Assembly (NCBI GenBank): GCA_016699975.1
Contig: CP064994.1
Span: 711,828-775,827, forward strand
Reading direction: 5' to 3'
Length of the DNA stretch: 64,000 bases
Source: Candidatus Moraniibacteriota bacterium
GTDB taxonomy: Bacteria; Patescibacteriota; Minisyncoccia; Moranbacterales; UBA1568
In this document: positions 1 to 64,000 of the stretch, in pieces
Layout of the letters: each line of letters starts with the position of its first letter
Numbering within the stretch: position 1 is the stretch's first letter
Program-made: the position numbers and the translations under genes
Notes under the pieces: model-generated
The model's database searches: none
What the model was told of the DNA's origin: nothing
The model's input: only the letters and a program-made list of their open reading frames with translations

Positions 1-109
1 GGAGTGATAGAAGTGACACAAAAATATCAGAAGCAAATTTCCGAAAACGCCCCAAAAAAGTTTTCGAATATCTGTCTCTCAAAAACGCTCTCGCCTTGCT
101 CCCCAAATA

Positions 110-868
110 GTGAATTTCCATTACACAATTTCCCGTATGATGTCACGCATTCTCATACATATAACTCGTGCCGCACTCATAGTGAGTATCCCCGTCCTCT
201 TGTGGCTTGCGGTTTCCCATCTTTCACAGTCGCTCATTTTTCCCGATACGCGTTTTGCACTCGAAAAAGATGACAAGGTCAAGATAGGAATGGGTGGTGT
301 CGAGCAACGATTTCGAGCGCGAGAAAACGGTTTAACAAAGATCGACATTCTCTTCGGAGGATCAAAGGTGAAAGACGGCGGAGACCTTTCGATCGCTCTG
401 CGAGACGAGCGCTGTGAGACCATTCTTACGGAGCGAAAAGAATTCGTCACGTCCATCAATTCAGGTGATACGACAGCGCTTTCGTTTGCCGCCATTCCCG
501 ATTCTTCCGGAAAAAACTTTTGTCTCACCATTCACTTCGAACCAAAGGGCGAGTCGGAAGCAACTGTTTTCGTGGTCGAAAACACAATTCCGGAAGAAAA
601 AATCTCCCTTCGAATCAGCATGAAGGATCGCCCTGGTCAATCACTTGCTTTTCGTCCCTTCTACGGAAGCACCAGCCTCGAACAGAATTTCTCCGAACTC
701 AACCGTCGCATTTCCCACTACAAGCCCTGGTTTCTCAAACATCATTTCTTGTCAGCGTGTTTCATTTTCGGAAGTGGAGCCTCGATCCTCTTTCTCATAC
801 TCGCAATTTTCCCCAGGAAGTGCCTCACACATGATAGTAATGGTGATACCACTCGACGAAGTTCTTGA
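110..868 (+). CDS. hypothetical membrane protein
   Basis: 252-aa ORF with a hydrophobic N-terminal anchor (ALIVSIPVLLWLAV) and a C-terminal TM segment (FIFGSGASILFLILAIF). No family recognised. The start is uncertain (alternative Met at 137/140). The 3' end overlaps the convergent epimerase gene by 44 nt. Confidence 0.45.
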   Translation: MNFHYTISRMMSRILIHITRAALIVSIPVLLWLAVSHLSQSLIFPDTRFALEKDDKVKIGMGGVEQRFRARENGLTKIDILFGGSKVKDGGDLSIALRDERCETILTERKEFVTSINSGDTTALSFAAIPDSSGKNFCLTIHFEPKGESEATVFVVENTIPEEKISLRISMKDRPGQSLAFRPFYGSTSLEQNFSELNRRISHYKPWFLKHHFLSACFIFGSGASILFLILAIFPRKCLTHDSNGDTTRRSS

Positions 869-1787
869 TGCCGGCATCGATTCGCGTCGTAGGCGCCCAC
901 CCCAGAGCGCGCAGCTTTGAAATATCAGCAACCGTAGACACAACATCTCCGGCAGGAAGCGGCATCAGTTTTTTGTGAGCAACTTTCCCTACGTTTTTCT
1001 CGATCTCTTCGATGAATTCGAGGAGAGTGTTTTCACGATCACCGCCGATATTCACGATATCGTACGGAAGATTCGCATCGAGTGCGGTTAAGACTCCGGA
1101 AACAATATCATCCACATAGGTAAAATTGCGACTCATCTTTCCGAAATTATTCACTTCAATCGGCTTTTCTTCGAAGATGTGTTTTGTAAAGAGAAAGAGC
1201 GCCATATCGGGCCGCCCCCACGGGCCGTACACCGTGAAGAATCGAAGACCCGTTGTCGGCAATCCGTAGACGTGACTCCAGACATGCGCCAACAGTTCGT
1301 CGGCTTTCTTGCTTGCCGCATACGGAGAGATGGGGTGGTCTACCGAGTCCGCTTCAGAAAAAGGAAGTTTTTCATTTTTACCATACACAGATGACGAAGA
1401 CGCGTAGATAAAATTTTCGATCGCATGTTTCCGTGATGCCTCCAAGAGAACCGTCGTACCTATTATGTTGATGTCCACGTATTGAAGCGGGTGTTCAAGC
1501 GAATTGCGAACGCCCGCCATCGCCGCGAGGTGTACCACCTTTTCCACCTTTTCGCGAGAAAATATTTTTTCTACCAGAGCAACATCGCGAATGTCTCCTT
1601 CAAAAAGAGCGACGTCGACTCCTTTGAGGAACACGTTGACGCGATCGCGTTTCAGTTGCGGATCGTAGTAATCGTTAAAATTGTCGAGAATTAAAACGCG
1701 ATCACCGCGCTCGACGAGTTTTTTCGCGACCGCCGACCCGATAAATCCCGCGCCGCCCGTCACAAGAATAGTCATACGTGTTTTCAC
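825..1787 (-). CDS. NAD-dependent nucleotide-sugar epimerase/dehydratase (UDP-glucuronate 4-epimerase-like)
   Basis: 320 aa. Rossmann motif ILVTGGAGFIGS at the N-terminus, YAASK catalytic motif and RFFTVYGPWGRPDMA, all typical of SDR-type sugar epimerases. Confidence 0.9.
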   Translation of the reverse strand: MKTRMTILVTGGAGFIGSAVAKKLVERGDRVLILDNFNDYYDPQLKRDRVNVFLKGVDVALFEGDIRDVALVEKIFSREKVEKVVHLAAMAGVRNSLEHPLQYVDINIIGTTVLLEASRKHAIENFIYASSSSVYGKNEKLPFSEADSVDHPISPYAASKKADELLAHVWSHVYGLPTTGLRFFTVYGPWGRPDMALFLFTKHIFEEKPIEVNNFGKMSRNFTYVDDIVSGVLTALDANLPYDIVNIGGDRENTLLEFIEEIEKNVGKVAHKKLMPLPAGDVVSTVADISKLRALGWAPTTRIDAGIKNFVEWYHHYYHV

Positions 1788-1850
1788 TCACCAATTATTT
1801 CTTCTGTCTCTCTTCGGCAATGCAGAAAAGCAGAGCAATATTCACTAGTT

Positions 1851-3056
1851 TCAGCGATTCAAAAGTCGATCACGCCAGAAATGAACAGTATCTTCTATCG
1901 GAACCGTTTTCGTGGTTGAGCGCCGCAGTACCGTTTGCTGTGCCGCCCCACCCATCTCATCTCGCCGCTTGGAATCTTCAAGAAGAATGCGCACACGAGA
2001 GAACCAGTCGTCCTCCGTTTTGGCGACCCATCCGTCCACCCCGTCTGTTATCGACTCACAAAACGTACGGGTCGCGGAAGCAACCGTCGGCACCCCGACC
2101 AGTCCCGCTTCCAAAAATTTTACCTCACTCTTCGATTCGCAAAACGGATCCCCGATTTCAAGCGGCGCAAGATTGATATCGACCCGCGCAATATTCTCAA
2201 AGTGCTCTTCTCGGCTTGCGTAAGGGGCGCGCTCAATTCGATCCGCGTATGACTGAAGAGCAGCGGGTATCGTAAGTGGCCCCGCCACAAAAAGAGTGAG
2301 TTCCGGGTATTGGCAAAAGAGTCTTTCGAGAACAGCTGCAATCGTCGCTATATCACGGTCGTGACCCGAAGAGCCGCTAAAATATCCGAGTGTTCTTTTT
2401 TGTGGAGTTCGCGCATTTCGACGATGAGAGATGGTTGCTGCATGCGCGACATCGTGGTCGCTTACACAATTCGGAACGAGCAATACCGGCTTCTCAAAGG
2501 TTCGAAGTCGATCGGCGAGAAACGACGTGCTTGTGGAAACAGCAGAAAGAGCAGGATCTTCGAGAAACGGGCGACCCACTCCCGAGATATACGCTTTTTG
2601 TTCGAGGGGCGTCATCGCGAGATACGCCGGAGTTTTCTGAAATACTTCGCCGTCAAATACCAAGTCATCCGTATCGAACATCACGGTCTTCTTGCGTCGC
2701 TTGAGTTCAGCAAAAAACGCCTCGATGTGCGGCGTCGAAAAACTCCGATGAAAGACGAATCCCGAAAACTTTTCCGCATATCGAAGGAGAAACGGATCGT
2801 ACTGAGTGGTAACCGATGTGCGAAATCCATGGAAGCGAAGTGCTTCGGCCGTGTGATGCGCGCGATAAAGAGCGCTCGCCCCCACACCGCTTCCCACAAA
2901 GAGAATATCCCCCGCAGGAACCGTGCGAAAGAGCTCGCGGGAAGCTCGAATGAGGCGCGCGCCGCCACGAAAAAGCCCTTCGTGCCGAAAGAGCGACCAT
3001 GCCTTGCCAATCGGTGCTGACCAACGATTCATACGAATGCATTGTACCCAAAGCAC
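1851..3056 (-). CDS. glycosyltransferase family 1 (GT4-type)
   Basis: 401 aa. The C-terminal region (SEVKFLEAGLVGVPTVASATRTF...DGVDGW) resembles the GT1 nucleotide-sugar binding domain. GTG start at 3056, or ATG at 3032. Confidence 0.8.
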   Translation of the reverse strand: MLWVQCIRMNRWSAPIGKAWSLFRHEGLFRGGARLIRASRELFRTVPAGDILFVGSGVGASALYRAHHTAEALRFHGFRTSVTTQYDPFLLRYAEKFSGFVFHRSFSTPHIEAFFAELKRRKKTVMFDTDDLVFDGEVFQKTPAYLAMTPLEQKAYISGVGRPFLEDPALSAVSTSTSFLADRLRTFEKPVLLVPNCVSDHDVAHAATISHRRNARTPQKRTLGYFSGSSGHDRDIATIAAVLERLFCQYPELTLFVAGPLTIPAALQSYADRIERAPYASREEHFENIARVDINLAPLEIGDPFCESKSEVKFLEAGLVGVPTVASATRTFCESITDGVDGWVAKTEDDWFSRVRILLEDSKRRDEMGGAAQQTVLRRSTTKTVPIEDTVHFWRDRLLNR

Positions 3057-3104
3057 TTCGCTTTGCCCAGAGCCTGGAAAGCCTTTACAATAGAAGAAAG
3101 AATT

Positions 3105-4936
3105 ATGGCACTGAATTCGCGCCCCTTTTCTCCTCTCCCGTCTCCCACACCCGCTCCGAAATCGGATGATGTTTTTTTATTTTCTCGCCTCTCATTTTTG
3201 TGGATCACGTGTCTCTTCGGCGCTTTTTTCTTGGCTGTTTTTGGAGAGTTTTTGCGTACAGGAGTTTTCTTTCTCTCCGGAGGATTCCTCGCAGGAATCG
3301 GAATCACTCTCTGGAAATTTCGGCCTTCGCGAGAGCTCCTCATGTGGGGAGTAGCTTTCTTCCTTCTCGCCTTTTCCATAAGTTTTATCTCTTCGCCAAC
3401 CGTGTTCTCCGGACGCGATCAGGGTTCCTACGCAAACGCCGCCATTCGTCTCGTCGAAACCGAATCACTTCAAAGCCGCTCGCTCGTTTCCGATACGTTT
3501 TTCTCCCTCTATGGACCTGGGAAAGCACTCAACTTCCCCGGATTTTTTTATACGAGTGAGGGCGCCCTCACCTCACAATTTCCTCTGGGCTCCATTGTCT
3601 GGTTTGGTCTCAACTTTTCACTCTTCGGTGTTTCGGGATTCTCGGTCGCAAATTCTCTCTCCCCTCTTTTTTTCTTTGACGGGACTCTTCCTGCTTCTTC
3701 GACGATTCGTATCGATGCCCTTTGCCGCCGCGGGATCGCTCTCACTCGCGCTTTCCTTTCCCATTCTCTGGATTTCAGAGCAGACCCTGAGCGAAAATCT
3801 TGCGCTCGCGCTTTTCATCATACTCTCTCTTCAACTCGTGCGGTTTCTTGAGCGACCCAAGTGCAGCACCTGGATCACGATCGTCGCCGCGGGATCGTTT
3901 TTGTTCCTTGTCCGAATTGAGGGAATAGCCTTCTTCTTAGTTGCCACGATGCTGCCATTCTTCTTTCGCGAATCACGTCTTTTTCTTCGGGAACGGTTTT
4001 TCTCTCTCGTTCTTCCCTCGGCGACATTTTTTCTCGCTCTCTTTACTCTCAGCATAGGGGTCAGCACTCCGTTCTACATTACGATCGCAAAAGCTCTCCT
4101 TGAATCATTTTCGGAGTCGCGTCTTTCCGGAAACAGTCAAATGAATTTTTCTGCTTTGTCTTCCATTGGCACAAGACTTACTCTCTTTGCAACGTACGGC
4201 ATGCTGCCAGTTTTCATCCTTGCGTTCATGAGCATCAGCCTCCTCGTTCGCCGCCGAAATTTTCTCGCCCTTTCCCCGCTTTTTCTCACACTGCCCGTCT
4301 TTTTCTATTTCCTCAGTCCACACATTGCTTCCGATCACCCTTGGGTTGTGCGGCGATTCACGTTTTCCATCTGGCCCATAGTCGTTTTTCTTGCTTTCTA
4401 GAATCGAGTTCTTCTTTCGAAAAATAAAAGAAAGGGCTTCCTTTCCTTCCTTTCCTTCTCCGGGAGTGTTTTCGTTTTGCTGTGCACTGCTCCTTCTTTT
4501 ACCGGGCATTCCCGCGATTATTTCCGTCCTCCCCCTCTCCAATTCTCGTTTTCTCTCGGATACACAGCTCCTCTCGAGTCGTTTTGCCGATGAAGATCTG
4601 ATCCTGGTAGATCGCATGGCATCCGGAGATCCATTCTCCATGATCGCTGATCCGATGAACACCCTCTTCCGAAAAGAAGCCGTCTATTTTTTTCATCCCG
4701 AAGACCTACAAAAAATAAACCTGCGTCCTTTTCGAAACACGTATCTCTTGGTAAGAAAAGAGGAGGAAAAGCGCTACCGCGAGGCACTCCATCAAACTTT
4801 CACTTTCGAAGAACAAGCGCCGTACACTCTCAATATTTCTCTTCCCTCTCGCCCGACGAATCCGCGAGAACTTCCTCACAAAAAAAATGAAATTGTGAAT
4901 GGATCGGTTTTTCTGCTTCATCCTTCCTCCTTATGA
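3105..4936 (+). CDS. polytopic GT-C-type (ArnT/PMT-like) membrane glycosyltransferase, reading frame broken twice at T-runs
   Basis: Three consecutive ORF fragments (3042-3851, 3511-4401, 4391-4936) in frames 2, 0 and 1 read as one multi-TM protein. Its N-terminal loop motif is GRDQGSYANAAIRL. The junctions fall at T7 (3667-3673) and T5 (4385-4389), and removing one T at each restores a continuous ORF. The family call is tentative. Confidence 0.55.
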
Positions 4937-6282
4937 ACCAAATTTCACCTCCAACTCTCTCGCCTCGCTCGAAACGCCTGCTCTTTGTGGGACGAATCAT
5001 TTTGGGCATTGTGTTTCTCTCGAGTCTCGCTCTCTTTTCTTGGAGCGTTCTCTTCCCGCCGCAGCCACTTTTCTTCGATTTTCGAGATGCCAAACTTTCG
5101 GTGAGCACCCTCAAAAATCCAAGGACATTCCCTCCACCCTTTTCTCCGGGAGGACAATTTAGGGATCAAGATATCCTCACGCTCGATGCTTCGGCGTTCG
5201 GAGAATATACGACGCTCGCTCTTCAATTTACTGCTCTCAAAAATTCTCCACTTGGAAAAGGACGTGTCTCTGTGCGCCGCTCGCAGCAGGCGCACTTCTT
5301 TCCGGAAGGGAGTGGAGCGTCGTTCCCTCCCGGCACTCTCCTCCAAGAAAATGGTTCGTTCTATCAGATCGCACCCGATGGTCGCCGAAAAAAATTTCCG
5401 TCCAAAGAATCTGCGGAGCGACTTGGATTTCGTCCAGAAACATTTCTGCCTGTTCGAAACGAGGATCTTTCTCTCAATCAAGATGGCGGCTTGCTTGAAT
5501 GGGAGCCATCCGCTCTCCCTGAAGGAACATTCGTTCACGCGGACAATACCTACTACGAATGGCGCTCAGGAACACTTCTCCCGTTCGTGAGCGAGAATGC
5601 ATTTCGTGCACGGTTTCGGGATGAGTGGGCCATTAAAAAAGATGCTGCCTTCGTCCGATTAGTGCCGCTTTCGGAAAACTGGCGATCCTTTCCAAGTGGG
5701 ACGCTGTTGTCGTGGGGAGATGGAGTCTTTTTGATGGACCAGACAAGCCCGCGACCTATTCTCGGTGTCGATATATTTTTGTCGCTCGGGTACTCGTGGG
5801 AAGATGTTGTGCCCGCCAATGACGAAGAAATCAGCCTCGAACAAAAAGGGCGATCCGTCGACTTTAGCGCCGCTCACCCCGATGGCACTGTTTTTCACGA
5901 GACGGATACGAATCGTTTCTTCCTCATCCTCAACAAAACAAAACACGAACTCCGTGGAGACGCCATTCGAAACTTTTGGCTCGGAACAAGAAAACCAATC
6001 GCCGTTTCTTCGCAATCACTCACCACTTCCGCCACATGTGATCTTTCCGTCCACTCTTTTCTCTTTTTCGCCCCCACTCTCGAGTGCCGTCTCCCACTTG
6101 AAGCACTCGCAAAATTTCGAGGAGATACGTATGAACTCCGCACGACTTTTCTTGGCGCATCCGCCTTCGAACGCCTCGATGTTTCTTTCGAAGCTGCAGT
6201 AAAGAAAGAAACACTTCTGACCCGTCTTTCCAAACTCAAGAATCGCGTGCTCGCCCGATACCTTCCCACCGCAGAACCCTAG
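4933..6282 (+). CDS. hypothetical membrane-anchored protein
   Basis: 449 aa. N-terminal TM/signal anchor (RIILGIVFLSSLALFSWSVLF). ATGA overlap with the upstream gene suggests translational coupling. No family recognised. Confidence 0.6.
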   Translation: MNQISPPTLSPRSKRLLFVGRIILGIVFLSSLALFSWSVLFPPQPLFFDFRDAKLSVSTLKNPRTFPPPFSPGGQFRDQDILTLDASAFGEYTTLALQFTALKNSPLGKGRVSVRRSQQAHFFPEGSGASFPPGTLLQENGSFYQIAPDGRRKKFPSKESAERLGFRPETFLPVRNEDLSLNQDGGLLEWEPSALPEGTFVHADNTYYEWRSGTLLPFVSENAFRARFRDEWAIKKDAAFVRLVPLSENWRSFPSGTLLSWGDGVFLMDQTSPRPILGVDIFLSLGYSWEDVVPANDEEISLEQKGRSVDFSAAHPDGTVFHETDTNRFFLILNKTKHELRGDAIRNFWLGTRKPIAVSSQSLTTSATCDLSVHSFLFFAPTLECRLPLEALAKFRGDTYELRTTFLGASAFERLDVSFEAAVKKETLLTRLSKLKNRVLARYLPTAEP

Positions 6283-6312
6283 AACTTCCCCAAAATTTTT
6301 TCACTTGGCTTT

Positions 6313-6774
6313 ATGATTTCACGTTTTTCTCATCTGTATTCATCTCTCGAGTTTCGTCTCGTCGCACACCAACTCGTTCGCGATGCAATTTTCTTGTCAC
6401 TCATCGCCTTGATCGGCATCCTTTCGCTCGAAAGCATTCTCCCGGGAACAATCTCTCTTCGATTCGGGATCGTTTTCTTTAGCGCGGGTATCCTCCTTCT
6501 CCTCCTTGCAGAACAAGCGCTCGCCCCTCACACTCTTCCTCCACCAAAAGAAAAAATTCCTTCCAAACGATGGGGGCGCATTCTCTTTTTCGGCTGGTCC
6601 GTTTTCCTTTTTGCAAATGCGCTTGTCGGTTTCCATCCCATCGTTCTCCTTTTCTCAGTGCTCGCAACACTTCTTTCATTCCGACTTCTTCTTACAGAAT
6701 ACCAGGAGGAGAAAACCACTGAAAAAAATTCACTCGTTCCAAAAGAGTCCAACCATAACCGCTCGCTCGTATGA
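6313..6774 (+). CDS. hypothetical integral membrane protein
   Basis: 153 aa with about 4 hydrophobic segments. 4-nt overlap with the downstream glycosyltransferase. Confidence 0.55.
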   Translation: MISRFSHLYSSLEFRLVAHQLVRDAIFLSLIALIGILSLESILPGTISLRFGIVFFSAGILLLLLAEQALAPHTLPPPKEKIPSKRWGRILFFGWSVFLFANALVGFHPIVLLFSVLATLLSFRLLLTEYQEEKTTEKNSLVPKESNHNRSLV

Positions 6775-7921
6775 GGATTGTTGTACAGGCTGCCGACCTC
6801 GATGCGCCCCGTATCGACGGAACCCGCATTTACTTGCTCCGGCTTCTCGAACGTTTTGGCGCGCTCACCCCACAACACGCGTGGCACCTTTTTCATCGAA
6901 AGCCATTTAACCCTGCACTCACTCCTCCTTCATTCAAAAATTATGAGGAACACTGTATTCCGTTTCCCTGTTTCTGGACACAAACGCGCTTCTCCTGGGA
7001 AATAATGCGAAGAAAACCACATCGGCTGTTCATGCCGGTTCAGTCACTTCCTTTCTTTCTCTCCACGGAAACCGAGTCGATCGTGACGATCCATGATCTT
7101 GCTTTCAAAATTTTTCCCAAACATTTTCCCACCAAAGACCTTCGCCGACTCAACTGGTTTACCGACTTTTCGGTACGACAAGGAACGAGACTCATTGCCG
7201 TTTCAGAATCCACGAAGCGAGATATTCTCACTTTCTACCCAGATGTTCCCGAAAAAAAGATTCGTGTTATTCACCACGGTTTCGATCCCATCCCTCCCTC
7301 CACCCAACACCATGCCAGAGAAGAAATGGCGGCGCTCAATTTGTTTCATCTCTCCCCGAAAAACTATGTGCTCTATGTGGGAGCTATTCAGCCACGAAAA
7401 AATCTCCTTCGACTTCTCGATGCTTTTACTGCTTCTGCTGAACGGTTTCCCGAAATGAAACTCGTTCTTGCAGGAGAAGCCGCGTGGATGAGCGAAGCCG
7501 TGTTTGAGGCAGCTCAGCGCCATCCCTTTCGGGACCGCATCGTCATCACCGATCGAGTGTCGTTTCAAATGCGAGCCACCTTGTATCGAAACGCGAGACT
7601 GTTTGTCTTTCCTTCACTGTATGAAGGTTTCGGCCTTCCGATCCTGGAAGCGTTTTCGGCGCGCGTTCCGGTAATTGTCGCTCGCAATTCGAGCCTCACC
7701 GAAGTCGCCGGAAACGCCGCTTTCTTTTTGACGCCCAAGAAAGCAGCGAACTCCAAAGTGCGATCGAAACACTGTGGGAAGACTCAAGAAAACGGGAAGA
7801 TCTGATCGCGCGTGGCACACGAGAGCTGGAGCGATTCTCCTGGGATCGGTGCTCATCCGAAACCGCCTCGTGGATTCTTGGCGATGAGTCTCATTCCTCA
7901 AAGATTCACGCAGGAGAGTAA
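6771..7921 (+). CDS. glycosyltransferase family 1 (GT4-type), frame broken near the 3' end
   Basis: Contains FPSLYEGFGLPILEAFSARVPVIVARNSSLTEVAG, the classic GT1 EX7E region. After the T5 run at 7725-7729 the conserved C-terminus (DAQESSELQSAIETLWEDSRKREDLIARGTRELERFSWDRC...) continues in frame 1 to a TAA at 7919-7921. Confidence 0.8.
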
Positions 7922-8210
7922 GGAAAGAAAATATCCAAAGGACGAGAGTTTTACAAAAATATCACAGCGATTCGAAAAACTTTTTATAAAGAGCGGTCGC
8001 GAAGAGTGAACGACAAGATCAGCATTTCACAACAGAACAAAATTTTGAAAGTGTTTTTCCTTCTCACCGTAAAAATATTCCCGAAGCAATGGGGAACATT
8101 TTTGAGTGAGTCTGCAGAAAAGACTCGAGACGAATGCGGACTCTCTCTCCAAAAATCGTGAACCCTGTGGGAACAAGAAGGGTGCTCGGGAAAGAGGGCA
8201 GAAAAAAATT

Positions 8211-8921
8211 TTAGTGAAGAACAGTGCCTATCCCCCGCTCGCCAAGCAAAACGCGGCGCAAATTTTCGGTATCGGCTCCATCCATGACAGTGACTGAAAA
8301 CCCCTTCTCTTCGGCAAGTTTCGAAGCAATTGGATCGAAAGGCACATTCATTCCAGGACGCCAGACATCTCCAATGAGGGCGCGGTATTTTTTCCACGAC
8401 AGGGATTCAAATCGTGTCGCATCCGTGTATTCCTTGGGATTCCGGTCATAGACACCGTCCACATTGGAGAGATTGAGGAGAGAAGAAAAGCCCAAATATT
8501 CCGCAAGCAAAACAGCAATGTAATCCGTTGAGAATCCAGGTCTCCATCCACCCGCCACCAAGATCGGTTCTTTCACGTGTAAAAAGTCTTCGAGATCGTG
8601 CGGGTTCGTGTTAATTTTCGGAAACGCAAACTCGCGAAACACCGTTCGCAGAAAGTGTGCATTCATGCGCGTCGCATGGATGCCAAGCCAATCCTTGTCT
8701 TCGTCTTCGATATGGTGAATCTGTCCCGCAGCATTGATATATCGCCTCGCGGTCTTCCCTCCACCAACGACCAGAACAAACGAGCAACCGTCTCCGATAC
8801 GTTCAACGATCGTTTCGTAAAATCGACCGATAAATCCCGTATCGATTTCATCAGGAACAACAAGCGAACCCCCAACCGACAGTAAAAATTTTTTCGGCGT
8901 CATGCGTGAAGTAGAGTTCAA
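8211..8921 (-). CDS. pyrH: UMP kinase, archaeal/amino-acid-kinase type
   Basis: 236 aa. Motifs LSVGGSLV, VVGGGKTARRY, LVAGGWRPGFSTD and SNVDGVYDRNP are typical of archaeal-type UMP kinases. Confidence 0.8.
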   Translation of the reverse strand: MNSTSRMTPKKFLLSVGGSLVVPDEIDTGFIGRFYETIVERIGDGCSFVLVVGGGKTARRYINAAGQIHHIEDEDKDWLGIHATRMNAHFLRTVFREFAFPKINTNPHDLEDFLHVKEPILVAGGWRPGFSTDYIAVLLAEYLGFSSLLNLSNVDGVYDRNPKEYTDATRFESLSWKKYRALIGDVWRPGMNVPFDPIASKLAEEKGFSVTVMDGADTENLRRVLLGERGIGTVLH

Positions 8922-10156
8922 GATTTAAGAAGATTTACCACTTCTTCAAACGAACACATCGTCGCCTCAGATTTCGATCGTTCTTTGACCTCAGCCCCAC
9001 CATGTTGAAGCGAGCGTTTCGAAAGGACGATTCGGTACGGAATACCAATAAGATCACTGTCGGCAAATTTTTCTCCCGCACTCCCTTCCCGATCGTCAAA
9101 CAAGACATCAATCCCAAGATGAGCAAGTTTCTCGTACCACAAAAGGGCCACTCGGTCTTCGCCAAGGGAGAGAAGATGCGCCCGAAACGGCGCAACCGAC
9201 TTGGGCCAGACGATGCCACGATCGTCACACAAGGTTTCCACAATCGTCCCCATGAGGCGCGTCGGCCCGATGCCATAACTCCCCATGACGACGGGTTTTG
9301 CTCTCCCACTCTGGTCCATATAGAAAAGACCAAGCGCTTCCGAAAATCGTGTGCCGAGCTTAAAAATATTGCCAACTTCTATCGAAGTTTTCTTTTCAAG
9401 AGCCGCTCGGTCGAGCCCCAGATCGGACAAGACCTCGTCGGTGTAGACTTCTTCGTTCACGGCGATATTCTTTTCTCGTGAAAGATAAATTGTATCTTCT
9501 CCTGCGTCGCTCAACGCCTGAAATTCGTGACTGTATTTGGAAAAAATACCGCCACTCGCGAACGTTTTAAAGGTGATCGCACCGATCCCCACGCGCTCGA
9601 AGATTGTTGTGTACGCTTCTGCACACCGTTCGTAAAACGCATCAAGATCTGCTTCGTTCTCATTGAAAGAATAGAGATCTTTCATCAAAAATTCGCGCCC
9701 GCGCATAATCCCGCTTTTCGCTCGTTCTTCGTTCCGAAACTTCGTTTGTATCTGATAGCTGTAGACCGGCAAATCGCGATATGACGAGATATGTTGTTTC
9801 ATGATCGCCGTGATCGGCTCTTCGTGGGTAAACCCAAGCCCAACCTCTGTCCCATTTTTGAGATGAGTTTTAAACCAATTGTCGACCGCGTCGTCGCTCC
9901 AACGGTTCGTCGCCTCCCACATCTCGGGATTTTGGAGAGCGCTTAAGAAAACTTCCCGCCCCCCGATTCGATCCATTTCTTCTCGGATGATCGCTTCAAT
10001 TTTTCGAAGTACGCGGAGTCCGAGCGGCAGAAATTCGTAGACGCCCGCCATTTCTTTGTGGATGAAGCCGGCCCGAATAAGCAATTGCGCATTCCGACTC
10101 ACTTCATCTGTCGGATTTTCGCGCCTCGTTTTCGTAAAAAGTTCAGATTGCTTCAT
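8918..10156 (-). CDS. proS: prolyl-tRNA synthetase (short form without the insertion editing domain)
   Basis: 412 aa. The N-terminus QSELFTKTRRENPTDEVSRNAQLLIRAGFIHKEMAGVYEFLPLG and class II motifs (FRNEERAKSGIMRGREF) match ProRS. Confidence 0.9.
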   Translation of the reverse strand: MKQSELFTKTRRENPTDEVSRNAQLLIRAGFIHKEMAGVYEFLPLGLRVLRKIEAIIREEMDRIGGREVFLSALQNPEMWEATNRWSDDAVDNWFKTHLKNGTEVGLGFTHEEPITAIMKQHISSYRDLPVYSYQIQTKFRNEERAKSGIMRGREFLMKDLYSFNENEADLDAFYERCAEAYTTIFERVGIGAITFKTFASGGIFSKYSHEFQALSDAGEDTIYLSREKNIAVNEEVYTDEVLSDLGLDRAALEKKTSIEVGNIFKLGTRFSEALGLFYMDQSGRAKPVVMGSYGIGPTRLMGTIVETLCDDRGIVWPKSVAPFRAHLLSLGEDRVALLWYEKLAHLGIDVLFDDREGSAGEKFADSDLIGIPYRIVLSKRSLQHGGAEVKERSKSEATMCSFEEVVNLLKS

Positions 10157-10371
10157 AGGACTTAGGACTATTGGACACGCAGAAATAAAGATGATCTTTA
10201 TTGAGAGCTTCCATCATCTTATCGGGTTCTTCCCTCGAAAGCAACCGATCTCTCATGAAGCCAAGAAGAGCCTCGAAACATCATTTATTCAAAGGATTAG
10301 AGTAAATTCTCATCTTTGTAAAAATAAGAAAAAGAATACTGCTCTAACCTTTTTGGTTCATGATAATGTAA

Positions 10372-10758
10372 AAAAGTAATACGCGCACCAATATCCAAGC
10401 TGAACATTCTCTTTCAGGAAAAAGAGTACCGTTACTTTTTATCTTTACGGGACAGGAACTGTACCAACATTACAAAGGAGGAATTGACGAAGTCATTGTC
10501 GTAGCATGCCACAGTGAAACTTTAGAGGAATTCGTTGTTTACAAATCAATGTACAATGAAATTGAGTGTGATCGAGGCTCTTTCTGGGGAAGACCAACAT
10601 TCATGTTCTTCGAAAATGTCATCGTTGATGGCAAAGTAAAATCACGTTTCACACTATTGAAAAAGAAGGGGGATGTATCCTGCTATTGTAGAGAAATTGA
10701 TAAAAAGCAATCCCTTGTCTCGAATTCGTTCTATCCTATACAAGTCCCTTTATTTTAA
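10372..10758 (+). pseudogene. DUF1653-like remnant without a canonical start codon
   Basis: The frame-0 reading ...GQELYQHYKGGIDEVIVVACHSETLEEFVVYKSMYNE...FWGRPTFMFFENVIVDGKVKSRF matches the DUF1653 pattern (YRHYKG..Y.V...H.ET.E..VVY..LY....W.RP..MF). There is no ATG/GTG/TTG between the upstream stop (10369) and the conserved core, only a CTG at 10459. Confidence 0.45.
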
Positions 10759-10845
10759 GCAGGGTCTACTATAGATATTTTTCATATATATTTATAGGGA
10801 GAAACGGCTTGTGTAAGCTACAAAATTCCATAGGATCTTTTGAAA

Positions 10846-10868
10846 AAATCGCCAAAAAATGGCGATTT
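10846..10868 (+). terminator. hairpin (AAATCGCC-N7-GGCGATTT) flanked by A/T runs, possible bidirectional terminator
   Basis: 8-bp perfect stem. TTTCT follows on the plus strand and T6 on the minus strand. It lies 90 nt after the DUF1653 remnant. Confidence 0.3.
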
Positions 10869-11055
10869 CTCAGAAATGCTGGGACGATGGGGTACACATG
10901 GGAACAACTGCACCCCCCGTATTCTCTCAAAATGGCTCGAATGTGGCAATGGGCTGGAGGTAATGCGAGAACGGATGGAGCGGGTTATGACGCGGTAGTT
11001 TTTTGATAAATCTACGAGAAGATGACACAACAAAGCCATAAAATAGTCACGGATG

Positions 11056-11085
11056 TTGACTTCTACTGATTAAACGTGCTATTGT
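11056..11085 (+). promoter_or_regulatory. sigma70-like promoter candidate for the nucleotide cassette
   Basis: TTGACT (11056-11061), an 18-nt spacer, then TATTGT (11080-11085). About 60 nt downstream an AAAGGAGAG RBS sits 4 nt before the ATG at 11144. Confidence 0.3.
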
Positions 11086-11143
11086 ATAGAGTCTTAATTT
11101 TAAGACGAGTATCTTACCAATTGAAGAGAAAAAGGAGAGAATC

Positions 11144-11641
11144 ATGCATGAAACAGCAAAAATATTGATCGCGCAGATTATCGCGAACAAGAAAGAAGAA
11201 GTCGAAAGAACCGAGCAAGCTCGTCAAGTTTCACTCAAAGACGCTCAAGAAGCGGAAGGGGCGATGATTTCTCGCTATGATACTTTTCTTGAAGAAGCTC
11301 AATATCTCGCGGGCGGACAGAATAAACGGTTGCTCGAAGCAAAAGCTGTTCTCGCTTTACTCGAGAGCCTCCTTCAGAGGGATGCCGATGTTTCACGTCG
11401 GGCATCCATTGGTTCTATAGTAACTATCGAGAATATCGAGACTACGGAGATAAAGAAATTCCTTCTCGTTTCTGAAGAAGCGGGCGGCGGAGTTTTTTCG
11501 TGCCACCCTGATGAGGGTGAGAAAATTTCAGCCGTAAGCCCGTCTTCTCCAATTGGCAAGGCGCTTTTCGGAAAAGAAAGCAGGGAAGAAATCGAATGCC
11601 CCATGCTCAAAAGAGCATGGGAAATCAGCGAAATTCAATGA
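11144..11641 (+). CDS. GreA/GreB-family (Rnk/Gfh-like) RNA polymerase secondary-channel factor paralog 1
   Basis: 165 aa. N-terminal predicted coiled coil and a C-terminal domain with IGSIVTIENIETTE...AVSPSSPIGKALFGKESREEIE, resembling the GreA C-terminal domain (IS..SP.G.AL.GK..GD). The coiled-coil tip reads EGAMISRYDT rather than GDLSENAEY. Confidence 0.6.
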   Translation: MHETAKILIAQIIANKKEEVERTEQARQVSLKDAQEAEGAMISRYDTFLEEAQYLAGGQNKRLLEAKAVLALLESLLQRDADVSRRASIGSIVTIENIETTEIKKFLLVSEEAGGGVFSCHPDEGEKISAVSPSSPIGKALFGKESREEIECPMLKRAWEISEIQ

Positions 11642-11650
11642 TAGCGGAGA

Positions 11651-12232
11651 ATGCTCATGCAAAACGACAGTCCGATGATTTTAGTTATAGAAAGCATAAA
11701 TTGTGTTGGTAAAACAACCCTCGCTAAATCCATTGCTTCAAAACTCGGCTTCCGGTATCTCTACACACCACAGTCGCCTCTTTCGGTGATTCGTAAAGAG
11801 ATAGAGTCCCTGGATGATTCAAATACCCGGTTTTTCTACTACCTGACTTCGGTTATTGCCGTTCAGAGGAAAATCCGATCGGATATCGATTTGGGAAGGA
11901 GTGTTGTTATTGATCGCTATATTCACTCGACTCTCGTCATGCACCGCGTGCTTGGCGTTGATGTGTCCTGTGTGAGTATCGAAAAATTGCCCATTCTCTG
12001 GCCGACGGTTTCTGTGCTCCTCACGGCTACGTCGGAAACGAGAGTTGAAAGAAGAAACAAGCGTGATGGTTCGCAGGATTATGACCAGCGCATTGAGCAA
12101 TCTACTGGATTGCTTGATCGAGCGCAGGAGGCTTTCGCGGATTCTCATCAATGGTCGCTTGTGCTTGAAACTGATGGCCTTTCGGCGGAGCAAGTTGAGG
12201 CACAAGTGACACTACTTTTACAGGAGCAATAG
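11651..12232 (+). CDS. thymidylate-kinase-like nucleotide kinase (P-loop)
   Basis: 193 aa. Walker A-like VIESINCVGKTTLA, a Tmk-like VVIDRYIHST (DRY) motif and a lid-region RVERRNKRDG. Confidence 0.65.
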   Translation: MLMQNDSPMILVIESINCVGKTTLAKSIASKLGFRYLYTPQSPLSVIRKEIESLDDSNTRFFYYLTSVIAVQRKIRSDIDLGRSVVIDRYIHSTLVMHRVLGVDVSCVSIEKLPILWPTVSVLLTATSETRVERRNKRDGSQDYDQRIEQSTGLLDRAQEAFADSHQWSLVLETDGLSAEQVEAQVTLLLQEQ

Positions 12233-12234
12233 CC

Positions 12235-13191
12235 ATGTATAATGTCTTTGAAGAATTACTCGCGCAAGGAAAAGTGGAGACGACTCGTCTCAACAGCCTT
12301 CGCGTGAAGCTTCACGTACCGTGCCAGTGGACATGCAACTTTTGTCACATGGAAGGCAATCCTTCATCGCAACCGATTCGAAATGACATGCAGTTTTCCG
12401 GTGCGCTCGTTCGTTTCCGGGATTGTTTCGGATTTACCGAAGTACATTTCACTGGAGGCGAACCGTCAATTCATCCCGAGATTACCCAGTTCATTGCGAA
12501 AGCAAAGAGCTTGGGATTCAAGGTGAAAATGACAACGAATGGACAGTCAAAGCACTCGCGATATTTCGAGTGTATATGGTCGGGACTCGATGAGCTCAAC
12601 ATGAGTGTTCACACTCTTGACCCAGCGGAATTGGGGAAGATTATGTCACCGCCCAAAGACGCGGCGTGGGGAAAAAAAGCGATTGAAAAACAAGTTGGTC
12701 TCATTGAGGCTCTCAATGGAAAGGTTCGTCTCAAGATCAATACGTGCATTGGCGAAACGGAACAGCCGGCAATCGCGCTTGCTGATTTTGTGAGGCGCAG
12801 GGATATTTCGTGGCGTCTCATGAACGTGCTGGAGATTCCAGAAATCTCGTATGCCTCTCTCGCAAGAGCGTGCCAAACGCTCGGAGCAACTCCAGTGCGG
12901 GCGTCGGTCATTCGAGGAAGTTCGAGTTGTTCCATTGATATGCGCTGTGAAGATGGGTTCGCTTTCAAGCTGAAACTCATCCAGCCGCATTTCTTGGAAG
13001 GCATGTGCGCCAATTGCGAATTGAGAGCGTATGGCGGATGTTATGAATTCGCATACGGACCAAGACTTGAAATGGAACGCGGCATGCTCATGGTGCGAAA
13101 CTGTGTGCACCGCGACGGTCCGCCATTCTCCCTTCCCATTCACGCCTACTTCTCTCACCCCATTGCTCAACAATTGGGCGAAGAACTGTAG
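12235..13191 (+). CDS. radical SAM enzyme, MoaA/viperin-class
   Basis: 318 aa. CX3CX2C motif (LHVPCQWTCNFCHMEG), FTGGEPS, MTTNGQ and LNMSVHTLDP, plus a C-terminal CANC...C arrangement parallel to the auxiliary cluster of MoaA. Confidence 0.8.
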   Translation: MYNVFEELLAQGKVETTRLNSLRVKLHVPCQWTCNFCHMEGNPSSQPIRNDMQFSGALVRFRDCFGFTEVHFTGGEPSIHPEITQFIAKAKSLGFKVKMTTNGQSKHSRYFECIWSGLDELNMSVHTLDPAELGKIMSPPKDAAWGKKAIEKQVGLIEALNGKVRLKINTCIGETEQPAIALADFVRRRDISWRLMNVLEIPEISYASLARACQTLGATPVRASVIRGSSSCSIDMRCEDGFAFKLKLIQPHFLEGMCANCELRAYGGCYEFAYGPRLEMERGMLMVRNCVHRDGPPFSLPIHAYFSHPIAQQLGEEL

Positions 13192-13216
13192 AGAAGAAGC
13201 TCGCAACAAAAACCTA

Positions 13217-13248
13217 AAGGCTAACGCAACGCGTTAGCCTTTTCTTTG
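13217..13248 (+). terminator. rho-independent terminator between the radical SAM and CYTH genes
   Basis: AAGGCTAACGC-AAC-GCGTTAGCCTT (11-bp perfect stem) followed by TTCTTTG. Confidence 0.55.
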
Positions 13249-13288
13249 AGAAAAATGCGCTAACATTCCCTCAAGTAAAGCCATATTT

Positions 13289-13810
13289 ATGGAAATAGAG
13301 CTCCGGGCAAGCGTTGACGATCCCGACGCAATAAGGAACGCCTTGGCGACACAAGCAGAGCACAGGGGAACGTCAAACGAACATGATTTTTATCTTCGCC
13401 ATGAAAGCGACAGAGATCGCTCGCTCATTTTGCGTATTCGGCGAAAAGAAAGCGGGTCATTGCTAACGTTCAAAGGCAAAGCTCTCGGCGATGATACCGC
13501 ATGGCCGGATGTTGATATTCCACTCACCGATTCCGACAATCTCCAACAGCTTCTTCTTGGAAGTGGTTACGTAAAAGTAGTTGAAATCAAGAAACGCCGA
13601 TCAAGCTATCGTCTCGAAGATTTTGAAATCAATGTTGATGAAATAGAAAATCTCGGGGTCTTTGTCGAAATTGAAGGACGAGGCGACGAGGAGGGTCGAG
13701 CAAAGATAGAGGAAAAAATAATGAGTCTTCTTGTGAGTCTCGGGATTCAAAACGAAAATATTATCCGAAAGGGATATGTCACCCTTATGCTTGAACAGTC
13801 TTCGATATGA
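13289..13810 (+). CDS. CYTH-domain protein (CyaB/ThTPase-type triphosphate tunnel metalloenzyme)
   Basis: 173 aa. N-terminal MEIELR (ExExK-type motif with R). The beta-rich pattern LRIRRKESGSLLTFKG...YRLEDFEINVDEIENLGVFVEIEG is typical of class IV adenylyl cyclase / CYTH proteins. Confidence 0.75.
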   Translation: MEIELRASVDDPDAIRNALATQAEHRGTSNEHDFYLRHESDRDRSLILRIRRKESGSLLTFKGKALGDDTAWPDVDIPLTDSDNLQQLLLGSGYVKVVEIKKRRSSYRLEDFEINVDEIENLGVFVEIEGRGDEEGRAKIEEKIMSLLVSLGIQNENIIRKGYVTLMLEQSSI

Positions 13811-14286
13811 AAGACACGCCACTCCTTTTTCTTCGGAAAGATTATTTGGCGCTTGAGAAAAATATTGACGCGCTCAAAAACAACCTGAAAACGGTTGGCT
13901 TTGAAGTTGGGGAAATGTCGCATCAGAGCTCGGAAACGTGGCATGACAATTACGGTTTTGAAGAAGCCGATCGAGAAAGAAAAAGACTCGCCGGCACGCT
14001 CGAAGAATTGAAAAAAGTTTACGCGCAGGCTGAAATAGTTGAGCCGTCAGTTCACGCGGAGCACGTCTCTCTCGGATCGAAAGTCACGATACAGAATGTA
14101 GACACCCACGAGGAAAAAGTTGTTTTCGTTGGGAGCTACATGGTTCTCAAAAAAACAGACCCGAACGAATTTTCTTATGCCGCGCCTTTCGTGGCTCCGC
14201 TTATGGGCGCGTCTGTCGGCGAGGTGAGAGAAATAAAAATCGGGGGAGTGTTATCGCGGATTAAGGTTGTGGATATTCGTGAGTGA
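13807..14286 (+). CDS. GreA/GreB-family (Rnk/Gfh-like) RNA polymerase secondary-channel factor paralog 2
   Basis: 159 aa. ATGA overlap with the CYTH gene. N-terminal coiled coil with tip SSETWHDNYGFEEADRE. The C-terminal domain VSLGSKVTIQNVDTHEEKVVFVG...YAAPFVAPLMGASVGEVREIKI is GreA C-terminal-domain-like. Confidence 0.7.
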   Translation: MKDTPLLFLRKDYLALEKNIDALKNNLKTVGFEVGEMSHQSSETWHDNYGFEEADRERKRLAGTLEELKKVYAQAEIVEPSVHAEHVSLGSKVTIQNVDTHEEKVVFVGSYMVLKKTDPNEFSYAAPFVAPLMGASVGEVREIKIGGVLSRIKVVDIRE

Positions 14287-14316
14287 AAGACGATGAGGAA
14301 AAAAATATTCTGATCT

Positions 14317-15090
14317 TTATTTCAATTCCTCAATTAAACAATCCGATCCCTCGAAACATTCGTAGAAAATAGAGATTTCCTTTATAACGCGACCCGGACG
14401 ATTTGATGAGACAGACGTGTAAATGTTAATTCTATTTTCATATTTAAGTAGACGAAAAAAATCTGTATTATCTCTTTTATTTTTATTCATTTCTTTATCT
14501 TTGATGGTTGGGAAATACGAGATTGAACTTAAATTGTACAAATATTGTGAAGTTTTTCCGGCTGGAACAGGAAGCGTATTGCTGTCTGGAATAAGATGTC
14601 CGCCTTGCCCATTTACCACGAAATAAATATCATCCCACGATGTTAATGGTCGATCATAATCAACCAGTGCGTCAATGTATAGATACGCCCTTGAAAATTG
14701 TCCTCTTGATTTGTAGCTTTTTTTAATACCATCAAAATTAACTGTAGCAGGTTTATCATTTACACAACCACCAAGATGACACTCTGAAGAGATTTTTATA
14801 TTCCTAATATTAGGGTTGGGATTTGCTCCTTTTATTGCACTATAATCCGGGAGCTCGGAGGGTAACGCCTTTTGCCATAGCTCTTCCGAAGTTTTTATTT
14901 TCTCTTCTAACTCCTTTATTTCCTCAGCTCGTTGCTTTATTTTTTCATCAATGTCCCGCGAAATATTTTTCTCTATCACAACTCTTTTATTAGCCTCATT
15001 AGTCAAACCTCCAATATATAGACCCAGCAAAGTAGTTATGGAAGCTACTATTATCAAAATTAAATACGCCATCAGATCATTTTTTTTCAT
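14317..15090 (-). CDS. hypothetical membrane-anchored protein with coiled coil
   Basis: 257 aa. N-terminal TM (AYLILIIVASITTLLGLYIGG), a charged helical stretch (KIKQRAEEIKELEEKIKTSEE), then an unknown globular domain. AT-rich codon usage. Confidence 0.5.
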   Translation of the reverse strand: MKKNDLMAYLILIIVASITTLLGLYIGGLTNEANKRVVIEKNISRDIDEKIKQRAEEIKELEEKIKTSEELWQKALPSELPDYSAIKGANPNPNIRNIKISSECHLGGCVNDKPATVNFDGIKKSYKSRGQFSRAYLYIDALVDYDRPLTSWDDIYFVVNGQGGHLIPDSNTLPVPAGKTSQYLYNLSSISYFPTIKDKEMNKNKRDNTDFFRLLKYENRINIYTSVSSNRPGRVIKEISIFYECFEGSDCLIEELK

Positions 15091-15400
15091 ATCCCTTCCT
15101 TAATGTTATCGGTAATACTGTTACTGCAAGCAGAATCACCCAAAATAGGCAAAGAGCAGTTATTATCTGGTGCATTATCTTTGGTAAAGGTTTCCAAAAC
15201 TTCCAAAATCTCTTATCATATGCGGTTGCATGTAAAAAAATGGCTCCTATTGGGAGAATAAATGTATTTGAAACAACCGCGATTGACCAAGAATAATAAT
15301 CAAACTTCATCTCTAAGAGTATAAATAGAGTTAAATAACAGAAAGCAAACAGCGACGTAAAGCTGAAACACGCCCATTTTTTTTCTTGATTTGATTTCAT
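15077..15400 (-). CDS. hypothetical small integral membrane protein
   Basis: 107 aa with 3-4 hydrophobic segments. 14-nt overlap with the downstream gene. Confidence 0.45.
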   Translation of the reverse strand: MKSNQEKKWACFSFTSLFAFCYLTLFILLEMKFDYYSWSIAVVSNTFILPIGAIFLHATAYDKRFWKFWKPLPKIMHQIITALCLFWVILLAVTVLPITLRKGYEKK

Positions 15401-15479
15401 ATCGAGGTAAATAGCCTACATTATGAGATTCTCGGTTTTCATACTCGCTCGCGCTTCCACTTAATAATCTATAGGGACA

Positions 15480-16741
15480 TTATGTGTGGAATCTATGCTT
15501 AAACGCTCGTCTAAAACCAGCGTCTTCAGCTTCTTTTACGGTAAATGCGTAAAATTCACCTTTACTTTTCGTGATTACAGTTCTGTCATACTGCTGATCC
15601 ATTGGTAAGTGGTATATTTTCGTATTACCAGACTCGTCATAATTTTTGTTGCATTTAATTCTCGGGAAATTCCCAATCGGCTTGTTTTCGATGATCTCAA
15701 CACTTAATGCCTTTGCCATTTCTTTTGCTCTTTCGGATAAAGATATAGATGTAAAAATATTGGTCGCAGTTTATTTTCAGTTAAAAACCTTGCAAACTCT
15801 TCAAATGTTTTCGGTTTATTATGACTCCCAAAGTTTTTAATCCAATATTCCATGGTTGTACCAAACAATTGAAAGATGTGTTTTTCGTGTATTTCTTTAT
15901 AGTGCGCCCAATATTTACACTGAATGATACAAACCTCATTACCTTTCTTGGCGATAATATCTCTGCCTAAATCATCGAACCCGTCAATTATACCTTTGTA
16001 TTCGATAGAATAGCCTTTCTGTTCATAGATGTATCCGACGTACATCTCATAATCTCTTCCGATTGCCCATTTTGATTTATTTCTATTTTTTAGGTATCTG
16101 TCCAATGCTTTTTGATTTCTCTCCACGGAAGGGAGCTTTTTATATTCTTCAGGAGTTAAGAAATTTTTAACACGGTCTTCGCTATTATCGTCATCTCCAT
16201 CGTCATCAATCTTTACAGGAATTTCTTCATTTTCATCCTCAGCAATTAAATCAGTTAGCCAAGGAAATAGCTTTTCAAAGTAGTTAATTTTATAGTTCAG
16301 TATTTTATTTTCCCTTCTCAAAACTTTTTTTTCACTTTTTACCTCACGAACGATTTCCGCTGTTGTATGGGCTGGATGTTTTTTTGTGTTTAGATATTTT
16401 TCAAACTTTGAATCTTTCAATGCAAAATACTCAGAAAATGCTTCTGCTAACCAAGGAAAACCCATTGATTTTTGAGCAGCTATTTTTTTGACTTCTTCTT
16501 TATCTTGCGCAACTTTGTGATTCCATGATTCTACTTTTGATACCCAATTTTTTCTATCTTCTTCAACTTTCAATTCATGCATTTTTATAGAATTTTCCAA
16601 GCTATCTAATTTTGGTTTCAGGTCAAGATACTTTTTGGAATTAGAAACTGCCTCGCTGATCCACGAAATTACTTTCCAAAGTACGGAAATCAAAATGATG
16701 ATAAGTATCCATGCGTAATCTTCCATAAATGTTTCTGGCAC
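15480..16741 (-). CDS. Mrr-type (PD-(D/E)xK) restriction endonuclease with an N-terminal TM/coiled-coil region, frame broken at a T-run
   Basis: Core GRDYEMYVGYIYEQKGYSIEY...DLGRDIIAKKGNEVCIIQCKYW matches the Mrr_cat pattern (D...QCK). The ORFs 15704-16741 and 15480-15719 join through the A5/T5 run at 15743-15747 to give ...PIFFTSISLSERAKEMAKALSVEIIENKP.... The C-terminal tail is KIYHLPMDQQY...FTVKEAEDAGFRRA. Confidence 0.7.
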
Positions 16742-16780
16742 AGAGTTTTAAGCACTTGTCTACTATCCAATCCTTTCCCT

Positions 16781-16993
16781 CTAAGACGAACTTTTTTCAC
16801 GATCAAGAATCCTCATCACATCCCCCCTCCGATACCGCCTATCCCCTCGCGTCCCAAACCGGATCGCTTTCAAAAATCCTTTGTTGTCCCAGTTACGGAG
16901 CGTGTTCGGGTGACAATGCAAAATCTCACATGCCTCCTGAAGCGTCAGAATCTCTGATGCTTTTTCTTTGGGTTGTCTTTTCATAGGTTTCAA
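16781..16993 (-). CDS. excisionase-family helix-turn-helix DNA-binding protein
   Basis: 70 aa. LTLQEACEILHCHPNTLRNWDNKGFLKAIRFGTRGDRRYRRGDV fits the Xis/MerR-type HTH of mobile elements. Confidence 0.7.
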   Translation of the reverse strand: MKPMKRQPKEKASEILTLQEACEILHCHPNTLRNWDNKGFLKAIRFGTRGDRRYRRGDVMRILDREKSSS

Positions 16994-17033
16994 CTTACTA
17001 TGAGTCTACAAGATATTCTAATTTACGCAAAGT

Positions 17034-17819
17034 ATGCCCCGAAAAAGAGGATGCAAGGCATTTGGTCTTCCGATACAACTCATTGTTTTTAACAATGAAC
17101 TCCCGCTATTGGCAAAGACTCTTATGGGAGATGTGCCTGATATTGCGCCAATCTTTCAACATGGCTCAACACCAACAAGCACCCTCTTTCTCAAACCAAA
17201 TCTCTCCGTCCAGGGAAAATTCAGGCTTGAAGGAAAAGAACAGCACCGTATTTACCATATCCAACAATTCAGATTCAATTACATTGACGGAAAAGGAAAT
17301 AGGAATTTCGACGAGTTGATTGGAGGAAGGCTCTATCCGAGTATCGTAGATATCAAATCAAAAAACGAGCTCCTACAGTTCATTGCCAATAACCATCCAG
17401 ATTTTTCAATAGTTCCATCGTCTGAAGAACAAGAACACCTGAATAAAAAGTATTGTGATGCTGGATTAAAGGGATACCCAATATTCGATATTGTATACTC
17501 GGTCGATTCCAAACCAAAAATGTCTTTTCCAATATCGAAAGATCAATGGGAAGCTATCAAGGACATAAACAGAGATTTCTTTTGGGAGAAAATCCAGAAA
17601 TTTCAAAGTTTTGTTCAGGGATGGATTACCAAAGAATCAGACAAAGCGCTTTCTGAAGATACCTTACTTTGGCTTAATCGGGAACTTGAAAATGTCAGCC
17701 CCATTCTCACGGCGTACAAAGGATCGGTTTGGGAGCGGGTTCGAGACGATAATGTCAAGCCATCAACAGAAGAGGAGCGGGAACAGCTCGCGAAAAAGAT
17801 ACGGCGATTCGGTTTGTAA
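17034..17819 (+). CDS. hypothetical protein
   Basis: 261-aa ORF divergent from the HTH gene. No motif recognised. Confidence 0.45.
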   Translation: MPRKRGCKAFGLPIQLIVFNNELPLLAKTLMGDVPDIAPIFQHGSTPTSTLFLKPNLSVQGKFRLEGKEQHRIYHIQQFRFNYIDGKGNRNFDELIGGRLYPSIVDIKSKNELLQFIANNHPDFSIVPSSEEQEHLNKKYCDAGLKGYPIFDIVYSVDSKPKMSFPISKDQWEAIKDINRDFFWEKIQKFQSFVQGWITKESDKALSEDTLLWLNRELENVSPILTAYKGSVWERVRDDNVKPSTEEEREQLAKKIRRFGL

Positions 17820-17821
17820 GA

Positions 17822-18080
17822 ACGGCGCATAATCTTTTCAGTCGAGGCACTCCCGAGACGAAACGAGAGGTCATCGATATTCTTTCTTCGAACATCGGAA
17901 TCAAAGACCGGAAAATCGCTTATTTCAACCTCAATGACCCGTTTGCATGGCTTCGCGAAGATGTGGAAAGCATACAGGCGGAAATGTGTGCCTTCGAACC
18001 GAAAAAAGAGGCGGTTGATGGCTCTGTGAAAACAAAAACAGAAGCGGTAGCTTCTGCTCGTTCTATGCTGCTGGGGTGCT
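17822..18080 (+). pseudogene. C-terminal remnant of a (serine) recombinase/integrase
   Basis: The frame-1 reading ...TPETKREVIDILSSNIGIKDRKIAYFNLNDPFAWLRE... resembles the conserved C-terminal tail of large serine recombinases (L..SN....D.K......PF). No start codon or catalytic domain is present. The stop lies inside tRNA-Gln. Confidence 0.4.
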
Positions 18081-18141
18081 AGGATTCGAACCTAGGATCA
18101 TGGGACCAGAACCCATTGCCTTACCGCTTGGCTACACCCCA
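18071..18141 (-). tRNA. tRNA-Gln (anticodon CUG)
   Basis: Minus-strand sequence TGGGGTGTAGCCAAGCGGTAAGGCAATGGGTTCTGGTCCCATGATCCTAGGTTCGAATCCTAGCACCCCAG folds as a cloverleaf. The acceptor stem is 7 bp, the anticodon loop is TTCTGGT and the T-loop is TTCGAAT. No encoded CCA. Confidence 0.9.
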
Positions 18142-18336
18142 ATTCACTTTCGCGTGACCGAGATAGAAAAAAGAGGAGAAAAGTTGTGACGGGCGTTCAA
18201 TTTTGCAAAAGGCCTTCGAATTCCGAGTGACGAATCGGAAAAACAAGACCAAGAAAAAGAGGAACATTCGTCCCTCCTTACGGTAGCAAAAAGAGCGGAA
18301 AAATCAAGAAAAGCGCCGCCAGGACACCACACACAT

Positions 18337-19264
18337 TTATATTCGGAGATACCGGCGAACCGCAAGGAATCCACTCAACGCTCCCACAAACACGCCCACA
18401 AAAAGAAGTCCCAAAAAGACCGAGGCCACATTCGAGAGAAAAGAGCCCATGAGCCCAGTTCCTTCCACGATGCTGCTTGTCATCGGGTTTGCGCGCTGAA
18501 AAGAAATATACGAATAGAGGAAAAAGAGAGACAATCGCAGCGATTCCTCCATAGAGGATGCCTTCGACAACCGAGGGAGTGCGAACATAGAGATTGGAGG
18601 CGCCGACGAGGCGCATGATTTCAAAATCCTCGTGGCGTGCGTGCATGGTAAGACGAATGGTATTGAACATAACGAGAAACGCAATCAACAGAAAAATCAC
18701 CCCAAGAATCGCTCCCTGCCGAACCGCTTCTTCGCGAATCGAAGCGAGTCGATTGATCACCGATTCGTTCTCGCGATAATTGATGCGAAAAATATCATCT
18801 TTAAACGAGGACGTTTCCAGTGCGCGATTGATGGTTTCGTAGTCGCTGGGCGAACTCGCCTTTATGGAAATTGAGGGGAGGGAGGGATTCCCTCCGATTT
18901 CCTCGAGGGCCTGTTCGATAATTTCTTTGTTTCCGGCAAGCTCGCTTCGTTTACGAAAGGTTTCGAGCGCTTCGTCTTCGGATGTGTAGACGGCCGTTTT
19001 CACTTCCCGATATTTCTCCAGCTCTTTTTTGATGGCGAGAATTTTTCCTTCGCTCGTCCCGGCTTCGAAAGAAACGGTGATATCCATTTTATTCTCGAGA
19101 TTTTTGAGAATCGAATTCGTTGCGATTGCTTGGACAGCCGCGAGACCAATCACAAAAAGCGCGAGCGAAGTCGTAAGAATAGCGGAAACCGAAAGCCATC
19201 CACTTCGCACAAAGCTTCTCTCCCCTTCTCGCACTGCCCGCATGAGTTTTATTCCCTTTGACAT
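18337..19264 (-). CDS. ftsX: cell division permease FtsX, frame broken at a homopolymer
   Basis: N-terminus MRAVREGERSFVRSGWLSVSAI, a periplasmic domain and TM helices. After the A5 run at 18521-18525 the conserved C-terminus (...LYSYISFQRANPMTSS...GFLAVRRYLRI) continues in the frame of ORF 18337-18684. Confidence 0.85.
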
Positions 19265-19390
19265 AGTTCGGATTCAATTCCCGACAAAAACACGCTGGTT
19301 ACAAAAAGTTCTTTCAAGCTCGTCTCCCTGGTTTCTGCGGGAGAGAGGGCGATCACCCCTCCTCTCTTCTTTCATTCTCCACTTCTCATT

Positions 19391-20071
19391 CTATACGACG
19401 TACTTCCCTTCTCGCTCATCGCGAACCACCGTTCCATTTCCAATGGTCACTACTCGTCGCTTCAGTCCGTCAACAATCGATTTGTTGTGAGTCGCAACCA
19501 GCACCGTCGTCCCCATATTGTTTATTTCCGTAAGAAGACGGAAGATTTCTTGCGCCGAAAGAGGGTCGAGATTGCCCGCAGGCTCATCGGCAATAAGAAC
19601 AGAAGGACGGTGAATAAGCGCGCGCGCCAGTGAAACACGCTGTTGTTCGCCTCCGGAAAGCTGACGAGGATAGGTATTGGATTTTTCGGCAAGTCCGACG
19701 ATATCGAGAATCTGCGGCACCTCCTCATGAATTTCGGCCGTTGTTTTTCCGGCAATCTCAAGTGCGTAGGCGATATTCTCGAAAACAGTTCGCTGCGACA
19801 AGAGTTTGAAATCCTGAAAAACAGTTCCAAAATTTCGACGGTAGTACGGCAAGAGACGACGCTTGATGCTACTTATAGCTCGGTCACCAAAAAACACTTC
19901 TCCCGAGGTGGGAACCTCCTCCGCATAAATAAGCTTAAGAAGCGTGGACTTTCCGGCACCCGACGGACCAACAAACGACACAAATTCTCCCGGCTCGATA
20001 CGAAGATTCACATCTCGGAGCACCGAAATGTTTCCGGGATAAACCTTGGTCACGTTTTCAAAACGAATCAT
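19391..20071 (-). CDS. ftsE: cell division ATP-binding protein FtsE
   Basis: 226 aa. Walker A GPSGAGKST, signature LSGGEQQRVSLARAL and Walker B VLIADEPAGNLD. Confidence 0.9.
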   Translation of the reverse strand: MIRFENVTKVYPGNISVLRDVNLRIEPGEFVSFVGPSGAGKSTLLKLIYAEEVPTSGEVFFGDRAISSIKRRLLPYYRRNFGTVFQDFKLLSQRTVFENIAYALEIAGKTTAEIHEEVPQILDIVGLAEKSNTYPRQLSGGEQQRVSLARALIHRPSVLIADEPAGNLDPLSAQEIFRLLTEINNMGTTVLVATHNKSIVDGLKRRVVTIGNGTVVRDEREGKYVV

Positions 20072-20324
20072 AAGAGCAGAGCGTTTGAGATCAAACTATC
20101 ATCTCATCTCTCTTTCCGAGAGAAAACTCGGATTATTGTCACTCCCACCGAAGACACCCAAGAATCGCACTTTCCCATTTCAGTGTTTCAGCATTTCACT
20201 TGTAAGTGTTGCGGATTCTCTCCGAAACCTTTTTCTCTGATTTGGCTTCTTACTTCACATTCGGAAATCTTGGGAATTTTCCGCTTCGAAGAATGAAGGA
20301 GGTCCTTTCCCAACATTTCCAAAA

Positions 20325-21432
20325 TTATGTTGCCGAAACCATGAATTTCGAGTGATCCTTCTTCAGAAAACTTTCCATGAATTCGTCCAGTTTTCCATCA
20401 AGAACATCGGAGGCCTGCGGTGTTTCGTATTTGGTGCGATGATCTTTCACGAGCGTATATGGATGGAGCACATACGAACGAATTTGACTTCCGAACGCCG
20501 CACTCTTCTCGACCCCGCGTAATGAACGCTGCTCCGCCTCTTGTGCCTCCAATCTTTGCTGCTCGAGTTTGGCGCGCAGCATTGAAAGGGCGGTTTCTTT
20601 GTTCTGAAGTTGGGACCGCTCCGTTTGGCAACTCACGACGATACCGCTCGGAATATGTCGAATGCGCACTGCTGTTTCTGTCTTATTCACATTTTGTCCG
20701 CCCGCTCCCGACGAACGATAGGTATCCACTTCGATATCTTCGGACCGAATTTCCACGCCTTCCTTCGCAGAAAGTACCGGGAGCACTTCGACCGACGCGA
20801 ATGAAGTTTGTCGAAGGTGATCAGCATTAAAGGGTGAGAGTCGAACCAAACGATGCGTCCCCATCTCTCCAAAGAGATATCCGTACGCGTACTCGCCCGT
20901 TATTTCGATCGTTGCGCTTTTGATACCCGATTCGTTGCCGCGCAATTCTTCAAGGAGTCGCGACGAAAACTTCCGACGCTCTGCCCATCGCACATACATT
21001 CGCACGAGCATCTCCGCCCAATCCTGAGCATCGACACCACCAGCTCCACTCTTTACCGAAAGAAGAGCACTATGACGATCATACGGCCCATCGAAGTTCG
21101 TCCGAAATTCCAACGCCTCGATCTCCGAAGCAATATCCGCAAACTCCCGTTCAAGTTCGACAGCCTCTTCTTTTTCCACTTCAAGACTCGAGAGCTCTCG
21201 AATATCAGAAAGCTCCTTTTCCAACCGGTCGAAGAGCGCAACTTCAGACTGGAGAGACTCTCGCTCCTTGAGAATATGCGACGCCTCTGTGCTCTTACTC
21301 CAAAATTCCTCTTGTTGCGATTCGCGATCAAGTTCTGTGACGCGCGATCTTTTGTGTGCGACGTCAAAGAGAGTCCCGCAAGTGCAGGAGTTTTCGAGTC
21401 ATCATTTCGGCTCGCGTCCGAATATCATCCAT
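20325..21432 (-). CDS. prfB: peptide chain release factor 2 with programmed +1 frameshift
   Basis: A 22-codon ORF0 ([22 protein letters not shown]) ends at CTT TGA C. The +1 frame continues [23 protein letters not shown]... into the 299-aa ORF, which carries SPF and [23 protein letters not shown]. Confidence 0.9.
21363..21369 (-). other. prfB +1 programmed ribosomal frameshift site (CTT TGA C)
   Basis: Canonical RF2 autoregulatory slippery site with an upstream G-rich (GCGGGA) SD-like element. Confidence 0.85.
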
Positions 21433-21514
21433 AGCAAAATGATATCATATTTTTCTCCTCAATTCCAATCGAGAGAAAAGAAGAAAAAAATTCTCCCAGA
21501 AAGGAGAATGTGTG

Positions 21515-21587
21515 AGCCACCTTGCGGGATCGAACCGCAGACCTGCGCGTTACGAGTGCGCCGCTCTACCAACTGAGCTAAGGTGGC
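21515..21587 (-). tRNA. tRNA-Thr (anticodon CGU)
   Basis: GCCACCTTAGCTCAGTTGGTAGAGCGGCGCACTCGTAACGCGCAGGTCTGCGGTTCGATCCCGCAAGGTGGCT. The cloverleaf has anticodon loop CTCGTAA and T-loop TTCGATC. Confidence 0.9.
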
Positions 21588-21794
21588 CGTCAAGACGAAA
21601 GATACAAAAAAGTGTACGGGAAGTGCTCCCAAAAATCAAGAGCGCATTTTTATGATGAAACCATCTTTCGAAAAAGGGTTTCATGCTTCTCTGATTCTTC
21701 CCCCCTCTCTATTCTTTCAGAAAAAAGACGAGTCGCCTATTTATTGAAATAGACGACTCCGCTCTCCTGTTCCTGTAAATTTTATTTTACTTCA

Positions 21795-22442
21795 TTACCA
21801 CTTTACCTCGTTTGAAAAAGGGCCTGCTAAGCCTAACTCAGCAATATATGCCTTGACCGCAAAGAAGTAGAACACGCCCCAAGGAACAGAGACGCTTGTT
21901 GTTGTCATACTCCCAACGTCTTGGAAGTTACTATACACTCCCGACGCAGTTCCCCAAAAGATCTGGTACTGAAGCTGATAAGGAAGAGTAGTGTGAGCCG
22001 GATCCCATATAAACACTATAGTCTTCATCGGGCTTATCGACACTTTTGCCACATTCGACAAGACGGATGACGCACCTGCGACATCCTGCGTTTTGAGGGC
22101 GCATTGGTAACTCATTCCCGGAGAAACATCAGTCCAGACAAAACTTTGTCGAGTACCGGGAACGCCTGGCTGAGGGACATTCGAGAGTACTTGCAAAGCA
22201 CTCGAGTCCCAGCTGCGAGTACTGATAACAACTGTGGGAGAGCACTTTATAATGTACTCCCTGAGGGCAATGGTGGACGCTGGCACGATCCATGTGAGAC
22301 GGATTTCCGGGTTCTCACTTCCGCTTGTTATGGTGAGCATGAGATCTGTCACCCCCGCAGGAGCAGCATATGCCTCATATGCTTCAAGAGAAGCGAGAGT
22401 TGCCAAACAGAAAAAAATAGTAAAGAACTTGTTGCCTTTCAC
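21795..22442 (-). CDS. secreted protein with two fibronectin type III-like domains
   Basis: 215 aa. Signal peptide MKGNKFFTIFFCLATLASLEAYEAYA. FN3-like strand patterns (IRLTWIVP...Y.IKC, YQCALKTQDVAG). Confidence 0.55.
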   Translation of the reverse strand: MKGNKFFTIFFCLATLASLEAYEAYAAPAGVTDLMLTITSGSENPEIRLTWIVPASTIALREYIIKCSPTVVISTRSWDSSALQVLSNVPQPGVPGTRQSFVWTDVSPGMSYQCALKTQDVAGASSVLSNVAKVSISPMKTIVFIWDPAHTTLPYQLQYQIFWGTASGVYSNFQDVGSMTTTSVSVPWGVFYFFAVKAYIAELGLAGPFSNEVKW

Positions 22443-22524
22443 TTTTTACCCTCCTCAGAAATGTCAAAAAACAACAAAGAGCCCTCTGGCTCTTTGAGAC
22501 TTTAGCACAGGATTTTTTCTTTGA

Positions 22525-22974
22525 AAACCCCCTACCTCCCCGCTCCCTGCACCTGCCACAAGAAGGAGGAACAGGAAGTATCCCGACACCCACACTTCCA
22601 GGCACCGTTTTGTACAGAGCAGGTCATCCCGACAAAGGTAACGGGTGTCTGTGCACTCGTTGTATCAATATTCGCATGAGTCACTGTTGCTGTGACAGGT
22701 CCCTGGCACCAGTTTCCATTCTGTGTCCCACTACAAGCCCCGGTGTACTCAACCCAGCTACTGGTTCCAGGATTGTACCAATACCCCTTTGTGTACGAGA
22801 CTCGTGTTTGATTTCAGGAATCCCTATCGTTGCCTTCAGGGGTATGGATGTCACTTGCAGTACACTCTGCGGCAACAAGAGGCGTATTTGAAAGAAAGAG
22901 GTCAAAGGGACTGCCATAGCCTCCGGGGAGAGAAGAAGAAGGAGTGAGGGTAGAGCAGGGGGAGAAGGTGGGGG
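22525..22974. repeat. inverted repeat copy A (450 bp)
   Basis: The reverse complement matches 41460-41909 with 5 substitutions and 2 single-base indels, from a manual base-by-base alignment. Confidence 0.9.
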
Positions 22975-24637
22975 AATTCGAAAGCGTCGTTGCAGAGACG
23001 ATGTTACTCCAGATGGAATTGTTTCCGGAATCGTCGATTGCTTGCACACGATAGAAGTATTGCGTTGATGGAGAAAGGAGTGTATCAGAAAAAGATGTTT
23101 CGGTAGTAAATTGAACCGTTGACGGTGAAGTGCACGATACATCCAAACAGCGATCTACTTGATAGGTAGCAATACCAATATTGTCGGTCGATGCGACCCA
23201 CGAGAGATCTATTCGGGAATCGGAAACCGCAAGAGCAGACAATGTTCCTGGAGAAGTTGGAAGTTCATTCTCTATGAGGAATGTTTTCCCTTCCCACGGA
23301 TCCGAAACAACAACATTCCCGGCGGGATCCTGTGCCGAAGAAAAAGAAACAGACACCACCCCTTCTTGTGAACCTGCCGTATAGACATACGAATAATGAC
23401 TTTCATCGACCTTGGTCATATCCGCCTCGACCAGCGTTGCCGCACCCGAAAAAGAAATTTTTGGTGTTGGTATATCGCTCACTGGTTCCCCAAAAGAGGC
23501 AACAAGAGTTATCGAGCCTCCTGATTTAATGGAGGCCTTCTGTGGCGAATACGCAACACCGGCGCGTGGGGAATCGATATCGATAAATGGATCCGAGAGT
23601 ATCAGCCGATAGACCCCCGTTTGACTGAAAGCATAGACCACATTCGAAGTTCCGGGATTCGTTACGACACTCTCGAGAGTAACGTCCGAAAGATTCTTGT
23701 TGAGAGGAAACCACGCATTACTTGCCTCATCTTTCATTCGATAGATCCCCTTCCCAGATACTGCCGCGTACGCAATATTCGCTTCAGAGTAGTCACTTGC
23801 TACTGATCGGACGGGAAGTGCTCCAAATCCTCTATTGTGCTCGCTCCATACCTGTCCCAGTTCGTTACTTTTTTGTACCCCGGTCATCGTGGAAAGCCAC
23901 ATATTTGCACCACGCGCATGAAGAAGAGAAATATCATTCAGCGACAAAGGAGACGGGAGAGAAACCAAGGACCAGGATTCATCGGTTCCCGAAACAGAAA
24001 AAAGCGGGCTTGAAAACAACTTGTTCGACGCCGTCACAGCGTAGAGCTTTCCATTGACAAAGTCACTACTCAGTTTCAGCACGGACTCTCCTTCCATGCC
24101 AGCATTCTTGAGAGACCAACTGTCTCCACCATTATCGCTTCGAAACACTCCGGCTCCCGTAGCGACATAGAGCTGAACAAAACTCGATTGATCCAGCTCT
24201 ATATCTTTTATGGAGGTGTCGGTGAGCCCAACGTTCGAAATCGTCCATGAATTCCCGCCGAGTGTTCCGCGAAAGAAACCGTTTTGCGTTCCGATAAAAA
24301 CCGGGGAGGCCGCATTTGCTTCATAGAGAAACGAGGAAGTGTTGTAGGTCCAACCAATAGCGAGTGCGGTTATGTTCAGGTTCGTGAGACCCGTATTGAC
24401 GGGGAGAAATACGCTTCCGCGATCCGCACTTCGGTACAATCCCTGGTTCGTTCCCACATAGACGAAATCGTTCATCGAAATGACCGATTGAAATACGTAC
24501 CCGGAAGTGCCCGAGGGTGTAATGGTTTCCCAAGCATCACTCGCATGAACGGAAGCGGTGTGAAAGAAAGAAAAATAGAAAAGGAGTGCAAAAAAAATTC
24601 CGCTAACACGAGCTGCTCGTCGCGAGAGAGTACTCAT
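22532..24637 (-). CDS. secreted BNR/Asp-box beta-propeller + FN3 protein with Cys-rich C-terminal domain (two compensating indels and a resulting in-frame TGA at 22814)
   Basis: Signal peptide MSTLSRRAARVSGIFFALLFYFSFFHTASVHA. Repeated S.D.G..W motifs (SADRGSVF, SDNGGDSWS). An FN3 segment (IDLSWVASTDNIGIATYQVDR...YFYRVQAIDDSGN). The tracked ORF stops at 22814, but the same frame continues for 93 codons to a TAG at 22532-22534. That stretch encodes the domain conserved in the 40358-41902 protein. Confidence 0.65.
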
Positions 24638-24942
24638 ATTTGTTTGAAAGAAATTTACGAGGCGCTTTTCTTTTTTTTGATTCTCTGTCGAGAGAGCCGG
24701 GATTTGAATGACTCGAAAGTAAGGAATACGAACGACAGAAGCTTTGTTTTTCCTCCACACACCAAGTTCCCAAATAAAGAAGGAAGAAAATTTCGGAAAC
24801 TCTTTTCAGAACTCGGCAGCAGTTTCCTTACTATCTCCCGAGAATTCGGCACTGTTTTGTAAAGGAGAGAGTACAAAGATCATTGTAGAGAATTCTCTTC
24901 GAAACATCAAATAAAAAGTCATTCAATAAATTAAAATTACTT

Positions 24943-27579
24943 CTATTTTCCATGACATCGTTTATATTTTTTCCCACTCCCACAAGGACACGGGTCATTG
25001 CGCCCCACTTTGGAGGTCGAAGCAATTGGTTTTTGGAGACGCTTCGAATTTTCGGAATCACTATCGGAAAACGAGACTGTTTCTTCGGCCCCTCGATACT
25101 CAGCATTTTCGGGAAGCGGCACTTCCGAAGCGGCCGGCAAGGCCTTCACTCGAAACACGGTCGAGAGGTACGTCGTCCGAATACTTTCGAGAAGAACGAC
25201 AAACATAGTAAAGGCTTCCCGTTTGTATTCGACGAGCGGATCGCGCTGTCCGTATCCGCGCAGCCCTATTCCCTGGCGAAGATATTCGATTTCATCGAGA
25301 TGATTCATCCACAGAGCATCGAGCGTCCGAAGAAAGAGTGCTCGCTGAATCGCTTCCCACGCTTCTTTGCCAATCTCTGCCTCCTTTTTTCCATATTCTA
25401 CTTTTCCCTCTCCTGATAGAAATTCGAGCGCCGAACTGACTTTCATGGGCTGATCTTTCGATATGTCTTGAATCGTTTTATGAAGGAGAGCGAGCGATTT
25501 TTCACGATGAAGCGGAAAGAGCGATTCTGTCTCCCGCACAATACCGTCCGCATTCCATTCTCCTGACTCCGAAACCGCATGCCCCGAAAGAATTTTCTCA
25601 AGCTCCTCACTCAAGAGGCGCATCGTTTCACTTCTCATGTCGCGCGTTTTGAGTACGCTTCGGCGACGCCTATAGATCACCTCGCGCTGTTTGTTCATGA
25701 CATCGTCGTAGTCGAGAACGTGCTTTCGAATATCAAAATTGAATCCTTCGATCTTGTTTTGCGCACTCTCGATCGTACGAGAAATGAGTCGATTCTCGAT
25801 AGGTTCATCTTCCGGCAGACGCAGCGTCGTCATCATGCTCTTCAAACGATCCCCGCCGAACCGTCGCATGAGCTCATCTTCGAGCGACACAAAAAATTGT
25901 GAATTCCCCGGATCTCCTTGGCGACCCGCCCGTCCGCGAAGCTGATTGTCGATGCGTCTCGCTTCATGCCGTTCGGTCCCAAGAATGAAGAGTCCGCCAC
26001 GCTCGCGAACGCCTTCACCGAGCTTGATATCGGTCCCGCGACCCGCCATGTTGGTCGCAATGGTCACCGCACCCTTTTCCCCCGCTCGCGCCACAATCGC
26101 CGCTTCACGCTCGTGATTTTTGGCGTTCAACACTTCGTGAGGAACTCCGAGCTTCCCGAGAAGCCCACTCACATATTCGGACTTTTCGATCGCGATCGTT
26201 CCAACCAAAACGGGTTGGCCCGTTTCATGAAGGCCACGGATACGATTTACGATGGCACGAAATTTTTCTTCTTCGGTTTTGTAAATGACATCCGGAAGAT
26301 CCTTCCGGATCATCGAACGATTGGTAGGGATTTCAATTGAATCAAGCTCGTACACCTTCCGAAATTCTTCCGCCGAAGTCATCGCGGTTCCCGTCATGCC
26401 GGAAAGTTTTTCGTAGAGACGAAAGTAATTTTGAAAGGTGATCGTGGCGAGCGTTCGCGATTCTTTTTGCACCGCGACGTTTTCTTTGGCTTCGATCGCC
26501 TGGTGCAGTCCGTCACTGTAACGCCGCCCCACCATGAGGCGCCCGGTAAAGTCATCTACGATAATGACTTCGCCGTCTTTCACGACATAATCGCGATCGC
26601 GCTGAAAAATCACTTCCGCCTTGAGCGATTGTTCGAGGTGATGCACATACTGGACCCGCCCCGATTCGTAAATATTCCCAATGCCGAGCGCCGATTCGAC
26701 CTTGGCAATTCCCGCTTCCGAAAGAGAAACCGATTTCATTTTTTCGTCGACCGTGTAGTCATCCCCGCGCTTCAGCCCCGGCACGATACGCGCAAACTGT
26801 CGGTAGAGTTTCGTCGACTCCGCGTCGGGCGCCGAGATAATGAGCGGGGTCCGCGCCTCATCGATCAAGATCGAGTCGACTTCATCGACAATCGCGAAAA
26901 AAAGATCGCGTTGCACCATTTCTTCTTCACTGCGCACCATGTTGTCACGAAGATAATCGAATCCGAACTCGTTATTTGTCCCGTACGTAATGTCCGCCGC
27001 ATAGGCCTCCCGTCGAGAAACAGGGATCAGATTCTGAGGTTCCACACTTACTTCGTTGTGGTCGATGACGGTTGGTTCGTAGCGATACGAAATACCCTGC
27101 TGCAAGATGCACGCCGTCGAAAGTCCGAGCGCGCTATAGACCGAACCCATCCAGTTGGCATCGCGTTTCGCAAGGTAGTCGTTTACAGTAACAACATGAA
27201 CTCCTTTCCCCGCAAGCGCATTCAGGTAAATCGCCAAGGTCGACGTGAGCGTCTTTCCCTCGCCCGTTTTCATTTCGGCGATTTTCCCTTGGTGAAGTGC
27301 GATACCGCCCATCAACTGAACATCATAATGCCGCTCTCCAATCACCCGTTTCGCCGCTTCGCGAACGACAGCAAACGCTTCAGGAAGAAGCATCTCCAGG
27401 GTCGCGCCTTTTGAAATTCTTTCTCGAAATTCTTCAGTTTTTGCGCGCAGCGCTTCATCCGAGAGTGCGCTGATTTTCCCGTCGAGACGATTTATTTTTT
27501 CCACTACTGGACGAAATTTTGCAATCACGCGATCGTTGGAACCGAAGAGTCGGCTAAAGAAGCTCATAAAATACACCAT
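24943..27579 (-). CDS. secA: preprotein translocase ATPase SecA
   Basis: 878 aa. MKTGEGKTL Walker [19 protein letters not shown] and a C-terminal zinc finger [14 protein letters not shown]. Confidence 0.95.
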
Positions 27580-27772
27580 TCAAAATCAAAACGCATTCAA
27601 ATACCATTCAAATACTTGGGAACTGCTGCAAAAAGACTGGGAAGCAAAATGGCGTCGGTTTTCCAGGCCCTCCCCTCTCACAAACGCCGAAACTCTTCCT
27701 CAGTGTACGGAGAAACTGAGATGAAGTCAAAGCACGATTTTCGAAGTCGAACATGGAAAACGCAACAAAAAT

Positions 27773-28126
27773 TCAGAGTCGCGCTTCTCCGGCTATGGTC
27801 AATCGCTTTTTGATACTCCTGCCGCCACGGCGGAGTAAGTCGTTTCGTTTCTCTTTGTGTTCGACAATTTGCCGCTCAATATCGTCGATTGCCGCATCAA
27901 TGGAACCCTCAACACTCTCGGTCATTTCTTCGGATCGGAAGAGAAGCTTTCGCGGCAACACAACCATCACCTCCACACGAAATTGATTCTTTTTGTTTCG
28001 GTCGACTTCGACTTCGATCGAGTCGGCAGGGGTCAGAAGCTTCTTAATGCGAAGAAGACGCTTCGACACATACGCCATTTGCTTTCCGTCGAGTTCGACT
28101 CCCTGAAAGAGAAATCGCGTTTTCAT
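27773..28126 (-). CDS. hpf: ribosome hibernation promoting factor (short HPF/RaiA family)
   Basis: 117 aa. The pattern ...YVSKRLLRIKKLL...VEVDRNKKNQFRVEVMV...SEEMTESVEGSIDAAIDDIERQI is typical of S30AE/HPF. Confidence 0.8.
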   Translation of the reverse strand: MKTRFLFQGVELDGKQMAYVSKRLLRIKKLLTPADSIEVEVDRNKKNQFRVEVMVVLPRKLLFRSEEMTESVEGSIDAAIDDIERQIVEHKEKRNDLLRRGGRSIKKRLTIAGEARL

Positions 28127-28404
28127 ATCGTTGCAGAAAAAAATTATATGTCTGGTATAGAAAACACGGCTCCAATGCTTTCAAAATTATTGACTCACAT
28201 TCGCAGAAGTTCGTTTCAAAAATGCTCCACCCTCTTCCCTTTCAAATATCATGTGAGGAAACCCCCCACAAAGAGGAGGAGCATGAAAGTGAGTTTGAAG
28301 GAAACACTTTCGATTGCCAAAAGAGGAGACACGGTACTCTGGTGCAAATCTTTTGAAGTATATTCTTCTCTTCTCAACAAGTGATCTGCTTTTTTTCAAA
28401 ACTT

Positions 28405-29340
28405 TCAAAAGCCGACCATCTGCACTTCTTCCCGAAGAATAATACCGAGCTCCGAACGAACTTTTTGCTTCACAACACTCGCGAGAATGAGAATATTTTC
28501 CGCCGTAGCAGTTCCGACATTGAGCAGATAATTTGGATGAATATCACTCACGCGCGCACCACCGATTTGTTTGCCGCGGAGTCCCACATAGTCGATAAGC
28601 CAGCCGGCAGGAAGCTTTTCATCCTTCACGACCATACCCGTCTCTTTTTCAAATTCCTCACGAAGCCTTGCATCCTTGACGGGCGGATTCATGAAAAATG
28701 ATCCAGCACACAAAAGACGCTGTGGATGTTTTTGTTCGCGCGTTGCAATTGTCTCGCGCATAATTCTTTCGAGAACGGCAGGATCCGCACCCGGCTGCAA
28801 AAGAAAATGTGCCGACACAACGACATATTCGGGATGCTGCTTAAAAAGACTCGAGCGATAGCGAAATTCGCAGGCAGCGCGTTCGCGATGTTCGAAGGTA
28901 AGCGTGCGCCGATCGAGTATCCGAACCGACGCGACTGCCTGTGCAGTTTCCGCGCCAAAGGCACCTGCATTTCCCCGGACCGCTCCTCCCACTGTACCGG
29001 GAATACCAGCAAGTCGTTCGAGACCAGAAAGACCGTGCTCTTTCGCGTACTCAAGAAGCGCATGGAGTGACGCACTCGCGCCAACACTGAGCTGTCCCGG
29101 CGCCACTTCGCGCATGTCGACACACTCCATTTTTATTACCAACCCTTCCCAACCGCGATCCGAAAAGAGCACATTGCTTCCTCCTCCCAAGACAAAGACC
29201 GGCTCATTGTTTTGGTTTGCCCACTTAAATCCGTCCAGCAAATCTTGTTCCGAAGTCGCACGGAAAAAAAAGCGCGTCTTTCCTCCCACCCGAAATGTGG
29301 TGAACGAATGGAGATCAACATTTTCTTCAACATGGATCAT
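28405..29340 (-). CDS. murB: UDP-N-acetylenolpyruvoylglucosamine reductase
   Basis: FTTFRVGGKTRFF, VLGGGSNVLFSD and GIPGTVGGAVRGNAGAFG motifs. Start taken at MIHVEEN (ATG 29340). Confidence 0.9.
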   Translation of the reverse strand: MIHVEENVDLHSFTTFRVGGKTRFFFRATSEQDLLDGFKWANQNNEPVFVLGGGSNVLFSDRGWEGLVIKMECVDMREVAPGQLSVGASASLHALLEYAKEHGLSGLERLAGIPGTVGGAVRGNAGAFGAETAQAVASVRILDRRTLTFEHRERAACEFRYRSSLFKQHPEYVVVSAHFLLQPGADPAVLERIMRETIATREQKHPQRLLCAGSFFMNPPVKDARLREEFEKETGMVVKDEKLPAGWLIDYVGLRGKQIGGARVSDIHPNYLLNVGTATAENILILASVVKQKVRSELGIILREEVQMVGF

Positions 29341-29371
29341 AGTAGAGAAGGACAATACAATAAAAGAAGTA

Positions 29372-30791
29372 TCACAGCGATACCGAAACAAGTTCTTTCC
29401 CAATTTTCCACACATCGCCCGCTCCGAGCGTTACGAGAAGATCGTCTTTTCCCACCCTTGAGGAAAAATGAGCAATCACGTCTTCTTGTGTTGGAAGGTA
29501 CATCGCTTTATTTCGAGAATAGCGATTCATCAGCGTTACCATCTCGTGAGAAGAAACACCTCCCGCCGTTTCGCGGGCGCTTCCATAAATATCAAGGACG
29601 GCAACCTGGTCTGCGGCATCGAAGCTCTGGGCAAATTCAGGAAGAAGCGCTTTGGTACGAGAAAACGTATGTGGGTGGAATACCGCAATAATATTTTTTT
29701 CTGGGAAAAGTTCGCGGAATGCCGAAAGTGTTGATTTTATTTCTTCCGGATGATGCGCATAGTCATCATAGATGACTGCTCCGTTTCGCTCCCCAACATA
29801 TTCGAATCTTCGAGCGGTGCCGAAAAAGTTTTCCATGCCGACACGAATCGCATCGACATCAAATTTGAGGGCCCGAAGCAGCGTAACAACTGCACAAGCA
29901 TTGAGCGCATTATGCCGACCTGCGAGTCGCAGGCGAAATGTGCCCAAATCTTCTTCCCCTTCGAAGAGGCGGAACGATTGATGAAATGGTCCTTCGAGTA
30001 TTGGAGCATATTCGGAAATTCTTATATCGTTTCCGGGAAGAAAACCGTAGGAACGTTTTTCCGCTCGGGCGGACTTTGCGACGTCGAGCACTGCCGCACT
30101 GTCTCCCCAAAACACCAGAAAGCCGTGGGAGGGGATGCGCGAGACAAGTTTTCGAAACACTTCTGTATACGAGGCCATATCAGGAAAGAAGTCGGGGTGA
30201 TCCCAATCAAGACTCGTGAGAAGAACGCTCCAGGGAGTATAGTATTCGAATTTATTCTGATATTCATCGGCCTCCGCTACAAAATACAAACCCGCCCCCG
30301 GAAGCGCATTTCCGCCCCAGGAAGAAATTTTGCTCCCAACAAGCGCGAGCGGATCAACACCCAAAAATTTGAGTGTTTCCGAAAGAAGCGCGCTGGTCGT
30401 CGTCTTGCCGTGCGTCCCCCGTCACCAAAATTGAGAGTCGTTCTCGTGTGAGCGCCCCAACTGCTTCGGGATAGCTCATCACCCTCACCCCTTCTCGCGC
30501 GAAGGCACTCGCGAGTTCCGCATTTGTATCCGGTTTGTACGCGGTCGAACACACAATTGTATCGCTATCTTGAGGAATATTCCTCGGGTCGAATCCCTCA
30601 ATCGGCTTTATGCCACGCTTTGCAAGCACATCGTCGGTAAAAAATCGTTCACTCGTATCGGATCCGGTCACACGTATGCCTCGTGACGAGAGAATTTCGG
30701 CAAGAGCAGCCATACCGGCACCTTTGATGCCGATCATATGGACGCGCTTCACAGAAAGAAGAGAGGGTTCTGATTGAGTAAAAGCAATCAT
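29372..30791 (-). CDS. murC: UDP-N-acetylmuramate--L-alanine ligase, frame broken at a C5/G5 run
   Basis: The N-terminal fragment (VHMIGIKGAGMAALAEIL...LSILVTG) and C-terminal fragment (VDPLALVGSK...AEADEYQ...) join through 30426-30430. Removing one base gives VTGTHGKTTTSALLSETL, the Mur ligase P-loop. Confidence 0.85.
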
Positions 30792-30885
30792 AGATCCAGA
30801 AAAATGGAGAGCTTTACGAGGGGGAAAAAAGATCGACAAAGAAGAGGGAAAGAAAGAGGAGAGGATGCTCCGCAAAGAGATTTTT

Positions 30886-32070
30886 CTAGGAGCGACGCCA
30901 CGACGCTCTCCACAGCAATACCCGATCGAGAAGCGTCTTCCGAAGTTCTTTCTCTCGGATGAGTGAAACGATTCCCTCCGCAATGCGAAGACCCGCGTCT
31001 TCATGATCGAAGGTTTTCATTGCTTCTCCCATCCGGAGACGAAGCTGATCTTCCATAAGGAGTTGCTCAATTTTCCCGAACAACATATTCTCTCCGAGAT
31101 TTCCCTCTTCGAGAACGAGGGCACCGCCGACGCGCGCCATTTCGTAGGCATTCATGCGCTGTTCATCGTTTGCGGCGGACGGAAGCGGAATGAGAATGGC
31201 CGGCTTCCCTACCGCCGCGATTTCGGAAATCACATTCGCTCCCGCTCGAGAGACCACGAGATCGGCAAGAGCAAGGGCGTCGGAAAGCTCTCCGGTATCC
31301 AAGAACCCCGAGAAAAAGTATCGGCCCGAGAGATCTCCCAATGCGAGTTCATTTACTTGCTTCGTTACCTCCTCGTAATTCCCCGCACCGGTTTGATGAA
31401 TCACAAAAAACTTTTCAAGAAGGCGAGGCAAGATACGAATGAGTGCAGCATTCACCGCGCGAGCGCCGAGACTACCCCCCACAAAAAAAATCGCGAGTTT
31501 TCCTGGCGGACATCCGAATCGCTCTCGGGCGCGCGAAGCGGAACCTGTTCGAATTCCTTCGCGCACTGGATTTCCGGTAATTGCGACACGCCGCGCCTCA
31601 AAGAAGCGTGCGGCCGAGGGATACGCGACTGCGATTCGATTGGCAAATTTTCCCATGATTTTGTTGGCGACTCCTGGCGTCGCATCGGAATCATGGGTGA
31701 CGAGAGGAATGCGATATATCCACGCCGCAAACACCACCGGCACCGCCGCATACGCCCCTTTCGAAAACACCGCTTCCGGCATGTATCGGTACAGAAAATA
31801 GAGAGATTGAAAAAATCCCGCGATATTTTTGAAAATATCCGTCATATTTCGAAAGTCGAAGGGACGGCGCCATTTTCCGGAGAGCACTTTCTTCGAAGCA
31901 ATGCCCGACTCCCCGATAATCTTTTTTTCGAGCGCTCCCGTCGGACCCAGGTACAGAAACTCTGTTTCAGGTCCAAGAAGACCGCGCAGCTCCTTTGCAA
32001 TCGAAACAAGCGGAAAGATATGCCCTCCTGTTCCGCCACCCGCAAGGACGATGCGATATCGCTTTTCCAT
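30886..32070 (-). CDS. murG: undecaprenyldiphospho-muramoylpentapeptide beta-N-acetylglucosaminyltransferase
   Basis: 394 aa. N-terminal LAGGGTGGHIFP and the C-terminal ISEIAAVGKPAILIPLPSAANDEQRMNA are typical MurG motifs. Confidence 0.9.
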   Translation of the reverse strand: MEKRYRIVLAGGGTGGHIFPLVSIAKELRGLLGPETEFLYLGPTGALEKKIIGESGIASKKVLSGKWRRPFDFRNMTDIFKNIAGFFQSLYFLYRYMPEAVFSKGAYAAVPVVFAAWIYRIPLVTHDSDATPGVANKIMGKFANRIAVAYPSAARFFEARRVAITGNPVREGIRTGSASRARERFGCPPGKLAIFFVGGSLGARAVNAALIRILPRLLEKFFVIHQTGAGNYEEVTKQVNELALGDLSGRYFFSGFLDTGELSDALALADLVVSRAGANVISEIAAVGKPAILIPLPSAANDEQRMNAYEMARVGGALVLEEGNLGENMLFGKIEQLLMEDQLRLRMGEAMKTFDHEDAGLRIAEGIVSLIREKELRKTLLDRVLLWRASWRRS

Positions 32071-32110
32071 AGTACATTCTCTTTTTTTGTATCGGGATAT
32101 GAAGGAAAAA

Positions 32111-33254
32111 CTAGACTCTTTTCCCTTCCAGTGTAGATTCTTTCCCGATCCGTATCAAGATGCCCATCGCACAGAGAAGAAACACGACAGACGTCCCGCC
32201 ATAACTCACGAAAGGAAGGGGGATCCCCGTGAGTGGAATAAGGGCAGTCGCAGCGGCAATATTGATAAAAGCCTGGAAGAGAACCCACGCAACAATACCC
32301 GTTGCGACATAACGCCCGAAATCATTGGAGGCATTTTTTGCGATTCGCAGTCCTTGCCAGGCGATGAAAAGAAACATCCCCAGCAAAAGAAGAGAAACAA
32401 GGAACCCCCACTCCTCGGCAAAGACGGCAAAGATAGAATCGGTCACGGGTTCGGGAAGGTAGTTGAACTTTTTGTCGGCTGTAGCCGAGCCCTGCGCCGA
32501 ATATTCCTCCGCTTCCGATCGCTATGAGTGCCTGGTTTACCTGATATCCAGCACCCTGCGGATCAAAGTCAGGATTGAGAAAAACGAGGAAACGCTGCAA
32601 GCGGTACGGTGCCATCCGAATAAGAACGCCGAGAGACACGAGTCCCAAAACAAAAAGGCCAAAGAGGTGCATGAGCCGCGCGCCCGCCACAAAATACATC
32701 GCGAGTGCCACCAAGAAAATAAGCCCGAACGTTCCTGTATCGGGCTGCTTCAAAATAAGAAAACCAAGCAAGCCGACGATCACGAGAAACGGCACAAGAT
32801 CCTCGAAAAAATCTCCCGCGAGCGTTCGCTCCCGACGCGAAAACCACGCTGCAAGGTAAACGATAAATGAGAGTTTGGCCATCTCGGATGGCTGAAAAGA
32901 AAACGGGCCGATCGAAAGCCATCGACTCGCTCCGTAAACGCGCTCGCCAATGCCCGGCAAAAGAACCGCTACCAGCGCAAGGAGTGTCACGAAAAAAAAC
33001 GGCAGAGCAAATGTTCTCCAAAAAGAAATCGACACTCTTTGGAAAAGAAAAAAAGCGATGAGCCCTACCCCGACACCCATAAGCTGTCGCTTCAAAAAGA
33101 AGTAACCGTCTCCGAAACGAGTTTCCGCATAAAACACTCCCGCACTCGCAACAGTCAGAAGACCGATCGCCACCAAGAGGAGGACGACCGCGGAAAGACT
33201 CTTCGTATGAACAGCTCTCGAAGATTTCATGGGCATGTCCGAAATTCCTTTCAA
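32111..33254 (-). CDS. ftsW: SEDS-family peptidoglycan polymerase (FtsW/RodA), frame broken at a T5/A5 run
   Basis: The fragments 32322-33254 (...QALIAIGSGGIFGAGLGYSRQK) and 32111-32446 (TDSIFAVFAEEWGF...PLPFVSYGGTS) join at 32469-32473. Removing one base gives ...RQKFNYLPEPVTDSIFA, the conserved SEDS motif. Confidence 0.85.
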
Positions 33255-33443
33255 AAAATCTTCTCGTTACACCGCAATCACGATTCGATCGAGAAGCACT
33301 TTTGAAAATGCTCGGGCTCGTCTTTAGATATTGTTTTATTCATCGCGAGAACTTTCCAAGGAAAACGAGAGGAAGAGAAATGGAGGAGAACTGTTTCTCT
33401 TCTCGTGAAGCAGGAAACACGAAGAGCGGCAAACCAGCAAAAC

Positions 33444-34156
33444 TCACGTCGAAAAAGAGGCTTGAGGTGAATCGGCATCCTCTGTACGGGAAGAAGTTGT
33501 GCGGCGCTCAGCGCGTCGCCACGCTTCGATGGCCGCGTGATTCCCGCTTAGAAGCACGTCGGGAACACACCAGCCGTTAAAACATTCGGGTTTCGTATAC
33601 TGCGGATACTCGAGCACCCCTTCTTCGGCATGCGATTCGGTCTTGGCGCTTTCTCCATTCCCGAGCACGCCCGGAACGAGACGCGCGATTGCATCAGCCA
33701 CAACGAGCGCCGCGAGTTCACCTCCCGTCAACACAAAATCTCCGATCGAGAGTTCTTCGTCCGCAACATGCTCTGCCACGCGCTCGTCGACGCCTTCGTA
33801 TCGTCCGCAAATAAAAATAAGTTGATCGTATGCAAGAAGGCGCTTCGCATCTTTTGAGAGAAGCGCTGTCCCTTCGCCGACAAGAGGATGACTCGCGTAC
33901 GCGAAAGCTTCCCTGATTCGTTTTCCAAAGATCGAACCGCTTCAACAGCCCGGAATATCGGCTCTCCCTTAAGCACCATGCCCGCCCCCCCACCGTAGGG
34001 CGTGTCGTCCGCTTTGTGGTGCTTATCGGTCGTAAAATCACGGATATCGTGAACGGAAAAAAAGAGGAGTCCTTTCTCTTGCGCGCGCTTCAAAATAGAT
34101 TCGCCAAGATACGGCAAACACATGTTCGGAAAAAGCGTGAGAATATCGAATCGCAT
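33444..34156 (-). CDS. trmD: tRNA (guanine37-N1)-methyltransferase, frame broken at a T4/A4 run
   Basis: The N-terminus [12 protein letters not shown]...[13 protein letters not shown] and the C-terminal fragment ...[12 protein letters not shown]...[14 protein letters not shown] join at 33852-33855. Adding one base restores ...[24 protein letters not shown]. Confidence 0.85.
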
Positions 34157-34185
34157 ATCCGCATAGTATCACGCCTCTGACCGTC

Positions 34186-34219
34186 AAAAAAGAGAAACCC
34201 CTCACACGTGTGTGAGGGG
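34186..34219 (-). terminator. rho-independent terminator
   Basis: CCCCTCACAC-GT-GTGTGAGGGG, a 10-bp perfect palindrome. On the minus strand it is followed by TTTCTCTTTTTT. Confidence 0.6.
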
Positions 34220-34236
34220 ACAATTACATTTCTCTC

Positions 34237-34536
34237 CTACCTTGGGGGAGGAAATAAATAAAATGGAAACAGGGGCGGACCAAAATTATGTTGCTCACGA
34301 AGATTATTTCTTCTCATTCTCTCCCAGTTCTTTTTCCTTTGCTGTCGTATACTTTTCCAATCATCACAGTCACGGTATTCAAAGCAGCGACACCTCCAAA
34401 AGCTATCTCCATCAAGACCTCGACAGACATCTGTCCTTCGATGGCCATAATGTGGATATTCCTCCTGCCATAACGGAGAAGCAGAGGATAAAGATGTAGC
34501 CAATAAACAAAGAATACCTACAACAAAAGCTTTCAC
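34237..34536 (-). CDS. candidate small secreted protein (uncertain)
   Basis: GTG start 6 nt after AAGGAG. Signal-peptide-like KAFVVGILCLLATSLSSASP. The remainder is Cys/Arg/Trp-rich and may be out-of-frame noise. It overlaps the alternative small ORF at 34314-34448. Confidence 0.3.
   Translation of the reverse strand: MKAFVVGILCLLATSLSSASPLWQEEYPHYGHRRTDVCRGLDGDSFWRCRCFEYRDCDDWKSIRQQRKKNWERMRRNNLREQHNFGPPLFPFYLFPPPR
34314..34448 (-). CDS. candidate 44-aa hydrophobic peptide (uncertain)
   Basis: The ATG is preceded by AGGAGG 12 nt upstream. It encodes MAIEGQMSVEVLMEIAFGGVAALNTVTVMIGKVYDSKGKRTGRE, one TM helix plus a basic tail, with a G|QxSxE motif reminiscent of class III/Flp-type prepilin N-termini. 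Confidence 0.3.
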   Translation of the reverse strand: MAIEGQMSVEVLMEIAFGGVAALNTVTVMIGKVYDSKGKRTGRE

Positions 34537-34689
34537 TGTTTTCTCCTTTCCCCAAAATAAAGAGGGGAAATAAAAGTTGAAGGAACTACACGAGCATTCT
34601 CTTCGTAACAAAAAGGGGAGAGTTGTCCAGAGGACATCATTTTCTTTCTTTCCTTTTCGAGTTGTCTGTGCTGGCCTCGAGGAGCACAA

Positions 34690-34712
34690 AGAGGCGGGAC
34701 GAACCCGCCTCT
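34690..34712 (-). terminator. hairpin downstream of dnaK (AGAGGCGGG-N5-CCCGCCTCT)
   Basis: 9-bp GC-rich stem starting 30 nt after the dnaK stop. The T-tail is stronger on the plus strand (TTTTTCTCG) than on the minus strand (TTGTGCT). Confidence 0.45.
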
Positions 34713-34741
34713 TTTTCTCGTGAATCCGAAACTGATTCTCG

Positions 34742-36649
34742 CTATGCCTTCGTTTCGCGCTCTACCTCCGCATCTTTTGGCTCCCCTTCGGGCGTAGAAG
34801 GAGCTTCCGACGATCCGGCCTTTTCCGGACCCGAGGAAGTATTTTCTGATGCCGCTTTGTAGAGCTTCTCACCGATTTTCTGCGCCGCTTCGGAGAGTTT
34901 CTGCGAGGCCTTCCGAATCGATTCGAGATCGTCGCCGTTTTTCACAGCATTCAATTCGGTGATCGCTTCTTCGACCGGTTTCTTTTCATCTCCCGATACT
35001 TTGTCTCCCGCGTCGCGAAGCGCTTTCTCAGTCGTATACACCAAACTGTCTGCCATATTTCTCGTCTCAACGAGTTCCTTCTTTCGCTTGTCTTCCTCGG
35101 CATGAAGTTCGGCGTCTTTTTTCATGCGTTCGATTTCTTCTTTCGATAGTCCCGTCGACGACTCAATGCGAATAGATTGCGTTTTATTAGTTGCTTTATC
35201 CTTTGCGGTTACGGAAAGAATCCCGTTCGCGTCGATATCAAAGGAAACTTCGATCTGCGGAATGCCGCGCGGCGCAGGCGGAATGCCGTCTAAGATAAAT
35301 CGCCCAAGCGATTTGTTATCGGCAGCCGTTTCACGCTCGCCCTGAAGCACATGAATCTCGACAGAAGGCTGACTATCAGCCGCCGTCGAAAACGTTTTCG
35401 ACTGAGAGATCGGCACCGCCGAGTTCGCATCAATAATTGGCGTTCGCATTCCACCCAAAGTTTCGATCCCAAGCGTAAGGGGGGTGACATCAAGAAGCAG
35501 CACGTCTTTTACCGATCCTTTCAAGACCCCTCCCTGGATCGCCGCACCGACTGCCACCACTTCGTCGGGGTTTACCGAAATGTCCGGCTTCTTCCCAAAA
35601 AACTCTTCTACCGTTTTGAGGACAAGCGGCATCCGGGTCATCCCTCCTACCATCACTACTTCGTTGATATCGGACTTGGAAAATCCCGCGTCGTGAAGTG
35701 CCTTTTTCACGGGTTCGAGGGTTGCCATCACAAGATCGTGCACTAACTCTTCCAGTTTTGCGCGCGTAAGTTTCATGACGAGATGCTTCGGACCCGAAGT
35801 ATCGCTTGTGATGAACGGCTGGTTGATTTCAGTGTCCTGTGCGGTCGAGAGTTCGATTTTCGCCTTTTCCGCAGATTCCTTAATGCGCTGGAGCGCCAAT
35901 GGATCTTTCGAAAGGTCGATACCTTCTTGTTTTTTAAATTCATCAAGAATCCAGTGAATCACTTTTTGATCGAAGTCATCACCGCCCAAGTGGGTGTCAC
36001 CATTGGTCGATCGCACTTCTACCGTATCGGCCGCTACTTCGAGAATAGAAATATCAAAAGTTCCACCGCCAAGATCATAGACGGCGATTTTCTCATCTTG
36101 TTTCTTGTTGAAGCCGTAGGCAAGCGCCGCCGCCGTCGGTTCATTGATGATGCGCCGCACCGTGAGTCCGGCGATTTCCCCCGCTTCTTTCGTTGCCTTT
36201 CGTTGTGAGTCGTCGAAATATGCGGGAACCGTGATCACCGCTTCCGTAATTTTTTCTCCCAACCGATCTTCGGCATCAGTCTTCAGTTTTTGAAGAATCA
36301 TCGCCGAAATTTCTTGCGGGGAATATTCCTTGCCGCCCATCACCACTTTTACTCCCTCGCCTGCCTTCACGATTTTGTAGGGGAGCGTTTTGCGGTCTCG
36401 TTCCACTTCCGGGTCGTCGAATCGTCGTCCGATAAGGCGCTTGATGGAGAAAAGCGTATTCTCCGGATTCGTGACGGCCTGACGCTTCGCGAGAAGTCCC
36501 ACGAGTCGCTCACCGGTTTTTGAAATTGCCACCATCGATGGCGTCGTGCGATTCCCTTCTTTATTTTCTACGATCGTCGGAGTTCCTCCTTCGACAAACG
36601 CCATCGCCGAATTCGTCGTTCCAAGATCGATACCAAGTATTTTACTCAT
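34742..36649 (-). CDS. dnaK: molecular chaperone DnaK (Hsp70)
   Basis: 635 aa. [17 protein letters not shown] and the EEVD-less Gly/Ser-rich C-terminus. Matches Hsp70 throughout. Confidence 0.95.
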
Positions 36650-36709
36650 ATGACCTGCCTTTAAAGATATTAATAATCACATTTTCACTTCTCTTTCCTT
36701 TCTCTTTTC

Positions 36710-36734
36710 GTCCCTCGAAATGCTTTCGAGGGAC
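36710..36734. other. perfect palindromic hairpin between hsp20 and dnaK
   Basis: GTCCCTCGAAA-TGC-TTTCGAGGGAC (11-bp stem) with no U-tail on either strand. Possibly an intercistronic processing or stability element. Confidence 0.35.
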
Positions 36735-36752
36735 GCCGAAGAAACGGGAAGT

Positions 36753-37166
36753 CTACTTCACATTGACCGCGATTCGTTTCGGCTTCACTTCTTCCGCCTT
36801 GGGAACGGTGATGGTGAGAAGTCCCTTTTCATAGGAAGCATCCGCCCGATCGCCTTCCACTTTCATCGGAAGAATAATGGAGCGAGAGAATTCGCCGCGG
36901 TGAATTTCTTTGCGATAGTAGTCTTCGCGCTTCACCTCACTTTTCTCTTCGCTCGCGCCAGACACCGTGAGCACGTCGTTCTCAATCATGATGCTTACCT
37001 TCGTCGGATCGATATCCGGAAGTTGAAAATCAACGATCACGTTGTCTTTGTCTTGACGGATATCAACGGCGGGAGCAAACCCGCGCGCCCACACGTCTTC
37101 GTCAAAGAAACGATCAAGTTCGCGCATCGGTGACCAGTGAATAATACCTCGAGTCATAGTACTCAC
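36753..37166 (-). CDS. small heat shock protein (Hsp20/alpha-crystallin family)
   Basis: 137 aa. The alpha-crystallin domain has VDIRQDKDNVIVDFQLPDIDP...GEFSRSIILP...ADASYEKGLLTITVPK. Confidence 0.9.
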   Translation of the reverse strand: MSTMTRGIIHWSPMRELDRFFDEDVWARGFAPAVDIRQDKDNVIVDFQLPDIDPTKVSIMIENDVLTVSGASEEKSEVKREDYYRKEIHRGEFSRSIILPMKVEGDRADASYEKGLLTITVPKAEEVKPKRIAVNVK

Positions 37167-37422
37167 CTCCTTTCTAGAAAAATATTTTCATGTTTTTTAC
37201 GATCTCATGTTTCTCTCACTGCTTTCATCGAAGAGCGCCACAGTAACAGTGCGCATCTCTTTTTCGGAATGTTCTACAACAACTTGAGTGGAAGCGTGGA
37301 GCGAGAGTGAGTGAGATCCCATATTCGCCAAGAGAAATTCTTAGCCCTCTCATCCTTCTTAATGTTCTGTCCCTTCTCCAACACCTCCGCACCCTTTTCG
37401 CCGTCCCACTTTCGAATTTTCA

Positions 37423-38292
37423 TCAGCTCGTTACTACCTTCGCCGGACGAACTACACGCGTGCCGATCAGGTATCCTGGCTGAAGCATCCGAACAATCTT
37501 TCCTTCATTTCCTTCTCCTTCTCGACTCACCGCCTCGTGCCGATGCGGATCAAATTCTTCGCCTTCTTTCGCTTCGAATTTGACAAGACCCTGACGCTCA
37601 AGCATTTCTTCTATCTGCTTGCCAATATAGGTAAGTCCCGTCATCCACGAATTTTCTTTCTCACTCTCTGGGACATGGAGCGCCGCAGCGCGAAAGTTAT
37701 CGAGAATCGGTATCATCTCGAGCGAAAATCGCTCAGTGCACCGTGAAGAAAGTTCTTTCATTCGCTCCTCTTGCCGGCGTTTGTAATTTTCGAAGTCCGC
37801 AGAAATACGTTTCACATCATTCAAGTATCCATCCTCCCGGAGCCGCTCCATGGCGAGTGTCACAAAATACTTCACCATCTCTCCGTATTCTTCTGTGCTC
37901 TCCACTCCTTCGGCATTCACCCATCGATATTCGTCATACGCTACACCAAGCTGAATGTCCCCCGAGAGAAAAGAAGTAAGAGAGCCGATCACAATGACTC
38001 GTTCCCCCGAATATTCCGCCGGAAATACTCCGACAAATTTCGGAACGTCAACTTGTATATCTCCCACCGCCTTTGCTTCGATATCTCCTTCCGGAAAATC
38101 CCAGGCGCCGTACTTTTGGGCAAAAGAGGTGCTGGTATCCGCGGAGTGAAGGAGGAGAAACGCGTTTTTCTCAGCGTGAAAAATAATCAGTCTGTGTGAC
38201 ACTTCAAACAATTCCCGTTTGCTGGGGACACTCGTTTTTTCATGTGCGATTTTTGTATGCATATGTGTGGAGGTCAAAAATTTTCTGAGCAC
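37423..38292 (-). CDS. grpE: nucleotide exchange factor GrpE with an N-terminal degenerate Nudix-like domain
   Basis: The C-terminal 150 aa (ADFENYKRRQEERMKE...ILDNF...FDPHRHEAVS...GYLIGTRVVRPAKV) is canonical GrpE. The N-terminal ~130 aa (LIIFHAEKNAFLLLHSA...GAWDFPEGDIE...YRWVN) has a Nudix-fold strand pattern but lacks the REx2EE box. Alternative start at 38262. Confidence 0.85.
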   Translation of the reverse strand: MLRKFLTSTHMHTKIAHEKTSVPSKRELFEVSHRLIIFHAEKNAFLLLHSADTSTSFAQKYGAWDFPEGDIEAKAVGDIQVDVPKFVGVFPAEYSGERVIVIGSLTSFLSGDIQLGVAYDEYRWVNAEGVESTEEYGEMVKYFVTLAMERLREDGYLNDVKRISADFENYKRRQEERMKELSSRCTERFSLEMIPILDNFRAAALHVPESEKENSWMTGLTYIGKQIEEMLERQGLVKFEAKEGEEFDPHRHEAVSREGEGNEGKIVRMLQPGYLIGTRVVRPAKVVTS

Positions 38293-39035
38293 TGAGAGAA
38301 CACAACGAGGAGAAGGGTTCCCCCAGATCCGCCAATCATGCGTCGCATATATTCGAGGAGGGATTTATTCTTCGCATAGCGCATACGCTTCGGGCCGATG
38401 ATTGCCAGTACCCCGCGATCTCCGTCCGCATTTCGATATGGCGAAACCATCATGGAGCAGTTGGAGATTTCTTTAATCGGATTCTCGGCACCGATAAAAA
38501 TTTGAATCTCACCATCTTTCATTTTAAGAAGAAGCTGATCAAGCTTCTCATCAATCGAATCGAGCGCTTCGACCAATCGACAAACTTCGTCGAGCTCCCG
38601 AAACTCCGGCTCTTCGATAAGTTCCTTCATGCCGAAATCGTAGAACTCGTCGCGATTCACTACTCCCGACACCGCAAGACTCCCGGAAAGCGTCGATAAC
38701 AATTTCGCCGTCGTCCGCGCCAGTCGCGCGTTACGCGCTTCGAGGACCAAGAGTTCTTTTTTAAGTTGTGCTTCTTCTTCTTTCGAGAGCGTTTCCTCCT
38801 TCATGCCATGCTCGATATAGAAGCGGTATCCTTTGTCGGTTGGGATCCGTCCCGAAGAAACGTGCGGCTGATAGAGATACCCTTCTTCTTCGAGTGCCGC
38901 CATATCATTTCGTACGGTCGCGGCGGAAACCGGGAATTTAAAACGAGACAGAAGGGCTTCCGATCCAACAGGGAGCGCACTCTTCGTGTAGAGCTCGATT
39001 ACTCCCGCCAAAATGTCCGTTTGCCTTCGATTCAT
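38274..39035 (-). CDS. hrcA: heat-inducible transcription repressor HrcA (short form)
   Basis: 253 aa. N-terminal wHTH ILAGVIELYTKSALPVGSEALLSRFKFPVSAATVRNDMAALEEEGYLYQPHVSSGRIPTDKGYRFY. Confidence 0.85.
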   Translation of the reverse strand: MNRRQTDILAGVIELYTKSALPVGSEALLSRFKFPVSAATVRNDMAALEEEGYLYQPHVSSGRIPTDKGYRFYIEHGMKEETLSKEEEAQLKKELLVLEARNARLARTTAKLLSTLSGSLAVSGVVNRDEFYDFGMKELIEEPEFRELDEVCRLVEALDSIDEKLDQLLLKMKDGEIQIFIGAENPIKEISNCSMMVSPYRNADGDRGVLAIIGPKRMRYAKNKSLLEYMRRMIGGSGGTLLLVVFSQCSENF

Positions 39036-39055
39036 AGCCCCAGTATATCATGAAA

Positions 39056-39082
39056 TTAGCACTCGTCAAGTGTGAGTGCTAA
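39056..39082. promoter_or_regulatory. CIRCE operator (HrcA binding site)
   Basis: Perfect consensus TTAGCACTC-N9-GAGTGCTAA, 21 nt upstream of the hrcA ATG. Confidence 0.9.
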
Positions 39083-39365
39083 TTTCGTGATCTCCGGTAT
39101 TTTTGGCTTTAATAAGCCGCCGAGGAGAGCGAGGGGCAGGGTCGTACCCACCGGGAGAGAGCGAATGACACCGAAGAAGGCGGCGAAGTCCAAGGTACAT
39201 TCCTCGCAGGACACCAAAGCGCTCAAGGGACTCGCGCATATACTCGGAACACGACGGGAAGAAGCGACACACACGAAGCGGAAGTATCTTTCCAAGAGCT
39301 CCATGCTCCAAGGAAAGTGTTTTTTGGTAGAGGCGGAGAAGTGCAAGAAGAACTGCTTTCAGCAT
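39066..39365 (-). CDS. yidD: membrane protein insertion efficiency factor YidD
   Basis: LRLYQKTLS...[19 protein letters not shown]...[18 protein letters not shown] matches the YidD signature. Start taken at MLKAVLL (39365). The 3' end overlaps the CIRCE element. Confidence 0.75.
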
Positions 39366-39443
39366 AAAAATTTCCGGAAAAAATTTCTTCGGAGCACATC
39401 GTGATATAATAAAAAAACTTTTCTCCATTCGATACGCAATTCC

Positions 39444-40351
39444 ATGAAATCACTTTCTTTCGGAAAAGTCACGTGGATTGATGTCACTGATCCGGGACCA
39501 ACCGACATCCTTCATCTTCAAGAACATTTTAATGTTCATCCTGTTGCGATCGAAGAATTTTCGACGCCAACCTATCAGCCAAAGGCACTCGGATTCGAGA
39601 ATTGCCTGTTCCTCTCAGTTCATATTCCCCTTTTAATATTGAGAGTCGTACCACCTATCCGGGCGAAGTCGACATTATTCTTACCGCTACCCACCTCATC
39701 ACGGGACACAAAAGCGACATTTTTCAGATCAATGATTTTTTCTCTTCTCTCGAAAAGATCGAAGGAAGACAAAGACTCTTCATGAGCGAGACACCCGCCC
39801 ACCTCATGTACCACTTGCTTGAAAATCTGTTCGGTTCGTGTTTCCCTCGACTCGACCATATCGCAAAAAATCTCGACGCGATCGAAGACAACGTTTTTCA
39901 TGGAAAAGAAAAAGAAATGGTCTTCGAGATTTCTGTTGTGAAGCGCGATATCCTGAATTTCCGACGCACCCTGAAGCCGCAACGCTCTATTATTGAATCT
40001 CTTTTTCAGAAGCAAAGTCCGTTTATTCCCGACGGACTCAAGGTCTATTTTCAAGATCTGATCGGCACAAACATCCGTCTGTGGAATATTCTGGAGAACA
40101 ACAAAGAAATTATCGAGTCGCTTGAAGCAACAAACAACTCCCTCCTCTCCAACAAGCTCGATCTCACAATGAAGGTGCTCACCATCTTTTCAGCGATCAT
40201 GCTGCCGATGACCGTCTACTCGAATATTCTCGCGATGAGCGCGAGCATTCCTTTCGGACACAGTCCCTACGCCTTTTGGATTCACGTGAGCATCATGCTT
40301 CTCATTTCTTGTATCACAATTGTTATTTTTCGCATGAGAAAATGGTTCTAA
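39444..40351 (+). CDS. corA: CorA-family divalent cation transporter, frame broken at a T4 run; GMN motif replaced by AMS
   Basis: The fragments 39444-39785 and 39602-40351 join at 39631-39634. Adding one T gives ...[23 protein letters not shown]. The C-terminal two TM helices ([29 protein letters not shown]) align with CorA ...LTFIAGIYGMNF. Confidence 0.8.
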
Positions 40352-40357
40352 AAAAAT

Positions 40358-41902
40358 ATGAAGCCTGTTGCTCTTTCTTTGGTTTTCATTTCCTTCTTTC
40401 TTTTCTTCCCATTCTTCAGGATTGCACAGGGAGCAACGTATACTGCAATAAGTTGCTCAAGAGTCGATGTCCAATCAGCGATAGATACATCAATGAATGG
40501 AGATATCATTAGCATTCCCGCCGGCACTTGTTCGTGGAGCGATCCGGTCTCCATTGTCGGTAAAACCATCACACTCCAGGGTGCAGGCTCAACTCCTGCA
40601 GGAACCGTCATCAACTATTCCGGAACAAACCACAGTCTCATTGCAATTGACCCAGGAACACAGAGGGGCTCTCTCACAATTTCAGGTTTTCGCTTTGTAG
40701 GAGGAGATCCAAATTACTGGGGTGGAATGCATATTCAATTTAGTGGTCCCGACGAATGGAGGGGTCTCCGTATCCATCACAATGTTTTTATCGGATCACA
40801 GAATAATGTCATTCGCGGTTCGACCGAAACAGAGGGGTTGATTGACAATAATATATTTGAAGGGTCATCTCACTCTATCCAACTCGATGGAAGGGGTTCC
40901 GACGACTGGAATCGACCTATCGCTTACGGAAGCGCGGGTTTCTTTTTTGTAGAGAACAATACATTCAACAATGACGATACTTATGGCAATACAGGCTGGT
41001 TCGCCGTTGATGTAACGAATGGAGGAAGAAATGTTTTTCGCTATAATACTCTCCGAAACAGCTTCTGGGAGAATCACGATCGATGCCGCAGTGGACTCCC
41101 CTCTTCGAGAGCATTTGAAATCTACAATAACAATTTCACAAAAGACAGTGTGGGACATAAGGCAATAGACCTTTCAAGTGGTGACGGGGTTATTTTCCAA
41201 AATAACTTCAGTCTCTCTTGGAATGTTCCGATCGGCGCATACAAAGGCGGTGACGAAAGCTGCCTACTCCCCCCAAATGAGATTCCGGGAGCTCTCGCTC
41301 CTATTTATACCTGGGAGAATACTCTCAATACCGGAGGTTCAGCGAATACAGTATTCTGCACGAGTAGTATCGAACTGTGCAGTCAAATGAATTTCCAAGA
41401 AGGAGAACCAATGCCCAGCTACAGCCCGTATATTTACCCTCACCCCCTTGCTTCTTCCACCCCCACCTTCTCCCCCTGCTCTACCCTCACTCCTTCTTCT
41501 TCTCTCCCCGGAGGCTATGGCAGTCCCTTTGACCTCTTTCTTTCAAATACGCCTCTTGTTGCTGCAGAGTGTACTTCAAGTGACATCCATACCCTGAAGG
41601 CAACGATAGGGATTCCTGGAAATCAAACACGAGTCTCGTACACAAAGGGGTATTGGTACAATCCTGGAACCAGTAGCTGGGTTGAGTACACCGGGGCTTG
41701 TAGTGGCACACAGAATGGAAACTGGTGCCAGGGACCTGTCACGGCAACAGTGACTCATGCGAATATTGATACAACGAGTGCCCAGACACCCGTTACCTTT
41801 GTCGGGATGACCTGCTCTGTACAAAACGGTGCCTGGAAGTGTGGGTGTCGGGATACTTCCTGTTCCTCCTTCTTGTGGCAGGTGCAGGGAGCGGGGAGGT
41901 AG
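40358..41902 (+). CDS. secreted right-handed beta-helix-like protein with Cys-rich C-terminal domain
   Basis: 514 aa. Signal peptide MKPVALSLVFISFFLFFPFFRIAQG. The N-terminal pattern GTCSWSDPVSIVGKTITLQGAG and the repetitive N/G-rich strands suggest a pectin-lyase fold. The C-terminal ~145 aa are shared with the 22532-24637 protein. Confidence 0.6.
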   Translation: MKPVALSLVFISFFLFFPFFRIAQGATYTAISCSRVDVQSAIDTSMNGDIISIPAGTCSWSDPVSIVGKTITLQGAGSTPAGTVINYSGTNHSLIAIDPGTQRGSLTISGFRFVGGDPNYWGGMHIQFSGPDEWRGLRIHHNVFIGSQNNVIRGSTETEGLIDNNIFEGSSHSIQLDGRGSDDWNRPIAYGSAGFFFVENNTFNNDDTYGNTGWFAVDVTNGGRNVFRYNTLRNSFWENHDRCRSGLPSSRAFEIYNNNFTKDSVGHKAIDLSSGDGVIFQNNFSLSWNVPIGAYKGGDESCLLPPNEIPGALAPIYTWENTLNTGGSANTVFCTSSIELCSQMNFQEGEPMPSYSPYIYPHPLASSTPTFSPCSTLTPSSSLPGGYGSPFDLFLSNTPLVAAECTSSDIHTLKATIGIPGNQTRVSYTKGYWYNPGTSSWVEYTGACSGTQNGNWCQGPVTATVTHANIDTTSAQTPVTFVGMTCSVQNGAWKCGCRDTSCSSFLWQVQGAGR

Positions 41903-41909
41903 GGGGTTT
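41460..41909. repeat. inverted repeat copy B (450 bp)
   Basis: Reverse complement of 22525-22974 with 5 substitutions and 2 indels. Covers the 3' end of the 40358-41902 gene plus 7 nt beyond its stop. Confidence 0.9.
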
Positions 41910-42052
41910 ACATGTTCAAGTTAAGAAAGATAAAAAAAGAGGGAAGAAAAATTTTTGTCGCCTGAACCAAACAAAAATCATGGACGAACGAACAATTCTT
42001 CGTAAGAATATATACTCGCCACAAACAAGAAAGAGCACCTGAGAAAACCTTC

Positions 42053-43033
42053 ATGGCTACCCCCCTCCTCCGGAACGACCCCTCAAAAAAACCATCGCGA
42101 ACAACTCGCCGCTTTCGCGCGATGGGAACCGAAGCCTATATTGAAATTGTCCATACCAAAGAAAGACAAGATGATGCCGAAGCTGCACTCGCAAAAATCG
42201 TCGAGCTCTGTTTCGAAAAAGTCAGTATCTTTAATCGATTCGATCCCGAGAGCGAACTGTGTTTTTTGAACGCACACTTGGGAGAATTTCGAGATGCTTC
42301 CCCCGATATGATTACGGTCGCCTTGCATGCGATCGATTTTCATCACGAAAGTGCCGGGCTTTTCGATCCACGTATCCTCTCGGCACTCAAGCGAGCAGGA
42401 TACACATCCGATTTTTCCCAAGGACTTTCCCTTTTCAAAAAACCCTCTCTCTTCTTTTCGTCATCAAATAGGCACACGCTGAGGAGAGACCTCCACGTGT
42501 GGGGAGAGCGTGTACGATTCGATGTGCCGCTCGATTTTTCGGGAATTGCCAAGGGCTACATTCTCGATATACTCGCACGACGTCTTCGCAACGACGGATG
42601 GCAGAATTTTCTCATTGATGCCGGCGCAGACATAGTGCTCTCCGGAGTAAACGTTCAAAACGAATACTGGCGCATCGACGCAGAAGGAGTCTCGCCTGCC
42701 TCCATCCTTGCGGTTCGAGATATGGCGATCGCCACGTCCGGTATCACAAGGCGCCAGTGGATCGATACGGAAGGGAATCGCTATCACCATTTGATTCACC
42801 CGAAACATCCTTTGGAATTTTCTTTCGATCTTCTCTCAGTCACCGCCCTCTCCGAAAATGCCGAGCGCTCCGATTTCCTCGCAAAAATTCTCTTCCTCAT
42901 GGGAAGAGAAGCGGGTCAGGCGTTCGCCACAAAGCATCGTATTCCCGCCATTTTTCTTGAAGAGAGAAATGGGCGAACCGTTCTTTTCAAAACACCGGAG
43001 GCGACTCGACTCTTATGCAAGACACAAAAATAA
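42053..43033 (+). CDS. apbE: FAD:protein FMN transferase (ApbE family)
   Basis: 326 aa. FRAMGTEAYI, FDPESELCFLN, GLFDP and DFSGIAKGYILD are typical ApbE motifs. Confidence 0.8.
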   Translation: MATPLLRNDPSKKPSRTTRRFRAMGTEAYIEIVHTKERQDDAEAALAKIVELCFEKVSIFNRFDPESELCFLNAHLGEFRDASPDMITVALHAIDFHHESAGLFDPRILSALKRAGYTSDFSQGLSLFKKPSLFFSSSNRHTLRRDLHVWGERVRFDVPLDFSGIAKGYILDILARRLRNDGWQNFLIDAGADIVLSGVNVQNEYWRIDAEGVSPASILAVRDMAIATSGITRRQWIDTEGNRYHHLIHPKHPLEFSFDLLSVTALSENAERSDFLAKILFLMGREAGQAFATKHRIPAIFLEERNGRTVLFKTPEATRLLCKTQK

Positions 43034-43097
43034 TGAGGGAGATCTTCCCTTTCCCCTCTTCCGTTCAGTAAAAAAAAGAAAAGCACGTATCAATCCT

Positions 43098-43884
43098 TCA
43101 CTCATCTTTCATGTGCGGCATGTCGCATTCGAATTCGTATCGAAGGCGACAGATGCGCGAAACAAATCTCCAAAGAATTTCGGGCGGAACCGTAATCGTT
43201 TCTCGCGCACAACGAGCTTTCAATTCTTCGGCTTCATCGGGAGCGAAATAGCCGTGATGCCGATAGGCATCGATACGAATTCGAATGCTGTCCGGATTGA
43301 GCTCGGGATGAAATTGCGAAGCATACACATTGGTGCCCACACAGATCATCTGCACCGGACACAGAGGTGACGTTGCAAGCAGTGTTGCCCCGAGCGGAGT
43401 CGTCTCGCATGCTTCTTTGTGTCCCGTAAAAGCGCGAAACGGCGAGGGAAGTCCCGAAAGAAGCGGATCACAATTCCCTTCGTCAGTCACGAAAATATCA
43501 GTGGGTCCGGCCGCTTCCGCGAAAGCGTTTTTCGATACGTTCGTGCCGAGCAAAGTTGCAAGAATTCCAAGCCCGTAACACGCGCCAAAAAATGGCATAT
43601 CTCACTCCAGAATTTCCCCAAGAAGCGATCGAAATCGACTCTCGGCACCGCGTTCAACCACACTCTTCTTGTACAGAGGATCGCTCACATGAAACGATCC
43701 GCCGCCCGCCCAGATCCCCCGCATACTAAGCAAGTGACCGCGACGGCATTTCACCTTTTTCCCTTCGCACACATTCAACTTCTTCGCGCGAAAGTTGCCC
43801 CCAGCAAAGAACCGACGCGAGTTCTCCGTTTGCCGCTTCATCTTCTTCGGGGCGAAACAATAAGAGAAGAAGTTGTTTCTTCAT
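43098..43884 (-). pseudogene. class I glutamine amidotransferase-like protein interrupted by one frameshift and one in-frame TGA
   Basis: The N-terminus MKKQLLLLLFRPEEDEAANGELASVL... shifts frame at the T5/A5 run 43756-43760 into ...GIWAGGGSFHVSDPLY...LLGEILE. A TGA (43602-43604) follows, and the same frame then continues DMPFFGACYGLGILA...QFHPE, the nucleophile elbow and HPE of GATase1. Confidence 0.6.
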
Positions 43885-44269
43885 AGTTTCTGAGAAACAG
43901 AAAACTCCGACACACTTTTTTCTTTTCCACTCAAGGAGCGCATTCCTCCCCGCTTCCCTTGCTCCGGAAAAAGAAAATCCGCCGTGCACGCCGCACGACG
44001 GATTAAGAAAGTTGTTACTCTTGTGATTCGAGATACTGTTTGGAGTACCCCGATAACAGGAAGGGAAAGATCGCGATGATTTCTCCACTTTGGGCACGGA
44101 GCGCAGAGACGAGAAGAAGTTGTCCCGCAAGAAGAAGCGGTGCCGATGGAGTCCGGGGCGATAGAGTTCCCTCGCAACGTTTCGCAGCCGCTCTATCACT
44201 TCTTTCATCGCCTCCGAAATACCAGAAAATTCTCGAGTGAGGTACTCCCTGAAACCAGGCGTGGTCATA

Positions 44270-45616
44270 TCAAACCATCTTTCCCACGAAAGTTTCGAAA
44301 TTTTTTTCGAGCATGTCGTCGGAAAAAATTTCCGAAGTACGCTCGGAGATGAAGATGAGAACTGGTGATTTCGCAAGAGAATCAAAATCGTTTCCAAAAA
44401 TTTCAGCAATGATCTCCTCTTCTGCGCTCGGGAAACGCCCCGACAAACGATTCATTCGAACAATGCCGCTCGCAAAACTGGCAACATACGCTATATTTCC
44501 GCCCGGAAGAATTGGGAACGGGGTGGCGGCAGAATAAGGCCCACGGGCATAATTTGTGGCAACGACAACTGTCTCGCGGTGCAAACTGAACGGATAGACT
44601 CCATCACGATTCAGCAAAAAAGCAAGAACCGCATTCGACAAAAAGAGGCGAGCTGCGACGCGAATCTTCAACGGATCAGCATCACGATCTCTTCGGCGTA
44701 CCTCTTCTTCGACGAGAGGAAGCGCTTCCTCTGAAATCGAATGAATCGCCTTCCAGAGAGCACGGATACTTGAGGCATACCAACGCTCAAAGTCTAAAGA
44801 AGGCACCATATCGCGACCCAATTTTTCTCGAAAGAGGCGCCCCAGTATTCTTCCTTCTTTCGTCCAGAGTTCCGTTGAAAGTATGGCTCCTTTTTTCCCT
44901 GCTCTTTCAAGAACTGCCTCCGTCAAAACGGTCGAGGGTGAACTATTTTCGAGAAACTGAGGAAGTCCCGCATACAAAAACCCCCTTATGAACGTCGAAG
45001 GACGTTTGAAGAACGAGAACTTTTCTCGCGCTTCTTCGCCGAATCGCTTCTCCAAAAAACGAAAGAGCGCTTCGACGATTGCCGACTTTCGCTCAACATC
45101 TGCTCGAAGACCACCGTCTTCGCACGCCTTGCCATACCATTGTTTTTGTTCTTCAGCTTTTGCCGCGCACCCCAAATGGCTATCAAGAACGAGTACTATT
45201 TTCCCAAATTGTTGAATGCCATCAAGAATCGCTTTTGTGAAATCGCCTTCTCTCAAAAAGAGTTTTCCGTCTTCTTGAAGAAGCGCATCACTTATGTCGC
45301 CCGCCGGCGTTCGGAAGGCTCCAAACGAAAATCCGAATACGGTTTCCGAAAGTACGCGGCCATCGATACAGAGCGTGAGGTAAAAAGACTCGAGAGGAAT
45401 TTCGAAAAACGCTTCGGCAATTTTCTTCGCCTCGGCGAATTCATCAGAAGTAAAATCATGAACGCGCGCATTTCTCGTCGCTATCAATGATTTAAGAAGG
45501 AACCGAAAATACTCCAAAGACTTCGAATCACCCGGAAGGGCAGGATACTTCTCAGGAACCGCACGCAAATAAGAATCAATCGCCACCATAAGAGATCTCC
45601 CAAAGAAGGGCATCAA
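44270..45616 (-). CDS. hypothetical protein with beta-carbonic-anhydrase-like zinc-site motifs
   Basis: 448 aa. LCIDGRV (CxDxR), then FGAFRTPAGD (compare FV.RNAGN), then VLVLDSHLGCAA (HxxC) 64 residues after the first Cys. This is the order and spacing of beta-CA zinc ligands. No other family recognised. Confidence 0.45.
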   Translation of the reverse strand: MMPFFGRSLMVAIDSYLRAVPEKYPALPGDSKSLEYFRFLLKSLIATRNARVHDFTSDEFAEAKKIAEAFFEIPLESFYLTLCIDGRVLSETVFGFSFGAFRTPAGDISDALLQEDGKLFLREGDFTKAILDGIQQFGKIVLVLDSHLGCAAKAEEQKQWYGKACEDGGLRADVERKSAIVEALFRFLEKRFGEEAREKFSFFKRPSTFIRGFLYAGLPQFLENSSPSTVLTEAVLERAGKKGAILSTELWTKEGRILGRLFREKLGRDMVPSLDFERWYASSIRALWKAIHSISEEALPLVEEEVRRRDRDADPLKIRVAARLFLSNAVLAFLLNRDGVYPFSLHRETVVVATNYARGPYSAATPFPILPGGNIAYVASFASGIVRMNRLSGRFPSAEEEIIAEIFGNDFDSLAKSPVLIFISERTSEIFSDDMLEKNFETFVGKMV

Positions 45617-45869
45617 TTGTTAAACTGTCGGGCTTTTCCGACAAACCGAGAAGAGTATAAAAGGAAAATCGAAGAAGCGCAAGAGAAGGACTTCCCCAAG
45701 GATTCTCCTCGATTCGACTCATTACATCACAAAGAAAAGCTCGCTCCAAGATAAAAAACGCGGGGAAGAAATACCACAGGCTCCTCGTACTGCACCCATA
45801 CTCTCCCCTCTCTTCTCACGAGCTCCCCTTATTTCTCGAAGAAAAAAGGGGGAAGGATGAAGCGAGATG

Positions 45870-46256
45870 TCAGTCTTTCATCGAATGAAGAGCAATCGCA
45901 TTTCCTTCGGAATCTTCGATCCAGGCAATATATCCGTTTTCGCCAATCGACTTTCGCGGGAGAATAACAGGAACACCCATTTGCTCCGCTTTCTCGATCG
46001 CTTTTCGGACATTTTCCTCGGGAGCTGTAAAGTAGAGGATCGATCCGTGGTGAGAAGGAGTATAGCCCGTCCCCAACATAAGTGCGCCCGGCGCACCGTA
46101 AGCATCCCTCACGGATGGGAAAAAACTGAGAAGATACCCGCCCTCCATTTCCATTCTTTTTTCAAACGAAAAACCGAAAAAATCTTTATAAAATTTTTCC
46201 GCACGATCCATATTCGTGACCGGTACTTCGAACCAGCCAACAGGATTAGCATTCAT
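45870..46256 (-). CDS. VOC-family (glyoxalase/bleomycin-resistance fold) protein
   Basis: MNANPVGWFEVPVTNMDRAEKFYKDFFGF...GYIAWIEDSEGNAIALHS is a typical VOC beta-alpha-beta-beta-beta module. Confidence 0.8.
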   Translation of the reverse strand: MNANPVGWFEVPVTNMDRAEKFYKDFFGFSFEKRMEMEGGYLLSFFPSVRDAYGAPGALMLGTGYTPSHHGSILYFTAPEENVRKAIEKAEQMGVPVILPRKSIGENGYIAWIEDSEGNAIALHSMKD

Positions 46257-46316
46257 AGGCGTACTATAAGAAATTATTTTCCCTTTGCAGAATGATAGCA
46301 CCAAATCCCTGGGGAA

Positions 46317-46568
46317 TCACGAGGGGAATGAAGCGGTGAGTTCGACATCGAAATCCGTCTTCTCCGCCGGCGCTTCTCCACCTCCTGGAGCTCCCGCTCC
46401 CGGCATCATACCTCCCATCATAACGGGCGCTGCTGCCGACACACCAAACTTTTCTTCGAGCACTTTGACGAGTTCCGAAAGATCAAGGACACTCATCTTT
46501 TCGATTTCTTCAACCAACTTCGCAAACTTGGCGGGCACTTCCACCGCCTCTTTTTTTTCTTCCGACAT
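46317..46568 (-). CDS. rplL: ribosomal protein L7/L12, truncated (C-terminal domain missing)
   Basis: [49 protein letters not shown]...[12 protein letters not shown] matches the L12 N-terminal domain, hinge and first residues of the C-terminal domain, then ends FPS-TGA. No frame downstream encodes the remaining ~60 aa of the C-terminal domain. Confidence 0.75.
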
Positions 46569-46706
46569 ACGCATTATGAGTAAAAAATTACATGAGAATT
46601 CTTTCTTCCGACACAATTCCCCCACTTTTCTTTATGGAGATTCTTCTCTCTTTCTCTTCCAAATTGAGAAGAGGAAAATCTCCGAACATTTCCTTGAGCT
46701 ATCCAT

Positions 46707-47225
46707 CTAGGCACTCTTTTGTTCTGACACCTGTTGGAGCACACGAACCAATCCGGAAATATTTCCCGAGAGAGTTCGCGCAAATCCCGCAATCGGCGCC
46801 TGGAGCGTTCCCGCAAGCTTCGCCCTGAGTTCAGTGAGCGAGGGAAGTTTCGAGAGCGCAAGCACCTCCTCGGTCGACAGGACTTTTTCTCCAAGCGTCC
46901 CCGCGGACACGACGAGCGCTTTATGTTTCTTCGAAAACTCGACAAGAGTTTTCGCAGCCGAAACTTCGTCGGGCGAAAACGCAGTCACGATTTGTCCGGG
47001 AAGCGTCTTCGCATCGAGAGAAACACCAACCGAACGAAGCGCGATTGAAAGAAGTGTTTTCTTCATGACCCGAAGCGAACCCCCCATTTTACGCATCTCT
47101 CGCTGGAGTTCCATCGATTCCTTTACGGTGAGCCCCGCATACCCCGCAAAAACCAACGATTTCGACGTCTGAATACACTCCGTCACCTGGGAGACGATTT
47201 CTTCCTTCTGTTGTTTGGTTTGCAT
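46707..47225 (-). CDS. rplJ: ribosomal protein L10
   Basis: MQTKQQKEEIVSQVTECIQTSKSLVFAGYAGLTVKESMELQREMRKMGGSLRVMKKTL matches the L10 N-terminal domain. Start taken at ATG 47225 rather than the extended ORF start. Confidence 0.85.
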   Translation of the reverse strand: MQTKQQKEEIVSQVTECIQTSKSLVFAGYAGLTVKESMELQREMRKMGGSLRVMKKTLLSIALRSVGVSLDAKTLPGQIVTAFSPDEVSAAKTLVEFSKKHKALVVSAGTLGEKVLSTEEVLALSKLPSLTELRAKLAGTLQAPIAGFARTLSGNISGLVRVLQQVSEQKSA

Positions 47226-47313
47226 AAATATCTTTTCTTGCTCTTCATTATCATTCTTCTCATTTCTCAGGAAAAGATTCGACCGATCTTTCCCCGTTCC
47301 ATTTTTTCGTACA

Positions 47314-47336
47314 AAAAAATCCGCCTTCCGCGGACC
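47314..47336 (-). promoter_or_regulatory. possible attenuator hairpin in the rplJ leader
   Basis: The minus strand reads TCCGC-GGAAG-GCGGA followed by T7, ~90 nt upstream of the rplJ start, within a 417-nt untranslated region. This would be consistent with an L10-leader-type element, but that is not verified. Confidence 0.3.
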
Positions 47337-47642
47337 ACGAACGAGTACTCTCAAAGCCGAACACAGAGAAAGAGGCGGCTTCGACATTTCCTCGTGAGGA
47401 TATTGCACGCCTCGATTCAGCGAATACGAAGCGAAACCTCAGGTCTTTGGAATATTCGACACTCTCGTTTTTTCTTTTTTCCTTTCTTTCTTTTTCTTCA
47501 ACTTCTCACTTATCGATATTTGTGCCAAGACTCTTCGAGACGAGGCGCGATAGATAATCGAAAAATTTTGGAAAGAAGAAAGGAATGCTAGAACGATCTC
47601 TCTTCAACTTCTCTCACGAAATCACATTCACGTCACCTTCTT

Positions 47643-47960
47643 TTATTTTTTTCCACTCTCTTCGGCAGCATCAACAGGGGCTTCTTTCGCGACTGCTTTC
47701 GGCATTTTCACTTTTTGCTTCGGTTCCTTCAGAATTCCTTCCCGAACGAAGAGATTGTGTGCCGTAAGAGATGCCTGGGCGCCCTTCTCAATCCAATGAA
47801 GAATACGTTCTTGCCGAAGTACTGATTTTTTGGAAGTAGGATCGTAACTCCCCAAAACTTCTACATGCCGTCCTCCCGGCGCTACGGTATGTTCCTGAAG
47901 CACCACGCGAAAACTCGGGCGATGTTTTCTTCCCACACGGTTGAATCGAATCGTAAGCAT
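47643..47960 (-). CDS. rpsP: ribosomal protein S16
   Basis: MLTIRFNRVGRKHRPSFRVVL...GSYDP...L..ERILHWIEKGAQ is the canonical S16 sequence. Confidence 0.9.
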   Translation of the reverse strand: MLTIRFNRVGRKHRPSFRVVLQEHTVAPGGRHVEVLGSYDPTSKKSVLRQERILHWIEKGAQASLTAHNLFVREGILKEPKQKVKMPKAVAKEAPVDAAEESGKK

Positions 47961-48150
47961 AAAAAATTCGCTCTAGAAAGCTTTCCCCCACTCTATCGCA
48001 CCAATCATGCACTGTCAAGCCTCGAGCCCCCGCTCTTTTTTCTCTCTTTCCCCCATTCGTCTTCGTTGGAGTTGGCGGGTGACGAGAGATATGGTACAGT
48101 AAAAAACTTTAGAATTCGAAGAGCTAAAACCCAACAATCCAAAATTTCCC

Positions 48151-49074
48151 ATGTCCATCCTCTCTGCTTCTCATCTTTCAAAAACATATTCAAGCGGTGT
48201 GCGAGCACTCGACGACCTTTCTCTCGATATTCAGTCGGGAGAAATTTTTGCTCTTCTCGGCCCAAATGGTGCCGGGAAAACAACATTCATCGGTATCATA
48301 GCGGGACTCGTAAAGAAAACGTCTGGCTCCGCCACAATCGACGGCTACGATTTCGAGCGCCATTGGCGCGAGGCAAGAACGCGAATTGGCCTCGTCCCGC
48401 AGGAAATTCACCTCGATATTTTCCTCTCTGCGGAAACAATTCTCAAAAATCAACGCGGCTTCCATGGAAAACGCCCGAACCCCAGACTGGTCGAAAAACT
48501 GCTGAAAGAATTTTCCCTCTTCGAGAAAAAAGATGAGGAAGTCCGCTCCCTCTCGGGTGGTATGAAGCGCCGCGTCCTCATTGCAAAAGCGCTCGTCACC
48601 GAGCCCAAAATTCTCTTTCTGGACGAGCCGACCGCAGGGGTCGATGTCGAACTTCGGAAAGATATGTGGAATACCGTAAAGAGACTGAAAGATGAAGGAG
48701 TGACCGTCATTCTTACGACTCACTATATTGAAGAAGCCGAACTTCTCGCCGATCGAATTGGCATCATCAATAGTGGCCGACTGATCCTGGTCGAAGAAAA
48801 ACAAACGCTCATGAAGCGAATGAGCGAAAAAACCCTCGACATCTCGCTCAAGAACCCGCTTCCTCGCCTTCCCGAGCACCTTTCGATGCTTCCTCTTTCC
48901 CTATCATCGGATGGCCACACACTTACACTGCGATACTCCGCGGGCGAGAGAAATATTCCCGCTCTTCTTACCGAACTCGAAAAAGCGGGGATTTCGGTCG
49001 AAGATCTCTCCACCCAAGAAACCTCTCTCGAAGAAATATTCATAAACCTTACCCATAAGTCGGAAACCGTATGA
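48151..49074 (+). CDS. ABC transporter ATP-binding protein (ABC-2 subfamily)
   Basis: Walker A GPNGAGKTT, signature LSGGMKRRVLIAKAL and Walker B ILFLDEPTAGVD. Confidence 0.9.
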   Translation: MSILSASHLSKTYSSGVRALDDLSLDIQSGEIFALLGPNGAGKTTFIGIIAGLVKKTSGSATIDGYDFERHWREARTRIGLVPQEIHLDIFLSAETILKNQRGFHGKRPNPRLVEKLLKEFSLFEKKDEEVRSLSGGMKRRVLIAKALVTEPKILFLDEPTAGVDVELRKDMWNTVKRLKDEGVTVILTTHYIEEAELLADRIGIINSGRLILVEEKQTLMKRMSEKTLDISLKNPLPRLPEHLSMLPLSLSSDGHTLTLRYSAGERNIPALLTELEKAGISVEDLSTQETSLEEIFINLTHKSETV

Positions 49075-49838
49075 GCGTAAACTGGATCGGCATACGAAGC
49101 ATTTTTCTCAAAGAAATCGGCCGGTCGAAAGACGTGGCGATACAGGCATTCGTTTCTCCGGTGCTTTCAACCGTCCTCTACTTTTTGGTATTCGGAACCG
49201 CCATCGGCAATCGTCTCCCAGACCACTTTGGCGTTCCCTACTCGGCCTTCATTGTTCCGGGACTCATCTTGATGGCGCTTCTTATGAACTCTCTGATGGC
49301 CGCCTCAAGCGGCATTTACTTCCCGCGCTTCATCGGGACAATGAGCGATCTCCTCTCGGCGCCACTCTCCCTCTTCGAAATCACCTGTGGCTTCGCGCTC
49401 GCTGCTGCAGCTCGCGCGATCGCAATCGGCGCCACGATTTTTCTCGTCGCTTCACTCCTTACCACCGTTCCTGTCGTTCATCCCGTGCTCGCTCTCATTC
49501 TCTCTGTGCTCATCACCTTCTCCTTCGCGACTCTCGGACTCATCCTTGGCATCTGGGCAAAAGATTTCGAACAACTGAGCCTGGTTCCCACACTTATCCT
49601 CACGCCCCTCTCATTTCTCGGCGGAATTTTTTATTCAATCGAGATGCTCCCGGGCGCGTGCCGCACTCCAACACTTCTTAACCCCATCTACTACCTTGTG
49701 GACGGGCTTCGTTTCAGTTTCTTCGGTGTGTCGGACACGAATCCCTGGCTTTCCTTCGGCGTTGCTTTCGCGTTTCTCGCTTTTTGTCTTTTCTTTCTTT
49801 CGCTTCTCCTCCGAAAAGGCTACGGCATGCGGCAATAA
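49071..49838 (+). CDS. ABC-2 type transporter permease
   Basis: 255 aa with 6 predicted TM segments. 4-nt overlap with the ATPase gene. Confidence 0.8.
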   Translation: MSVNWIGIRSIFLKEIGRSKDVAIQAFVSPVLSTVLYFLVFGTAIGNRLPDHFGVPYSAFIVPGLILMALLMNSLMAASSGIYFPRFIGTMSDLLSAPLSLFEITCGFALAAAARAIAIGATIFLVASLLTTVPVVHPVLALILSVLITFSFATLGLILGIWAKDFEQLSLVPTLILTPLSFLGGIFYSIEMLPGACRTPTLLNPIYYLVDGLRFSFFGVSDTNPWLSFGVAFAFLAFCLFFLSLLLRKGYGMRQ

Positions 49839-49876
49839 ACAAAGGGGCCACTCAAAATCACGAGAGGAAAAAGAAT

Positions 49877-49915
49877 AAAGACGACCTCTTACAATGAGGT
49901 CGTCTTTGTTGTTTC
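49877..49915 (+). terminator. rho-independent terminator
   Basis: AAAGACGACCTC-TTACAAT-GAGGTCGTCTTT (12-bp stem) followed by GTTGTTTC. Confidence 0.6.
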
Positions 49916-50383
49916 AAAAGCAATTCCGGCGAGCATTTGCAGAATCTCTTTCTTCACAAGCGATTTTCTCTGTGCTCAGAAACTGAGTCGTCCCCTCAGT
50001 AATCAGAATACCTTAATTATCATTTAATTTTCCCAGATTGAACTTACTGCCGTATCGTTCAAATATTTTCTCAAGATCATGGAGCATATTTTGGAGTATC
50101 TGCATGAGACAAAGGAACAAAATCAACAAATCCGAGCGCTTCATACGATTCCAACTCCCTTCCAAATTCTCCGTCATCACACACTTTAATCAACTTCGAC
50201 ATTTGGCCCTGCCAACAAAGAACCTGCGCCTCCCAAAATAATTTTTGAAAAATCTTGAAGATTTTCTGGTCACAAAGAGTGAATAAATTTCACTTCACTG
50301 AAATAGAGGATTTTTATCCTTTTATTCTTGAAAGCTCAGACCAATTCGTGAAGAATTTTAAGAAATTTACCAACAAGAATTTC

Positions 50384-51202
50384 TCACTTTGTGAGCTCCT
50401 GCTCCTCGCGGGCAAAAACGCGATTTTCAATCGGCGCGTCACCAACAATTGCCCCGTCCATAAGAGAGAGCATGCGTTTCCCGTGACGCGCTGTCGTCGA
50501 TTCGTGCGTCACCAAAATAACAGTCTTGCCTTCATCGTTTAATTTTTGCAAAATCGCCATCACAGCAAGTCCTGATTTCGAATCGAGATTTCCCGTTGGC
50601 TCGTCGGCAAAAATAATATCCGGATTATTGACGAGTGCGCGCGCGATCGCGACTCTTTGCATCTCGCCACCAGACAACTGATTGGTAAAATACGAAGCGC
50701 GATGTTCCATTCCGACTGCAACCAAAGCTCGCATTACGCGATCGCGCGCTCGGCTTCCTCCCAAGGCGTTCCGAAAAATTCCAAGAGACGAAAGAAATGA
50801 ATGCCACCCGCTTTCTTCTGCCACTCCCCGAGACTCCCGACGCTTCGATTCGTACATATCATAGAGAAGCGGGAGTTCAACATTTTCGAAGACGCTCGTG
50901 CGCGGCAAAAGGTTGAAAGATTGGAAAACGAATCCTAAATTTTTATTGCGTATTTCGGCGAGACGATCCGATGAAAACGCATTCGTATCTTCTCCTCCCA
51001 AAAAATATGACCCCGCGGTGGGACGATCGAGAAGCCCAAGGAGATGCATCAGTGTCGACTTTCCCGAGCCCGACGGGCCCATAAGCGCCACAAATTCGCC
51101 CCGATCAATGGAAAACGTTGCCCCGCGAAGCGCGACCGTTTCCACCGCTTGGTCGGAGAGGTACGTTTTTCCGAGCGCGCGACAAACAATAAGTGGCGTC
51201 AT
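50384..51202 (-). CDS. ABC transporter ATP-binding protein (MacB/LolD-like) with an internal ~25-aa insertion
   Basis: Walker A GPSGSGKST, Q-loop, signature LSGGEMQRVAIARAL and Walker B IIFADEPTGNLD. An extra segment, SKRRESRGVAEESGWHSFLSSLGIFRNALGGSRARD, lies between the Q-loop and the signature. Confidence 0.85.
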   Translation of the reverse strand: MTPLIVCRALGKTYLSDQAVETVALRGATFSIDRGEFVALMGPSGSGKSTLMHLLGLLDRPTAGSYFLGGEDTNAFSSDRLAEIRNKNLGFVFQSFNLLPRTSVFENVELPLLYDMYESKRRESRGVAEESGWHSFLSSLGIFRNALGGSRARDRVMRALVAVGMEHRASYFTNQLSGGEMQRVAIARALVNNPDIIFADEPTGNLDSKSGLAVMAILQKLNDEGKTVILVTHESTTARHGKRMLSLMDGAIVGDAPIENRVFAREEQELTK

Positions 51203-51220
51203 ACCGTGAATCTTCCGGAA

Positions 51221-52539
51221 TTATCGCTTTTCTGCGTCGGAAATAATCGCATCGTTTTCCGACAAGCCGGAGAGAATCTCAATCATTCCATCGTCGCCGC
51301 GAAGCCCCGTCGTTACCATCCTTGTCTCGACGCGCGCATCAGGAAGAAGGACGCGAGCCTGCTTTGTCTCTCCCGATTCTTTCAGCAGGCGTTCGGGAAG
51401 GAGAAGCACGCCTCGCTTCTCAGAAATATGAATGTCGGCGTCTCCCGTCATTCCCGGCTTGAGACGTTCATCGCGGTTCGATAAGCGAAGTTTCGCTATA
51501 TAATAAACGACGTCTTGAATCACCGTAGCGTCTGGCTCCACGGAAATTACTTCGGCCAAAACGGTGTCGCCTTCCTCGAAGGCGTCGAAAGAAACCGTGG
51601 CGCCCATCCCAGAGCGCAGACGCGTTACATCCGACTCAGGAACTTTTACTTCAAGCAAGAGATCGTATGAAAGAAGTTTTCCGAAAGGGCTCGCGATCGA
51701 AGTGCCGACCACTTCGCCTTCCTCGTAATTCAGTTTCACAATTTTTCCATTTACCGGCGCGACGATTGCTGCTCGTTTTCCATTCTCAAGCGAAACAGCA
51801 TATGCGGCTTCCGCCGAACGAAGGGCGCTCGTTTCGAGTAAGCGTTGCCCCGACGAAGTGAGGGTTTCGACTTTCTCGCGCGCGGCACTCCACGCATTTT
51901 TCGCGGCAGTAACAGAGTTCTCACGATTTTTTTCGATTGTCTTGCGAGCTTCATCCGCCGATTTTCGGGCGTTTACTGCGGTCGTCAAGGTAAGCTTGGC
52001 ACTCCGCGATTCACTACTGTCTTCCCCTCGAGCATCCACCACTCCTTCATAATATTTTTTTGCGTCCGATTCGTAATCCTTGGCGTTTTGGTACGCAGCA
52101 TCCGCTGCCTTCCTCTCTTGATCTGCCGCACTCTTTACGGATTCGTAGTACAACTTCGCATCCTCTGCGCACGCGATGCTTCCCGCGTCGTTTCTTCACG
52201 GAGAAGCGACTCTGCTGAAGCGCGATCGACCGCCGCCTTTGCGCTCGCAATCTGTCCGTCGAAAGTTTTCGATTCGAGTCGCGCAACTGGCTCGCCCGCT
52301 GCCACATCCTCCCCAACTTTCACAGAAACGGAGGCAATACGGCCAGTCATTTCGAAATTGAGATCAATCTCTTGTTCCGCAACAAGAGTCGCACTCGCGG
52401 ACACCGTTTCACGAAGGTCTCCACGCACAACCTGAGTCGTTTCGTACGAAGGAGGGGCATTCACTCGACGAAAGTACCACCATGCCCCGGCGCCAACCAC
52501 AAGAAAAAATATGAGGATGACAATTCGCTTTTTTTTCAT
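51221..52539 (-). CDS. efflux transporter periplasmic adaptor (HlyD/MacA-type membrane fusion protein), frame broken
   Basis: N-terminal fragment: TM, then VVRGDLRETVSASATLVAEQEIDLNFEMTGRIASVSVKVGEDVAAGEPVARLE. C-terminal fragment: coiled coil, then APVNGKIVKLNYEEGEVV and a beta-barrel. They lie in different frames, with the shift somewhere in 52150-52210. Confidence 0.8.
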
Positions 52540-52681
52540 ACAAAGAAAATTCGGGAAAGTTTTTGAGAGGAGCATTCAGCCATTCTTCAGTCGCCCGCAC
52601 CCGCGATGAGAAAAAACGGGATTCAGAGCCTGAAAGAAAGAGAACGACATGCACCAATTCCTTTTCCCCATCAAAAATTTT

Positions 52682-53179
52682 TCAAGCAGGAGAAGAAAGA
52701 GGAGCCGACTCTTCTTTGCCTCGAGCGGCATCAAGCGCCTCGTTTACCATGCGATCCGCCTCACGATTCTCTTCGCGACGAACATGGTGAAAACTGACCT
52801 CCTCAAACCAACGCTTCGCTCCAGTAATACGATCGAACCACTCTTTCATTCGTGGGTGTTTCACTCGGTAACGGCCGGTTAACTGCCGCATCGCAAGCTC
52901 GCTATCCATTCGACATTCGAGGTGAACGGCGCGAGCACGCTCATCTCCCACTTCCTGACGCACCCGATCCATGCCAGAAAAAATCGCAGCGTATTCGGCC
53001 TCATTGTTAGTGCCATGACCCAAGAACGTTCCGTAGCGGATATCCAATGTTTCAATAAAGACTCCAAGCGCCGAAGGTCCCGGATTTCCTCTCGAGCCTC
53101 CATCGGTATACATCACAATTTGTTCCATGCTCATGACGAGTTTCTTGAAAATTTCTCTCTCCTGTGTTTCCTCCTCCAT
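52682..53179 (-). CDS. rnhA: ribonuclease HI
   Basis: VMYTDGGSRGNPGPSALGV...TNNEAEYAAI...MDSELAMRQL...REENREADRMVN carries the RNase H DEDD residues. Confidence 0.85.
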   Translation of the reverse strand: MEEETQEREIFKKLVMSMEQIVMYTDGGSRGNPGPSALGVFIETLDIRYGTFLGHGTNNEAEYAAIFSGMDRVRQEVGDERARAVHLECRMDSELAMRQLTGRYRVKHPRMKEWFDRITGAKRWFEEVSFHHVRREENREADRMVNEALDAARGKEESAPLSSPA

Positions 53180-53295
53180 TCTGAAAAGAGTATACCACTC
53201 TTTTCATCTCAGGAAAAAGAAAACTGCCAGGACTTCTTTTGAAGTCATGGCAGTTAAATGATTTTGATTGAGGAATTGAGGCATGCCAAATCCTT

Positions 53296-53808
53296 CTAGA
53301 GTAGGTTCTGGGACTCAGCTGCAAGTCGAGCCCTATACTCAGCCTCACTGATGATTCCAAGGAGGAGACGGAACGACCAGCGAGTTTGCAAAGCTGTGTC
53401 TCCGGACAATTCGCCCTCGGAAGGAGGTCTTTGGTACATTCTTCCCAACAGATAGCAGTGAATATTCGTATGAAAAAGGATGCACTGAGCATAGATCCGG
53501 GCTTGTAAAAGTTGTTCTTCAGAAACTTGTTTCTGAAGAACTTTTATTACTTTTGCATGCCGTTTCATGAATGCAAAGGACCCCTCCTCATTGATAAGCC
53601 AAAACACTTCATTCTCTGCCAGGGTTCTCTCAGAAAGACCGTTTGCTCTCGCAAATCTCCCGATCGCGACATTCTGTCGAAAGAAAAGCACGAGGAGTAC
53701 AATAACAGCCCCTTCGAATTCTTTTATATCGTCAAGGAACCATTTTGAATCCTGTGATTCCAAAAATCCACTGACTCTCTTTTGAAAAATAGCAAAATGT
53801 CTATTCAC
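53296..53808 (-). CDS. hypothetical protein
   Basis: 170-aa ORF, mostly helical in character. No motif recognised. Confidence 0.45.
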   Translation of the reverse strand: MNRHFAIFQKRVSGFLESQDSKWFLDDIKEFEGAVIVLLVLFFRQNVAIGRFARANGLSERTLAENEVFWLINEEGSFAFMKRHAKVIKVLQKQVSEEQLLQARIYAQCILFHTNIHCYLLGRMYQRPPSEGELSGDTALQTRWSFRLLLGIISEAEYRARLAAESQNLL

Positions 53809-53956
53809 ATTGCCTCCTTAAACTCAGTCTTGCCTCTTTCGAAGTCAAGAAGACAACAAAAAAACGCTTCAACGAAACGCCTCTAAAAAAATATCAATCT
53901 TGGTGTTCGTTTCAGCAGCCGAATTGTAAAGGAACTCCTTTACAACTGACTCAATC

Positions 53957-55669
53957 CTATGTCTCCGACCGACAAATGTCAAGAAGCCTTAACTCAAGCT
54001 TTACGGAGCCATTCCAGTGATTCTCTTCCACTTCTCCTACCACGTCGATACTTTCTCCCGAAGAAAGTTTCCCCCATCTTTCTCCCAGGCCGAATCCAAT
54101 CGCCCCGAAAATTTTTCCATCACTTTCGAGTGAAAGTTTGAGGTGTTTTTCGCCGTTTCCGACGCAACGACTCTCTCGCACAGAAAGAGCGCGAAAAAGA
54201 AAAGTGGGTGTCTTGTTTCCCATGCCAAACGGCGCGAGCTTTTTTATATGTTCAAGAAATGCGAGGGTTATTTCTCGAGGCGAGAGTTCGAGATCAATGT
54301 CAAGCGTCGGTGTCATATCCGTTTCCGCCAGCTTCTGATTCACAATCGATTCGAGTTTTTCGTAAAACAAAACAAGGTTCTCGTTTCGAATCGTTGCGCC
54401 CGCTGCCTGCGCATGACCGCCGAATTTCTCAAGGAGTTCCGAGCACACACCAATTGCCTCAATGATATTAAGTGCGGGAATACTGCGAAACGATCCCGTG
54501 CTCTCGGTCTCGCCTTTCGCGAAGACAGCTGTTGGCTTCCCCAGCTCGTGAGCGATTTTCCCCGCGACAAGCCCCGCGACCCCAAGCGGGTAGTGCTCTC
54601 CTACTGCAAAGACAAGCTTTCGATCCTTGTAAAGATTTTCGGCGACAGCACGTACTTCATTTGCCAAGGCTTCACTCACTTTTTGCCGAGATCGGTTTTG
54701 GTTTTCGAGTTCAAGAGCGAGGAGACGCGCCTCGCTTCGCGATTCAGTCATCAAGAGTTCGTGTGCCGCTTTTGCATGAGCCATACGGCTCGCCGCGTTG
54801 ATCCGAGGTGCGATTTGAAACGCGATCATCTGGGCATCGGGGATCTGGTCTTCGTCAATGCGAATATTTCCCACCTGGAACATTTCCTGCAATCCCACGG
54901 ATCTCGTTTTCGACAAGACGATGAGTCCGTATTTTACGAGTATGCGATTTTCCCCGACAAGCGGCATACAGTCTGCTACCGTTCCGATCGCTACCACATC
55001 AAGAAGCCATTTGAGTTCTTCTGTTCTCTCCGGCAGAAAACGCGCAAAGAGAGCACGAGCAACCGTAAAAGCGGTTCCCGCACCACAGAGTTCGCGAAAC
55101 GGGTAATGAGAAGCAGGAAGCTTCGGATTGATAATCGCAAAAGCGGCCGGCAATTCTTCTGGGACGTGGTGATGGTCGATGACGACAACTTCCATGCCCC
55201 GTCGGTTCGCATCGGCAATTTCCGCATGGTTCATCATGCCGCAATCAACGGTGAAGACAAGTCGTATACCTTCGCGTTCAAAGACGTCGAGTGCATTTGG
55301 GTGGAGACCGTGGCCTTCGGTTGTTTTGTCGGGAATATAAGGAACAACCCGCAGAGAAAGTCGCTCGAGCGCACGCCGAAGTACGACCGAAGACGTAATA
55401 CCATCAGCATCATAGTCTCCAAAAATTCCGATCGTTTCACCATTTTCCCGCGCCTCGCCGACACGCGCAACCGCCTTCTCCATATCCGGAAACAGAAAGG
55501 GATCACCAAGATCGGTTTCGTACACGGGACACAAAAAAGCGCGGCGCTCCTCTTCGGTTTCCACGCCACGATTTTTGAGAAGAAGGGTAAGTATCGATTC
55601 TCCCGAAATATTTTCTTTTCTTTGGGGAGACGAAAGAAGATTCCAGCGACGATTCATGCAAAAAGACAT
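53957..55669 (-). CDS. recJ: single-stranded-DNA-specific exonuclease RecJ
   Basis: DHH motifs (IGIFGDYDADGITSS, TVDCG, VVVIDHHH) and a DHHA1 region (GGHAQAAG). Confidence 0.9.
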   Translation of the reverse strand: MSFCMNRRWNLLSSPQRKENISGESILTLLLKNRGVETEEERRAFLCPVYETDLGDPFLFPDMEKAVARVGEARENGETIGIFGDYDADGITSSVVLRRALERLSLRVVPYIPDKTTEGHGLHPNALDVFEREGIRLVFTVDCGMMNHAEIADANRRGMEVVVIDHHHVPEELPAAFAIINPKLPASHYPFRELCGAGTAFTVARALFARFLPERTEELKWLLDVVAIGTVADCMPLVGENRILVKYGLIVLSKTRSVGLQEMFQVGNIRIDEDQIPDAQMIAFQIAPRINAASRMAHAKAAHELLMTESRSEARLLALELENQNRSRQKVSEALANEVRAVAENLYKDRKLVFAVGEHYPLGVAGLVAGKIAHELGKPTAVFAKGETESTGSFRSIPALNIIEAIGVCSELLEKFGGHAQAAGATIRNENLVLFYEKLESIVNQKLAETDMTPTLDIDLELSPREITLAFLEHIKKLAPFGMGNKTPTFLFRALSVRESRCVGNGEKHLKLSLESDGKIFGAIGFGLGERWGKLSSGESIDVVGEVEENHWNGSVKLELRLLDICRSET

Positions 55670-55694
55670 TCAAGCAAACACAGAGGAAAAACAA

Positions 55695-56249
55695 TTACGG
55701 TATGCAAATCAGTTCTGCCTCGAAGAGGCGTGTGGAAGCATCTTTGAGTCGCATGCGAAGCACAAATTGCTTCCCATCATTTTCGGAACACGAGAAATTC
55801 GATGGGAGGCGCATGTCCGATGCGAGCCGCTGCGCATCAAGCGACCACGGATCAAACGCAATCCGATACTCCATTTCAGCAACCAGAGAACGAAGACGAG
55901 CCACAACTTCGTTGGGCGTCACCACGTCGCGGACAATAAAATCGTTCACACCCATTTCTCTGGCGCGCTTTTGGTCTTCCTGGCGACCCAAGTGAGAACT
56001 AAACGCGATTGGAAGAGAAGCCGTCGTCACATTTTTTCGAAGCGCCTCTGTCAAAGCGAAGCCATCCATTCTCGGCATGATAATTCCGGTAAAGACGATG
56101 TCGGGCCGATTGGCGGTAGCAAGTTCCAGCCCTTCAAGTCCATCTTTGGCTTCGGTAACCTCAAATCCCGCCCCTCGAAACACTTCCGCATAGAGGCTAC
56201 GCGTATCGGTATCGTCGTCGACCAAGAGAATTTTAAATACTTTATTCAT
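55695..56249 (-). CDS. response regulator receiver protein with a short uncharacterised C-terminal domain
   Basis: KILLVDDDTDTRSLY...DIVFTGIIMPRMDGF...PIAFSSH is a REC domain. Start taken at MNKVFKILLVDDD (56249). Confidence 0.8.
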   Translation of the reverse strand: MNKVFKILLVDDDTDTRSLYAEVFRGAGFEVTEAKDGLEGLELATANRPDIVFTGIIMPRMDGFALTEALRKNVTTASLPIAFSSHLGRQEDQKRAREMGVNDFIVRDVVTPNEVVARLRSLVAEMEYRIAFDPWSLDAQRLASDMRLPSNFSCSENDGKQFVLRMRLKDASTRLFEAELICIP

Positions 56250-56329
56250 ACAATTTTCTGTAAAGAAAAGCCTTTCGAGCAAAAGTATAGCAGGAAAGAG
56301 AAGAAAGGAGAATGAGAGAACTGCGAGAC

Positions 56330-57334
56330 TCATTTTTGTTCGACATTTCTCCTCACAAACGTAAGAAAAGTAAGCGCAAGGAGCGCTGCTGAGAGAAATG
56401 AAATTGTTTTCCCGAACGGATTTGTAAGGAGCGCCACAATACCGATGAGTGCCGTGACGCTCGCGTACGAGAAAACGATTCGGCGATCCGACCACCCAAG
56501 CTCGCGCAAACGGTAGTGAAGATGCCGAAAGTCTCCCCCCAAAAAAGGGGATCGTCCCGAGCGAAGCCGCTCCACAATGACAGAGAGCGCATCGAGAACG
56601 GGCAGAAGAAGCGTGAGAAGTGCCGTCGCAATTTTCGTTCCGGACAAAACAGCAAAGGAAGCGAGCGTAAACCCGAGAAAGAACGAGCCCGCCGTGCCGG
56701 AAAATATTTTGGCCGGAGGAGCGTTAAAGAGAAGGAGTCCCGATACCGATCCCAAAAGTGCCATCGTAAGAATGCCAAGGGGCGGTTGGTTCACTTCCGG
56801 AAAGAGCGAGAGCACGAAGAGAATGAGCGAAGAAACGAGAGCAATACTCGGCAAGAGACCATCAATTCCGTCCGACCAGTTGAGAACATTCATAAGAAGT
56901 ATGACCCAGAGAAAAAGAATGATTCCCCCGAGAACTGCTCCCCCCGGGAGCGTATCAAAAAACACCGAGCCCACAAACGGAACAGGGACAGAGTAGATAC
57001 GCATCCCTCCCCACCCGATGAGTGCGACGAGCGCGCTCTGAAACAAAAATTGCACTTTCCATCCGAAGCGAAACACATCGTCCGCGAGTCCGAAAAAAAG
57101 GATGGCGACACACCCCACCATCACGATTCCAAGTTCTCTCGACACAACCAAGTGCGGATCCCACAGGAGCGCCATCACAAATGCAGGAACGATCGCGGCG
57201 CCACCAAAGCGCTTCCAGAAAGAAGGCACCCTCTCACCAAAACGGGATCGCAGATATTCCAAGAGAAAAAGAATCGAAACACAAATGCAAAACGCCAAAA
57301 GAAATGGCGGAAGAAAAAGTGAAATGATGGACAT
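56330..57334 (-). CDS. glycosyltransferase family 4 polyprenyl-phosphate sugar-1-phosphate transferase (WecA/MraY family)
   Basis: 334 aa, ~10 TM segments. GLADDV, NVLNWSDGIDGL and RSPFLGGDFRHLHYRL motifs. Confidence 0.8.
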   Translation of the reverse strand: MSIISLFLPPFLLAFCICVSILFLLEYLRSRFGERVPSFWKRFGGAAIVPAFVMALLWDPHLVVSRELGIVMVGCVAILFFGLADDVFRFGWKVQFLFQSALVALIGWGGMRIYSVPVPFVGSVFFDTLPGGAVLGGIILFLWVILLMNVLNWSDGIDGLLPSIALVSSLILFVLSLFPEVNQPPLGILTMALLGSVSGLLLFNAPPAKIFSGTAGSFFLGFTLASFAVLSGTKIATALLTLLLPVLDALSVIVERLRSGRSPFLGGDFRHLHYRLRELGWSDRRIVFSYASVTALIGIVALLTNPFGKTISFLSAALLALTFLTFVRRNVEQK

Positions 57335-57556
57335 ACCAGACTCACAGAAAAAGACAGGTCAGACGAGAAACATAAGAACAGGCACGGTTATCTCACATAT
57401 CTCACACAGTCTCACATAGAATCTTCCAGAAGAGAGCGAAGACTCTTGGAAACACAGGGATGAAGCTCAAAAATTGTGGTGTTCCTCTGGTGAAAAAGGC
57501 GATGCTCGAAAACCAAACACCCTGAAACCCCCTTCAGGAAGAGTTCTTACTGAAAC

Positions 57557-57964
57557 CTAGTTCACCAGAATGAGCGCCGAAACCGCAATGAGCGCTGCGC
57601 CCTGCAGCAGAAATGCCGACAGGAGGAGAAGAAGCGCGGCAATCGTTTCTCCTTTTCGAAAAAAGGAAAAGGCGAGTACCCCATGAAGCATCAAGAAAAA
57701 AAGAGCGCTCGCAGGGAGGAGAAATGCCTGTTGCGCTCGTCCCGTGAGGTCGATGCCAAAATAAGCATTGTAGCGAAGCACAACCGTTTCATGTCCTGTC
57801 CCCAAAAAAAAGGCAACGAGTCCCCAAAGAAGAAGATTGAGACCTATCGAGAGCACGAGAAAAAGCGCGCGGCGCGTATCATGAACAAAAAGAGATCCCG
57901 AAGAAAGCGGTGTTTTTTTGGAAGCATCTCCATGAGGGGACACTGCTTCGGAATGCCGTTTCAT
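57557..57964 (-). CDS. hypothetical integral membrane protein
   Basis: 135 aa, 3-4 TM segments. 4-nt overlap with rmuC. Confidence 0.5.
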   Translation of the reverse strand: MKRHSEAVSPHGDASKKTPLSSGSLFVHDTRRALFLVLSIGLNLLLWGLVAFFLGTGHETVVLRYNAYFGIDLTGRAQQAFLLPASALFFLMLHGVLAFSFFRKGETIAALLLLLSAFLLQGAALIAVSALILVN

Positions 57965-59131
57965 ACAAGTCGCGCTTCTCTCGTTTCCCCACCCTCCTCT
58001 CCCACACTTTCCGCAGCCCTTGTCTCAAGCTCCATCTCTGGTGTTCCTTCAATGCGAGTTCTCGTAATTTGATCTTCCACTTTCCCGAGTCGTTTGTCGG
58101 CTTCTTCGTACTTTTTCGCGGCATTCGAAATGTGACTCCCCAGCGTATCGAATTCTTTCGAGAAACGCTCATACTCGCGCCCGAGCCGATCCAGATTCCC
58201 CAAAATACTTTTCGCACGTTTCTCGACTTGCATGCCCTGAAGTCCCAAAAGGAGCGTTCGCATATAGGCATAAAAAGAATTTGGAGACACGGGAACAATT
58301 TTCTTTCGAAAGAGGTAGTCGGCAAGTCCGTCCCCTTCATTGTCTTTCACGACGATCTCGTAGTAGACGTTTTCTGCGGGAATATACATGAGTGCAAAAT
58401 CAGCGTCCCTCTTCGGGAACGATATATTTGCGGGCGATCGCATCGACATGCCGACGCACGTCCATCGAGAACAATTTGCGAAATTGCTTCCGACTCTCGT
58501 CGGAATCAGCCTCTACCAATTTTCGAAAATTTTCGAGCGGAAATTTCGAATCAATGCTAATAATGCCGCCCTTCAAATGTATCGCGGCATCAACCGTTTC
58601 GCCATTCTTAAAAGCATACTGAATCGAGTAATATTCCCGTGGGAAAATCTGCGACAGCATATCTTCGAGCATGAGCTCTCCAAACCCGCCACGAATTTTT
58701 GGCGAGCGAAGAATATCCTGAAGCGACCGCACGTCTTTCCCGACCTCAAGAATTCGACTGCTTGAATGCTTCACTTCTTGAAGCGCGACTCCTACTTCTT
58801 CGCGAACGCGTCCCATTTCGCCGCGAACCTCGGTAAACGATTTCGCGGCTCCGTCGAGGCGTTGATCGAGGCGCGCGGTATTGTCTTCGAGGCGGCGATT
58901 CACGTGCTCCTGAAAATTCCCAAGCTGCTGCAAAAAAGCTGACGAAAATCGATGAATGTCTTCCGCACTCGCTCGCTGCATGGTTTCCATCCGCCGCGCA
59001 AGATCATCACGCATCAATTCGGTTTCTCGAGAAGCCTCTCCCTTCCCACCAAAAAAGCGGTCGAACAAAAGAAAGAGAAGGATACCGAGAGCGACGAGGA
59101 GCATTGTAATTTCAAAAGCGTTCATGAACAT
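57961..59131 (-). CDS. rmuC: DNA recombination protein RmuC, frame broken
   Basis: N-terminal TM and coiled coil, then PKIRGGFGELMLEDML...DAAIHLKGGIISIDSKFPLENF. The second fragment continues DFALMYIPAENVYYEI...VSPNSFYAYM. The junction is near the C3/G3 run at 58406-58408. Confidence 0.85.
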
Positions 59132-59619
59132 GGTATAAAATTTTGAGAACGACTTCCACCTTCTTCGGAAGACACATCCTTCGACGTTTGCAAGAAGGAG
59201 TCACTTGTTTTGAGAAAGAGAGGAGATCAGGAAAAAGAGAGATGGGCGAATATTTTTCTTCGAGTTTATCCCGCAAAGCAGCATGAAGGATCGGGGAGAT
59301 GTTTCAAACGAGAGCGGTGAAACTCGAAGAAGAGAAGGAGGTTTCCGAGCGCGAAATACTGAGAAATGAAATGAACCAGAATTTTTAGTTATGAAGAATT
59401 TTTAAGGGAAACAGGTGTTATGTTCAAAACAATTTCCCAGAAACGATTCTGCCTCCTGACTCTTCGGAATATTTCTTCGTCCTTCCGACACCCCGAAAAT
59501 ACCTCTGCCGCTTTTCGATTCTACGATTTCACACACTTCCAGGAGACGCGCTTCTCGCGAAAGGCCCGAGGAGCAAAAAAGAAACCGAGAAAAAGACTGA
59601 AGAGAATGTCCACGATATT

Positions 59620-60222
59620 TTAGCGCCGAAGTCCTGCCACAAAACGCTTCAATTCCGGCACTTTATTCACGATTTCACGAACCGGATTTTCCAAAAACTC
59701 AAGAAGAAACCGGTCCATCATATTAAGCCGGTACTGAAGCTCTTCACCGTTCATGATAACGAATCGAATTTCTCGACCGATCTCTGCTTCGATATAGCCG
59801 ATTGCCGACTTGAGTTTCGCTCGACTCGGATTATTCACAACCAGAATCATGTCCGCCTTACTTTTGTGATGATTCAGAAAAATTCCCGACACCAAGAGAA
59901 GCCGCACATCGCCGATCGCCTGGATTTTTTTAAATAAAACCTCGTAGACGCTCGAATCAGGACGAACAAAGAGCGTTCGAAGTTCCGAAAAAAACGGAAA
60001 GGTTGGGTTCACGGAAAAAAGAGACTTCCCTGCTTTTGTTCTTTCAGTGAGAAGCTTAATTTTGACAAGTTGGCGCGCTTCGCGCAGAAGATGGCTGCGC
60101 AGAAGAATCGCCTTTTCGGCGATTTCTTCGGTCGTAAAGCTTTTCTCTGGATTTAAGATAAACAACCGAAGGAGGCGCGCGCGCGTCTTCGATCCGAACA
60201 ACGTTTCAAACACATCTGACAT
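59620..60222 (-). CDS. hypothetical protein with an N-terminal winged-helix (ArsR-like) domain
   Basis: 200 aa. FGSKTRARLLRLFILNPEKSFTTEEIAEKA resembles a wHTH. The remainder is unassigned. Confidence 0.5.
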   Translation of the reverse strand: MSDVFETLFGSKTRARLLRLFILNPEKSFTTEEIAEKAILLRSHLLREARQLVKIKLLTERTKAGKSLFSVNPTFPFFSELRTLFVRPDSSVYEVLFKKIQAIGDVRLLLVSGIFLNHHKSKADMILVVNNPSRAKLKSAIGYIEAEIGREIRFVIMNGEELQYRLNMMDRFLLEFLENPVREIVNKVPELKRFVAGLRR

Positions 60223-60322
60223 ACGGAAAAGAAAAATGGCGAATCCTCCGCGTTTCGATTATACGAACCGTCCCGCCGAAAGTCAAAGAAAGGGACTCGC
60301 TATGATATAATACAAGGCGTTT

Positions 60323-62814
60323 ATGGCACGAAAACAGACCCCGCCTCCCGCTTCCGAAAAAATAACGGCGACGGCAAACGAGATATTCGTTGCAAAGAGC
60401 GGATTTTTGAAGCCGTACGCAACCGGCTTTCAGTATCTTCCCGACAATATTGCTCGGGAGCCTTTGGGTATGCTCGCGGGCGCCCTCGCGATCGACGATC
60501 GAAGTGAAACGTCGGGATATATCGTCAACTTTCTCGCCTCCCTCGCCAAAAAAGAGTACTATCTGAATCCTCGTCGCCCCGCGATCGAGAGTTTTGAAGC
60601 AGCTCTCCACAAAGTAAACCTGGGGCTCTCGGAGCTCGCAAAAGAAGGAAACACCGAATGGATCGGGACCTTGAACGCTGCTGTGTGTGCGGTCGAACGC
60701 AATAATTTACATTTTTCTGTAGCGGGCAAAGCGAAAGTACTCCTCCTGCGAGACCGACGCCTCTCTGTCATTAGCGACGGACTCGTCGAAACGGGAGAAT
60801 ATCATCCCATGAAAACATTCACCGATGTAGCAAGTGGGAAAATCTGTGCAGGCGATCGCATTCTCATTACAACACCAGAACTTTTTCCGCCATTTCCGAA
60901 CCCGAACTCGAGCGCTCGGCGGCTCGTCTCGACCGCGAGGGATTGGAACGATTCCTTGAAACCGCTGTCGTGAATCGTCTCGACCTCTCAGCAAGCGTCC
61001 TCATCGACATCCAGGCGATCGCCGAGTACGCGCGCCCAGCGGCGCCAAAGCGACCCCTTGCCTCTCCATCATCCGTTCCGAATGCCTGGAGCCTCACGGC
61101 TTTCGAATTTTCGAAACAAACCGGGATGAGTGTGGAAGCAGGCCTTGAGGCACGAGAAGAAGCTGAACGAGAAAAAGAACGCATCGACGAAAAAACCGGG
61201 CACATCTATATCACAGGGGACAGCATAGAAGAGCCTCGTCGCGAAGAATGGGAACGGGTTCGCCTCATCTCCGAAGAGTGGAAAGAGCGTTTGGGAGCGA
61301 TCTTTCGCCGCGGCATGCGAAGCATGCGCGAATATGTTGCCACTCGAAAGAAGCGCCGAGAAGAGCGTCTCTCCCTCCCTTCTCCTCAAGAGGTGACTTC
61401 CGAAGCAGTGCAGATACACACGCGAGAAACCTCCCCGAAAGAAGCAACAATGCACCCTTCCGAAACTTTCCCAACAGAAAAGAGTGAGAAAATCTTTCCT
61501 CCTCTTGAGGAAGAATCACTTGAGAGCGAGAGCGCTCCAGAAAGAGATGTAGTCGAAAAGAGAGCTGAAGTTTCAATTGACTCTGCCATCCTCCCACCGG
61601 AACATTCCGCCAACAACACTATTTCTTTTTTGAAATATTTTGCAAAACCATTTTTTGGCGCCTTGGTCAGCAATCTCTCCAAACACTCGCGGACAGTCGC
61701 ACACAGTGTTCCGCGCTTCTTCTCAAGAAAAACAGTTCACGTTCCTGTCCGTGAAGAGACTCCTTCAACCCTTTCCTCGCTGTTTCGACCGCTCTTTTTT
61801 TTCTTCCCAAGACTCGAGAAGGAAGCCAAGCGCGCTTGGAACTTTTGGAACCTACTTTCTCCAACAAAGCGTCGTCTTCTCCAAGGAATCATGCTTCTCA
61901 CACTCTTCGCAATCATAGGTTTCGTCATATTCCTTCTTACCAAAGATGCTCCCCCTTTGCCCGAAGAACCATCCTCTTTGAAAGAGAATCCCGCCTCTCC
62001 TTCGCCGCTCACGACTGAAAAAAATATTCGCTTCCTCAAAAATCCAACCACTCTCTTTGAGGGAGAAAGAATCCTTTCCATTGTACGACTCAAAGAATTT
62101 CGCCTCGTCATTACCGAGACGGCACTCTTTCGCCTCGGCGAACCCGGGAGTACTGCAGAAAAAGTGCCGTATCCCGAGGGCCGAGAAGCGAAAAAAGGGG
62201 TCGCCATGCTGGACTTAAATGCACTCATCCTCCTCATGAAAGACGGCACCATTCGTTTTTATACGCCTGTCAACAATCGATTTGCAAATGAGTCGTTTTC
62301 GCTCCCCAATTCTTCCGGAACTGCTGCCCTCGGCGCCTATATGACCTATTTATATGTCGCGAATTTCGAACAAAATTCGATAACGCGTCTCCCGCGCTCC
62401 GAAGGCGGATTCGCCAGCGGGGTGTCGTGGCTCAAGGAGCCAGTTGAGATTGACGAGCAGACTTCGCTCGCTCTCGGCGAATTCCTCTACCTCGCTCATC
62501 CAAGCGACATACGCGTCTACTCCCGTGGAACGCTCCAGAATATCTCCTTCGAAAAACCAGCACTTGTGCCAGACATCACCGCGCTTTCCCTTCCTGATCT
62601 CGAATCAACCTCTTTGTTTGCCCTCGACCAAAAAGAGGGGCGCATCTTTGAGTATCGCAAGGATACTGGCGCCATCCTCGCGCAGTACGCCCATGAATCC
62701 CTGAAGGGTGGAAAAAATTTCACCGTCGACACAAAGAACCGAAATGCGCTCGTGAATACCGAGACGCATGTTTTCTCTTTCTCTCTCGACGAACACTCTC
62801 TCCTCTCTCATTGA
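60323..62814 (+). CDS. large hypothetical membrane protein (possible PP2C/SpoIIE-like N-terminal domain), frame broken at a T5 run
   Basis: The fragments 60323-60973 and 60943-62814 join at 60882-60886. Adding one T gives ...ITTPELFSAISEPELERSAARLDREGLERFLE. The segment GTLNAAVCAVERNNLHFSVAGKAKVLLLRD is PPM-like. There is a central TM helix (LLQGIMLLTLFAIIGFVIFLL). Confidence 0.55.
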
Positions 62815-62909
62815 CACATGAGCGCAAAAAAAGAAAACTCAAAAAAATGATGGATGCGCGTGAACGATTCTCGATGAGTGAATAATCTGGTGTATTTTCA
62901 TTTCCTTCT

Positions 62910-64000
62910 ATGATTTTTCTTCACAACACTCTTACCCGCACGAAAGAACCCTTTGCATCGATTCGGGAAAACCGAGTGAGTCTCTACACCTGTGGCCCCA
63001 CCGTCTACGATTATGCGCATATCGGAAATCTCCGTGCCTACGTCTTTGCCGATACGTTGCGAAGAACCCTCGAGCAAAATGGGTTCGAGGTCATGATGAT
63101 CAAAAATATAACGGACGTCGGTCACCTCACAGCGGACGATCTCGCTCAAGGCGACACCGGTGAAGACAAGGTCGAAAAAAGAGCGCGCGCCGAAGGAAAA
63201 ACTCCCGAGGAAATCGCCCGATTCTATGAAGCCTACTTCCATGAAGCAGAGAAGAAAATGAATATCCTCCCCGCGCATGCTTTCCCTCGCGCTACCGAGC
63301 ACATCAGAGACATGATACGCCTCATCGAAATCCTCATTGAGAAAAATCATGCCTACGAAAAAAACGGAAACGTGTTCCTCGATGTGACGTCTTTCCCAAA
63401 ATATGGGATGCTCTCTGGAAACACCCTGGAGCACCTGAAAACCGGTGCGCGCCTCGAAGAGCACCCCGACAAACGTCACGCATGGGATTTTGCGCTCTGG
63501 CTCAAGAGTCCCGCGGGACACATGATGCACTGGAGTTCGCCCTGGAGCGAAGGGTATCCCGGCTGGCATATCGAATGCTCCGCCATGAGTATGAGATATC
63601 TCGGCGAAACCATGGATATTCATACGGGCGGCGAAGACCATATTTTTCCTCATCACGAAGCAGAGATCGTACAATCCGAAGGCGCAACGAACAAACCCTT
63701 CGTCCACTCCTGGATGCACGTACGTCACCTGCTCGTAGATGGCCGAAAAATGTCGAAATCGAAAGGAAATTTTTATACGCTCGAAGATATTGAGTCGCAC
63801 CATTTTTCCCCAATGGATCTTCGACTCGCTTTTCTCTCGGCTCACTATCGCTCGCCGATGAACTTTACGTGGGAAGCTCTTGAACAGGCGAAAAAAAATC
63901 GCCTTACCCTCATGCATGCGTACGAACGTCTCGCGAAGGAAGCGCTTGCTTCCACAGAAAATAAAGGGGATATTTCTTTGGAACATCGGGAGCTCGCGAA
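62910..64000 (+). CDS. cysS: cysteinyl-tRNA synthetase (5' partial, runs off the window)
   Basis: Open frame with no stop to the window end, so it is absent from the ORF track. Contains [20 protein letters not shown] (HIGH motif), GWHIECSAM and KMSKSKGN (KMSKS motif). Confidence 0.9.

Follow-up and report, generated by a model that had tools for sequence, protein, structure and literature searches.

Insertions and deletions in the homopolymers of Nanopore consensus sequences lead to frameshift errors, and bins with a coverage below about 40x need polishing with Illumina reads (PMC9262707). Frame breaks also occur in functional genes. A programmed +1 frameshift lies inside the essential gene prfB, which encodes release factor RF2; its site, a defined slippery sequence that has a UGA in frame, is conserved in all relatives. 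In addition, many frameshifted genes are found as pseudogenes in small genomes under reductive evolution, as in recently host-restricted bacteria. The genomes of Patescibacteria are reduced, and a host-dependent lifestyle is predicted for them (PMC8012365).

CP064994 is a circular contig of 1,048,819 bp from the Candidatus Moraniibacteriota (Moranbacterales) metagenome-assembled genome Hirt_18-Q3-R61-65_MAXAC.378, obtained from Danish activated sludge. The window analysed here is a stretch of 64,000 nucleotides of this contig, in which a first-pass annotation made from the sequence alone had counted at least 14 frame breaks, including breaks in essential genes. All 14 are present: Pfam models are split across neighbouring fragments, and the genes are intact in near-identical contigs assembled from short reads. 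With a probability of about 95%, these breaks are consensus errors of a low-coverage Oxford Nanopore metagenome assembly and not biology.

The contig was assembled from Nanopore reads with CANU and polished with Racon, two rounds of medaka and one round of Racon with Illumina reads (PMC8012365). Its coverage is 10.93 for Nanopore (npcov) and 5.38 for Illumina (ilmcov; Supplementary Data 3, PMC8012365). CP064994 thus combines the Nanopore origin, low coverage and limited short-read polishing of a long-read consensus artefact, and at about 11x Nanopore and 5x Illumina exactly this pattern of indels is expected. The open reading frame fragments of the window match exactly the NCBI proteins QQS20646–QQS20691 (IPL87_03690-03940), broken pieces included. 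Nanopore reads of that period miscount bases in short runs, and with too few accurate reads (about 5x Illumina) many of these miscounts would outlast polishing. Each remaining error of ±1 or ±2 would then split one gene, and the annotation pipeline would deposit the pieces as separate 'hypothetical proteins'.

The window was compared with contigs from six public metagenome samples, consisting of four Logan assemblies of SRA runs and two ENA assemblies (SRR11674037, SRR15021097, SRR12767646, SRR32934939, ERZ15185987 and ERZ27239125). Together, these contigs align to 54.4 kb of the window with 98.7–100% identity and differ from it by about 0.1–0.2% substitutions, so that they represent close relatives or the same population, identity of the cells not being proven. 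Comparison with close relatives had been proposed in the first-pass annotation, and it restored the frame at each covered site, with every covered gene intact (the GATase-like gene is treated below). The intact proteins of the relatives are MurC (472 aa), FtsW (374 aa), FtsX (302 aa), TrmD (237 aa), CorA (302 aa), RmuC (388 aa), a membrane-fusion protein (439 aa), a GT4 glycosyltransferase (383 aa) and two others of 607 and 830 aa. Wherever two or three samples overlap, they agree with one another, as at both breaks of the 607-aa gene (3661 and 4400/4401) and at the ftsW, trmD, corA and 830-aa gene sites. One sample each supports the sites at 7725, 18524, 52161 and 58402/58406 and the four events at 44152–45020, and the murC site at 30416 is supported by one aligned contig and by a 472-aa MurC of the same protein cluster in Logan and ENA. 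The Mrr and BNR sites were placed by a homologue of 72–89% identity and by an internal paralogue, respectively, not by a near-identical strain. Since the genes are whole in near-identical assemblies made from the short reads of other samples, the breaks are almost certainly errors in base count, and we infer that the Hirtshals organism itself would carry the in-frame versions. All sites are listed in Table 1.

Table 1. Differences between the window and the comparison sequences, with the prfB control site (coordinates are those of the window; strand of the gene; '.' for intergenic sites).
Feature	Position	Strand	Window versus comparison
607-aa membrane protein ('GT-C'-like), break 1	3661..3664	+	C4 vs C3 in L002 (SRR11674037) and L003 (SRR15021097)
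607-aa gene, break 2	4400..4401	+	T vs TT and G vs GG, net -2; T5 run unchanged
607-aa gene, in-frame	4437..4445	+	9-bp tandem duplication CTTCCTTTC; absent from L002 and L003
GT4 glycosyltransferase	7725..7729	+	T5 vs T6
Mrr-like nuclease	15753..15757	-	one base missing at or after T5 run (A5 forward)
ftsX	18519..18526	-	(TC)3 vs (TC)4 in L005; -2 nt, adjoins T5/A5 run
prfB (RF2), programmed +1 frameshift CTT TGA C	21363..21369	-	no indel vs L005 and L006; PCRF and RF-1 domains
fn3/'BNR'-like surface protein	22815..22842	-	compensating pair: extra G (G4 at 22839-22842 vs G3), one C short at 22815 (C vs CC)
Intergenic, upstream of secA	27629..27633	.	A5 vs A6
Intergenic, murB to S30AE gene	28332..28333	.	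GG vs GGG
murC	30416..30420	-	C5 vs C4; break inside VTGTHGKTTT P-loop
ftsW	32469..32473	-	T5 vs T4 in L001 (SRR15021097) and L016 (SRR12767646)
trmD	33852..33855	-	T4 vs T5 in L016 and L017
corA	39631..39634	+	T4 vs T5 in L018 (ERZ27239125), L019 (SRR11674037) and L020 (SRR32934939)
GATase-like gene, decayed N-terminal part	43715	-	extra T, outside homopolymer
524-aa protein gene	44152	-	CC vs CCC in L012
524-aa protein gene	44301	-	T7 vs T6 in L012
524-aa protein gene	44981	-	C5 vs C4 in L012
524-aa protein gene	45020 (to 45023)	-	T4 vs T5 in L012
rplL	46329..46330	-	junction of 303-bp deletion relative to L012
HlyD-type membrane-fusion protein	52161..52162	-	CC vs CCC
rmuC	58402..58408	-	A vs AA at 58402 and C3 vs C4 at 58406-58408; 1 nt lost at each, 4 nt apart
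830-aa protein gene	60882..60886	+	T5 vs T6 in L009 (SRR11674037) and L010 (SRR12767646)

Among the cell-envelope and division genes, the N domain of MurC lies on one fragment of the window and the M and C domains on the other, and the FtsW model is divided into positions 4–253 and 252–354 of 356. The C-terminal FtsX model (120 positions) is matched over 2–69 in the window and over 2–117 in the relative. The motifs that a repaired frame had been said to restore, VTGTHGKTTT in MurC and RQKFNYLPEPVTDSIF in FtsW, are both found in the intact proteins, at residues 123 and 254, respectively. The 472-aa MurC from Logan and ENA clusters with the deposited fragment QQS20657.1; similarly, the 830-aa Logan protein clusters with QQS20690.1 and QQS20691.1. 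Models for three other genes are divided in the same manner, at 2–77 and 66–194 of 195 for TrmD, 3–56 and 64–291 of 292 for CorA, and 2–162 and 167–281 of 291 for RmuC. After repair of one base, the trmD product matches the Logan protein P0031 along its entire length at 100% identity. The Glycos_transf_1 model (172 positions) extends over 14–144 in the GT4 fragment and over 14–170 in the intact protein, and the 524-aa open reading frame is unbroken in L012.

In the 607-aa gene, L002 and L003 read TTCTTAGGAATC where the window has TTCT-A-GAATC. The 9-bp duplication in this gene leaves the frame unbroken and is possibly genuine variation. In the Mrr-like gene, ...NKLRPIF and FTSISLSERAK... are in different frames; a 428-aa homologue (72% identity) follows frame -1 down to 15752 and frame -3 from 15755. 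Four JGI contigs read ...RPIFFTS... unbroken at this site, and L026 has TTTTTC where the window has TTTTT-. The compensating pair in the 'BNR'-like gene causes eight codons to be misread, and a TGA at 22814–22816 removes the last approximately 97 codons. A paralogous segment of the window (41460–41910, 98% identical) has neither indel and reads through. Two of the names used for these genes are weakly supported, since PMT_2 matches the 'GT-C' protein at E = 0.015, under the curated cut-off, and fn3 is the only domain found in the 'BNR' protein.

The coordinates given in the first-pass annotation hold for GT4, the BNR pair, ftsW, trmD, corA and 60882–60886, and several of the others were off by 3–40 nt. 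The murC and Mrr breaks had each been placed 10 nt away, at 30426–30430 instead of 30416–30420 and at 15743–15747 instead of 15753–15757. For the 'GT-C' gene and ftsX, neighbouring runs had been named: the T7 run at 3667–3673, just downstream of the extra C, is unchanged relative to the relatives, as is the T5 run at the second break, and the A5 run of ftsX only adjoins the altered dinucleotide. The T5 run at 43756–43760, named for the GATase gene, is also the same in the relative, the window-specific change being the T added at 43715. The breaks in the membrane-fusion protein, previously located only roughly, and in rmuC were both borne out, the former now pinned to 52161–52162 and the latter consisting of two deletions (58402 and 58406). 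About nine more small indels, among them the four in the 524-aa protein gene and the two intergenic ones (27629 and 28332), and the 303-bp deletion in rplL had not been listed.

Relative to the relatives, the homologue or the paralogue, the window contains 23 small indels (16 deletions and seven insertions), 21 of which are ±1 length changes of mononucleotide runs. The earlier statement that nearly all breaks lie at short homopolymers holds to this extent, but six events are in 2-nt runs, one changes a TC unit and one (43715) is in non-repeat sequence. Runs of at least 4 nt account for 9.9% of the window bases and for 14 of the 23 indels (binomial P = 2.8e-9), the exceptions including the eight events just named; for runs of at least 3 nt, the corresponding values are 21.8% and 17 of 23 (P = 1.5e-7). 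The density of frame-changing indels is approximately 37 per 100 kb. In the compared sequence, 86.7% of which is coding, 20 frame-changing indels were found against 49 substitutions, or about one indel per 2.5 substitutions. Seventeen of these 20 indels fall in coding sequence, where 17.3 would be expected without selection. The indels thus fall in coding and non-coding DNA as often as the share of each in the sequence predicts, with no sign of selection. The division of the substitutions into 25 non-synonymous and 19 synonymous was also considered as a strong selection contrast to the indels and was dropped, 19 to 25 being a mild synonymous bias and a weak contrast.

These features resemble the residual homopolymer errors of R9.4.1-era Oxford Nanopore assemblies (the IDEEL-score problem), with ±1 changes in short runs, deletions in excess of insertions (16:7), blindness to coding sequence, a low-coverage, under-polished bin, and fragments deposited as hypothetical proteins. 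Unlike such errors, a minority of the changes lie in 2-nt runs, in a dinucleotide unit or in non-repeat sequence. The 303-bp deletion, which removes the C-terminal domain of L7/L12 and the downstream spacer, also differs from a homopolymer miscount and is either a real variant or a structural error of the consensus or assembly.

Two loci of the window stand apart. In the GATase-like gene, two in-frame stops, TAG (about 43729–43731) and TGA (43602–43604), are common to the window and the short-read contig L015, so that this gene is probably truly decayed. Use of UGA as a sense codon, suggested by the TGA, was rejected: with table 11, long genes such as secA (878 aa) and dnaK (635 aa) are translated without interruption, and the second stop, being TAG, also counters an alternative code. 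The prfB site is the only frame break common to the relatives and served as a control. The only RNA genes that Rfam and tRNA scans revealed in the window were tRNA-Gln and tRNA-Thr, which have no bearing on the breaks.

Recent and real mass pseudogenisation would require a host-dependent CPR strain that is losing murC, ftsW, ftsX, trmD, rplL and other genes by slippage at short runs. The reduced genomes and predicted host dependence of Patescibacteria (PMC8012365) are in its favour, and the window shares with genomes under reductive evolution its many frameshifted genes, a small genome, a probably host-dependent lineage and one decayed gene, the GATase-like gene with its two stops. It is nevertheless very improbable, as all these genes are intact in relatives of 99.8–100% identity, the broken genes have no other decay, intergenic indel density equals coding density, and the coverage of the assembly (11x Nanopore, 5x Illumina) predicts the pattern. 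The breaks, unlike reductive-evolution pseudogenes, are private to one low-coverage assembly and include indispensable genes. Lesions common to relatives, or further decay, were found only in the GATase-like gene and at none of the listed frameshifts. A cell that had jointly lost murC, ftsW, ftsX, trmD and the L7/L12 C-terminal domain, with the neighbouring murG, murB, secA and dnaK intact, is not viable, given the essential functions of these genes. We regard it as similarly improbable that some window-specific lesions, above all the 303-bp deletion and the cell-envelope gene breaks, exist in the Hirtshals population; if true, a CPR episymbiont would survive although its ribosomal stalk protein is truncated or its peptidoglycan and division genes are inactivated.

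Still less probable is programmed recoding, in which full-length proteins would be produced by frameshifting of the ribosome or by slippage during transcription of the runs. One true case, the CTT TGA C site of prfB, is present in the window and kept in the relatives, and like the listed breaks it can interrupt an essential gene, but none of the 14 shares its conservation or its slippery site with an in-frame UGA. The relatives encode each of the other proteins in a single frame, with no conserved recoding site. The runs (1–7 nt) are of mixed composition (T, C, G, dinucleotide, non-repeat) with no common slippery motif, and -2 or paired corrections would be needed at 4400/4401, 58402/58406 and 18524. 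Transcriptional slippage needs runs of about nine or more A/T. An equally slight chance is given to phase-variable contingency loci, in which slipped-strand changes of repeats would switch surface or restriction genes on and off. Some of the affected genes (GT4, the putative GT-C, the Mrr-like nuclease and the gene of the fn3 surface protein) are of types in which phase variation is common; however, housekeeping genes and intergenic DNA carry the same kind of indel, and the runs are short, mostly 2–6 nt. Contingency repeats are typically 7–8 nt or more. Also, a single allele was seen throughout, with no second one among four to six independent samples. The preference of the first-pass annotation for homopolymer-length assembly error over pseudogenisation or slippage is therefore supported by the source of the sequence, the independent assemblies, the absence of a sign of selection and the prfB control.

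Exact-protein look-ups in short-read assemblies can replace read mapping for checking such records. Here, an exact look-up of contigs encoding DnaK and a 514-aa protein returned no contig, although the protein collection has NCBI entries for both, and a scan of the 514-aa protein against a collection of genome contigs found no relative, so that the species seems to be absent from that collection. The biological importance of the breaks is low, as they are a sequencing artefact and reveal no new mechanism. Their consequences concern the record. Fragments of murC (330 aa, QQS20657.1) and corA (249 aa, QQS20666.1) and the two pieces of the 830-aa gene (216 aa, QQS20690.1, and 623 aa, QQS20691.1) are listed separately in NCBI nr, each as a 'hypothetical protein'. 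By extrapolation, CP064994, which is labelled complete and circular, would contain several hundred frame-changing indels genome-wide, and missing pathways, pseudogenes or recoding inferred for Patescibacteria from this record would be misleading.

The window has a G+C content of about 48% and is densely coding. At each locus listed in the first-pass annotation, a recognizable gene is divided over two reading frames. The Pfam models for TrmD (2–77 and 66–194 of 195), CorA (3–56 and 64–291 of 292), RmuC (2–162 and 167–281 of 291) and FtsW (4–253 and 252–354 of 356) are each split over adjacent fragments. Similarly, the N-terminal domain of MurC lies on one fragment and the middle and C-terminal domains on the other, the FtsX C-terminal model ends at 69 of 120, and the Glycos_transf_1 model ends at 144 of 172 in the GT4 fragment. 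Because the models are divided between adjacent fragments, the breaks are real in the window sequence, and the list of them could be extended.

Comparison contigs were recovered by exact-sequence look-up of the intact window proteins and of two homology-search hits, P0031 (a Logan TrmD) and P0271 (a CorA). Twenty contigs were obtained from six other samples, namely the Logan assemblies of SRR11674037, SRR15021097, SRR12767646 and SRR32934939 and the ENA assemblies ERZ15185987 and ERZ27239125. They align over 54.4 kb of the window at 98.7–100% identity and, judged by sequence, appear to represent the same or a near-identical population. The genes given a product length in the table are whole in these contigs. 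With a one-base repair, the trmD product is 100% identical to P0031 over its full length. The conserved motifs that repair was said to restore do occur in the uninterrupted sequences: MurC has VTGTHGKTTT and FtsW has RQKFNYLPEPVTDSIF.

Sites of the small indels in the window, with the product of the intact gene in the comparison contigs
Position	Gene	Intact product (aa)	Change, window against relatives	First-pass placement
3661–3664	putative GT-C-like protein	607	C4 against C3	break correct, T7 run incorrect
4400, 4401	putative GT-C-like protein	607	two 1-nt deletions	break correct, T5 run incorrect
7725–7729	GT4	383	T5 against T6 (one relative)	exact
15753–15757	Mrr-like nuclease		A5 run	break correct, 10 nt off
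	ftsX	302	one TC unit lost at 18524, adjoining an A5 run	break correct, run incorrect
22815 with 22839–22842	fn3/'BNR'-like		indel pair	exact
27629, 28332	intergenic			not listed
30416–30420	murC	472	C5 against C4 (one relative)	break correct, 10 nt off
32469–32473	ftsW	374	T5 against T4	exact
33852–33855	trmD	237	T4 against T5	exact
39631–39634	corA	302	T4 against T5	exact
43715	GATase-like		non-repeat +T	break correct, site incorrect (T5 at 43756–43760, same in contig L015)
44152, 44301, 44981, 45020	524-aa gene			not listed
52161–52162	membrane-fusion protein	439	CC against CCC	listed, not pinpointed
58402, 58406	rmuC	388	two deletions	listed, now placed
60882–60886	large protein	830	T5 against T6	exact

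The Mrr frame switch was located between 15752 and 15755 against a 428-aa homologue (72% identical), and four JGI contigs read unbroken across it (...RPIFFTS...). No near-identical short-read contig was found among the 20 for 10907–18045. The region from about 8000 to 20000, which holds the Mrr-like nuclease, has a lower GC content (42–45% versus 48–50% elsewhere) and may be a strain-variable island.

A segment of about 450 nt occurs in two copies that are 98% identical, at 22525–22974 (minus strand) and 41460–41910 (plus strand). The first is the 3' end of the gene for the fn3/'BNR'-like surface protein and the second that of a gene for a 514-aa protein; thus, the two proteins have a common C-terminal domain. 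The 514-aa gene copy carries neither of the 'BNR'-like indels and, as an internal control, confirms them. Short-read contigs end at this repeat.

The indels of the window are private to the CP064994 assembly. At every site covered by two or three samples, these concur against the window, as at 3661, 4400/4401, 32469, 33851, 39631 and 60881, and several sites are supported by contigs of one sample only. The claim that the breaks fall nearly all at short homopolymers stood in the main: 21 of the 23 small indels (16 deletions and seven insertions) are length changes of mononucleotide runs, and 14 are in runs of at least four, which hold 9.9% of bases (P = 2.8e-9). Fitting it less well are six events in 2-nt runs, one dinucleotide unit and one non-repeat insertion, and some events form tight pairs (4400/4401, 58402/58406 and 44981/45020). 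This looks more like a consensus that failed locally at low depth than like homopolymer miscounts alone.

The source of CP064994 is the MAG Hirt_18-Q3-R61-65_MAXAC.378_cln, a single circular contig of 1,048,819 bp with coverage of 10.93x by Nanopore and 5.38x by Illumina (Singleton et al. 2021, PMC8012365, Supplementary Data 3), classified as Patescibacteria; Paceibacteria_A; Moranbacterales; UBA1568 (PMC8012365). It was assembled with CANU from Nanopore reads and polished with Racon, then twice with medaka and once with Racon on Illumina reads (PMC8012365). Homopolymer indels in Nanopore consensus sequences lead to frameshift errors, and Illumina polishing is needed for bins below about 40x (PMC9262707).

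Real mass pseudogenization is contradicted by the integrity of the same genes in populations that are 99.8–100% identical, and the genes concerned are essential; murC, ftsW, ftsX and trmD are among those hit. Over the 54.4 kb compared, 20 events change the frame, and 17 of them fall in coding sequence, where 17.3 are expected at 86.7% coding. These 20 stand against 49 substitutions. An indel to substitution ratio just under one-half would be far above general expectation for real variation between such close strains. The substitutions themselves (19 synonymous, 25 non-synonymous and five intergenic) are only mildly informative.

Programmed recoding, in which the breaks would be read through, is likewise contradicted, as the relatives are in frame and the contexts are short, heterogeneous and at times require a −2 correction. 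A positive control comes from the single genuine break of frame that the window contains: prfB (20325–21425) carries the canonical RF2 programmed +1 site, CTT TGA C (21363–21369, minus strand), which is conserved, with no indel, in the short-read relatives L005 and L006 and is the only break common to short-read relatives. Phase variation is contradicted by the shortness of the runs, by housekeeping and intergenic DNA being struck equally and by a lack of alternative alleles among the samples. On four independent grounds, namely the provenance (approximately 11x Nanopore and 5x Illumina), the privacy of the indels, their sequence context and the absence of any sign of selection, the frame breaks are very probably (about 0.95) homopolymer-length errors in the assembly and not a biological feature, as the first-pass annotation had preferred.

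A lesion of another kind, also unlisted there, is a 303-bp deletion at 46329/46330 in the minus-strand rplL (about 46330–46570), seen against contig L012 of one sample only (SRR11674037). With it go the whole C-terminal domain of L7/L12, a protein of 139 aa in L012, and the spacer downstream; no direct repeat flanks the deletion. A defect of assembly or consensus is the probable cause, and a real allele is less likely. The GATase-like gene (43098–43900, minus strand) carries TAG and TGA stops in frame, and its Pfam alignment runs across the TGA. Because both codons are common to the window and short-read contig L015, the lineage probably has a truly decayed gene here, or a 166-aa remnant, independently of the assembly errors.

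Other differences were observed. A 9-bp in-frame tandem duplication (CTTCCTTTC, 4437–4445) in the 607-aa membrane protein gene is absent from L002 and L003, from independent samples, and may represent genuine variation between strains. The trmD/ftsW spacer has a 3-bp (AAG) deletion at 33390 relative to L016 and L017. A C-run at 34614 differs in length in L017 and is the same in L016. This run lies within the stretch of about 585 nt that separates dnaK from trmD (34157–34741), where only a 44-aa ORF is called in relatives and where Rfam and tRNA scans found no Rfam family and no tRNA.

By exact-sequence look-up, the window ORFs, broken pieces included, correspond to NCBI proteins QQS20646.1 to QQS20691.1 (IPL87_03690 to 03940), annotated 'MAG: Candidatus Moraniibacteriota bacterium'. 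Pieces of MurC, CorA, the 830-aa protein and the Mrr-like nuclease were deposited separately as 'hypothetical proteins' (QQS20657.1, QQS20666.1, QQS20690.1, QQS20691.1 and QQS20646.1). Since such fragments entered NCBI nr as separate proteins, the artefact has spread into protein databases. The sole value of the finding is one of caution regarding the record CP064994 and the protein fragments that it has placed in public databases.

Follow-up and report, generated by a model that had tools for sequence, protein, structure and literature searches.

What is the ~8-kb interval that separates proS from a tRNA-Gln gene in a metagenome-assembled genome of Candidatus Moraniibacteriota (Patescibacteria; proteins QQS20640–QQS20648), and how did it come to be there? 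The interval consists of mobile-element remains that vary between strains, and these have quite probably accumulated at an integration hotspot at the 3′ end of tRNA-Gln. The window analysed is a single stretch of 64 kb. A first-pass annotation made from its sequence had described a composite accessory island between the two genes, and every item that it listed (an AT-rich kilobase with a DUF1653 remnant, a nucleotide cassette, an AT-richer block with a nuclease and orphan membrane genes, an HTH gene and a recombinase tail at the tRNA) was found in the sequence at about the same place. A second recombinase stub (10873-10998) is added here, making two recombinase remnants. The statement that the interval carries no housekeeping genes also holds: with the NCBIfam cutoffs, the Gre-like product scores 47.6 bits against 139 for GreA and the kinase-like product 34.8 against 83 for dTMP kinase. 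Host reference GC is 0.491 ± 0.016 in 2-kb windows outside the interval, and three GC classes (0.47, 0.34 and 0.42) occur within it. The AT-rich block deviates in both GC and tetranucleotide composition, and the cassette lies near the host in GC.

The right end is formed by tRNA-Gln(CTG) (18070..18141, minus strand; ARAGORN and Rfam), the integration target. Running into it on the plus strand is the C-terminal remnant of a large serine recombinase (LSR; 17801..18082), of which ~93 codons and the stop are left. An exhaustive HMMER search maps the remnant to residues 426-509 of the 533-aa protein P0346 (E 8.5e-12), which has Resolvase, Recombinase and Zn_ribbon_recom domains. The ORF ends at 18079 (stop codon 18080-18082) and shares 13 nt with the 3′ end of tRNA-Gln(ctg); the C-terminus of P0346 is itself an antisense-tRNA translation. 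Among 16 LSR-bearing loci found in IMG/VR, 13 were checked for tRNAs, and in four of these the LSR homologue ends 34-104 nt inside a convergent tRNA-Gln; the architecture is the same in L125, L127, L128 and L133. In a relative whose FtsX is 74% identical (L097), the order tRNA-Thr-prfB-ftsE-ftsX-tRNA-Gln is kept, the 72 nt of tRNA-Gln are 100% identical, and the genes that follow are unrelated and phage-like, YopX among them. The view that tRNA-Gln is a site used by serine-recombinase elements is supported. The recombinase tail that the first-pass annotation saw fused to the tRNA is real; it begins at ~17801, however, and not at the stop of the preceding 261-aa ORF. That ORF, which had been taken for an orphan, is a copy (17034..17800, plus strand) of a hypothetical protein gene that has lost its 3′ end, with 256 of the 338 codons left. 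The cluster mates of its product, P0336-P0339, are 338-339 aa long, and the sequences diverge after '...AKKI'. The product of the truncated gene has no Pfam, PDB or viral-contig match.

Three conspecific assemblies with flanks 99.6-99.8% identical to the window show at least three states of the locus. In the first the LSR is longer: in L096 its frame runs upstream of the 17800 junction with the family motif (GLGEEIETAIRF...), and these upstream residues match the LSR family consensus. In the second the LSR is cut and joined to the truncated 338-aa gene, with a deletion junction common to the window and L095. In the third the sequence past the HTH gene is different: L095 matches the window at 99.8% identity as far as 16813, where it enters another gene. 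Conspecific recurrence covers 18046-18069 in all three (L094-L096), and reaches 17792 in L096 and 16813 in L095. The divergence is confined to the final 175 nt of L095 and the final 26 nt of L096, and may there be an artefact of the contig ends.

Chimeric joins in the metagenome-assembled genome might also produce a mosaic. What look like indel errors in ftsX, the interrupted MFP and murC genes, and the junctions at ~10294-10872 and ~14290, which have no confirmation from an independent assembly, speak for such an artefact, yet it is very improbable: the proS/10157 junction is reproduced in an independent assembly (L093), the tRNA-Gln/tail/338-aa gene/HTH junction in L094-L096 and the stub/cassette junction in L106, and exact copies of the two membrane-type proteins described below are recorded in other assemblies. 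The window's ftsX carries a 2-nt deletion absent from three conspecific assemblies, and single-base frameshifts, including the one behind the 'decay' of the nuclease, may be assembly errors.

This nuclease lies in the AT-rich block (14290-16812; GC 0.344), where GC z falls to -8.8 and the tetranucleotide distance z rises to 9.6. The genes of the block are on the minus strand. Two orphan membrane-type ORFs (14317-15090, 257 aa; 15077-15400, 107 aa) gave no family matches. The membrane-anchored Mrr-type nuclease (15480..16741; Mrr_cat PF04471, 4.9e-6) is split into ORFs of 345 and 79 aa by a 1-nt gap in a T run. Its homologue on IMG/VR contig L118 is a single 413-aa ORF (69-78% amino acid identity) that adjoins tape-measure, tail and tail-fibre genes. 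Next comes a gene for a small HTH_17/MerR-type DNA-binding protein (16781..16993, minus strand; HTH_17 7.9e-11, MerR_1), which also matches the 'excisionase family' model TIGR01764 at a score below that model's cutoff. The 3′ end of the HTH gene (16813) is the strain-level breakpoint.

The second recombinase remnant is an LSR 3′ stub on the plus strand (10873..10998), consisting of the last ~41 codons and TAG. It is 99% identical to the end of an intact 526-aa LSR (Resolvase, Recombinase and Zn_ribbon_recom) in L106, a locus that is 99% identical to the window from 10873 to the contig end and has the LSR and a type I restriction-modification (R-M) system upstream. Three further copies of the stub occur in L099; two of them share the left edge seen in the window, and the other is degenerate at that point. 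An att-like repeat of the tRNA 3′ half, for which the first-pass annotation had suggested a search, does not occur in the island (the best local alignment scores 9.0; shuffled sequence gives 9.7 ± 0.9). The search turned up no att repeat of more than 7 nt, and the island ends have in common only the core TGCTGGG, at the left edge of the stub (10877-10883) and at the tRNA end (18069-18075). On the plus strand of the whole 64 kb this heptamer occurs three times; that two of the occurrences are these two sites is a coincidence spotted post hoc. The stub edge is a candidate recombination site.

With TGCTGGG at both ends, 10877-18075 could represent a single LSR element at tRNA-Gln, changed afterwards only by deletion within it and by one insertion. 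Its attL would then be the stub edge, with the cassette behind it forming the distal end of the element, and its attR the LSR tail with the tRNA. The L106 LSR ORF reads into the stub and cassette, as expected of a circular or attP-type junction, and the C-terminal peptide of P0343, which is closely related to the window's tail, resembles the stub (...FEVMRERMERVMAQ). In addition, an orphan terminator-like hairpin (10842..10871, minus strand; ViennaRNA -15.8 kcal/mol, with an A-tract and a T-tract) lies just outside the left edge of the stub, where the original tRNA terminator would be; it is putatively a former tRNA-Gln terminator (B arm). Nevertheless, this history is rather unlikely. There are three compositional classes inside the interval, conspecific L095 already differs within it, and the cassette is found without the stub in L098-L101. 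The L106 LSR also has no BLASTP match to the tRNA-proximal remnant; the two belong to different subfamilies, and therefore the two stubs need not derive from one element.

On the proS side lies an AT-rich, essentially non-coding stretch (10157..10872; GC 0.363) at the proS synteny breakpoint. It contains no ORF of note besides a DUF1653 homologue and has no counterpart upstream of proS in relatives; positions 10157-10293 are present in the conspecific contig L093 (99.5% identity). The DUF1653 homologue (10456..10758, plus strand; PF07866, E 3e-19) lacks a canonical start codon, the first ATG, GTG or TTG of the frame being at 10549, 31 codons into a domain whose homology begins at 10456, and is probably a pseudogene. 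In all five proS loci of relatives (ProS 74-78% identical; complete genome CP064989.1 included), a divergent ABC transporter is found 120-140 nt upstream of proS. Here ~38 kb separate proS from that transporter, and therefore the proS edge is a chromosomal rearrangement breakpoint. The first-pass annotation had asked whether proS and tRNA-Gln adjoin each other elsewhere: the transporter flanks proS in relatives, the two genes are not ancestral neighbours, and no tRNA occurs within 10 kb of proS in the relatives examined.

An ancestral chromosome with locally low GC, neither accessory nor mobile, could be invoked for the near-host composition of the cassette and for the right-hand 1.3 kb that recurs in conspecific samples (L094-L096). 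This is an exceedingly remote prospect and already contradicted. Island genes are found near proS in none of 80 GTDB loci and upstream of it in none of the five closer relatives, other content follows the identical tRNA-Gln in L097, two recombinase remnants are present, and a 99% identical cassette stands in unrelated surroundings elsewhere. The analysis accordingly supports the first-pass proposal that elements inserted one after another and decayed at a tRNA hotspot, and the ancestral, syntenic arrangement that it named as its refutation fails because related genomes lack these genes in this order.

For remains accumulated at the tRNA-Gln hotspot, the following order of events is inferred. 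The tRNA-Gln 3′ end would be the target of an LSR family of Patescibacteria and their phages, and insertion would set the recombinase ORF and the tRNA gene in convergent orientation, with the ORF crossing the attachment site and ending inside the tRNA. A deletion would then have reduced the LSR to its last ~93 codons and, in the same event, joined it to the 3′-truncated 338-aa gene beside the HTH gene. Further in lies the 34% GC block shared with a tailed phage (nuclease and two membrane proteins), which varies between conspecific strains, then the intact, self-promoted five-gene cassette, preceded by the second LSR 3′ stub; the proS-proximal 0.7 kb is debris with the DUF1653 pseudogene at the rearrangement breakpoint. 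The interval has no intact recombinase and therefore cannot direct its own excision or transfer.

The five-gene cassette (11144-14286) is the only intact cargo of the island. Its GC of 0.470 is near that of the host (z -0.4 to -1.5 in 2-kb windows), and a promoter-like site precedes it (11056..11085; TTGACT-18-TATTGT with TG upstream), within the block conserved with L106, L099 and L098-L101. All five genes are on the plus strand. The first (11144..11641) encodes a 165-aa Gre-factor paralogue (PF01272, 1.5e-7) with conserved D46/E50, and its family profile gives a full-length match to Gfh1/GreA. It is followed by a 193-aa dTMP-kinase-like nucleotide kinase (11651..12232; PF02223 8e-10, below the dTMP kinase cutoff) with PADLOC matches to PDC-M51B (1.2e-26) and VakA (7e-14), and by a 318-aa MoaA/viperin-like radical SAM protein (12235..13191) with a C-terminal CxxCx7C motif. 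The model of the latter (pLDDT 93) has MoaA as its closest structural match (TM 0.60-0.62). The fourth product is a 173-aa CYTH or triphosphate-tunnel metalloenzyme (TTM; 13289..13810; PF01928 2e-20) that scores 97 bits with TIGR00318, above the cutoff of 58; its best solved relative is the Saci_0718 TTM (8e-11). A second Gre-factor paralogue of 159 aa (13807..14286; PF01272 3e-8) ends the operon, and homology to other loci stops at 14243-14289.

The cassette recurs at 87-99% DNA identity in unrelated contexts and is a portable unit with its own history. In L098-L101 it is 87-88% identical over 11049/11090-14243/14289, with unrelated flanks; one copy (L106) stands behind an intact LSR and several adjoin R-M genes. 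The operon is kept in other Patescibacteria at 47-80% radical SAM identity, and relatives are very thinly spread, numbering 56 in a set of 5.8 billion clusters. Neighbours elsewhere include type I and type II R-M, GmrSD, AbiEii and Fic, and the role of this surviving cargo is probably defensive. The association with defence is a weak one, given that some neighbourhoods hold housekeeping and two-component genes, and a literature search found neither experimental nor published support for such a role. In the chemistry proposed, the kinase would supply a nucleoside di- or triphosphate and the radical SAM enzyme would modify it at the ribose or the base, in the manner of MoaA, viperin and AbmM. 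The triphosphate would be the substrate of the CYTH enzyme, and both Gre-family factors would link the product to the RNA polymerase secondary channel. Less probably, the cassette is an accessory operon of nucleotide or transcription physiology, whose product could be, for instance, a modified nucleotide that serves as a cofactor, or a regulator of the alarmone type that works on RNA polymerase together with Gre-type factors. L085 holds two copies amid a deaminase, NDK, an NTP transferase and a second CYTH, housekeeping or two-component genes occur in several contexts, and the radical SAM protein is nearer MoaA than viperin. The sparse distribution, the high identity in unrelated contexts beside LSR, R-M, GmrSD, AbiEii and Fic genes, and the match of the kinase to viperin-associated and candidate-defence kinases argue against it.

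Among known systems, phiC31, Bxb1 and A118 typify prophages and elements with large serine recombinases. The family found here shares with them the Resolvase, Recombinase and Zn_ribbon_recom domains and homologues on viral contigs, and the short common core fits the short crossover sites of LSRs. In contrast to these prophages, the target is tRNA-Gln, the recombinase C-terminus is encoded across the junction, only two 3′ stubs are left behind, and in L099 a ~125-nt stub again marks a module boundary. As in tRNA-associated islands, the interval abuts a tRNA 3′ end with a recombinase gene at the junction and has atypical composition, strain-variable cargo, remnants and absence from relatives; arrays of cargo and remnants at tRNA hotspots are known, for example, from Prochlorococcus elements (bioRxiv 10.1101/2020.12.28.424599). 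It differs from such islands in having an LSR rather than a tyrosine integrase, an ORF that crosses the attachment site into the tRNA, a 7-nt core in place of a duplicated tRNA 3′ half, and no intact recombinase. The nuclease resembles phage-borne Mrr-type (type IV-like) nucleases or morons in its Mrr_cat domain and in a homologue that ends a tail-gene module on a viral contig, whereas the predicted protein carries an N-terminal transmembrane segment as well as a coiled coil, and is split by the 1-nt gap.

The cassette resembles the defence systems of prokaryotic viperin (pVip) with an associated kinase in that a radical SAM gene stands beside a nucleotide kinase gene (PADLOC pVip 3e-18, VakA 7e-14) at a mobile locus adjoining defence genes. 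It departs from pVip in a viperin-model score of 63.7 bits against a cutoff of 180, in MoaA as the closest structural match, in three extra conserved partners (CYTH and the two Gre paralogues) and in the invariant C-terminal CxxCx7C (+C290). These cysteines suggest, from sequence, an auxiliary cluster, which viperins are not known to have. MoaA (GTP 3′,8-cyclase) is the best full-length fold match and the best curated family by E-value (6e-22), and has cysteines in its C-terminal region, spaced Cx2Cx13C. The cassette enzyme has Cx2Cx7C, scores 78 bits against cutoffs of 231-325, and is encoded on a mobile cassette with no Moco biosynthesis genes nearby. The Gre paralogues match Gfh1/GreA structures over their full length (1.9e-13) and conserve acidic residues in the coiled-coil region; they fall far below the GreA equivalog cutoffs and, unlike GreA, GreB and Gfh1, are two divergent paralogues that bracket a predicted nucleotide-modifying operon.

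The interval between proS and tRNA-Gln (10157-18069) has been described in the first-pass annotation as a composite accessory island, and all of the items listed there are present in the sequence. It is flanked on the left by a pyrH-like gene followed by proS (8918-10156, minus strand) and on the right by tRNA-Gln(ctg) (18070-18141, minus strand), beyond which lie ftsX, ftsE, prfB and tRNA-Thr. Proteins from the window are on record as QQS20640.1-QQS20648.1 (exact protein match); its ProS and FtsX have no exact match on record. Outside the interval the GC content is 0.491 +/- 0.016 in 2-kb windows. The AT-rich stretch next to proS (10157-10872) has a GC content of 0.363 and carries the DUF1653 homologue (E 3e-19) that had been called start-less: homology begins at 10456 and the earliest in-frame canonical start is found only at 10549. 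The cassette was said to be host-like and, with a GC content of 0.470 (11075-14289), does not deviate from the host, in contrast to the proS-side stretch and the block at 14290-16812 (0.344). In this AT-richer block the GC z is as low as -8.8 and the tetranucleotide distance z reaches 9.6. It encodes the nuclease (Mrr_cat) and orphan membrane genes (two of membrane type) that had been assigned to it, followed by the HTH gene, which is of the HTH_17/MerR type; the GC content at 16813-17806 is 0.422. Two other stretches of the window are also compositional outliers, 39000-42500 (GC z -2.4, tetranucleotide z 3.6) and 21000-24500 (tetranucleotide z 2.5-3.3).

The claim that the interval holds no housekeeping genes stands as well. 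Its Gre-like and kinase-like genes score far under the curated GreA and dTMP kinase cutoffs and are therefore not housekeeping copies. An Rfam scan of 9800-18600 at E <= 1 finds nothing besides the tRNA. A prophage or an intact mobile element does not fit the interval, which has no structural or replication genes and no complete recombinase; its ORFs give no Resolvase or Phage_integrase domains and no PHROG structural matches.

Comparison with related genomes shows that the region is not ancestral, its content being absent or different at the site in them. Island genes are found around proS in none of 80 GTDB loci, where synteny is poor at that distance. Five loci from closer relatives, among them the complete genome CP064989.1, have a ProS 74-78% identical to that of the window and are mutually consistent upstream of proS: 120-140 nt separate the gene from an ABC transporter transcribed in the opposite direction, which is preceded by MFP, RNase H, recJ, hpf, murB and murC. 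The window has the mur genes at 27.8-31 kb and orthologues of this transporter at 48151-49838, so that ~38 kb (10157-48150) separate proS from its direct neighbour in the relatives. This makes the island's edge at proS a rearrangement breakpoint. Also displaced are hpf, murB and murC (27.8-31 kb), and a glycosyltransferase gene (6771-7805) is inverted relative to the relatives. No tRNA occurs within 10 kb of proS in the relatives examined; proS and tRNA-Gln are thus not neighbours there, and the proS edge does not derive from an ancestral junction of proS with tRNA-Gln. At the tRNA end, L097, a relative whose FtsX is 74% identical, keeps the order tRNA-Thr-prfB-ftsE-ftsX-tRNA-Gln, the tRNA being 100% identical over 72 nt, and past tRNA-Gln it carries unrelated small ORFs, including a YopX/PHROG-98 protein. 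This stretch of L097 (4784-14573), with its small orphan ORFs, YopX-family protein and weak tail-fibre-like match, may represent another prophage remnant that occupies this hotspot.

With its last base at 18069, the island directly abuts the 3′ end of tRNA-Gln. The last ORF before the junction (17034-17819, 261 aa) encodes a shortened version of a 338-aa protein, whose >90% identical cluster mates run on past '...AKKI' into a Cys-rich tail missing in the window; no Pfam, PDB or viral-contig relatives of the 338-aa protein are found. From ~17801 on the DNA differs from the gene for this protein, and the frame that reaches the tRNA (17801-18082, plus strand, 89 residues) matched 14 proteins among 1.84 billion representatives. 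Among them is P0346, a 533-aa large serine recombinase (LSR) with Resolvase, Recombinase and Zn_ribbon_recom domains (match to residues 426-509, E 8.5e-12). The link was obtained only through exhaustive HMMER search; BLASTP gives no alignment of the tail with the LSR of L106, a cassette-bearing locus elsewhere. The tail aligns in register with a stretch conserved in all these LSR proteins (...AHDLF...SSN..LKD.K....PF...), and the C-terminus of P0346 is the translation of antisense tRNA. On IMG/VR viral contigs, 16 loci with LSR homologues were found (36-40% identity with the L106 LSR), of which 13 were checked for tRNAs; in four of these (L125, L127, L128 and L133) the LSR ORF terminates 34-104 nt within a convergent tRNA-Gln(ttg), so the C-terminus of the recombinase is encoded across the attachment site. 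Taken together, the P0346 match, its antisense-tRNA C-terminus, the viral-contig LSRs and the alignment indicate that this LSR family uses tRNA-Gln as its integration site, the ORF running across the junction. All that is left of such an LSR at the window's tRNA-Gln is its last ~93 codons, with a 13-nt overlap with the tRNA. The recombinase tail that had been described as fused to the tRNA end is real and explains the hotspot.

Att-like direct repeats of the tRNA 3′ half, for which a search had been proposed, do not rise above chance: local alignment of tRNA-Gln against 9800-18030 on both strands gives a best score of 9.0 versus 9.7 +/- 0.9 for shuffles, and a general repeat search yields nothing meaningful. 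The only common sequence is the 7-nt TGCTGGG at the 3′ end of tRNA-Gln (18069) and at 10877, a heptamer with just three sites on the plus strand of the 64-kb window (10877, 18069 and 38220). The site at 10877 is the left edge of a further LSR remnant (10873-10998, plus strand), which corresponds to the last ~41 codons and stop of the intact 526-aa LSR of L106. The interval thus holds two recombinase stubs, a correction to the first-pass annotation.

This stub recurs. The cassette-bearing metagenome contig L099 has three ~125-nt copies in one orientation (4389-4511, 6915-7040 and 8638-8772), two with the left edge of the window's stub and a third degenerate at the edge; every copy stands before a module of its own, which for the final copy is the cassette, and together they delimit gene modules of ~2 kb. 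A core of ~48 nt is nearly invariant. Variable columns are spread evenly over the codon positions (17/10/16), and the stub is therefore not conserved as protein. An RNA fold receives no covariation support (covariation term +1.16), the core pattern finds no match in the viral contigs, and an orphan terminator-like hairpin lies on the minus strand just outside the left edge. The stub edge is a candidate recombination site of these LSRs, either element end or target. With its left edge mimicking the acceptor end of tRNA-Gln, the stub may be a portable recombination site, and the LSR family may stack modules of stub plus cargo (three in L099, one in the window) in the manner of cassette-array cargo exchange. 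An integron-like cassette array is a poor fit, the recombinases being of the serine type and not tyrosine IntI, and the stub having no covariation-supported fold as in attC.

Variation within the species bears on the decay of the locus. Four contigs from other samples (L093-L096) are 99.5-99.9% identical to the window. L093 reproduces the junction of proS with 10157, as far as 10293, and L094 stops at 18046. The match of L095 covers ftsE to 16813, a point within the 3′ end of the HTH gene, beyond which L095 has another HTH C-terminus and then another gene. L096 matches as far as ~17800; the residues that it has past this point (STRAGLGEEIETAIRF...) differ from the window and agree with the LSR consensus, and this strain therefore has a longer recombinase, perhaps an intact one. 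The locus thus exists in at least three states within one species, which is direct evidence of stepwise deletion and replacement, with the caveat that the divergent stretches sit at contig ends. With relatives that differ at the site and these three states, the proposal of successive insertions and decay at a tRNA hotspot is supported.

Single-base frameshifts are not taken as evidence of decay because of indels elsewhere in the assembly. The window's ftsX (18278-19264) has a 2-nt (AG) deletion at 18524 that is missing from three independent conspecific assemblies with an intact 302-aa FtsX, and that probably reflects a mistake in the MAG consensus. An MFP gene (51221-52575, 436 aa in relatives) and murC (29372-31004, 465 aa in relatives) are each split into two overlapping ORFs, which suggests more indel errors or pseudogenes in the assembly. 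The nuclease gene of the AT-rich block is likewise split, by a 1-nt gap in a T run at about 15720. Together with the next 79-aa ORF it has a homologue on the IMG/VR contig L118 (69-78% amino acid identity, 73% DNA identity over 1.2 kb), where both parts lie in a single ORF of 413 aa, next to genes for tape-measure, tail and tail-fibre proteins.

The cassette (11144-14286, plus strand) encodes a Gre-like protein (PF01272), a thymidylate-kinase-like protein, a radical SAM protein, a CYTH protein and a second Gre-like protein. Only 56 relatives of the radical SAM protein occur among 5.8 billion clusters. The order Gre-like/kinase/radical SAM/CYTH is kept where the radical SAM protein is 47-99% identical, the second Gre-like gene is usually there, and the flanks are unrelated. 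In L098-L101 a DNA identity of 87-88% is confined to 11049/11090 through 14243/14289, whereas L106 is 99% identical from 10873 up to its contig end, with the intact LSR directly upstream and before that a type I methylase and specificity subunit. At other loci the cassette has type I and type II R-M genes, GmrSD, AbiEii and Fic among its neighbours, and also housekeeping and two-component genes. This distribution shows that a rare five-gene operon, probably nucleotide-modifying and with two Gre paralogues, moves between genomes as a unit. In L085 (374-12016) there are two copies of the Gre/kinase/radical SAM/CYTH set, the first without the kinase, separated by genes for a deaminase, DJ-1, a cupin, an NTP transferase, a second CYTH protein, NDK and an HSP70-like protein.

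Patescibacteria have very small genomes, and the gain and loss of accessory genes in them are poorly understood. Within this under-studied phylum the island itself is nothing unusual as a feature, and the annotation is upheld with three corrections: there is no repeat of the tRNA half, there are two recombinase stubs, and the proS edge is a rearrangement breakpoint. The locus provides a concrete case of a tRNA-Gln hotspot served by LSRs whose ORFs cross the attachment site, and the three within-species states document its stepwise decay. Interest centres on the LSR stub that recurs and on the portable cassette, a defined candidate for tests of a role in defence or in targeting RNA polymerase.

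The structure model of the radical SAM protein (pLDDT 93) is nearest MoaA (TM 0.60-0.62); viperins, AbmM and BlsE, enzymes with nucleotide or nucleoside substrates, match in part. The kinase is similar to kinases associated with viperins and to candidate-defence ones, the CYTH protein is nearest a triphosphate tunnel metalloenzyme, and the Gre paralogues align with Gfh1/GreA from end to end and keep acidic residues. By these likenesses the cassette is most likely a mobile nucleotide-analogue system tied to RNA polymerase, and probably a defensive one. Literature searches on the gene combination or on PDC-M51 found nothing relevant, and in a preprint on viperin evolution MoaA serves just as the outgroup and the cassette radical SAM family is not described. 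The cassette may be an undescribed mobile system, antiviral or regulatory, in which a nucleotide altered by the radical SAM protein would work via Gre-family secondary-channel factors of its own or be counteracted by them. Two linked possibilities, a new nucleotide system aimed at RNA polymerase and stub-based cargo exchange in cassette arrays, are put forward tentatively and are rather less likely than not.

Among known systems, none of those in PADLOC accounts for the cassette, as no single system's models cover all of its components: matches are confined to the kinase (PDC-M51B, VakA) and the radical SAM protein (weakly, pVip), with none for the CYTH protein or either Gre-like protein. Membership in MoaA is rejected at 70-78 bits against cutoffs of 231-325 and in a setting free of Moco genes; MoaA sits with Moco biosynthesis genes, whereas the neighbours of the cassette radical SAM gene are the kinase, CYTH and Gre-like genes in every locus. 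Membership in the viperins, whose prokaryotic members (pVip) are marked by the production of 3′-deoxy-3′,4′-didehydro-NTPs and by phage protection, is likewise rejected (NF038283, 63.7 bits against a cutoff of 180). In pVip there is a single [4Fe-4S] site (CxxxCxxC) and no auxiliary cluster, whereas the cassette protein has the CxxxCxxC site and, besides, C258, C261, C269 and C290, which are also invariant in 30 homologues.

Follow-up and report, generated by a model that had tools for sequence, protein, structure and literature searches.

A co-conserved five-gene cassette of Patescibacteria combines a radical SAM enzyme, a CYTH protein, and a kinase with two Gre-like factors

Gene content and predicted control elements

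The DNA analyzed here, referred to as the window, is a 64-kb (64,000-nucleotide) stretch of a Candidatus Moraniibacteriota genome. Its open reading frames at 11144-14286 include five co-directional genes on the forward strand, encoding a type 1 Gre-like factor (g1, 11144-11641, 165 aa), a Tmk-like NMP kinase with a DRY motif (g2, 11651-12232, 193 aa), a two-cluster radical SAM (rSAM) enzyme (g3, 12235-13191, 318 aa), a CYTH/triphosphate-tunnel enzyme with an N-terminal E-x-E-x-R (g4, 13289-13810, 173 aa), and a type 2 Gre-like factor with the tip S-E-T-W-H-D-N (g5, 13807-14286, 159 aa). Gaps of 9, 2, and 97 nt separate g1/g2, g2/g3, and g3/g4, respectively, while g4 and g5 share an ATGA overlap. 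These coordinates confirm the gaps and overlap given in a preliminary description of this DNA, and every motif named there is present (CQWTCNFC, GGEPS, TTNG, four C-terminal cysteines, DRY, EIELR, EGAMISRYDT, and SSETWHDNYGFEE).

A promoter-like site (11056-11085, forward strand) lies upstream of g1 and consists of a -35 hexamer TTGACT (11056-11061), an 18-nt spacer, and a TGn-extended -10 hexamer TATTGT (11080-11085). This site and an upstream ribosome-binding site had been proposed before. Our consensus scan recovered the former with 9 of 12 consensus matches plus the TG, and both hexamers are kept in the related loci L013 and L014, where the spacer has diverged. Directly 3′ of the -10 hexamer we read a perfect 16-nt palindrome, GTCTTAATTTTAAGAC (11091-11106), which is identical in L013, has one mismatch in L014, and may act as an operator-like element or a 5′-leader hairpin. 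The Shine-Dalgarno-like AAAGGAGAG (11131-11139, forward strand; GGAGAG core at 11134-11139) lies 4 nt 5′ of the g1 ATG and is kept in L013. As proposed earlier, a hairpin resembling an intrinsic terminator and a T-run are found between g3 and g4 (13216-13250, forward strand; 12-bp stem at 13216-13242, 3-nt loop; fold z = -2.8). In L007, L008, L009, L013, and L016 a hairpin and T-run of unrelated sequence follow the rSAM stop codon at the same place; L014 and L015 have a local stem-loop and T-run there, with minimum-energy folds dominated by longer-range pairing. Both promoter and terminator are consensus or structure predictions.

Conservation and distribution

We found that the cassette lies in a block common to other strains and species (10877-14288; blastn and pairwise alignment), with 99.3% identity to L001 and 88% identity to L013. 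Similarity ends at both edges of this block and picks up again only at 16798, past a variable region. The five-gene order also occurs in L001-L004, L008-L013, L016-L018, L100, and L106, at rSAM identities down to approximately 46%, and it persists in divergent Patescibacteria with rSAM identities of 45-50%. Two loci with 30% rSAM identity (L023 and L030) contain kinase, Gre-like, and CYTH genes in a different arrangement. All five genes are under purifying selection, with dN/dS values of 0.07-0.18 relative to L012 and L013. Since dN/dS is low and the arrangement was found again in many independent contigs, our data indicate that the cassette is more than a chance association. The five genes thus form a co-conserved unit, as had been proposed, that is not confined to the window.

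The invariant core of this unit is the rSAM-CYTH pair. The rSAM gene adjoins a CYTH gene in 78 of 80 genome loci, including those of Streptomyces and Streptococcus, and this obligate pairing spans Actinomycetota, Bacillota, Patescibacteria, and MAGs labelled Gammaproteobacteria. Sixty-six of the 80 rSAM-CYTH loci carry neither the kinase nor Gre-like genes, which indicates that the core does not need factors of the RNA polymerase (RNAP) channel. The view of the cassette as a single unit must therefore be narrowed: the five genes are co-conserved, but the core mostly occurs without the kinase and Gre-like genes and far beyond Patescibacteria. One or two Gfh1-like proteins accompany the core in Patescibacteria and in a small number of other lineages. 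The rSAM family is small and patchy (56 clusters at 90% identity; approximately 153 representatives at 50% identity with E <= 1e-30), suggesting that the cassette is accessory.

Radical SAM, CYTH, and kinase proteins

The g3 protein matches Radical_SAM in a domain search, and family alignments (23 and 57 sequences) place CxxxCxxC-H-x-E-G at residues 30-41, GGEP at 74-77, and a C-terminal set of C258-x2-C261-x7-C269 and C290. The best Foldseek match of its AF2 model (pLDDT 92.5) is MoaA, over the full length (TM 0.60), and the top fold matches also include the RiPP maturase SuiB. Profile comparison with the PDB returned AbmM (2e-19), MoaA (5.5e-16), and viperins (1e-7 or weaker). AbmM is a sugar-modifying rSAM enzyme of a nucleoside-antibiotic pathway (PMC12691670). 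The preliminary description had placed g3 in a MoaA/viperin class and had anticipated that it lies outside orthologous MoaA. Indeed, despite the fold match, g3 is far under the curated MoaA equivalog cut-off (78 vs 325 bits), which rules out orthologous MoaA; a viperin is ruled out as well (63.7 bits vs a curated cut-off of 180). Alignment to viperin structures covers approximately 185 columns of the N-terminal barrel only, and the second-cluster domain of g3 falls outside it. Having failed both curated cut-offs, g3 is neither MoaA nor viperin, and these data indicate that it is a member of a distinct two-cluster rSAM family with a MoaA/AbmM-type second-cluster domain.

R23, K167, N169, and R194 of g3 align with R17, K163, N165, and R192 of MoaA; PDB entry 2fb2 carries mutations at MoaA R17, R266, and R268. 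All 57 aligned rSAM sequences keep R23, N169, R194, and R277, while the invariance of K167 is limited to the alignment of 23. Together with the MoaA fold match, the AbmM sequence match, and neighboring nucleotide hydrolase genes in other loci (NT5C, Nudix, and HD), the kept MoaA-type positions suggest a nucleotide substrate.

The earlier CYTH assignment of g4, which opens with EIELR, holds: g4 matches Pfam CYTH (2e-20, 73.8 bits) and exceeds the cut-off of TIGR00318 cyaB (97 vs 58 bits). Its nearest solved relative is the archaeal triphosphate tunnel metalloenzyme Saci_0718 (8e-11), which we take to be a hydrolase rather than a cyclase; PH1819 is also close, and class IV cyclases match at 3e-5.

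The g2 protein matches Pfam Thymidylate_kin (39 bits) and scores 34.8 bits against TIGR00041, below the cut-off of 83. Its P-loop in the window reads ESINCVGKT, compared with EG[VC]D..GK[TS] in all other copies, so its Walker A motif is atypical and departs from the Tmk-type P-loop described before. PADLOC models PDC-M51B (1.2e-26) and VakA (7e-14) match g2, supporting its placement with defense-associated kinases, in line with the viperin-linked kinase suggested before.

Gre-like proteins and their fusions

Both g1 and g5 match the Pfam GreA_GreB C-terminal domain (31.7 and 33.9 bits, respectively; cut-off 26.9), and they are homologous to each other (hhalign probability 96%). The predicted structure of g1 (AF2, pLDDT 84) is a hairpin coiled coil (helices 3-38 and 45-78) with a beta C-terminal domain; all 13 Foldseek hits with a probability of 1.00 are Gre-family entries, and the model fits RNAP-bound Gfh1 (3aoh) with TM 0.58/0.63. 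Family profiles place Gfh1 at the top of the PDB for both proteins across the full length, at 2.6e-7 for g1 and 1.3e-13 for g5 (GreA at 1.8e-9, also full length). Against TIGR01462, g5 reaches 47.6 bits, below the cut-off of 139, and its family comprises 33 clusters followed by a gap to canonical GreA. These data indicate that g1 and g5 each span a complete Gre-family fold, with Thermus Gfh1 as the nearest match.

In both families conservation peaks at the coiled-coil tip, where each has a motif of its own (SRYD or SxWHDN); in the g1 family it reads GAM(I/E)SRYD, with S43 and D46 invariant. An invariant tip Asp aligns with GreA E44 in both families, and in most members a second acidic residue precedes it by four positions. 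The window g1 lacks the first acidic tip residue; given this loss and the mutated kinase P-loop, the window copy of the cassette may be partly degenerate. The two proteins had been described as probable non-cleaving factors distinct from housekeeping GreA. Proximity to non-cleaving Gfh1 favors the first point, but the tip Asp and second acidic residue keep it from being established. As to the second, some members of both families adjoin NusA, Mur ligase, or MetRS genes without the cassette (L102-L104), and the Gre-like proteins may be general-purpose Gre factors of individual lineages that the cassette recruited.

The proposed coupling of the rSAM enzyme to Gre-like proteins gained support from three fusion proteins found outside the window, which cover both tip types. 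P0090 and P0129 fuse the rSAM enzyme to a type 1 Gre-like protein (tips ESRFDT and ESRYDT), and P0115, which is flanked by a kinase gene and a CYTH gene, fuses it to a type 2 protein (tip SSETWHDN).

Genomic context

Directly 3′ of the cassette is a low-GC region that varies between strains and contains an Mrr-like nuclease, consistent with the island context described before. Furthermore, an integrase adjoins L106, type I R-M genes lie near L008, and a kinase-rSAM-Gre-like version is located 1.2 kb from a phage portal gene (L092, with phage structural genes). These neighbors and the PADLOC matches of the kinase suggest a conflict context. None of the PADLOC models fits the whole cassette as a system, nor does any hit the CYTH or Gre-like proteins, and our full-text literature searches found no description of the rSAM/CYTH/Gre-like combination.

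Discussion

We propose that the cassette is an accessory, conflict-type gene set for making or processing a modified nucleotide, with a coupling to the RNAP secondary channel, and we give this reading a probability of approximately 0.5. Most likely, the rSAM and CYTH enzymes together act on a nucleoside triphosphate to yield a modified nucleotide. The MoaA-like Arg/Lys set of the rSAM enzyme would hold the triphosphate while radical chemistry takes place on the sugar, the CYTH enzyme would hydrolyze or cyclize the triphosphate of the substrate or product, and the Tmk-like kinase would contribute nucleotide supply or re-phosphorylation. The Gfh1-like proteins would dock at the secondary (NTP-entry) channel, and the chemistry could thereby be aimed at, gated by, or sensed through RNAP, a link that is suggested by the fusion of enzyme and Gre-like factor in other microbes. 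Its effect on RNAP may be poisoning, protection, or sensing, and its role may be defense or antagonism. Weighing against this reading are the 66 of 80 loci with neither kinase nor Gre-like genes, the Gre-like family members outside the cassette, the lack of PADLOC hits for the CYTH and Gre-like proteins, and the possible degeneracy of the window copy.

It is possible, if unlikely, that the cassette is a viperin-type antiviral system with self-immunity, in which the rSAM enzyme, together with the kinase and CYTH protein, would produce a chain-terminating or polymerase-inhibiting nucleotide against phage and the Gre-like proteins would only shield host RNAP, e.g., by analogue excision from backtracked complexes. 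Viperins linked to kinases, or fused to a triphosphatase or cyclase domain, have been documented (bioRxiv 10.1101/2023.09.13.557418), and ThmC offers a precedent of a resistance NTPase inside an rSAM and kinase nucleoside cluster (PMC12691670). The VakA match of the kinase, the acidic tip residues, and an rSAM match to PADLOC pVip models at 64 bits agree with this. However, g3 fails the viperin cut-off and has a second-cluster domain outside the viperin alignment, the best structural relative of the Gre-like proteins is anti-cleavage Gfh1 rather than GreA, and one version adjoins phage structural genes. Three rSAM::Gre-like fusions exist, whereas we know of no immunity factor covalently fused to its producing enzyme.

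We consider it doubtful that the genes form a small nucleoside-antibiotic cluster directed against other bacteria, with the rSAM and CYTH enzymes building the nucleoside, the kinase performing a step, and the Gre-like proteins providing target protection or resistance. ThmABC (rSAM, kinase, and NTPase) makes 4′-thiothymidine (PMC12691670), and AbmM is the best PDB sequence match of g3. In Streptococcus, rSAM and CYTH genes share an operon, beside a relaxase, with two Rgg regulators, an AlaRS-like gene, two ATP-grasp ligases, and an MFS transporter, which resembles an exported-metabolite operon; in Paenibacillus the pair lies after genes for an ABC transporter and a glycosyltransferase. Yet genes for export, ligation, or tailoring are absent from the window and from the other Patescibacteria loci, and the Gre-like fusions favor an intracellular, RNAP-linked role.

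A second-messenger module, in which the CYTH protein as a class IV-type cyclase and the rSAM enzyme would produce a modified cyclic nucleotide for RNAP-bound Gre-like receptors, by analogy with ppGpp/DksA, is quite improbable. The TIGR00318 cyaB score and the W/H/Y/R-rich tips, which could bind a ligand, would suit it, as would a Crp-type cNMP-binding regulator and response regulator downstream of the L107 fusion locus, but that neighborhood occurs in one locus only, class IV cyclases match g4 much more weakly than a triphosphate tunnel metalloenzyme does, and we know of no receptor function for any Gre factor. Still less probable is that the rSAM enzyme modifies Gre-like tip residues post-translationally, as in the tips of EF-P, eIF5A, and EF2, which would create a specialized RNAP active-site probe. 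The highly conserved tips contain rSAM-modifiable W, H, Y, and R, three proteins join the enzyme to its putative substrate, and a RiPP maturase, SuiB, ranks among the best fold matches of g3; against this stand the 66 of 80 loci without a Gre-like gene, the invariant MoaA triphosphate-binding positions, and partners that are nucleotide enzymes. Ordinary housekeeping neighbors (GreA, thymidylate kinase, MoaA for molybdenum cofactor, and adenylate cyclase), suggested by automatic annotations of relatives in public records ("cyclic pyranopterin phosphate synthase," "GreA/GreB family factor") and by the housekeeping contexts of some Gre-like members, are largely refuted by unmet curated equivalog cut-offs (MoaA 78/325, dTMP kinase 35/83, GreA 48/139), the small and patchy distribution, gene order kept over distant lineages, the fusions, a canonical GreA (GDLSENAEY) 1.4 kb from the cassette in L030, and, as a weak test that agrees with the preliminary description, the lack of MoaB/C/D/E-like ORFs in the window.

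Should the RNAP-linked nucleotide reading be true, the fusion of enzyme and Gre-like factor would point to an undescribed link between a modified nucleotide and transcription.

Organization of the cassette

The cassette consists of five co-directional genes on the forward strand, spaced as tightly as the preliminary description had proposed: a Gre-like type 1 gene (11144-11641), a Tmk-like kinase gene (11651-12232), a radical SAM (rSAM) gene (12235-13191), a CYTH gene (13289-13810), and a Gre-like type 2 gene (13807-14286). The first three are separated by 9 and 2 nt, 97 nt lie between the rSAM and CYTH genes, and the CYTH and Gre-like 2 genes are joined by an ATGA overlap. All five genes are under purifying selection, with dN/dS values of 0.07-0.18 against two diverged copies. 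Upstream, a sigma-70-like promoter is predicted on the same strand, comprising a -35 element TTGACT (11056-11061), an 18-nt spacer, and a TG-extended -10 element TATTGT (11080-11085), and a Shine-Dalgarno sequence, GGAGAG, precedes the first gene. Both had been pointed out before, and both promoter hexamers are kept, with a changed spacer, in two related loci, L013 (block 88% identical) and L014 (71%). Directly 3' of the -10 element is a perfect 16-nt palindrome, GTCTTAATTTTAAGAC (11091-11106), which persists in both L013 and L014 and could be an operator, that is, a putative regulator site. An Rfam scan of 10100-14400 at E ≤ 1 gave no match, and therefore no known riboswitch or leader is present in this region.

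Between the rSAM and CYTH genes lies a GC-rich hairpin with a 12-bp stem (13216-13242), followed by a T-run, the element previously described as splitting the cassette. A different hairpin and T-run occur at the same spot, straight after the rSAM stop codon, in loci L007, L008, L009, L013, and L016; L014 and L015 also have a local stem-loop and T-run there, with longer-range pairing dominating their minimum-energy folds. Since an element of this kind recurs in other loci, the division into the Gre-like 1, kinase, and rSAM genes on one side and the CYTH and Gre-like 2 genes on the other is a conserved feature and not an accident of the window's own sequence.

The radical SAM enzyme resembles MoaA and viperin

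We found that the rSAM enzyme contains a CxxxCxxC motif followed by H-x-E-G, a GGEP motif, and C258, C261, C269, and C290 arranged as CxxC-x7-C-x-E-x2-Y-G-x-R ... C. At least 55 of 57 sequences keep C30, C34, C37, C258, C261, and C290, and the same holds for the extra C269. This pattern matches the MoaA-type layout of an N-terminal CxxxCxxC and a C-terminal three-cysteine site, with predicted [4Fe-4S] binding. The C-terminal parallel with MoaA that had been drawn earlier was borne out by the alignments and by a full-length fold match: an AlphaFold model of the enzyme (pLDDT 92.5) retrieved MoaA first in Foldseek, over the whole length (TM 0.60), with BlsE, SuiB, and AbmM as further matches, while viperin structures matched over the N-terminal barrel only (approximately 185 columns). 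When the family profile was compared with PDB sequences, AbmM (2e-19) ranked above MoaA (5.5e-16) and viperin-like proteins (1e-7 or weaker).

The enzyme scored far below the cut-offs of the curated MoaA models TIGR02668 (77.9 against 325 bits), TIGR02666 (69.7 against 284), and NF001199 (71.8 against 231), and of the curated viperin model NF038283 (63.7 against 180). The PADLOC pVip model, for which no PADLOC cut-off is given for comparison, matched with 64 bits over residues 26-201 only. Like MoaA, the enzyme has a two-cluster layout with CxxC...RL...C at the C-terminus, and R23, K167, N169, and R194 align with MoaA R17, K163, N165, and R192 in the HMMER alignment. Unlike MoaA, its family carries the signatures C-H-x-E-G and C-x7-C-x-E-x2-Y-G-x-R, has His at the positions of R71 and D128, lies near no Moco genes, and is partnered by CYTH instead of MoaC. 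The preliminary description had seen no other Moco genes in the window, and none turned up: phmmer with approximate E. coli queries, which is a weak test, found no MoaB/C/D/E-like ORF in the 64-kb window, and no MoaB/C/D/E was present in approximately 100 neighbourhoods examined. We rejected identity with MoaA on the failed cut-offs and this context. Identity with true viperin was rejected on the failed cut-off and on the C-terminal second-cluster domain of approximately 120 residues, which is MoaA-like and contains four invariant cysteines. Viperin is a single-cluster enzyme whose C-terminal extension binds CTP; it makes 3'-deoxy-3',4'-didehydro-NTP and protects against phage. Since the curated cut-offs are missed and the defining C-terminal features are lacking, the cassette belongs to neither family, although its sequences suggest that it would operate as a nucleotide system of the viperin or MoaA class.

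R23, N169, R194, and R277 show no variation across 57 members of the family, which come from four phyla, and the invariance of K167 applies to a 23-sequence alignment only. In MoaA, R17, R266, and R268 are the mutated residues of PDB entry 2fb2, and we take them to clamp the triphosphate in the MoaA-GTP structure. Because MoaA-like triphosphate-binding positions are conserved, we infer that the substrate is an NTP or NDP, on which the enzyme would perform sugar-centred radical chemistry.

The CYTH protein and the kinase

The CYTH protein exceeded the cut-offs of both Pfam CYTH (73.8 bits, cut-off 23.2; 2e-20) and TIGR00318 (97.2 bits, cut-off 57.95). It opens with EIELR, an ExExK/R-type first strand that had already been recognized, and on these matches it is a canonical CYTH protein. 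The kinase had been described as having a Tmk-type P-loop. Its superfamily assignment holds (Pfam Tmk superfamily model, 39 bits, cut-off 27), while the dTMP kinase equivalog TIGR00041 scored only 34.8 bits against a cut-off of 83, and the P-loop is not intact in the window, where it reads SINCVGKT with the first Gly of GxxxxGK[ST] replaced. The best matches of the kinase are two defence-associated PADLOC models, PDC-M51B (91.6 bits, 1.2e-26) and VakA (7e-14), and the kinases of related loci behave likewise. PDC-M51 is a candidate system of A and B, of which B, the kinase, was matched alone; the other four proteins match no PDC-M51 model, and no PADLOC model matches the CYTH protein or either Gre-like protein. 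Thus the PADLOC scan that had been recommended found no model covering the cassette as a system, with matches to the kinase and the rSAM enzyme only.

We compared the window with the near-identical cassette of L002, using the part before an indel at approximately 13247. Ten substitutions fall at 11582-12214, nine G>A and one C>T, and all but one of them also distinguish the window from L001, the other near-identical copy. Six G>A changes within 25 nt (11675-11699) turn the kinase Walker A motif EGVDCVGKT into ESINCVGKT. A pattern this clustered and strand-biased would fit hypermutation of the deaminase type, damage to the DNA, or an artefact of assembly. Another copy may be a better choice for experiments than the window cassette, because the kinase P-loop of the latter is altered and the tip of its Gre-like 1 protein carries an Ile, a residue common to the whole Moraniibacteriota clade.

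Two Gre-family proteins with remodelled tips

A comparison by hhalign detects homology between the two Gre-like proteins with 96% probability. For both family profiles the best solved relative over the full length is Thermus Gfh1 (2.6e-7 for type 1 and 1.3e-13 for type 2), followed by GreA and GreB, also over the full length, with Rnk marginal. The model of Gre-like 1 is composed of a hairpin of two helices (residues 3-38 and 45-78, approximately 35 residues each) and a beta domain; it gave 13 Foldseek matches at probability 1.00, all of them Gre-family proteins, and the best superposition was with RNAP-bound Gfh1. Both proteins are predicted to adopt the two-domain Gre fold of a coiled-coil hairpin and a C-terminal globular domain, on profiles for both and on the model for Gre-like 1. 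They share with the secondary-channel factors Gfh1, GreA, and GreB this full-length coiled coil, the beta C-terminal domain, and one or more acidic tip residues.

Unlike GreA and GreB, both proteins fall below the curated GreA/GreB cut-offs (Gre-like 1 at best 29.3 bits against 145, Gre-like 2 at best 47.6 against 139), and SRYD and SxWHDN replace DxxE at the tip. Pfam GreA_GreB_N matches neither protein and has no precomputed match in any member of either family. A break in E-value separates each family from canonical GreA: type 1 goes from 1e-13 to 6e-6, and type 2 from 1e-30 to 9e-15. Sequence conservation in both families peaks at the tip, which reads G-A-M-(E/I)-S-R-Y-D in type 1 and S-x-W-H-D-N in type 2; the window tips are GAMISRYD and SSETWHDN, and the DxxE pair D41/E44 of GreA is not matched. 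The invariant Asp of each family aligns with GreA E44, and a second acidic residue at i-4 is found in Gre-like 2 and in most type 1 relatives, the window type 1 protein having its Ile there. Because the Gre fold is matched and the tips are altered but conserved, these are, at the level of sequence, Gre-family proteins with remodelled tips, which may stimulate, block, or act in some other way at the active site. Gfh1-like factors bind the RNAP secondary channel and inhibit catalysis, and D41/E44 are needed for cleavage stimulation by GreA and GreB. The earlier view of GreA-like proteins with non-canonical tips, akin to Rnk or Gfh factors, stands as regards the Gre architecture, the missing DxxE, and the likeness to Gfh1. 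We rejected the Rnk-like reading, since both proteins have a coiled coil of full length and Rnk, whose coiled coil is shorter, is a weak partial match that aligns over 106 columns only.

A phmmer search of the 64-kb window with the single E. coli GreA sequence found no second greA, but it is an insensitive test, because this query misses even the two Gre-like proteins. In L030, a locus with a canonical GreA (GDLSENAEY tip) 1.4 kb from the cassette, the cassette's Gre factor is therefore an extra one. A few Gre-like members stand alone beside NusA, Mur ligase, or MetRS (L102-L104). L102 and L103 (1700-6940) show a conserved arrangement of NusA, an H+-pyrophosphatase, a Gre-like 1 relative with the tip GAMQSHSDT, and a Mur ligase, and some Patescibacteria may use a divergent Gre-like 1 relative as their general Gre protein. 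At 5001-6727 of locus L105, a Gre-like 2 gene (tip SETWHDN) occurs with a Tmk-like kinase gene, after which come a 204-aa ORF without annotation and a gene fusing Nudix and methyltransferase parts. Since rSAM and CYTH are absent there, the Gre-like/kinase pair may also serve another enzyme.

Fusions and distribution

In contrast to known Gre factors, both Gre-like types share an operon with, or are fused to, an rSAM enzyme. An exhaustive search identified three proteins in which an rSAM enzyme carries a C-terminal Gre-like module. P0090 and P0129 have type 1 tips (ESRFDT and ESRYDT), and P0115 has a type 2 tip (SSETWHDN). Kinase and CYTH genes flank P0115, and after these come genes for a response regulator, a regulator of the Crp type, and a Nudix protein. 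Because fusions with both Gre-like types to the same rSAM family exist, the predicted partnership, physical or functional, has strong evidence behind it.

We found that CYTH lies directly beside rSAM in 78 of 80 genome loci (family HMMs), and Gre-like and kinase genes in 13 and 12 of the 80, respectively. CYTH is thus the obligate partner of this rSAM family, which comprises 56 clusters at 90% identity and approximately 153 representatives at 50% identity (E ≤ 1e-30). The gene-neighbourhood search that had been proposed also shows the five-gene order recurring across lineages. It occurs in contigs that carry the labels Moraniibacteriota, Paceibacterota, Yonathbacteria, and Saccharibacteria as well as in metagenomic contigs, and the rSAM identity falls as low as approximately 46%. 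One Gre-like gene is inverted or dropped in L014, L015, L019, L021, L022, and L100. Two Gammaproteobacteria-labelled MAGs contain kinase, Gre-like 1, CYTH, and rSAM genes in rearranged order (rSAM identity 30%). L092, a 62.7-kb IMG/VR contig, carries kinase, rSAM, and Gre-like 1 (tip QSRYDT) genes and no CYTH gene at 5468-7372, downstream of an exonuclease gene and 1.2 kb from a portal gene (PHROG 113, 2e-67). The nearby phage portal gene indicates that the module also travels on phage or prophage.

The numerous Streptomyces loci contain rSAM and CYTH only, near XRE/TPR-type regulators. Nucleotide hydrolases are further neighbours of rSAM loci: NT5C in L030, Nudix in L059, and a weak HD match in L023. 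In the Streptococcus mitis group (L025-L029 and L042; for example L029, approximately 4800-11100) the pair is part of an Rgg-Rgg-rSAM-CYTH-AlaRS-like-ATP-grasp-ATP-grasp-MFS operon, which adjoins relaxase and mobilisation genes and has the look of a mobile cluster that makes an aminoacyl- or peptidyl-nucleoside. Locus L101 (539-7119) holds two rSAM-CYTH pairs, a Tmk-like kinase, a type 1 Gre-like protein (tip GAMQSHSDT), a SET-domain protein, and a 549-aa HATPase_c protein. L012 and L013 are two diverged whole cassettes from a single MAG (MAG_322); at the nucleotide level they match the window to 91% and 88%, respectively, and they represent either a true duplication or a strain mix in the bin.

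Genomic surroundings

Among genomes, MAGs of Candidatus Moraniibacteriota (Patescibacteria/CPR) are the nearest relatives. Across the block 10877-14288, identity reaches 99.3% with L001 and 88% with L013, and similarity stops at both borders. Downstream of the cassette, a strain-variable, low-GC stretch of 2.5 kb (14289-16797; 35-39% GC) contains three small or unknown ORFs, including small membrane-protein-like ones, and an Mrr-type (Mrr_cat) nuclease at 15704-16741. The same slot in L001 is occupied by one 1262-aa ORF with a weak PADLOC PD-Lambda-4_A match, and similarity returns at 16798 with an HTH_17/MerR-type gene. The cassette therefore adjoins a strain-variable hot spot, which looks like one for defence or cargo genes, in agreement with the accessory island beside a nuclease-bearing element that had been suggested before.

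On the upstream side, 10877-10998 is a remnant of sequence that in L001 is located at the 3' end of an FAD-protein gene. This segment, just 5' of the cassette, is also a copy of a dispersed repeat of approximately 120 nt with the highly conserved core GGGGTACACATGGGAAC...TGGCTCGAATGTGGCAATGGGCTGGAGGT...GAACGGATGGA. Further copies are found three times within 5 kb in L013 (390-490, 2916-3037, and 4653-4775) and in L001 (8643-8764); the repeat has no Rfam match, and secondary structure analysis gave no supported fold. Flanking repeats that would mark an insertion were sought around the cassette, and only short, chance-level matches were seen. From the prolyl-tRNA synthetase gene to the conserved block, approximately 700 nt (10157-10876) contain no convincing gene. 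Since synteny with L001 breaks within this stretch, it suggests a deletion or rearrangement scar.

Proposed function and alternatives

We put the odds at about even (approximately 0.5) that the cassette is an RNAP-coupled modified-nucleotide system. In this model the rSAM and CYTH enzymes would generate or process a modified nucleotide, starting from an NTP, the kinase would feed the pathway, and the Gre-like proteins would bind the RNAP secondary channel and so connect the chemistry to transcription. The effect could run as delivery or poisoning, as gating, or as sensing. A more specific and tentative proposal is that the Gre-like proteins are RNAP-docking modules that place the nucleotide-modifying rSAM enzyme at the mouth of the NTP-entry channel, where the modified nucleotide might be fed into the active site or the enzyme might be switched by the state of the polymerase. 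The modules would then be separate subunits in the window and fused to the enzyme elsewhere.

A rather unlikely alternative is a viperin-like antiviral system that makes a chain terminator, with the Gre-like proteins conferring self-immunity. As in systems of pVip with a VakA/CMPK2-type kinase, an rSAM enzyme of the MoaA/viperin neighbourhood sits beside a Tmk-superfamily kinase, its likely substrate is a nucleotide triphosphate, and the setting is accessory and island-like; viperin-kinase partnerships and fusions of viperin with triphosphatases or cyclases are documented (bioRxiv 10.1101/2023.09.13.557418). Unlike pVip, the cassette enzyme has the four-cysteine second-cluster domain at its C-terminus, an obligate CYTH partner, and linked or fused Gre-like proteins.

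It is improbable that the cassette is a nucleoside-antibiotic cluster. AbmM of albomycin biosynthesis (PDB 8wm2) is the best PDB sequence match of the rSAM enzyme and shares its CHxEG motif and a similar C-terminal Cys/RL/CL pattern, yet the confident alignment covers approximately 107 N-terminal residues only. ThmABC combines an rSAM enzyme, a kinase, and a nucleoside triphosphatase to make 4'-thiothymidine, the NTPase providing self-resistance (PMC12691670), and these are the same three activity types as in the cassette, compared by described activities alone. The AbmM and ThmABC clusters contain no Gre-like genes, and the window contains no export genes. Full-text literature searches found no description of the rSAM-CYTH pairing or of the rSAM/CYTH/Gre-like combination, and only the one around AbmM gave a useful precedent.

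We give a slimmer chance to a modified cyclic-nucleotide signal. The CYTH protein has the family strand and model matches in common with CyaB, and class IV adenylate cyclases are among its solved relatives (3e-5). Unlike CyaB, it is closest to the archaeal 'triphosphate tunnel metalloenzyme Saci_0718' (8e-11) and to PH1819, not to the Yersinia cyclase, and unlike other CYTH enzymes its type is obligately paired in genomes with one rSAM family. Slighter again is the prospect that the rSAM enzyme modifies the Gre-like tip, for which the fusions and the conservation of the tips could speak, and against which stand the triphosphate-binding positions of the enzyme. That housekeeping genes are merely adjacent here is hardly credible beside the fusions and the recurring gene order, even with lone Gre-like genes next to NusA.

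Under the RNAP-coupled model, nucleotide-analogue chemistry of the viperin, MoaA, or AbmM kind would be tied directly to the RNAP active site. The new element would be dedicated, sometimes fused, secondary-channel factors in a nucleotide-modifying rSAM conflict system. We know of no earlier case of Gre-family proteins as dedicated, even covalent, partners of an enzyme that makes a small molecule. If the Gre-like proteins really tether the enzyme to RNAP, the system would be categorically new. It would rest on a new principle, in which a channel-tethered enzyme poisons or monitors transcription, and which would be used by episymbiotic Patescibacteria and at least one phage-like element. The conservative outcome, a new viperin-like system with self-protection via Gre-like factors, would extend the known repertoire. 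The uncharacterised rSAM family with its obligate CYTH partner occurs in Streptomyces, oral streptococci, and Patescibacteria and will probably yield new nucleoside chemistry. In candidate-phyla bacteria, about whose accessory biology very little is known, the cassette represents a function-rich system.

Follow-up and report, generated by a model that had tools for sequence, protein, structure and literature searches.

Unrelated exoprotein genes of a Moraniibacteriota genome share a near-identical Cys-rich domain, two copies of which form an inverted repeat around secA, mur and dnaK genes

Accessory modules such as CBM56, CBM6, F5/8 type C and FN3/Big are small all-beta sandwiches, which is also the fold predicted for the Cys-rich domain described here. 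Like the CBM/Ig-like modules, this domain sits N-terminally, C-terminally or alone, on glycoside hydrolases, lyases, peptidases and adhesin-like proteins, and is rich in conserved aromatic residues. Unlike them, it matches no Pfam or NCBIfam model and no PDB chain by sequence and has 3-4 conserved disulfides including a C-x-C motif; the structural likeness is one of generic fold only. In terms of what characterizes a CBM, its partners are carbohydrate-active (polysaccharide lyases, GH5, GH16, GH26, pectate lyase) and its predicted fold is a beta-sandwich; by sequence it belongs to none of the described CBM or Pfam families. A second comparison concerns the dockerins and T9SS CTDs of pectate-lyase-like enzymes, which take the place of the Cys-rich domain at the C-terminus of homologues of one of our two proteins and are likewise common to many unrelated exoproteins of one genome, but have no sequence or motif likeness to the Cys-rich domain, which is often N-terminal or alone. 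We know of no cohesin-like partner or T9SS in Patescibacteria. Inversions at rRNA operons or IS elements also involve long near-identical inverted repeats around core genes, and a RecA inversion is mechanistically possible at our locus too; here, however, the orientation looks stable, judging from composition and gene order. Finally, rgpA, kgp and hagA of Porphyromonas gingivalis contain identical cleaved-adhesin domain repeats within and between genes, which have been tied to homologous recombination/gene conversion (PMC5266723). Our genome likewise has near-identical domain sequence in different exoprotein genes, although the domain family and the phylum are different and the modules are single and 3'-terminal instead of arranged in tandem arrays.

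The DNA belongs to a Candidatus Moraniibacteriota wastewater bacterium, whose 1.05-Mb circular genome (CP064994) was obtained from metagenome reads (sample Hirt_18-Q3-R61-65, Singleton et al. 2021; coverage 10.9x Nanopore, 5.4x Illumina; assembly by CANU, Racon and medaka). We refer to the whole stretch of 64 kb that was analyzed as the window. A repeat search of the whole window detected only one long repeat, an inverted pair whose arms lie at the 3' ends of two exoprotein genes and bracket a block of 18.5 kb:

22522..22974, (-): left arm, final (3') part of the BNR-propeller/FN3 exoprotein gene and 7-10 nt beyond its TAG
41460..41912, (+): right arm, final (3') part of the beta-helix exoprotein gene and 7-10 nt beyond its TAG
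22522-22815 / 41619-41912: repeat block 1, 294 nt, 99% complementary
22840-22974 / 41460-41594: repeat block 2, 135 nt, 99% complementary
22814..24637, (-): left gene, IPL87_03740, QQS20653.1, 607 aa as annotated
22814..22843, (-): lesion of the left copy, an extra C and a missing G, indels 27 nt apart
22532..22813, (-): rest of the left domain, original frame, open to the TAG at 22532-22534
24943..40351, (-): bracketed genes secA, murB, murC (split), murG, ftsW (split), trmD (split), dnaK, grpE, hrcA and yidD
within 24943..40351, (+): corA (split), between the repeat arms
40358..41902, (+): right gene, IPL87_03820, QQS20667.1, 514 aa

A first-pass annotation had described the arms as inverted copies separated by 5 substitutions and 2 one-base indels. 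Our alignment gives the same counts (98.5% DNA identity), and comparison of the window with itself recovers the inverted pair as the sole long repeat. The seven differences are:

left 22871 C, right 41563 T: substitution, synonymous
left 22858 G, right 41576 T: substitution, Ala/Ser
left 22727 G, right 41707 C: substitution, synonymous
left 22691 A, right 41743 G: substitution, synonymous
left 22652 A, right 41782 C: substitution, synonymous
left run 22839-22842: +1 indel, one additional C on the left
right GG ending at 41618: -1 indel, one G missing on the left

A recount confirms that four of the five substitutions are synonymous, as had been claimed, and the excess is real (P = 0.014 for at least 4/5 under random substitution). 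The identity of the arms extends from the codon before 'PTFSPCS' to 7 nt past the TAG stop, in agreement with the earlier boundaries (the stop and 7 nt beyond it). Ahead of the repeat, the two proteins show no relationship (best BLASTP E = 0.06). Two otherwise unrelated secreted proteins indeed have the Cys-rich C-terminal domain in common. Since the low-coverage metagenome assembly CP064994 contains many small errors, one might suspect that the second arm is an assembly duplication or chimera and that the genome holds no such inverted repeat. We consider this very improbable: the reading frame of each arm leads into an exoprotein gene of its own, which is complete, unrelated to the other one and equipped with a separate signal peptide, 7 positions differ between the arms, and 450 bp are easily spanned by Nanopore reads. 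Moreover, other genes of the same genome hold more copies, relatives have several copies per contig, and both GC skew and gene order are unbroken at the two junctions. The arms are real paralogous copies of a gene segment of ~450 bp.

The protein of the right gene, QQS20667.1, consists of a signal peptide and a parallel beta-helix module of the pectate-lyase superfamily (residues 1-368), followed by an intact Cys-rich domain (residues 369-514, window 41462-41899) that ends in ...WQVQGAGR. Homologues of the beta-helix module have fn3, Big_7, a T9SS CTD, a dockerin or F5/8C in the C-terminal slot (e.g. PF00404, dockerin, in P0220 and PF18962, T9SS CTD, in P0207 and P0236); the Cys-rich domain encoded by the repeat was found on none of them. 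Besides a signal peptide, the left protein, QQS20653.1, has a BNR/sortilin-like propeller, an Ig-like region, FN3 and, of the Cys-rich domain, the first ~45 aa. Its ORF stops at an in-frame TGA (22814-22816), and ~100 aa of the domain are missing as assembled. The first-pass annotation missed that the left copy, as assembled, is not an intact domain but is frameshifted and interrupted by the TGA. Because of the two one-base indels, 9 codons are read out of frame (PEGNDRDS) before the TGA, so that the left copy reads ...HTPEGNDRDS, the stop and NQTRV... where the right copy has ...HTLKATIGIPGNQTRV.... Homologues and the third copy of the genome (see below) read LKATIGIPG or LTATLGIPG at this site, and the homologue pattern, HT(L/I)..T.G..G, represents the ancestral frame. 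The last 50 codons of the left domain are annotated as a remnant ORF, IPL87_03735.

Two readings of this lesion have to be weighed. The left copy could be a real, recently inactivated pseudo-domain, with the BNR/FN3 protein made without its C-terminal module and the open frame downstream reflecting either recency or patching by gene conversion. In favor of this, two lesions within 27 nt of a 450-nt stretch are denser than the errors of the window on average, with one frameshift detected per 5-10 kb or so, the PGAP annotation shows a truncated 607-aa protein and a 50-aa remnant, and a second 50-aa remnant, IPL87_00055, suggests decaying copies. Against it, coverage is low for both read types, both lesions alter the length of a homopolymer, and the left domain past the TGA differs from the right copy by only three changes, all of them synonymous. 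At least five other genes of the window are split (murC, trmD, rmuC, ftsW and corA), among them the essential murC, ftsW and trmD, and the frameshift lies at a homopolymer run in all three split genes for which the site was resolved. In addition, multi-copy repeats would be the weakest point of short-read polishing. An inactivated domain is thus conceivable, yet we think it rather unlikely. Given the low coverage and the other split genes, the break is probably an assembly error, in which two homopolymers would have received the wrong length at low Nanopore coverage, creating the frameshift and the TGA; if so, both proteins would probably carry the full domain in the cell. Reading TGA as glycine (code 25/4), which would have rescued the left copy, was ruled out: TGA is the commonest stop of the window (38 of 67 ORFs), and prfB (RF2) is present (414.6 bits against a cut-off of 370) and has the CTTTGAC autoregulatory frameshift site. 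In this genome, TGA acts as a genuine stop codon.

The repeat had been taken for a pair, but the genome holds at least four copies of the domain, all on different genes. The third one (IPL87_02540, P0003) is intact; its domain, compared as a protein and not as DNA, has 99% identity, and its N-terminal part is unrelated; the fourth (IPL87_00055), compared in the same way, is a 50-aa remnant with 48/50 identical residues. Thus three of the copies are ~99% identical, and identity within the genome (98.5% for DNA, 99% for protein) contrasts with at most 62% to the nearest other sequences and with unrelated flanks. Other lineages contain domain pairs of 87-94% identity on proteins whose remainders give no BLAST match, and at each of three further loci (L001, L002 and L003) several copies lie on one contig. 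Such near-identical domains on unrelated proteins in other lineages point to recombinational spread or homogenization. Recent non-reciprocal recombination between homologous 3' gene ends, by gene conversion or domain transfer, accounts best for the near-identity; its tract would be bounded by the ends of homology, in the domain linker and just past the stop codon. Homogenization, which the first pass ascribed to gene conversion, or a recent transfer through recombination is the reading that we favor. A single recent burst of duplication may fit the copies as well as ongoing conversion does. For the beta-helix gene, a one-off recent fusion would be an equally good explanation, since its closest homologue (P0200, locus L007) lacks the Cys-rich domain. 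P0031, P0008 and P0023 have the same architecture as P0003 and are 27-29% identical to it in their N-terminal parts; a homologue search with the left propeller returned none.

The domain had been said to match nothing recognizable. This is correct for Pfam-A (tested with the window proteins and 99 family members), for NCBIfam, of which no model matches, and for the PDB, where the sole sequence match has E = 0.38; it was also not found by tblastn in 50,697 phage records. Nevertheless, the domain belongs to a large family: an exhaustive HMMER search yielded 632 cluster representatives at E <= 1e-3 (127 at E <= 1e-10), so other proteins do carry it, and all members with recovered host names are from Moraniibacteriota. 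Six cysteines are invariant or nearly so across the family, with the C-x-C motif in WKCGCRD..C. Judged from the co-occurrence of cysteines and not from model geometry, C80 and C89 would form a further pair (63 sequences have both, 73 have neither and 2 have a single one). Structure prediction suggests a generic Ig/CBM-like beta-sandwich with 3-4 disulfides, and a structure search with the predicted domain gave only generic Ig-like matches. Among 142 proteins, 72 have the domain at the C-terminus and 50 at the N-terminus, while 17 consist of it alone and 3 have it internally. The partner domains include fn3, TIG, polysaccharide lyases, GH5/16/26, pectate lyase/beta-helix and LamG, furthermore M23, CHAP, CAP and lipases, as well as CBM6, F5/8C and PG_binding_1.

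The ~146-aa domain, found by itself or at either end of lyases, glycosidases, peptidases and FN3 proteins, most likely mediates binding or targeting to polysaccharide, cell wall or cell surface. Of the two roles suggested in the first-pass annotation, surface anchoring or sorting, a binding or anchoring role is plausible, while the same positional data (50 N-terminal and 17 stand-alone cases out of 142) and the lack of a hydrophobic tail or motif contradict a sorting module. As a C-terminal secretion, sorting or anchoring signal of the T9SS CTD, LPXTG or PEP-CTERM type, the domain would owe its identity to a single sorting machine. This would agree with its C-terminal position in every known copy of the CP064994 genome and with the T9SS CTD or dockerin in the equivalent slot of beta-helix homologues. 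It does not agree with the N-terminal, stand-alone and internal cases, with a terminus (...WQVQGAGR) that has neither a hydrophobic helix nor a motif, with the folded 146-aa disulfide domain itself, or with the failure of sorting-signal models from Pfam and NCBIfam (PF18962/TIGR04183 etc.) to match; we judge such a signal to be quite improbable. More speculatively, and on our estimate with a small though not negligible chance, the domain could be a lineage-restricted attachment module of Moraniibacteriota/Patescibacteria that directs exoenzymes to one species-specific ligand (the own wall/S-layer or a host surface), comparable in this to dockerin-cohesin or SLH systems. Recombination would keep its copies identical, and their shared DNA sequence would make them frequent sites of rearrangement and of HEPN-MNT cassette insertion. 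If this were true, the identical domain would let all cargo proteins track that ligand. An insertion of a HEPN-MNT cassette is seen at locus L003.

With regard to the bracketed block, the gene identities agree with the earlier description of secA, mur/ftsW and dnaK genes between the arms. The inversion of the 18.5-kb block predicted from the arms is possible in principle, but finds no support in GC skew or gene order. GC skew is negative within and beyond the block and its sign does not change at the arms, and secA, prfB, ftsE and ftsX follow each other on one strand across the left arm; both observations fit a stable assembled orientation. Long near-identical inverted repeats are adequate substrates for homologous recombination, so a RecA-type inversion of the secA-mur-dnaK block could take place between the arms; nothing indicates that it has. 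A further step would be to see a functional switch here, in which the repeats bound an invertible segment made up of this block. Repeats of 450 bp and 98.5% identity would suffice as substrates. However, no recombinase or invertase gene lies within or adjoining the segment, whose genes are housekeeping genes, and the repeats are 450 bp of coding sequence instead of short inverted repeats. With few exceptions, the bracketed genes point the same way as those that flank the block, and inverted secA, mur and dnaK genes would face replication head-on. Together with the unchanged skew and the linkage across the left arm, this makes a switch extremely improbable.

Taken together, we consider it somewhat probable that the full reading holds, in which the arms are paralogous, the domain is a binding module, its copies stem from recent conversion or transfer, and the lesion goes back to Nanopore errors. 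The repeat as such is a fairly ordinary case of shared modules. It does illustrate how low-coverage long-read metagenome assemblies produce false pseudogenes, especially within repeats. The family with its 632 cluster representatives is absent from Pfam and NCBIfam and could be added there. The lifestyle of Patescibacteria is presumed to be one of attachment to other cells, and to our knowledge almost nothing is known about the targeting of their secreted enzymes. A disulfide-rich module that recurs on lyases, glycosidases, peptidases and adhesin-like proteins, and whose copies stay identical throughout a 1-Mb genome, deserves consideration as a targeting device, and it is one that is easy to express and test.

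A repeat search of the whole 64-kb window, the self-comparison that the first-pass annotation had called for, returned one long repeat only, an inverted pair in two blocks whose arms form the 3' ends of two secreted-protein genes, IPL87_03740 (left, minus strand) and IPL87_03820 (right, plus strand). Base-by-base alignment of the arms gave 5 substitutions and 2 one-base indels, as had been counted before:

22522-22815 (-) and 41619-41912 (+): repeat block 1, inverted, 294 nt, 99% complementary
22840-22974 (-) and 41460-41594 (+): repeat block 2, inverted, 135 nt, 99% complementary
22871 C / 41563 T: substitution
22858 G / 41576 T: substitution
22727 G / 41707 C: substitution
22691 A / 41743 G: substitution
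22652 A / 41782 C: substitution
22839-22842, left copy: indel 1, a surplus C within a run relative to the right copy
41618, right copy: indel 2, end of a GG of which the left copy is one G short

The identity of the arms starts one codon 5' of PTFSPCS and ends 7 nt past TAG, in agreement with the limits first proposed, which included the stop and the 7 nt beyond it. Four of the five substitutions are indeed synonymous, all at third codon positions, and the remaining one replaces Ala with Ser; since about 24% of random single-base changes here are synonymous, at least four in five would be expected by chance with P = 0.014. Upstream of the repeat the two proteins are unrelated, as had been stated (best BLASTP E = 0.06): the left one has an FN3 domain and weak matches to sortilin/BNR-propeller and F510_1955-like sequences, and the N-terminal 368 aa of the right one fall into a broad family of beta-helix proteins within the pectate-lyase superfamily. 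By direct reading of the sequence, both start with a typical signal peptide. Immediately downstream of the left arm, 21795-22442 (-) encodes a small secreted FN3-containing protein of 215 aa.

The repeat encodes a Cys-rich domain of ~146 aa, and the claim that two otherwise unrelated secreted proteins share it stands, but the left copy is not intact as assembled. Nine of its codons are frameshifted by the indels, which lie 27 nt apart, and an in-frame TGA (22814-22816) arises from the second, so that the left copy reads ...ECTASDIHTPEGNDRDS*NQTRVSYTKGY... where the right copy reads ...ECTSSDIHTLKATIGIPGNQTRVSYTKGY...; past the TGA it is back in the original frame and open as far as its TAG (22532-22534). 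At this place HT(L/I)..T.G..G is found in homologues of other organisms as well as in another copy of this genome, the third one described below, so the right copy has the ancestral version here. In this organism TGA does act as a stop codon: it ends 38 of 67 crude ORFs, and RF2 (prfB) was found with a score over the NCBIfam cut-off and a CTTTGAC programmed-frameshift site at 21369. The prfB gene itself (20325-21440, -), in which CTTTGAC is the programmed +1 site, is flanked by tRNA-Thr (21514-21587) and ftsE/ftsX (18278-20071). As assembled, the left protein therefore halts after ~45 residues of the domain, and the GenBank annotation agrees, with QQS20653.1 given as a protein of 607 aa and a remnant ORF of 50 aa behind it.

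The source, a metagenome-derived Candidatus Moraniibacteriota genome (CP064994, Hirt_18-Q3-R61-65_MAXAC.378_cln; order Moranbacterales, family UBA1568), is circular, 1,048,819 bp, and was assembled with CANU and polished by Racon, medaka and Racon-Illumina at a coverage of 5.4x Illumina and 10.9x Nanopore (Singleton et al. 2021, Supplementary Data 3, PMC8012365). Five genes of the window are each found in two overlapping ORFs:

29372-31004: split murC, shift from G4 to G5 at ~30416-30420
32111-33254: split ftsW
33444-34156: split trmD, shift from A5 to A4 near 33852
39444-40351: split corA
57961-59131: split rmuC, shift in a G-run near 58410

In all three split genes with a resolved frameshift (murC, trmD and rmuC) it lies within a homopolymer run. 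As murC, ftsW and trmD broken in a living cell are not credible, we take the splits to be errors, most likely assembly indels of the sort expected at 11x Nanopore and 5x Illumina coverage. The two lesions of the left copy likewise alter run lengths, and they fall in a repeat with several copies, where polishing with short reads would be expected to work least well; given this together with the low coverage and the homopolymer-split essential genes, the TGA is probably artefactual. The main rival, a genuine recent pseudogene, is possible though clearly less probable; in its favour, two lesions inside 27 nt exceed the mean error density, and a fourth copy of the domain is likewise annotated as a remnant only. 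The case also serves as a caution that low-coverage long-read assemblies of metagenome-derived genomes may yield false pseudogenes.

The genome holds at least four copies of the domain, not two; the further ones, also under the IPL87_ locus tags of source-genome proteins, were compared as proteins. The third, in IPL87_02540 (P0003, 592 aa), lies ~240 genes off, is 99% identical in the domain and unrelated in its N-terminal part, and agrees with the left copy in having Ala and with the right one in keeping the frame intact; the fourth, IPL87_00055, is again a remnant of 50 aa (48/50 identical). In other organisms the nearest sequences are at most 62% identical. The architecture of P0003 recurs in three proteins (P0031, P0008 and P0023) at just 27-29% N-terminal identity, so this fusion is old. 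For the beta-helix module, in contrast, the nearest homologue (P0200, 61% identical) has FN3 in place of the domain, and no domain was found on its contig; the fusion in the right gene may therefore be recent. Other lineages likewise have domain pairs that are 87-94% identical on proteins with no BLAST match outside the domain (e.g. P0066/P0071, P0017/P0020 and P0022/P0024), and three contigs of relatives (L001, L002 and L003) carry two or three copies apiece. On L001 (ENA ERZ15185891 scaffold, 1269-2035) two slightly differing versions of one FN3-protein 3' end with the domain are joined over a run of N, probably two paralogues or strains collapsed in scaffolding; short-read assemblies, as seen there, break at the domain repeat. 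On L003 (ENA ERZ22666170 contig, 13061-16146) two different HEPN + nucleotidyltransferase (MNT) gene pairs lie downstream of a gene that ends in the domain, each followed immediately by a partial 3' copy of it (residues 50-146 and 58-146), in frame to the stop. Partial and full copies have 86-90% DNA identity and a ~70-nt downstream hairpin region in common, as if toxin-antitoxin cassettes had been inserted into the domain-coding repeat or had recombined through it.

The best-supported mechanism for the near-identity is non-reciprocal homologous recombination between gene 3' ends, i.e. gene conversion, in which the module may also be transferred outright onto a new gene. Conversion tracts would stop where homology stops, and purifying selection on the domain would explain the synonymous differences between the arms. 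Ongoing conversion and one recent burst of duplication would each fit the copies. Homogenisation by recombination, first suggested in the form of gene conversion, is supported, but among at least four copies rather than two. Such shared near-identical modules are already known from other bacteria; a published parallel is Porphyromonas gingivalis, where identical adhesin-domain repeats are common to rgpA, kgp and hagA (PMC5266723).

The arms bracket secA, murB, murC, murG, ftsW, trmD, dnaK, grpE, hrcA, yidD and corA, as the first-pass annotation had recognised for secA, the mur/ftsW genes and dnaK. It had also proposed that recombination between the repeats would invert this block. Inverted repeats of 450 bp at 98.5% identity are able to support RecA-mediated inversion, and a crossover inside the domain would keep both genes whole, merely swapping domain copies. 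However, GC skew is negative throughout the window (apart from the 10-14 kb region, where it is positive) with no sign change at either arm, nearly every bracketed gene shares its strand with the genes next to it, and secA (inside) is followed across the left arm by prfB, ftsE and ftsX (outside) on one strand, the order known in Bacillus. Skew, strand and gene order argue against an established or frequent inversion, no recombinase gene was found near the repeat arms, and inversion is a formal possibility only. Elsewhere in the window, 14000-18000 (GC 0.35-0.39 vs 0.48 for the window) adjoins tRNA-Gln (18070-18141) and codes for hypothetical proteins and, at 15704-16741, for an Mrr-like restriction endonuclease; it is probably a small island of acquired DNA.

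A word-indexed search with the domain gave one relative; the HMM search proposed earlier, run as an exhaustive HMMER scan, gave 632 cluster representatives at E <= 1e-3 (127 at E <= 1e-10 and 33 at E <= 1e-30). The impression that the domain matches nothing holds for described families, with no Pfam match on window proteins or on 99 family members, no match to it in NCBIfam or phage records, and a best hit of only E = 0.38 in a profile search of PDB sequences, but a large family exists. The family has six invariant or nearly invariant Cys (Cys6, Cys37, Cys118, Cys127, Cys129 and Cys134), a signature WKCGCRD..C....WQ.Q, and several conserved Trp and Tyr. Cys 80 and 89 are both present in 63 of 138 sequences, both absent in 73 and unpaired in 2, the pattern expected of an optional disulfide. 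An AlphaFold2 model from a 31-sequence alignment is all-beta (pLDDT 76, pTM 0.72). Of 142 full-length occurrences, 72 are C-terminal, 50 N-terminal (directly behind a leader of signal-peptide length), 17 stand alone and 3 are internal. A sorting signal must be C-terminal and would show a motif and a hydrophobic tail, so the sorting role first suggested was not borne out. Partners include fn3, TIG, polysaccharide lyases, GH5, GH16, GH26, pectate lyase/beta-helix, LamG, M23, CHAP, CAP, lipases, CBM6, F5/8C and PG_binding_1. In homologues of the beta-helix module of the right protein, the corresponding C-terminal position is taken by fn3, Big_7, T9SS CTD, dockerin or F5/8C, and none has the domain; two of the closest (P0203 and P0206, 43% identity) come from Bdellovibrio and Pseudobdellovibrionaceae metagenome-assembled genomes, further bacteria attacking or attaching to cells.

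Taken together, these features are those of an accessory module, secreted and stabilised by disulfides, that can occupy either protein end; its family is undescribed but of a familiar kind. From its either-end placement and range of partners we infer a binding or targeting function (CBM-like, wall-binding or adhesive), and its main value is as a candidate targeting module for exoproteins of Patescibacteria.
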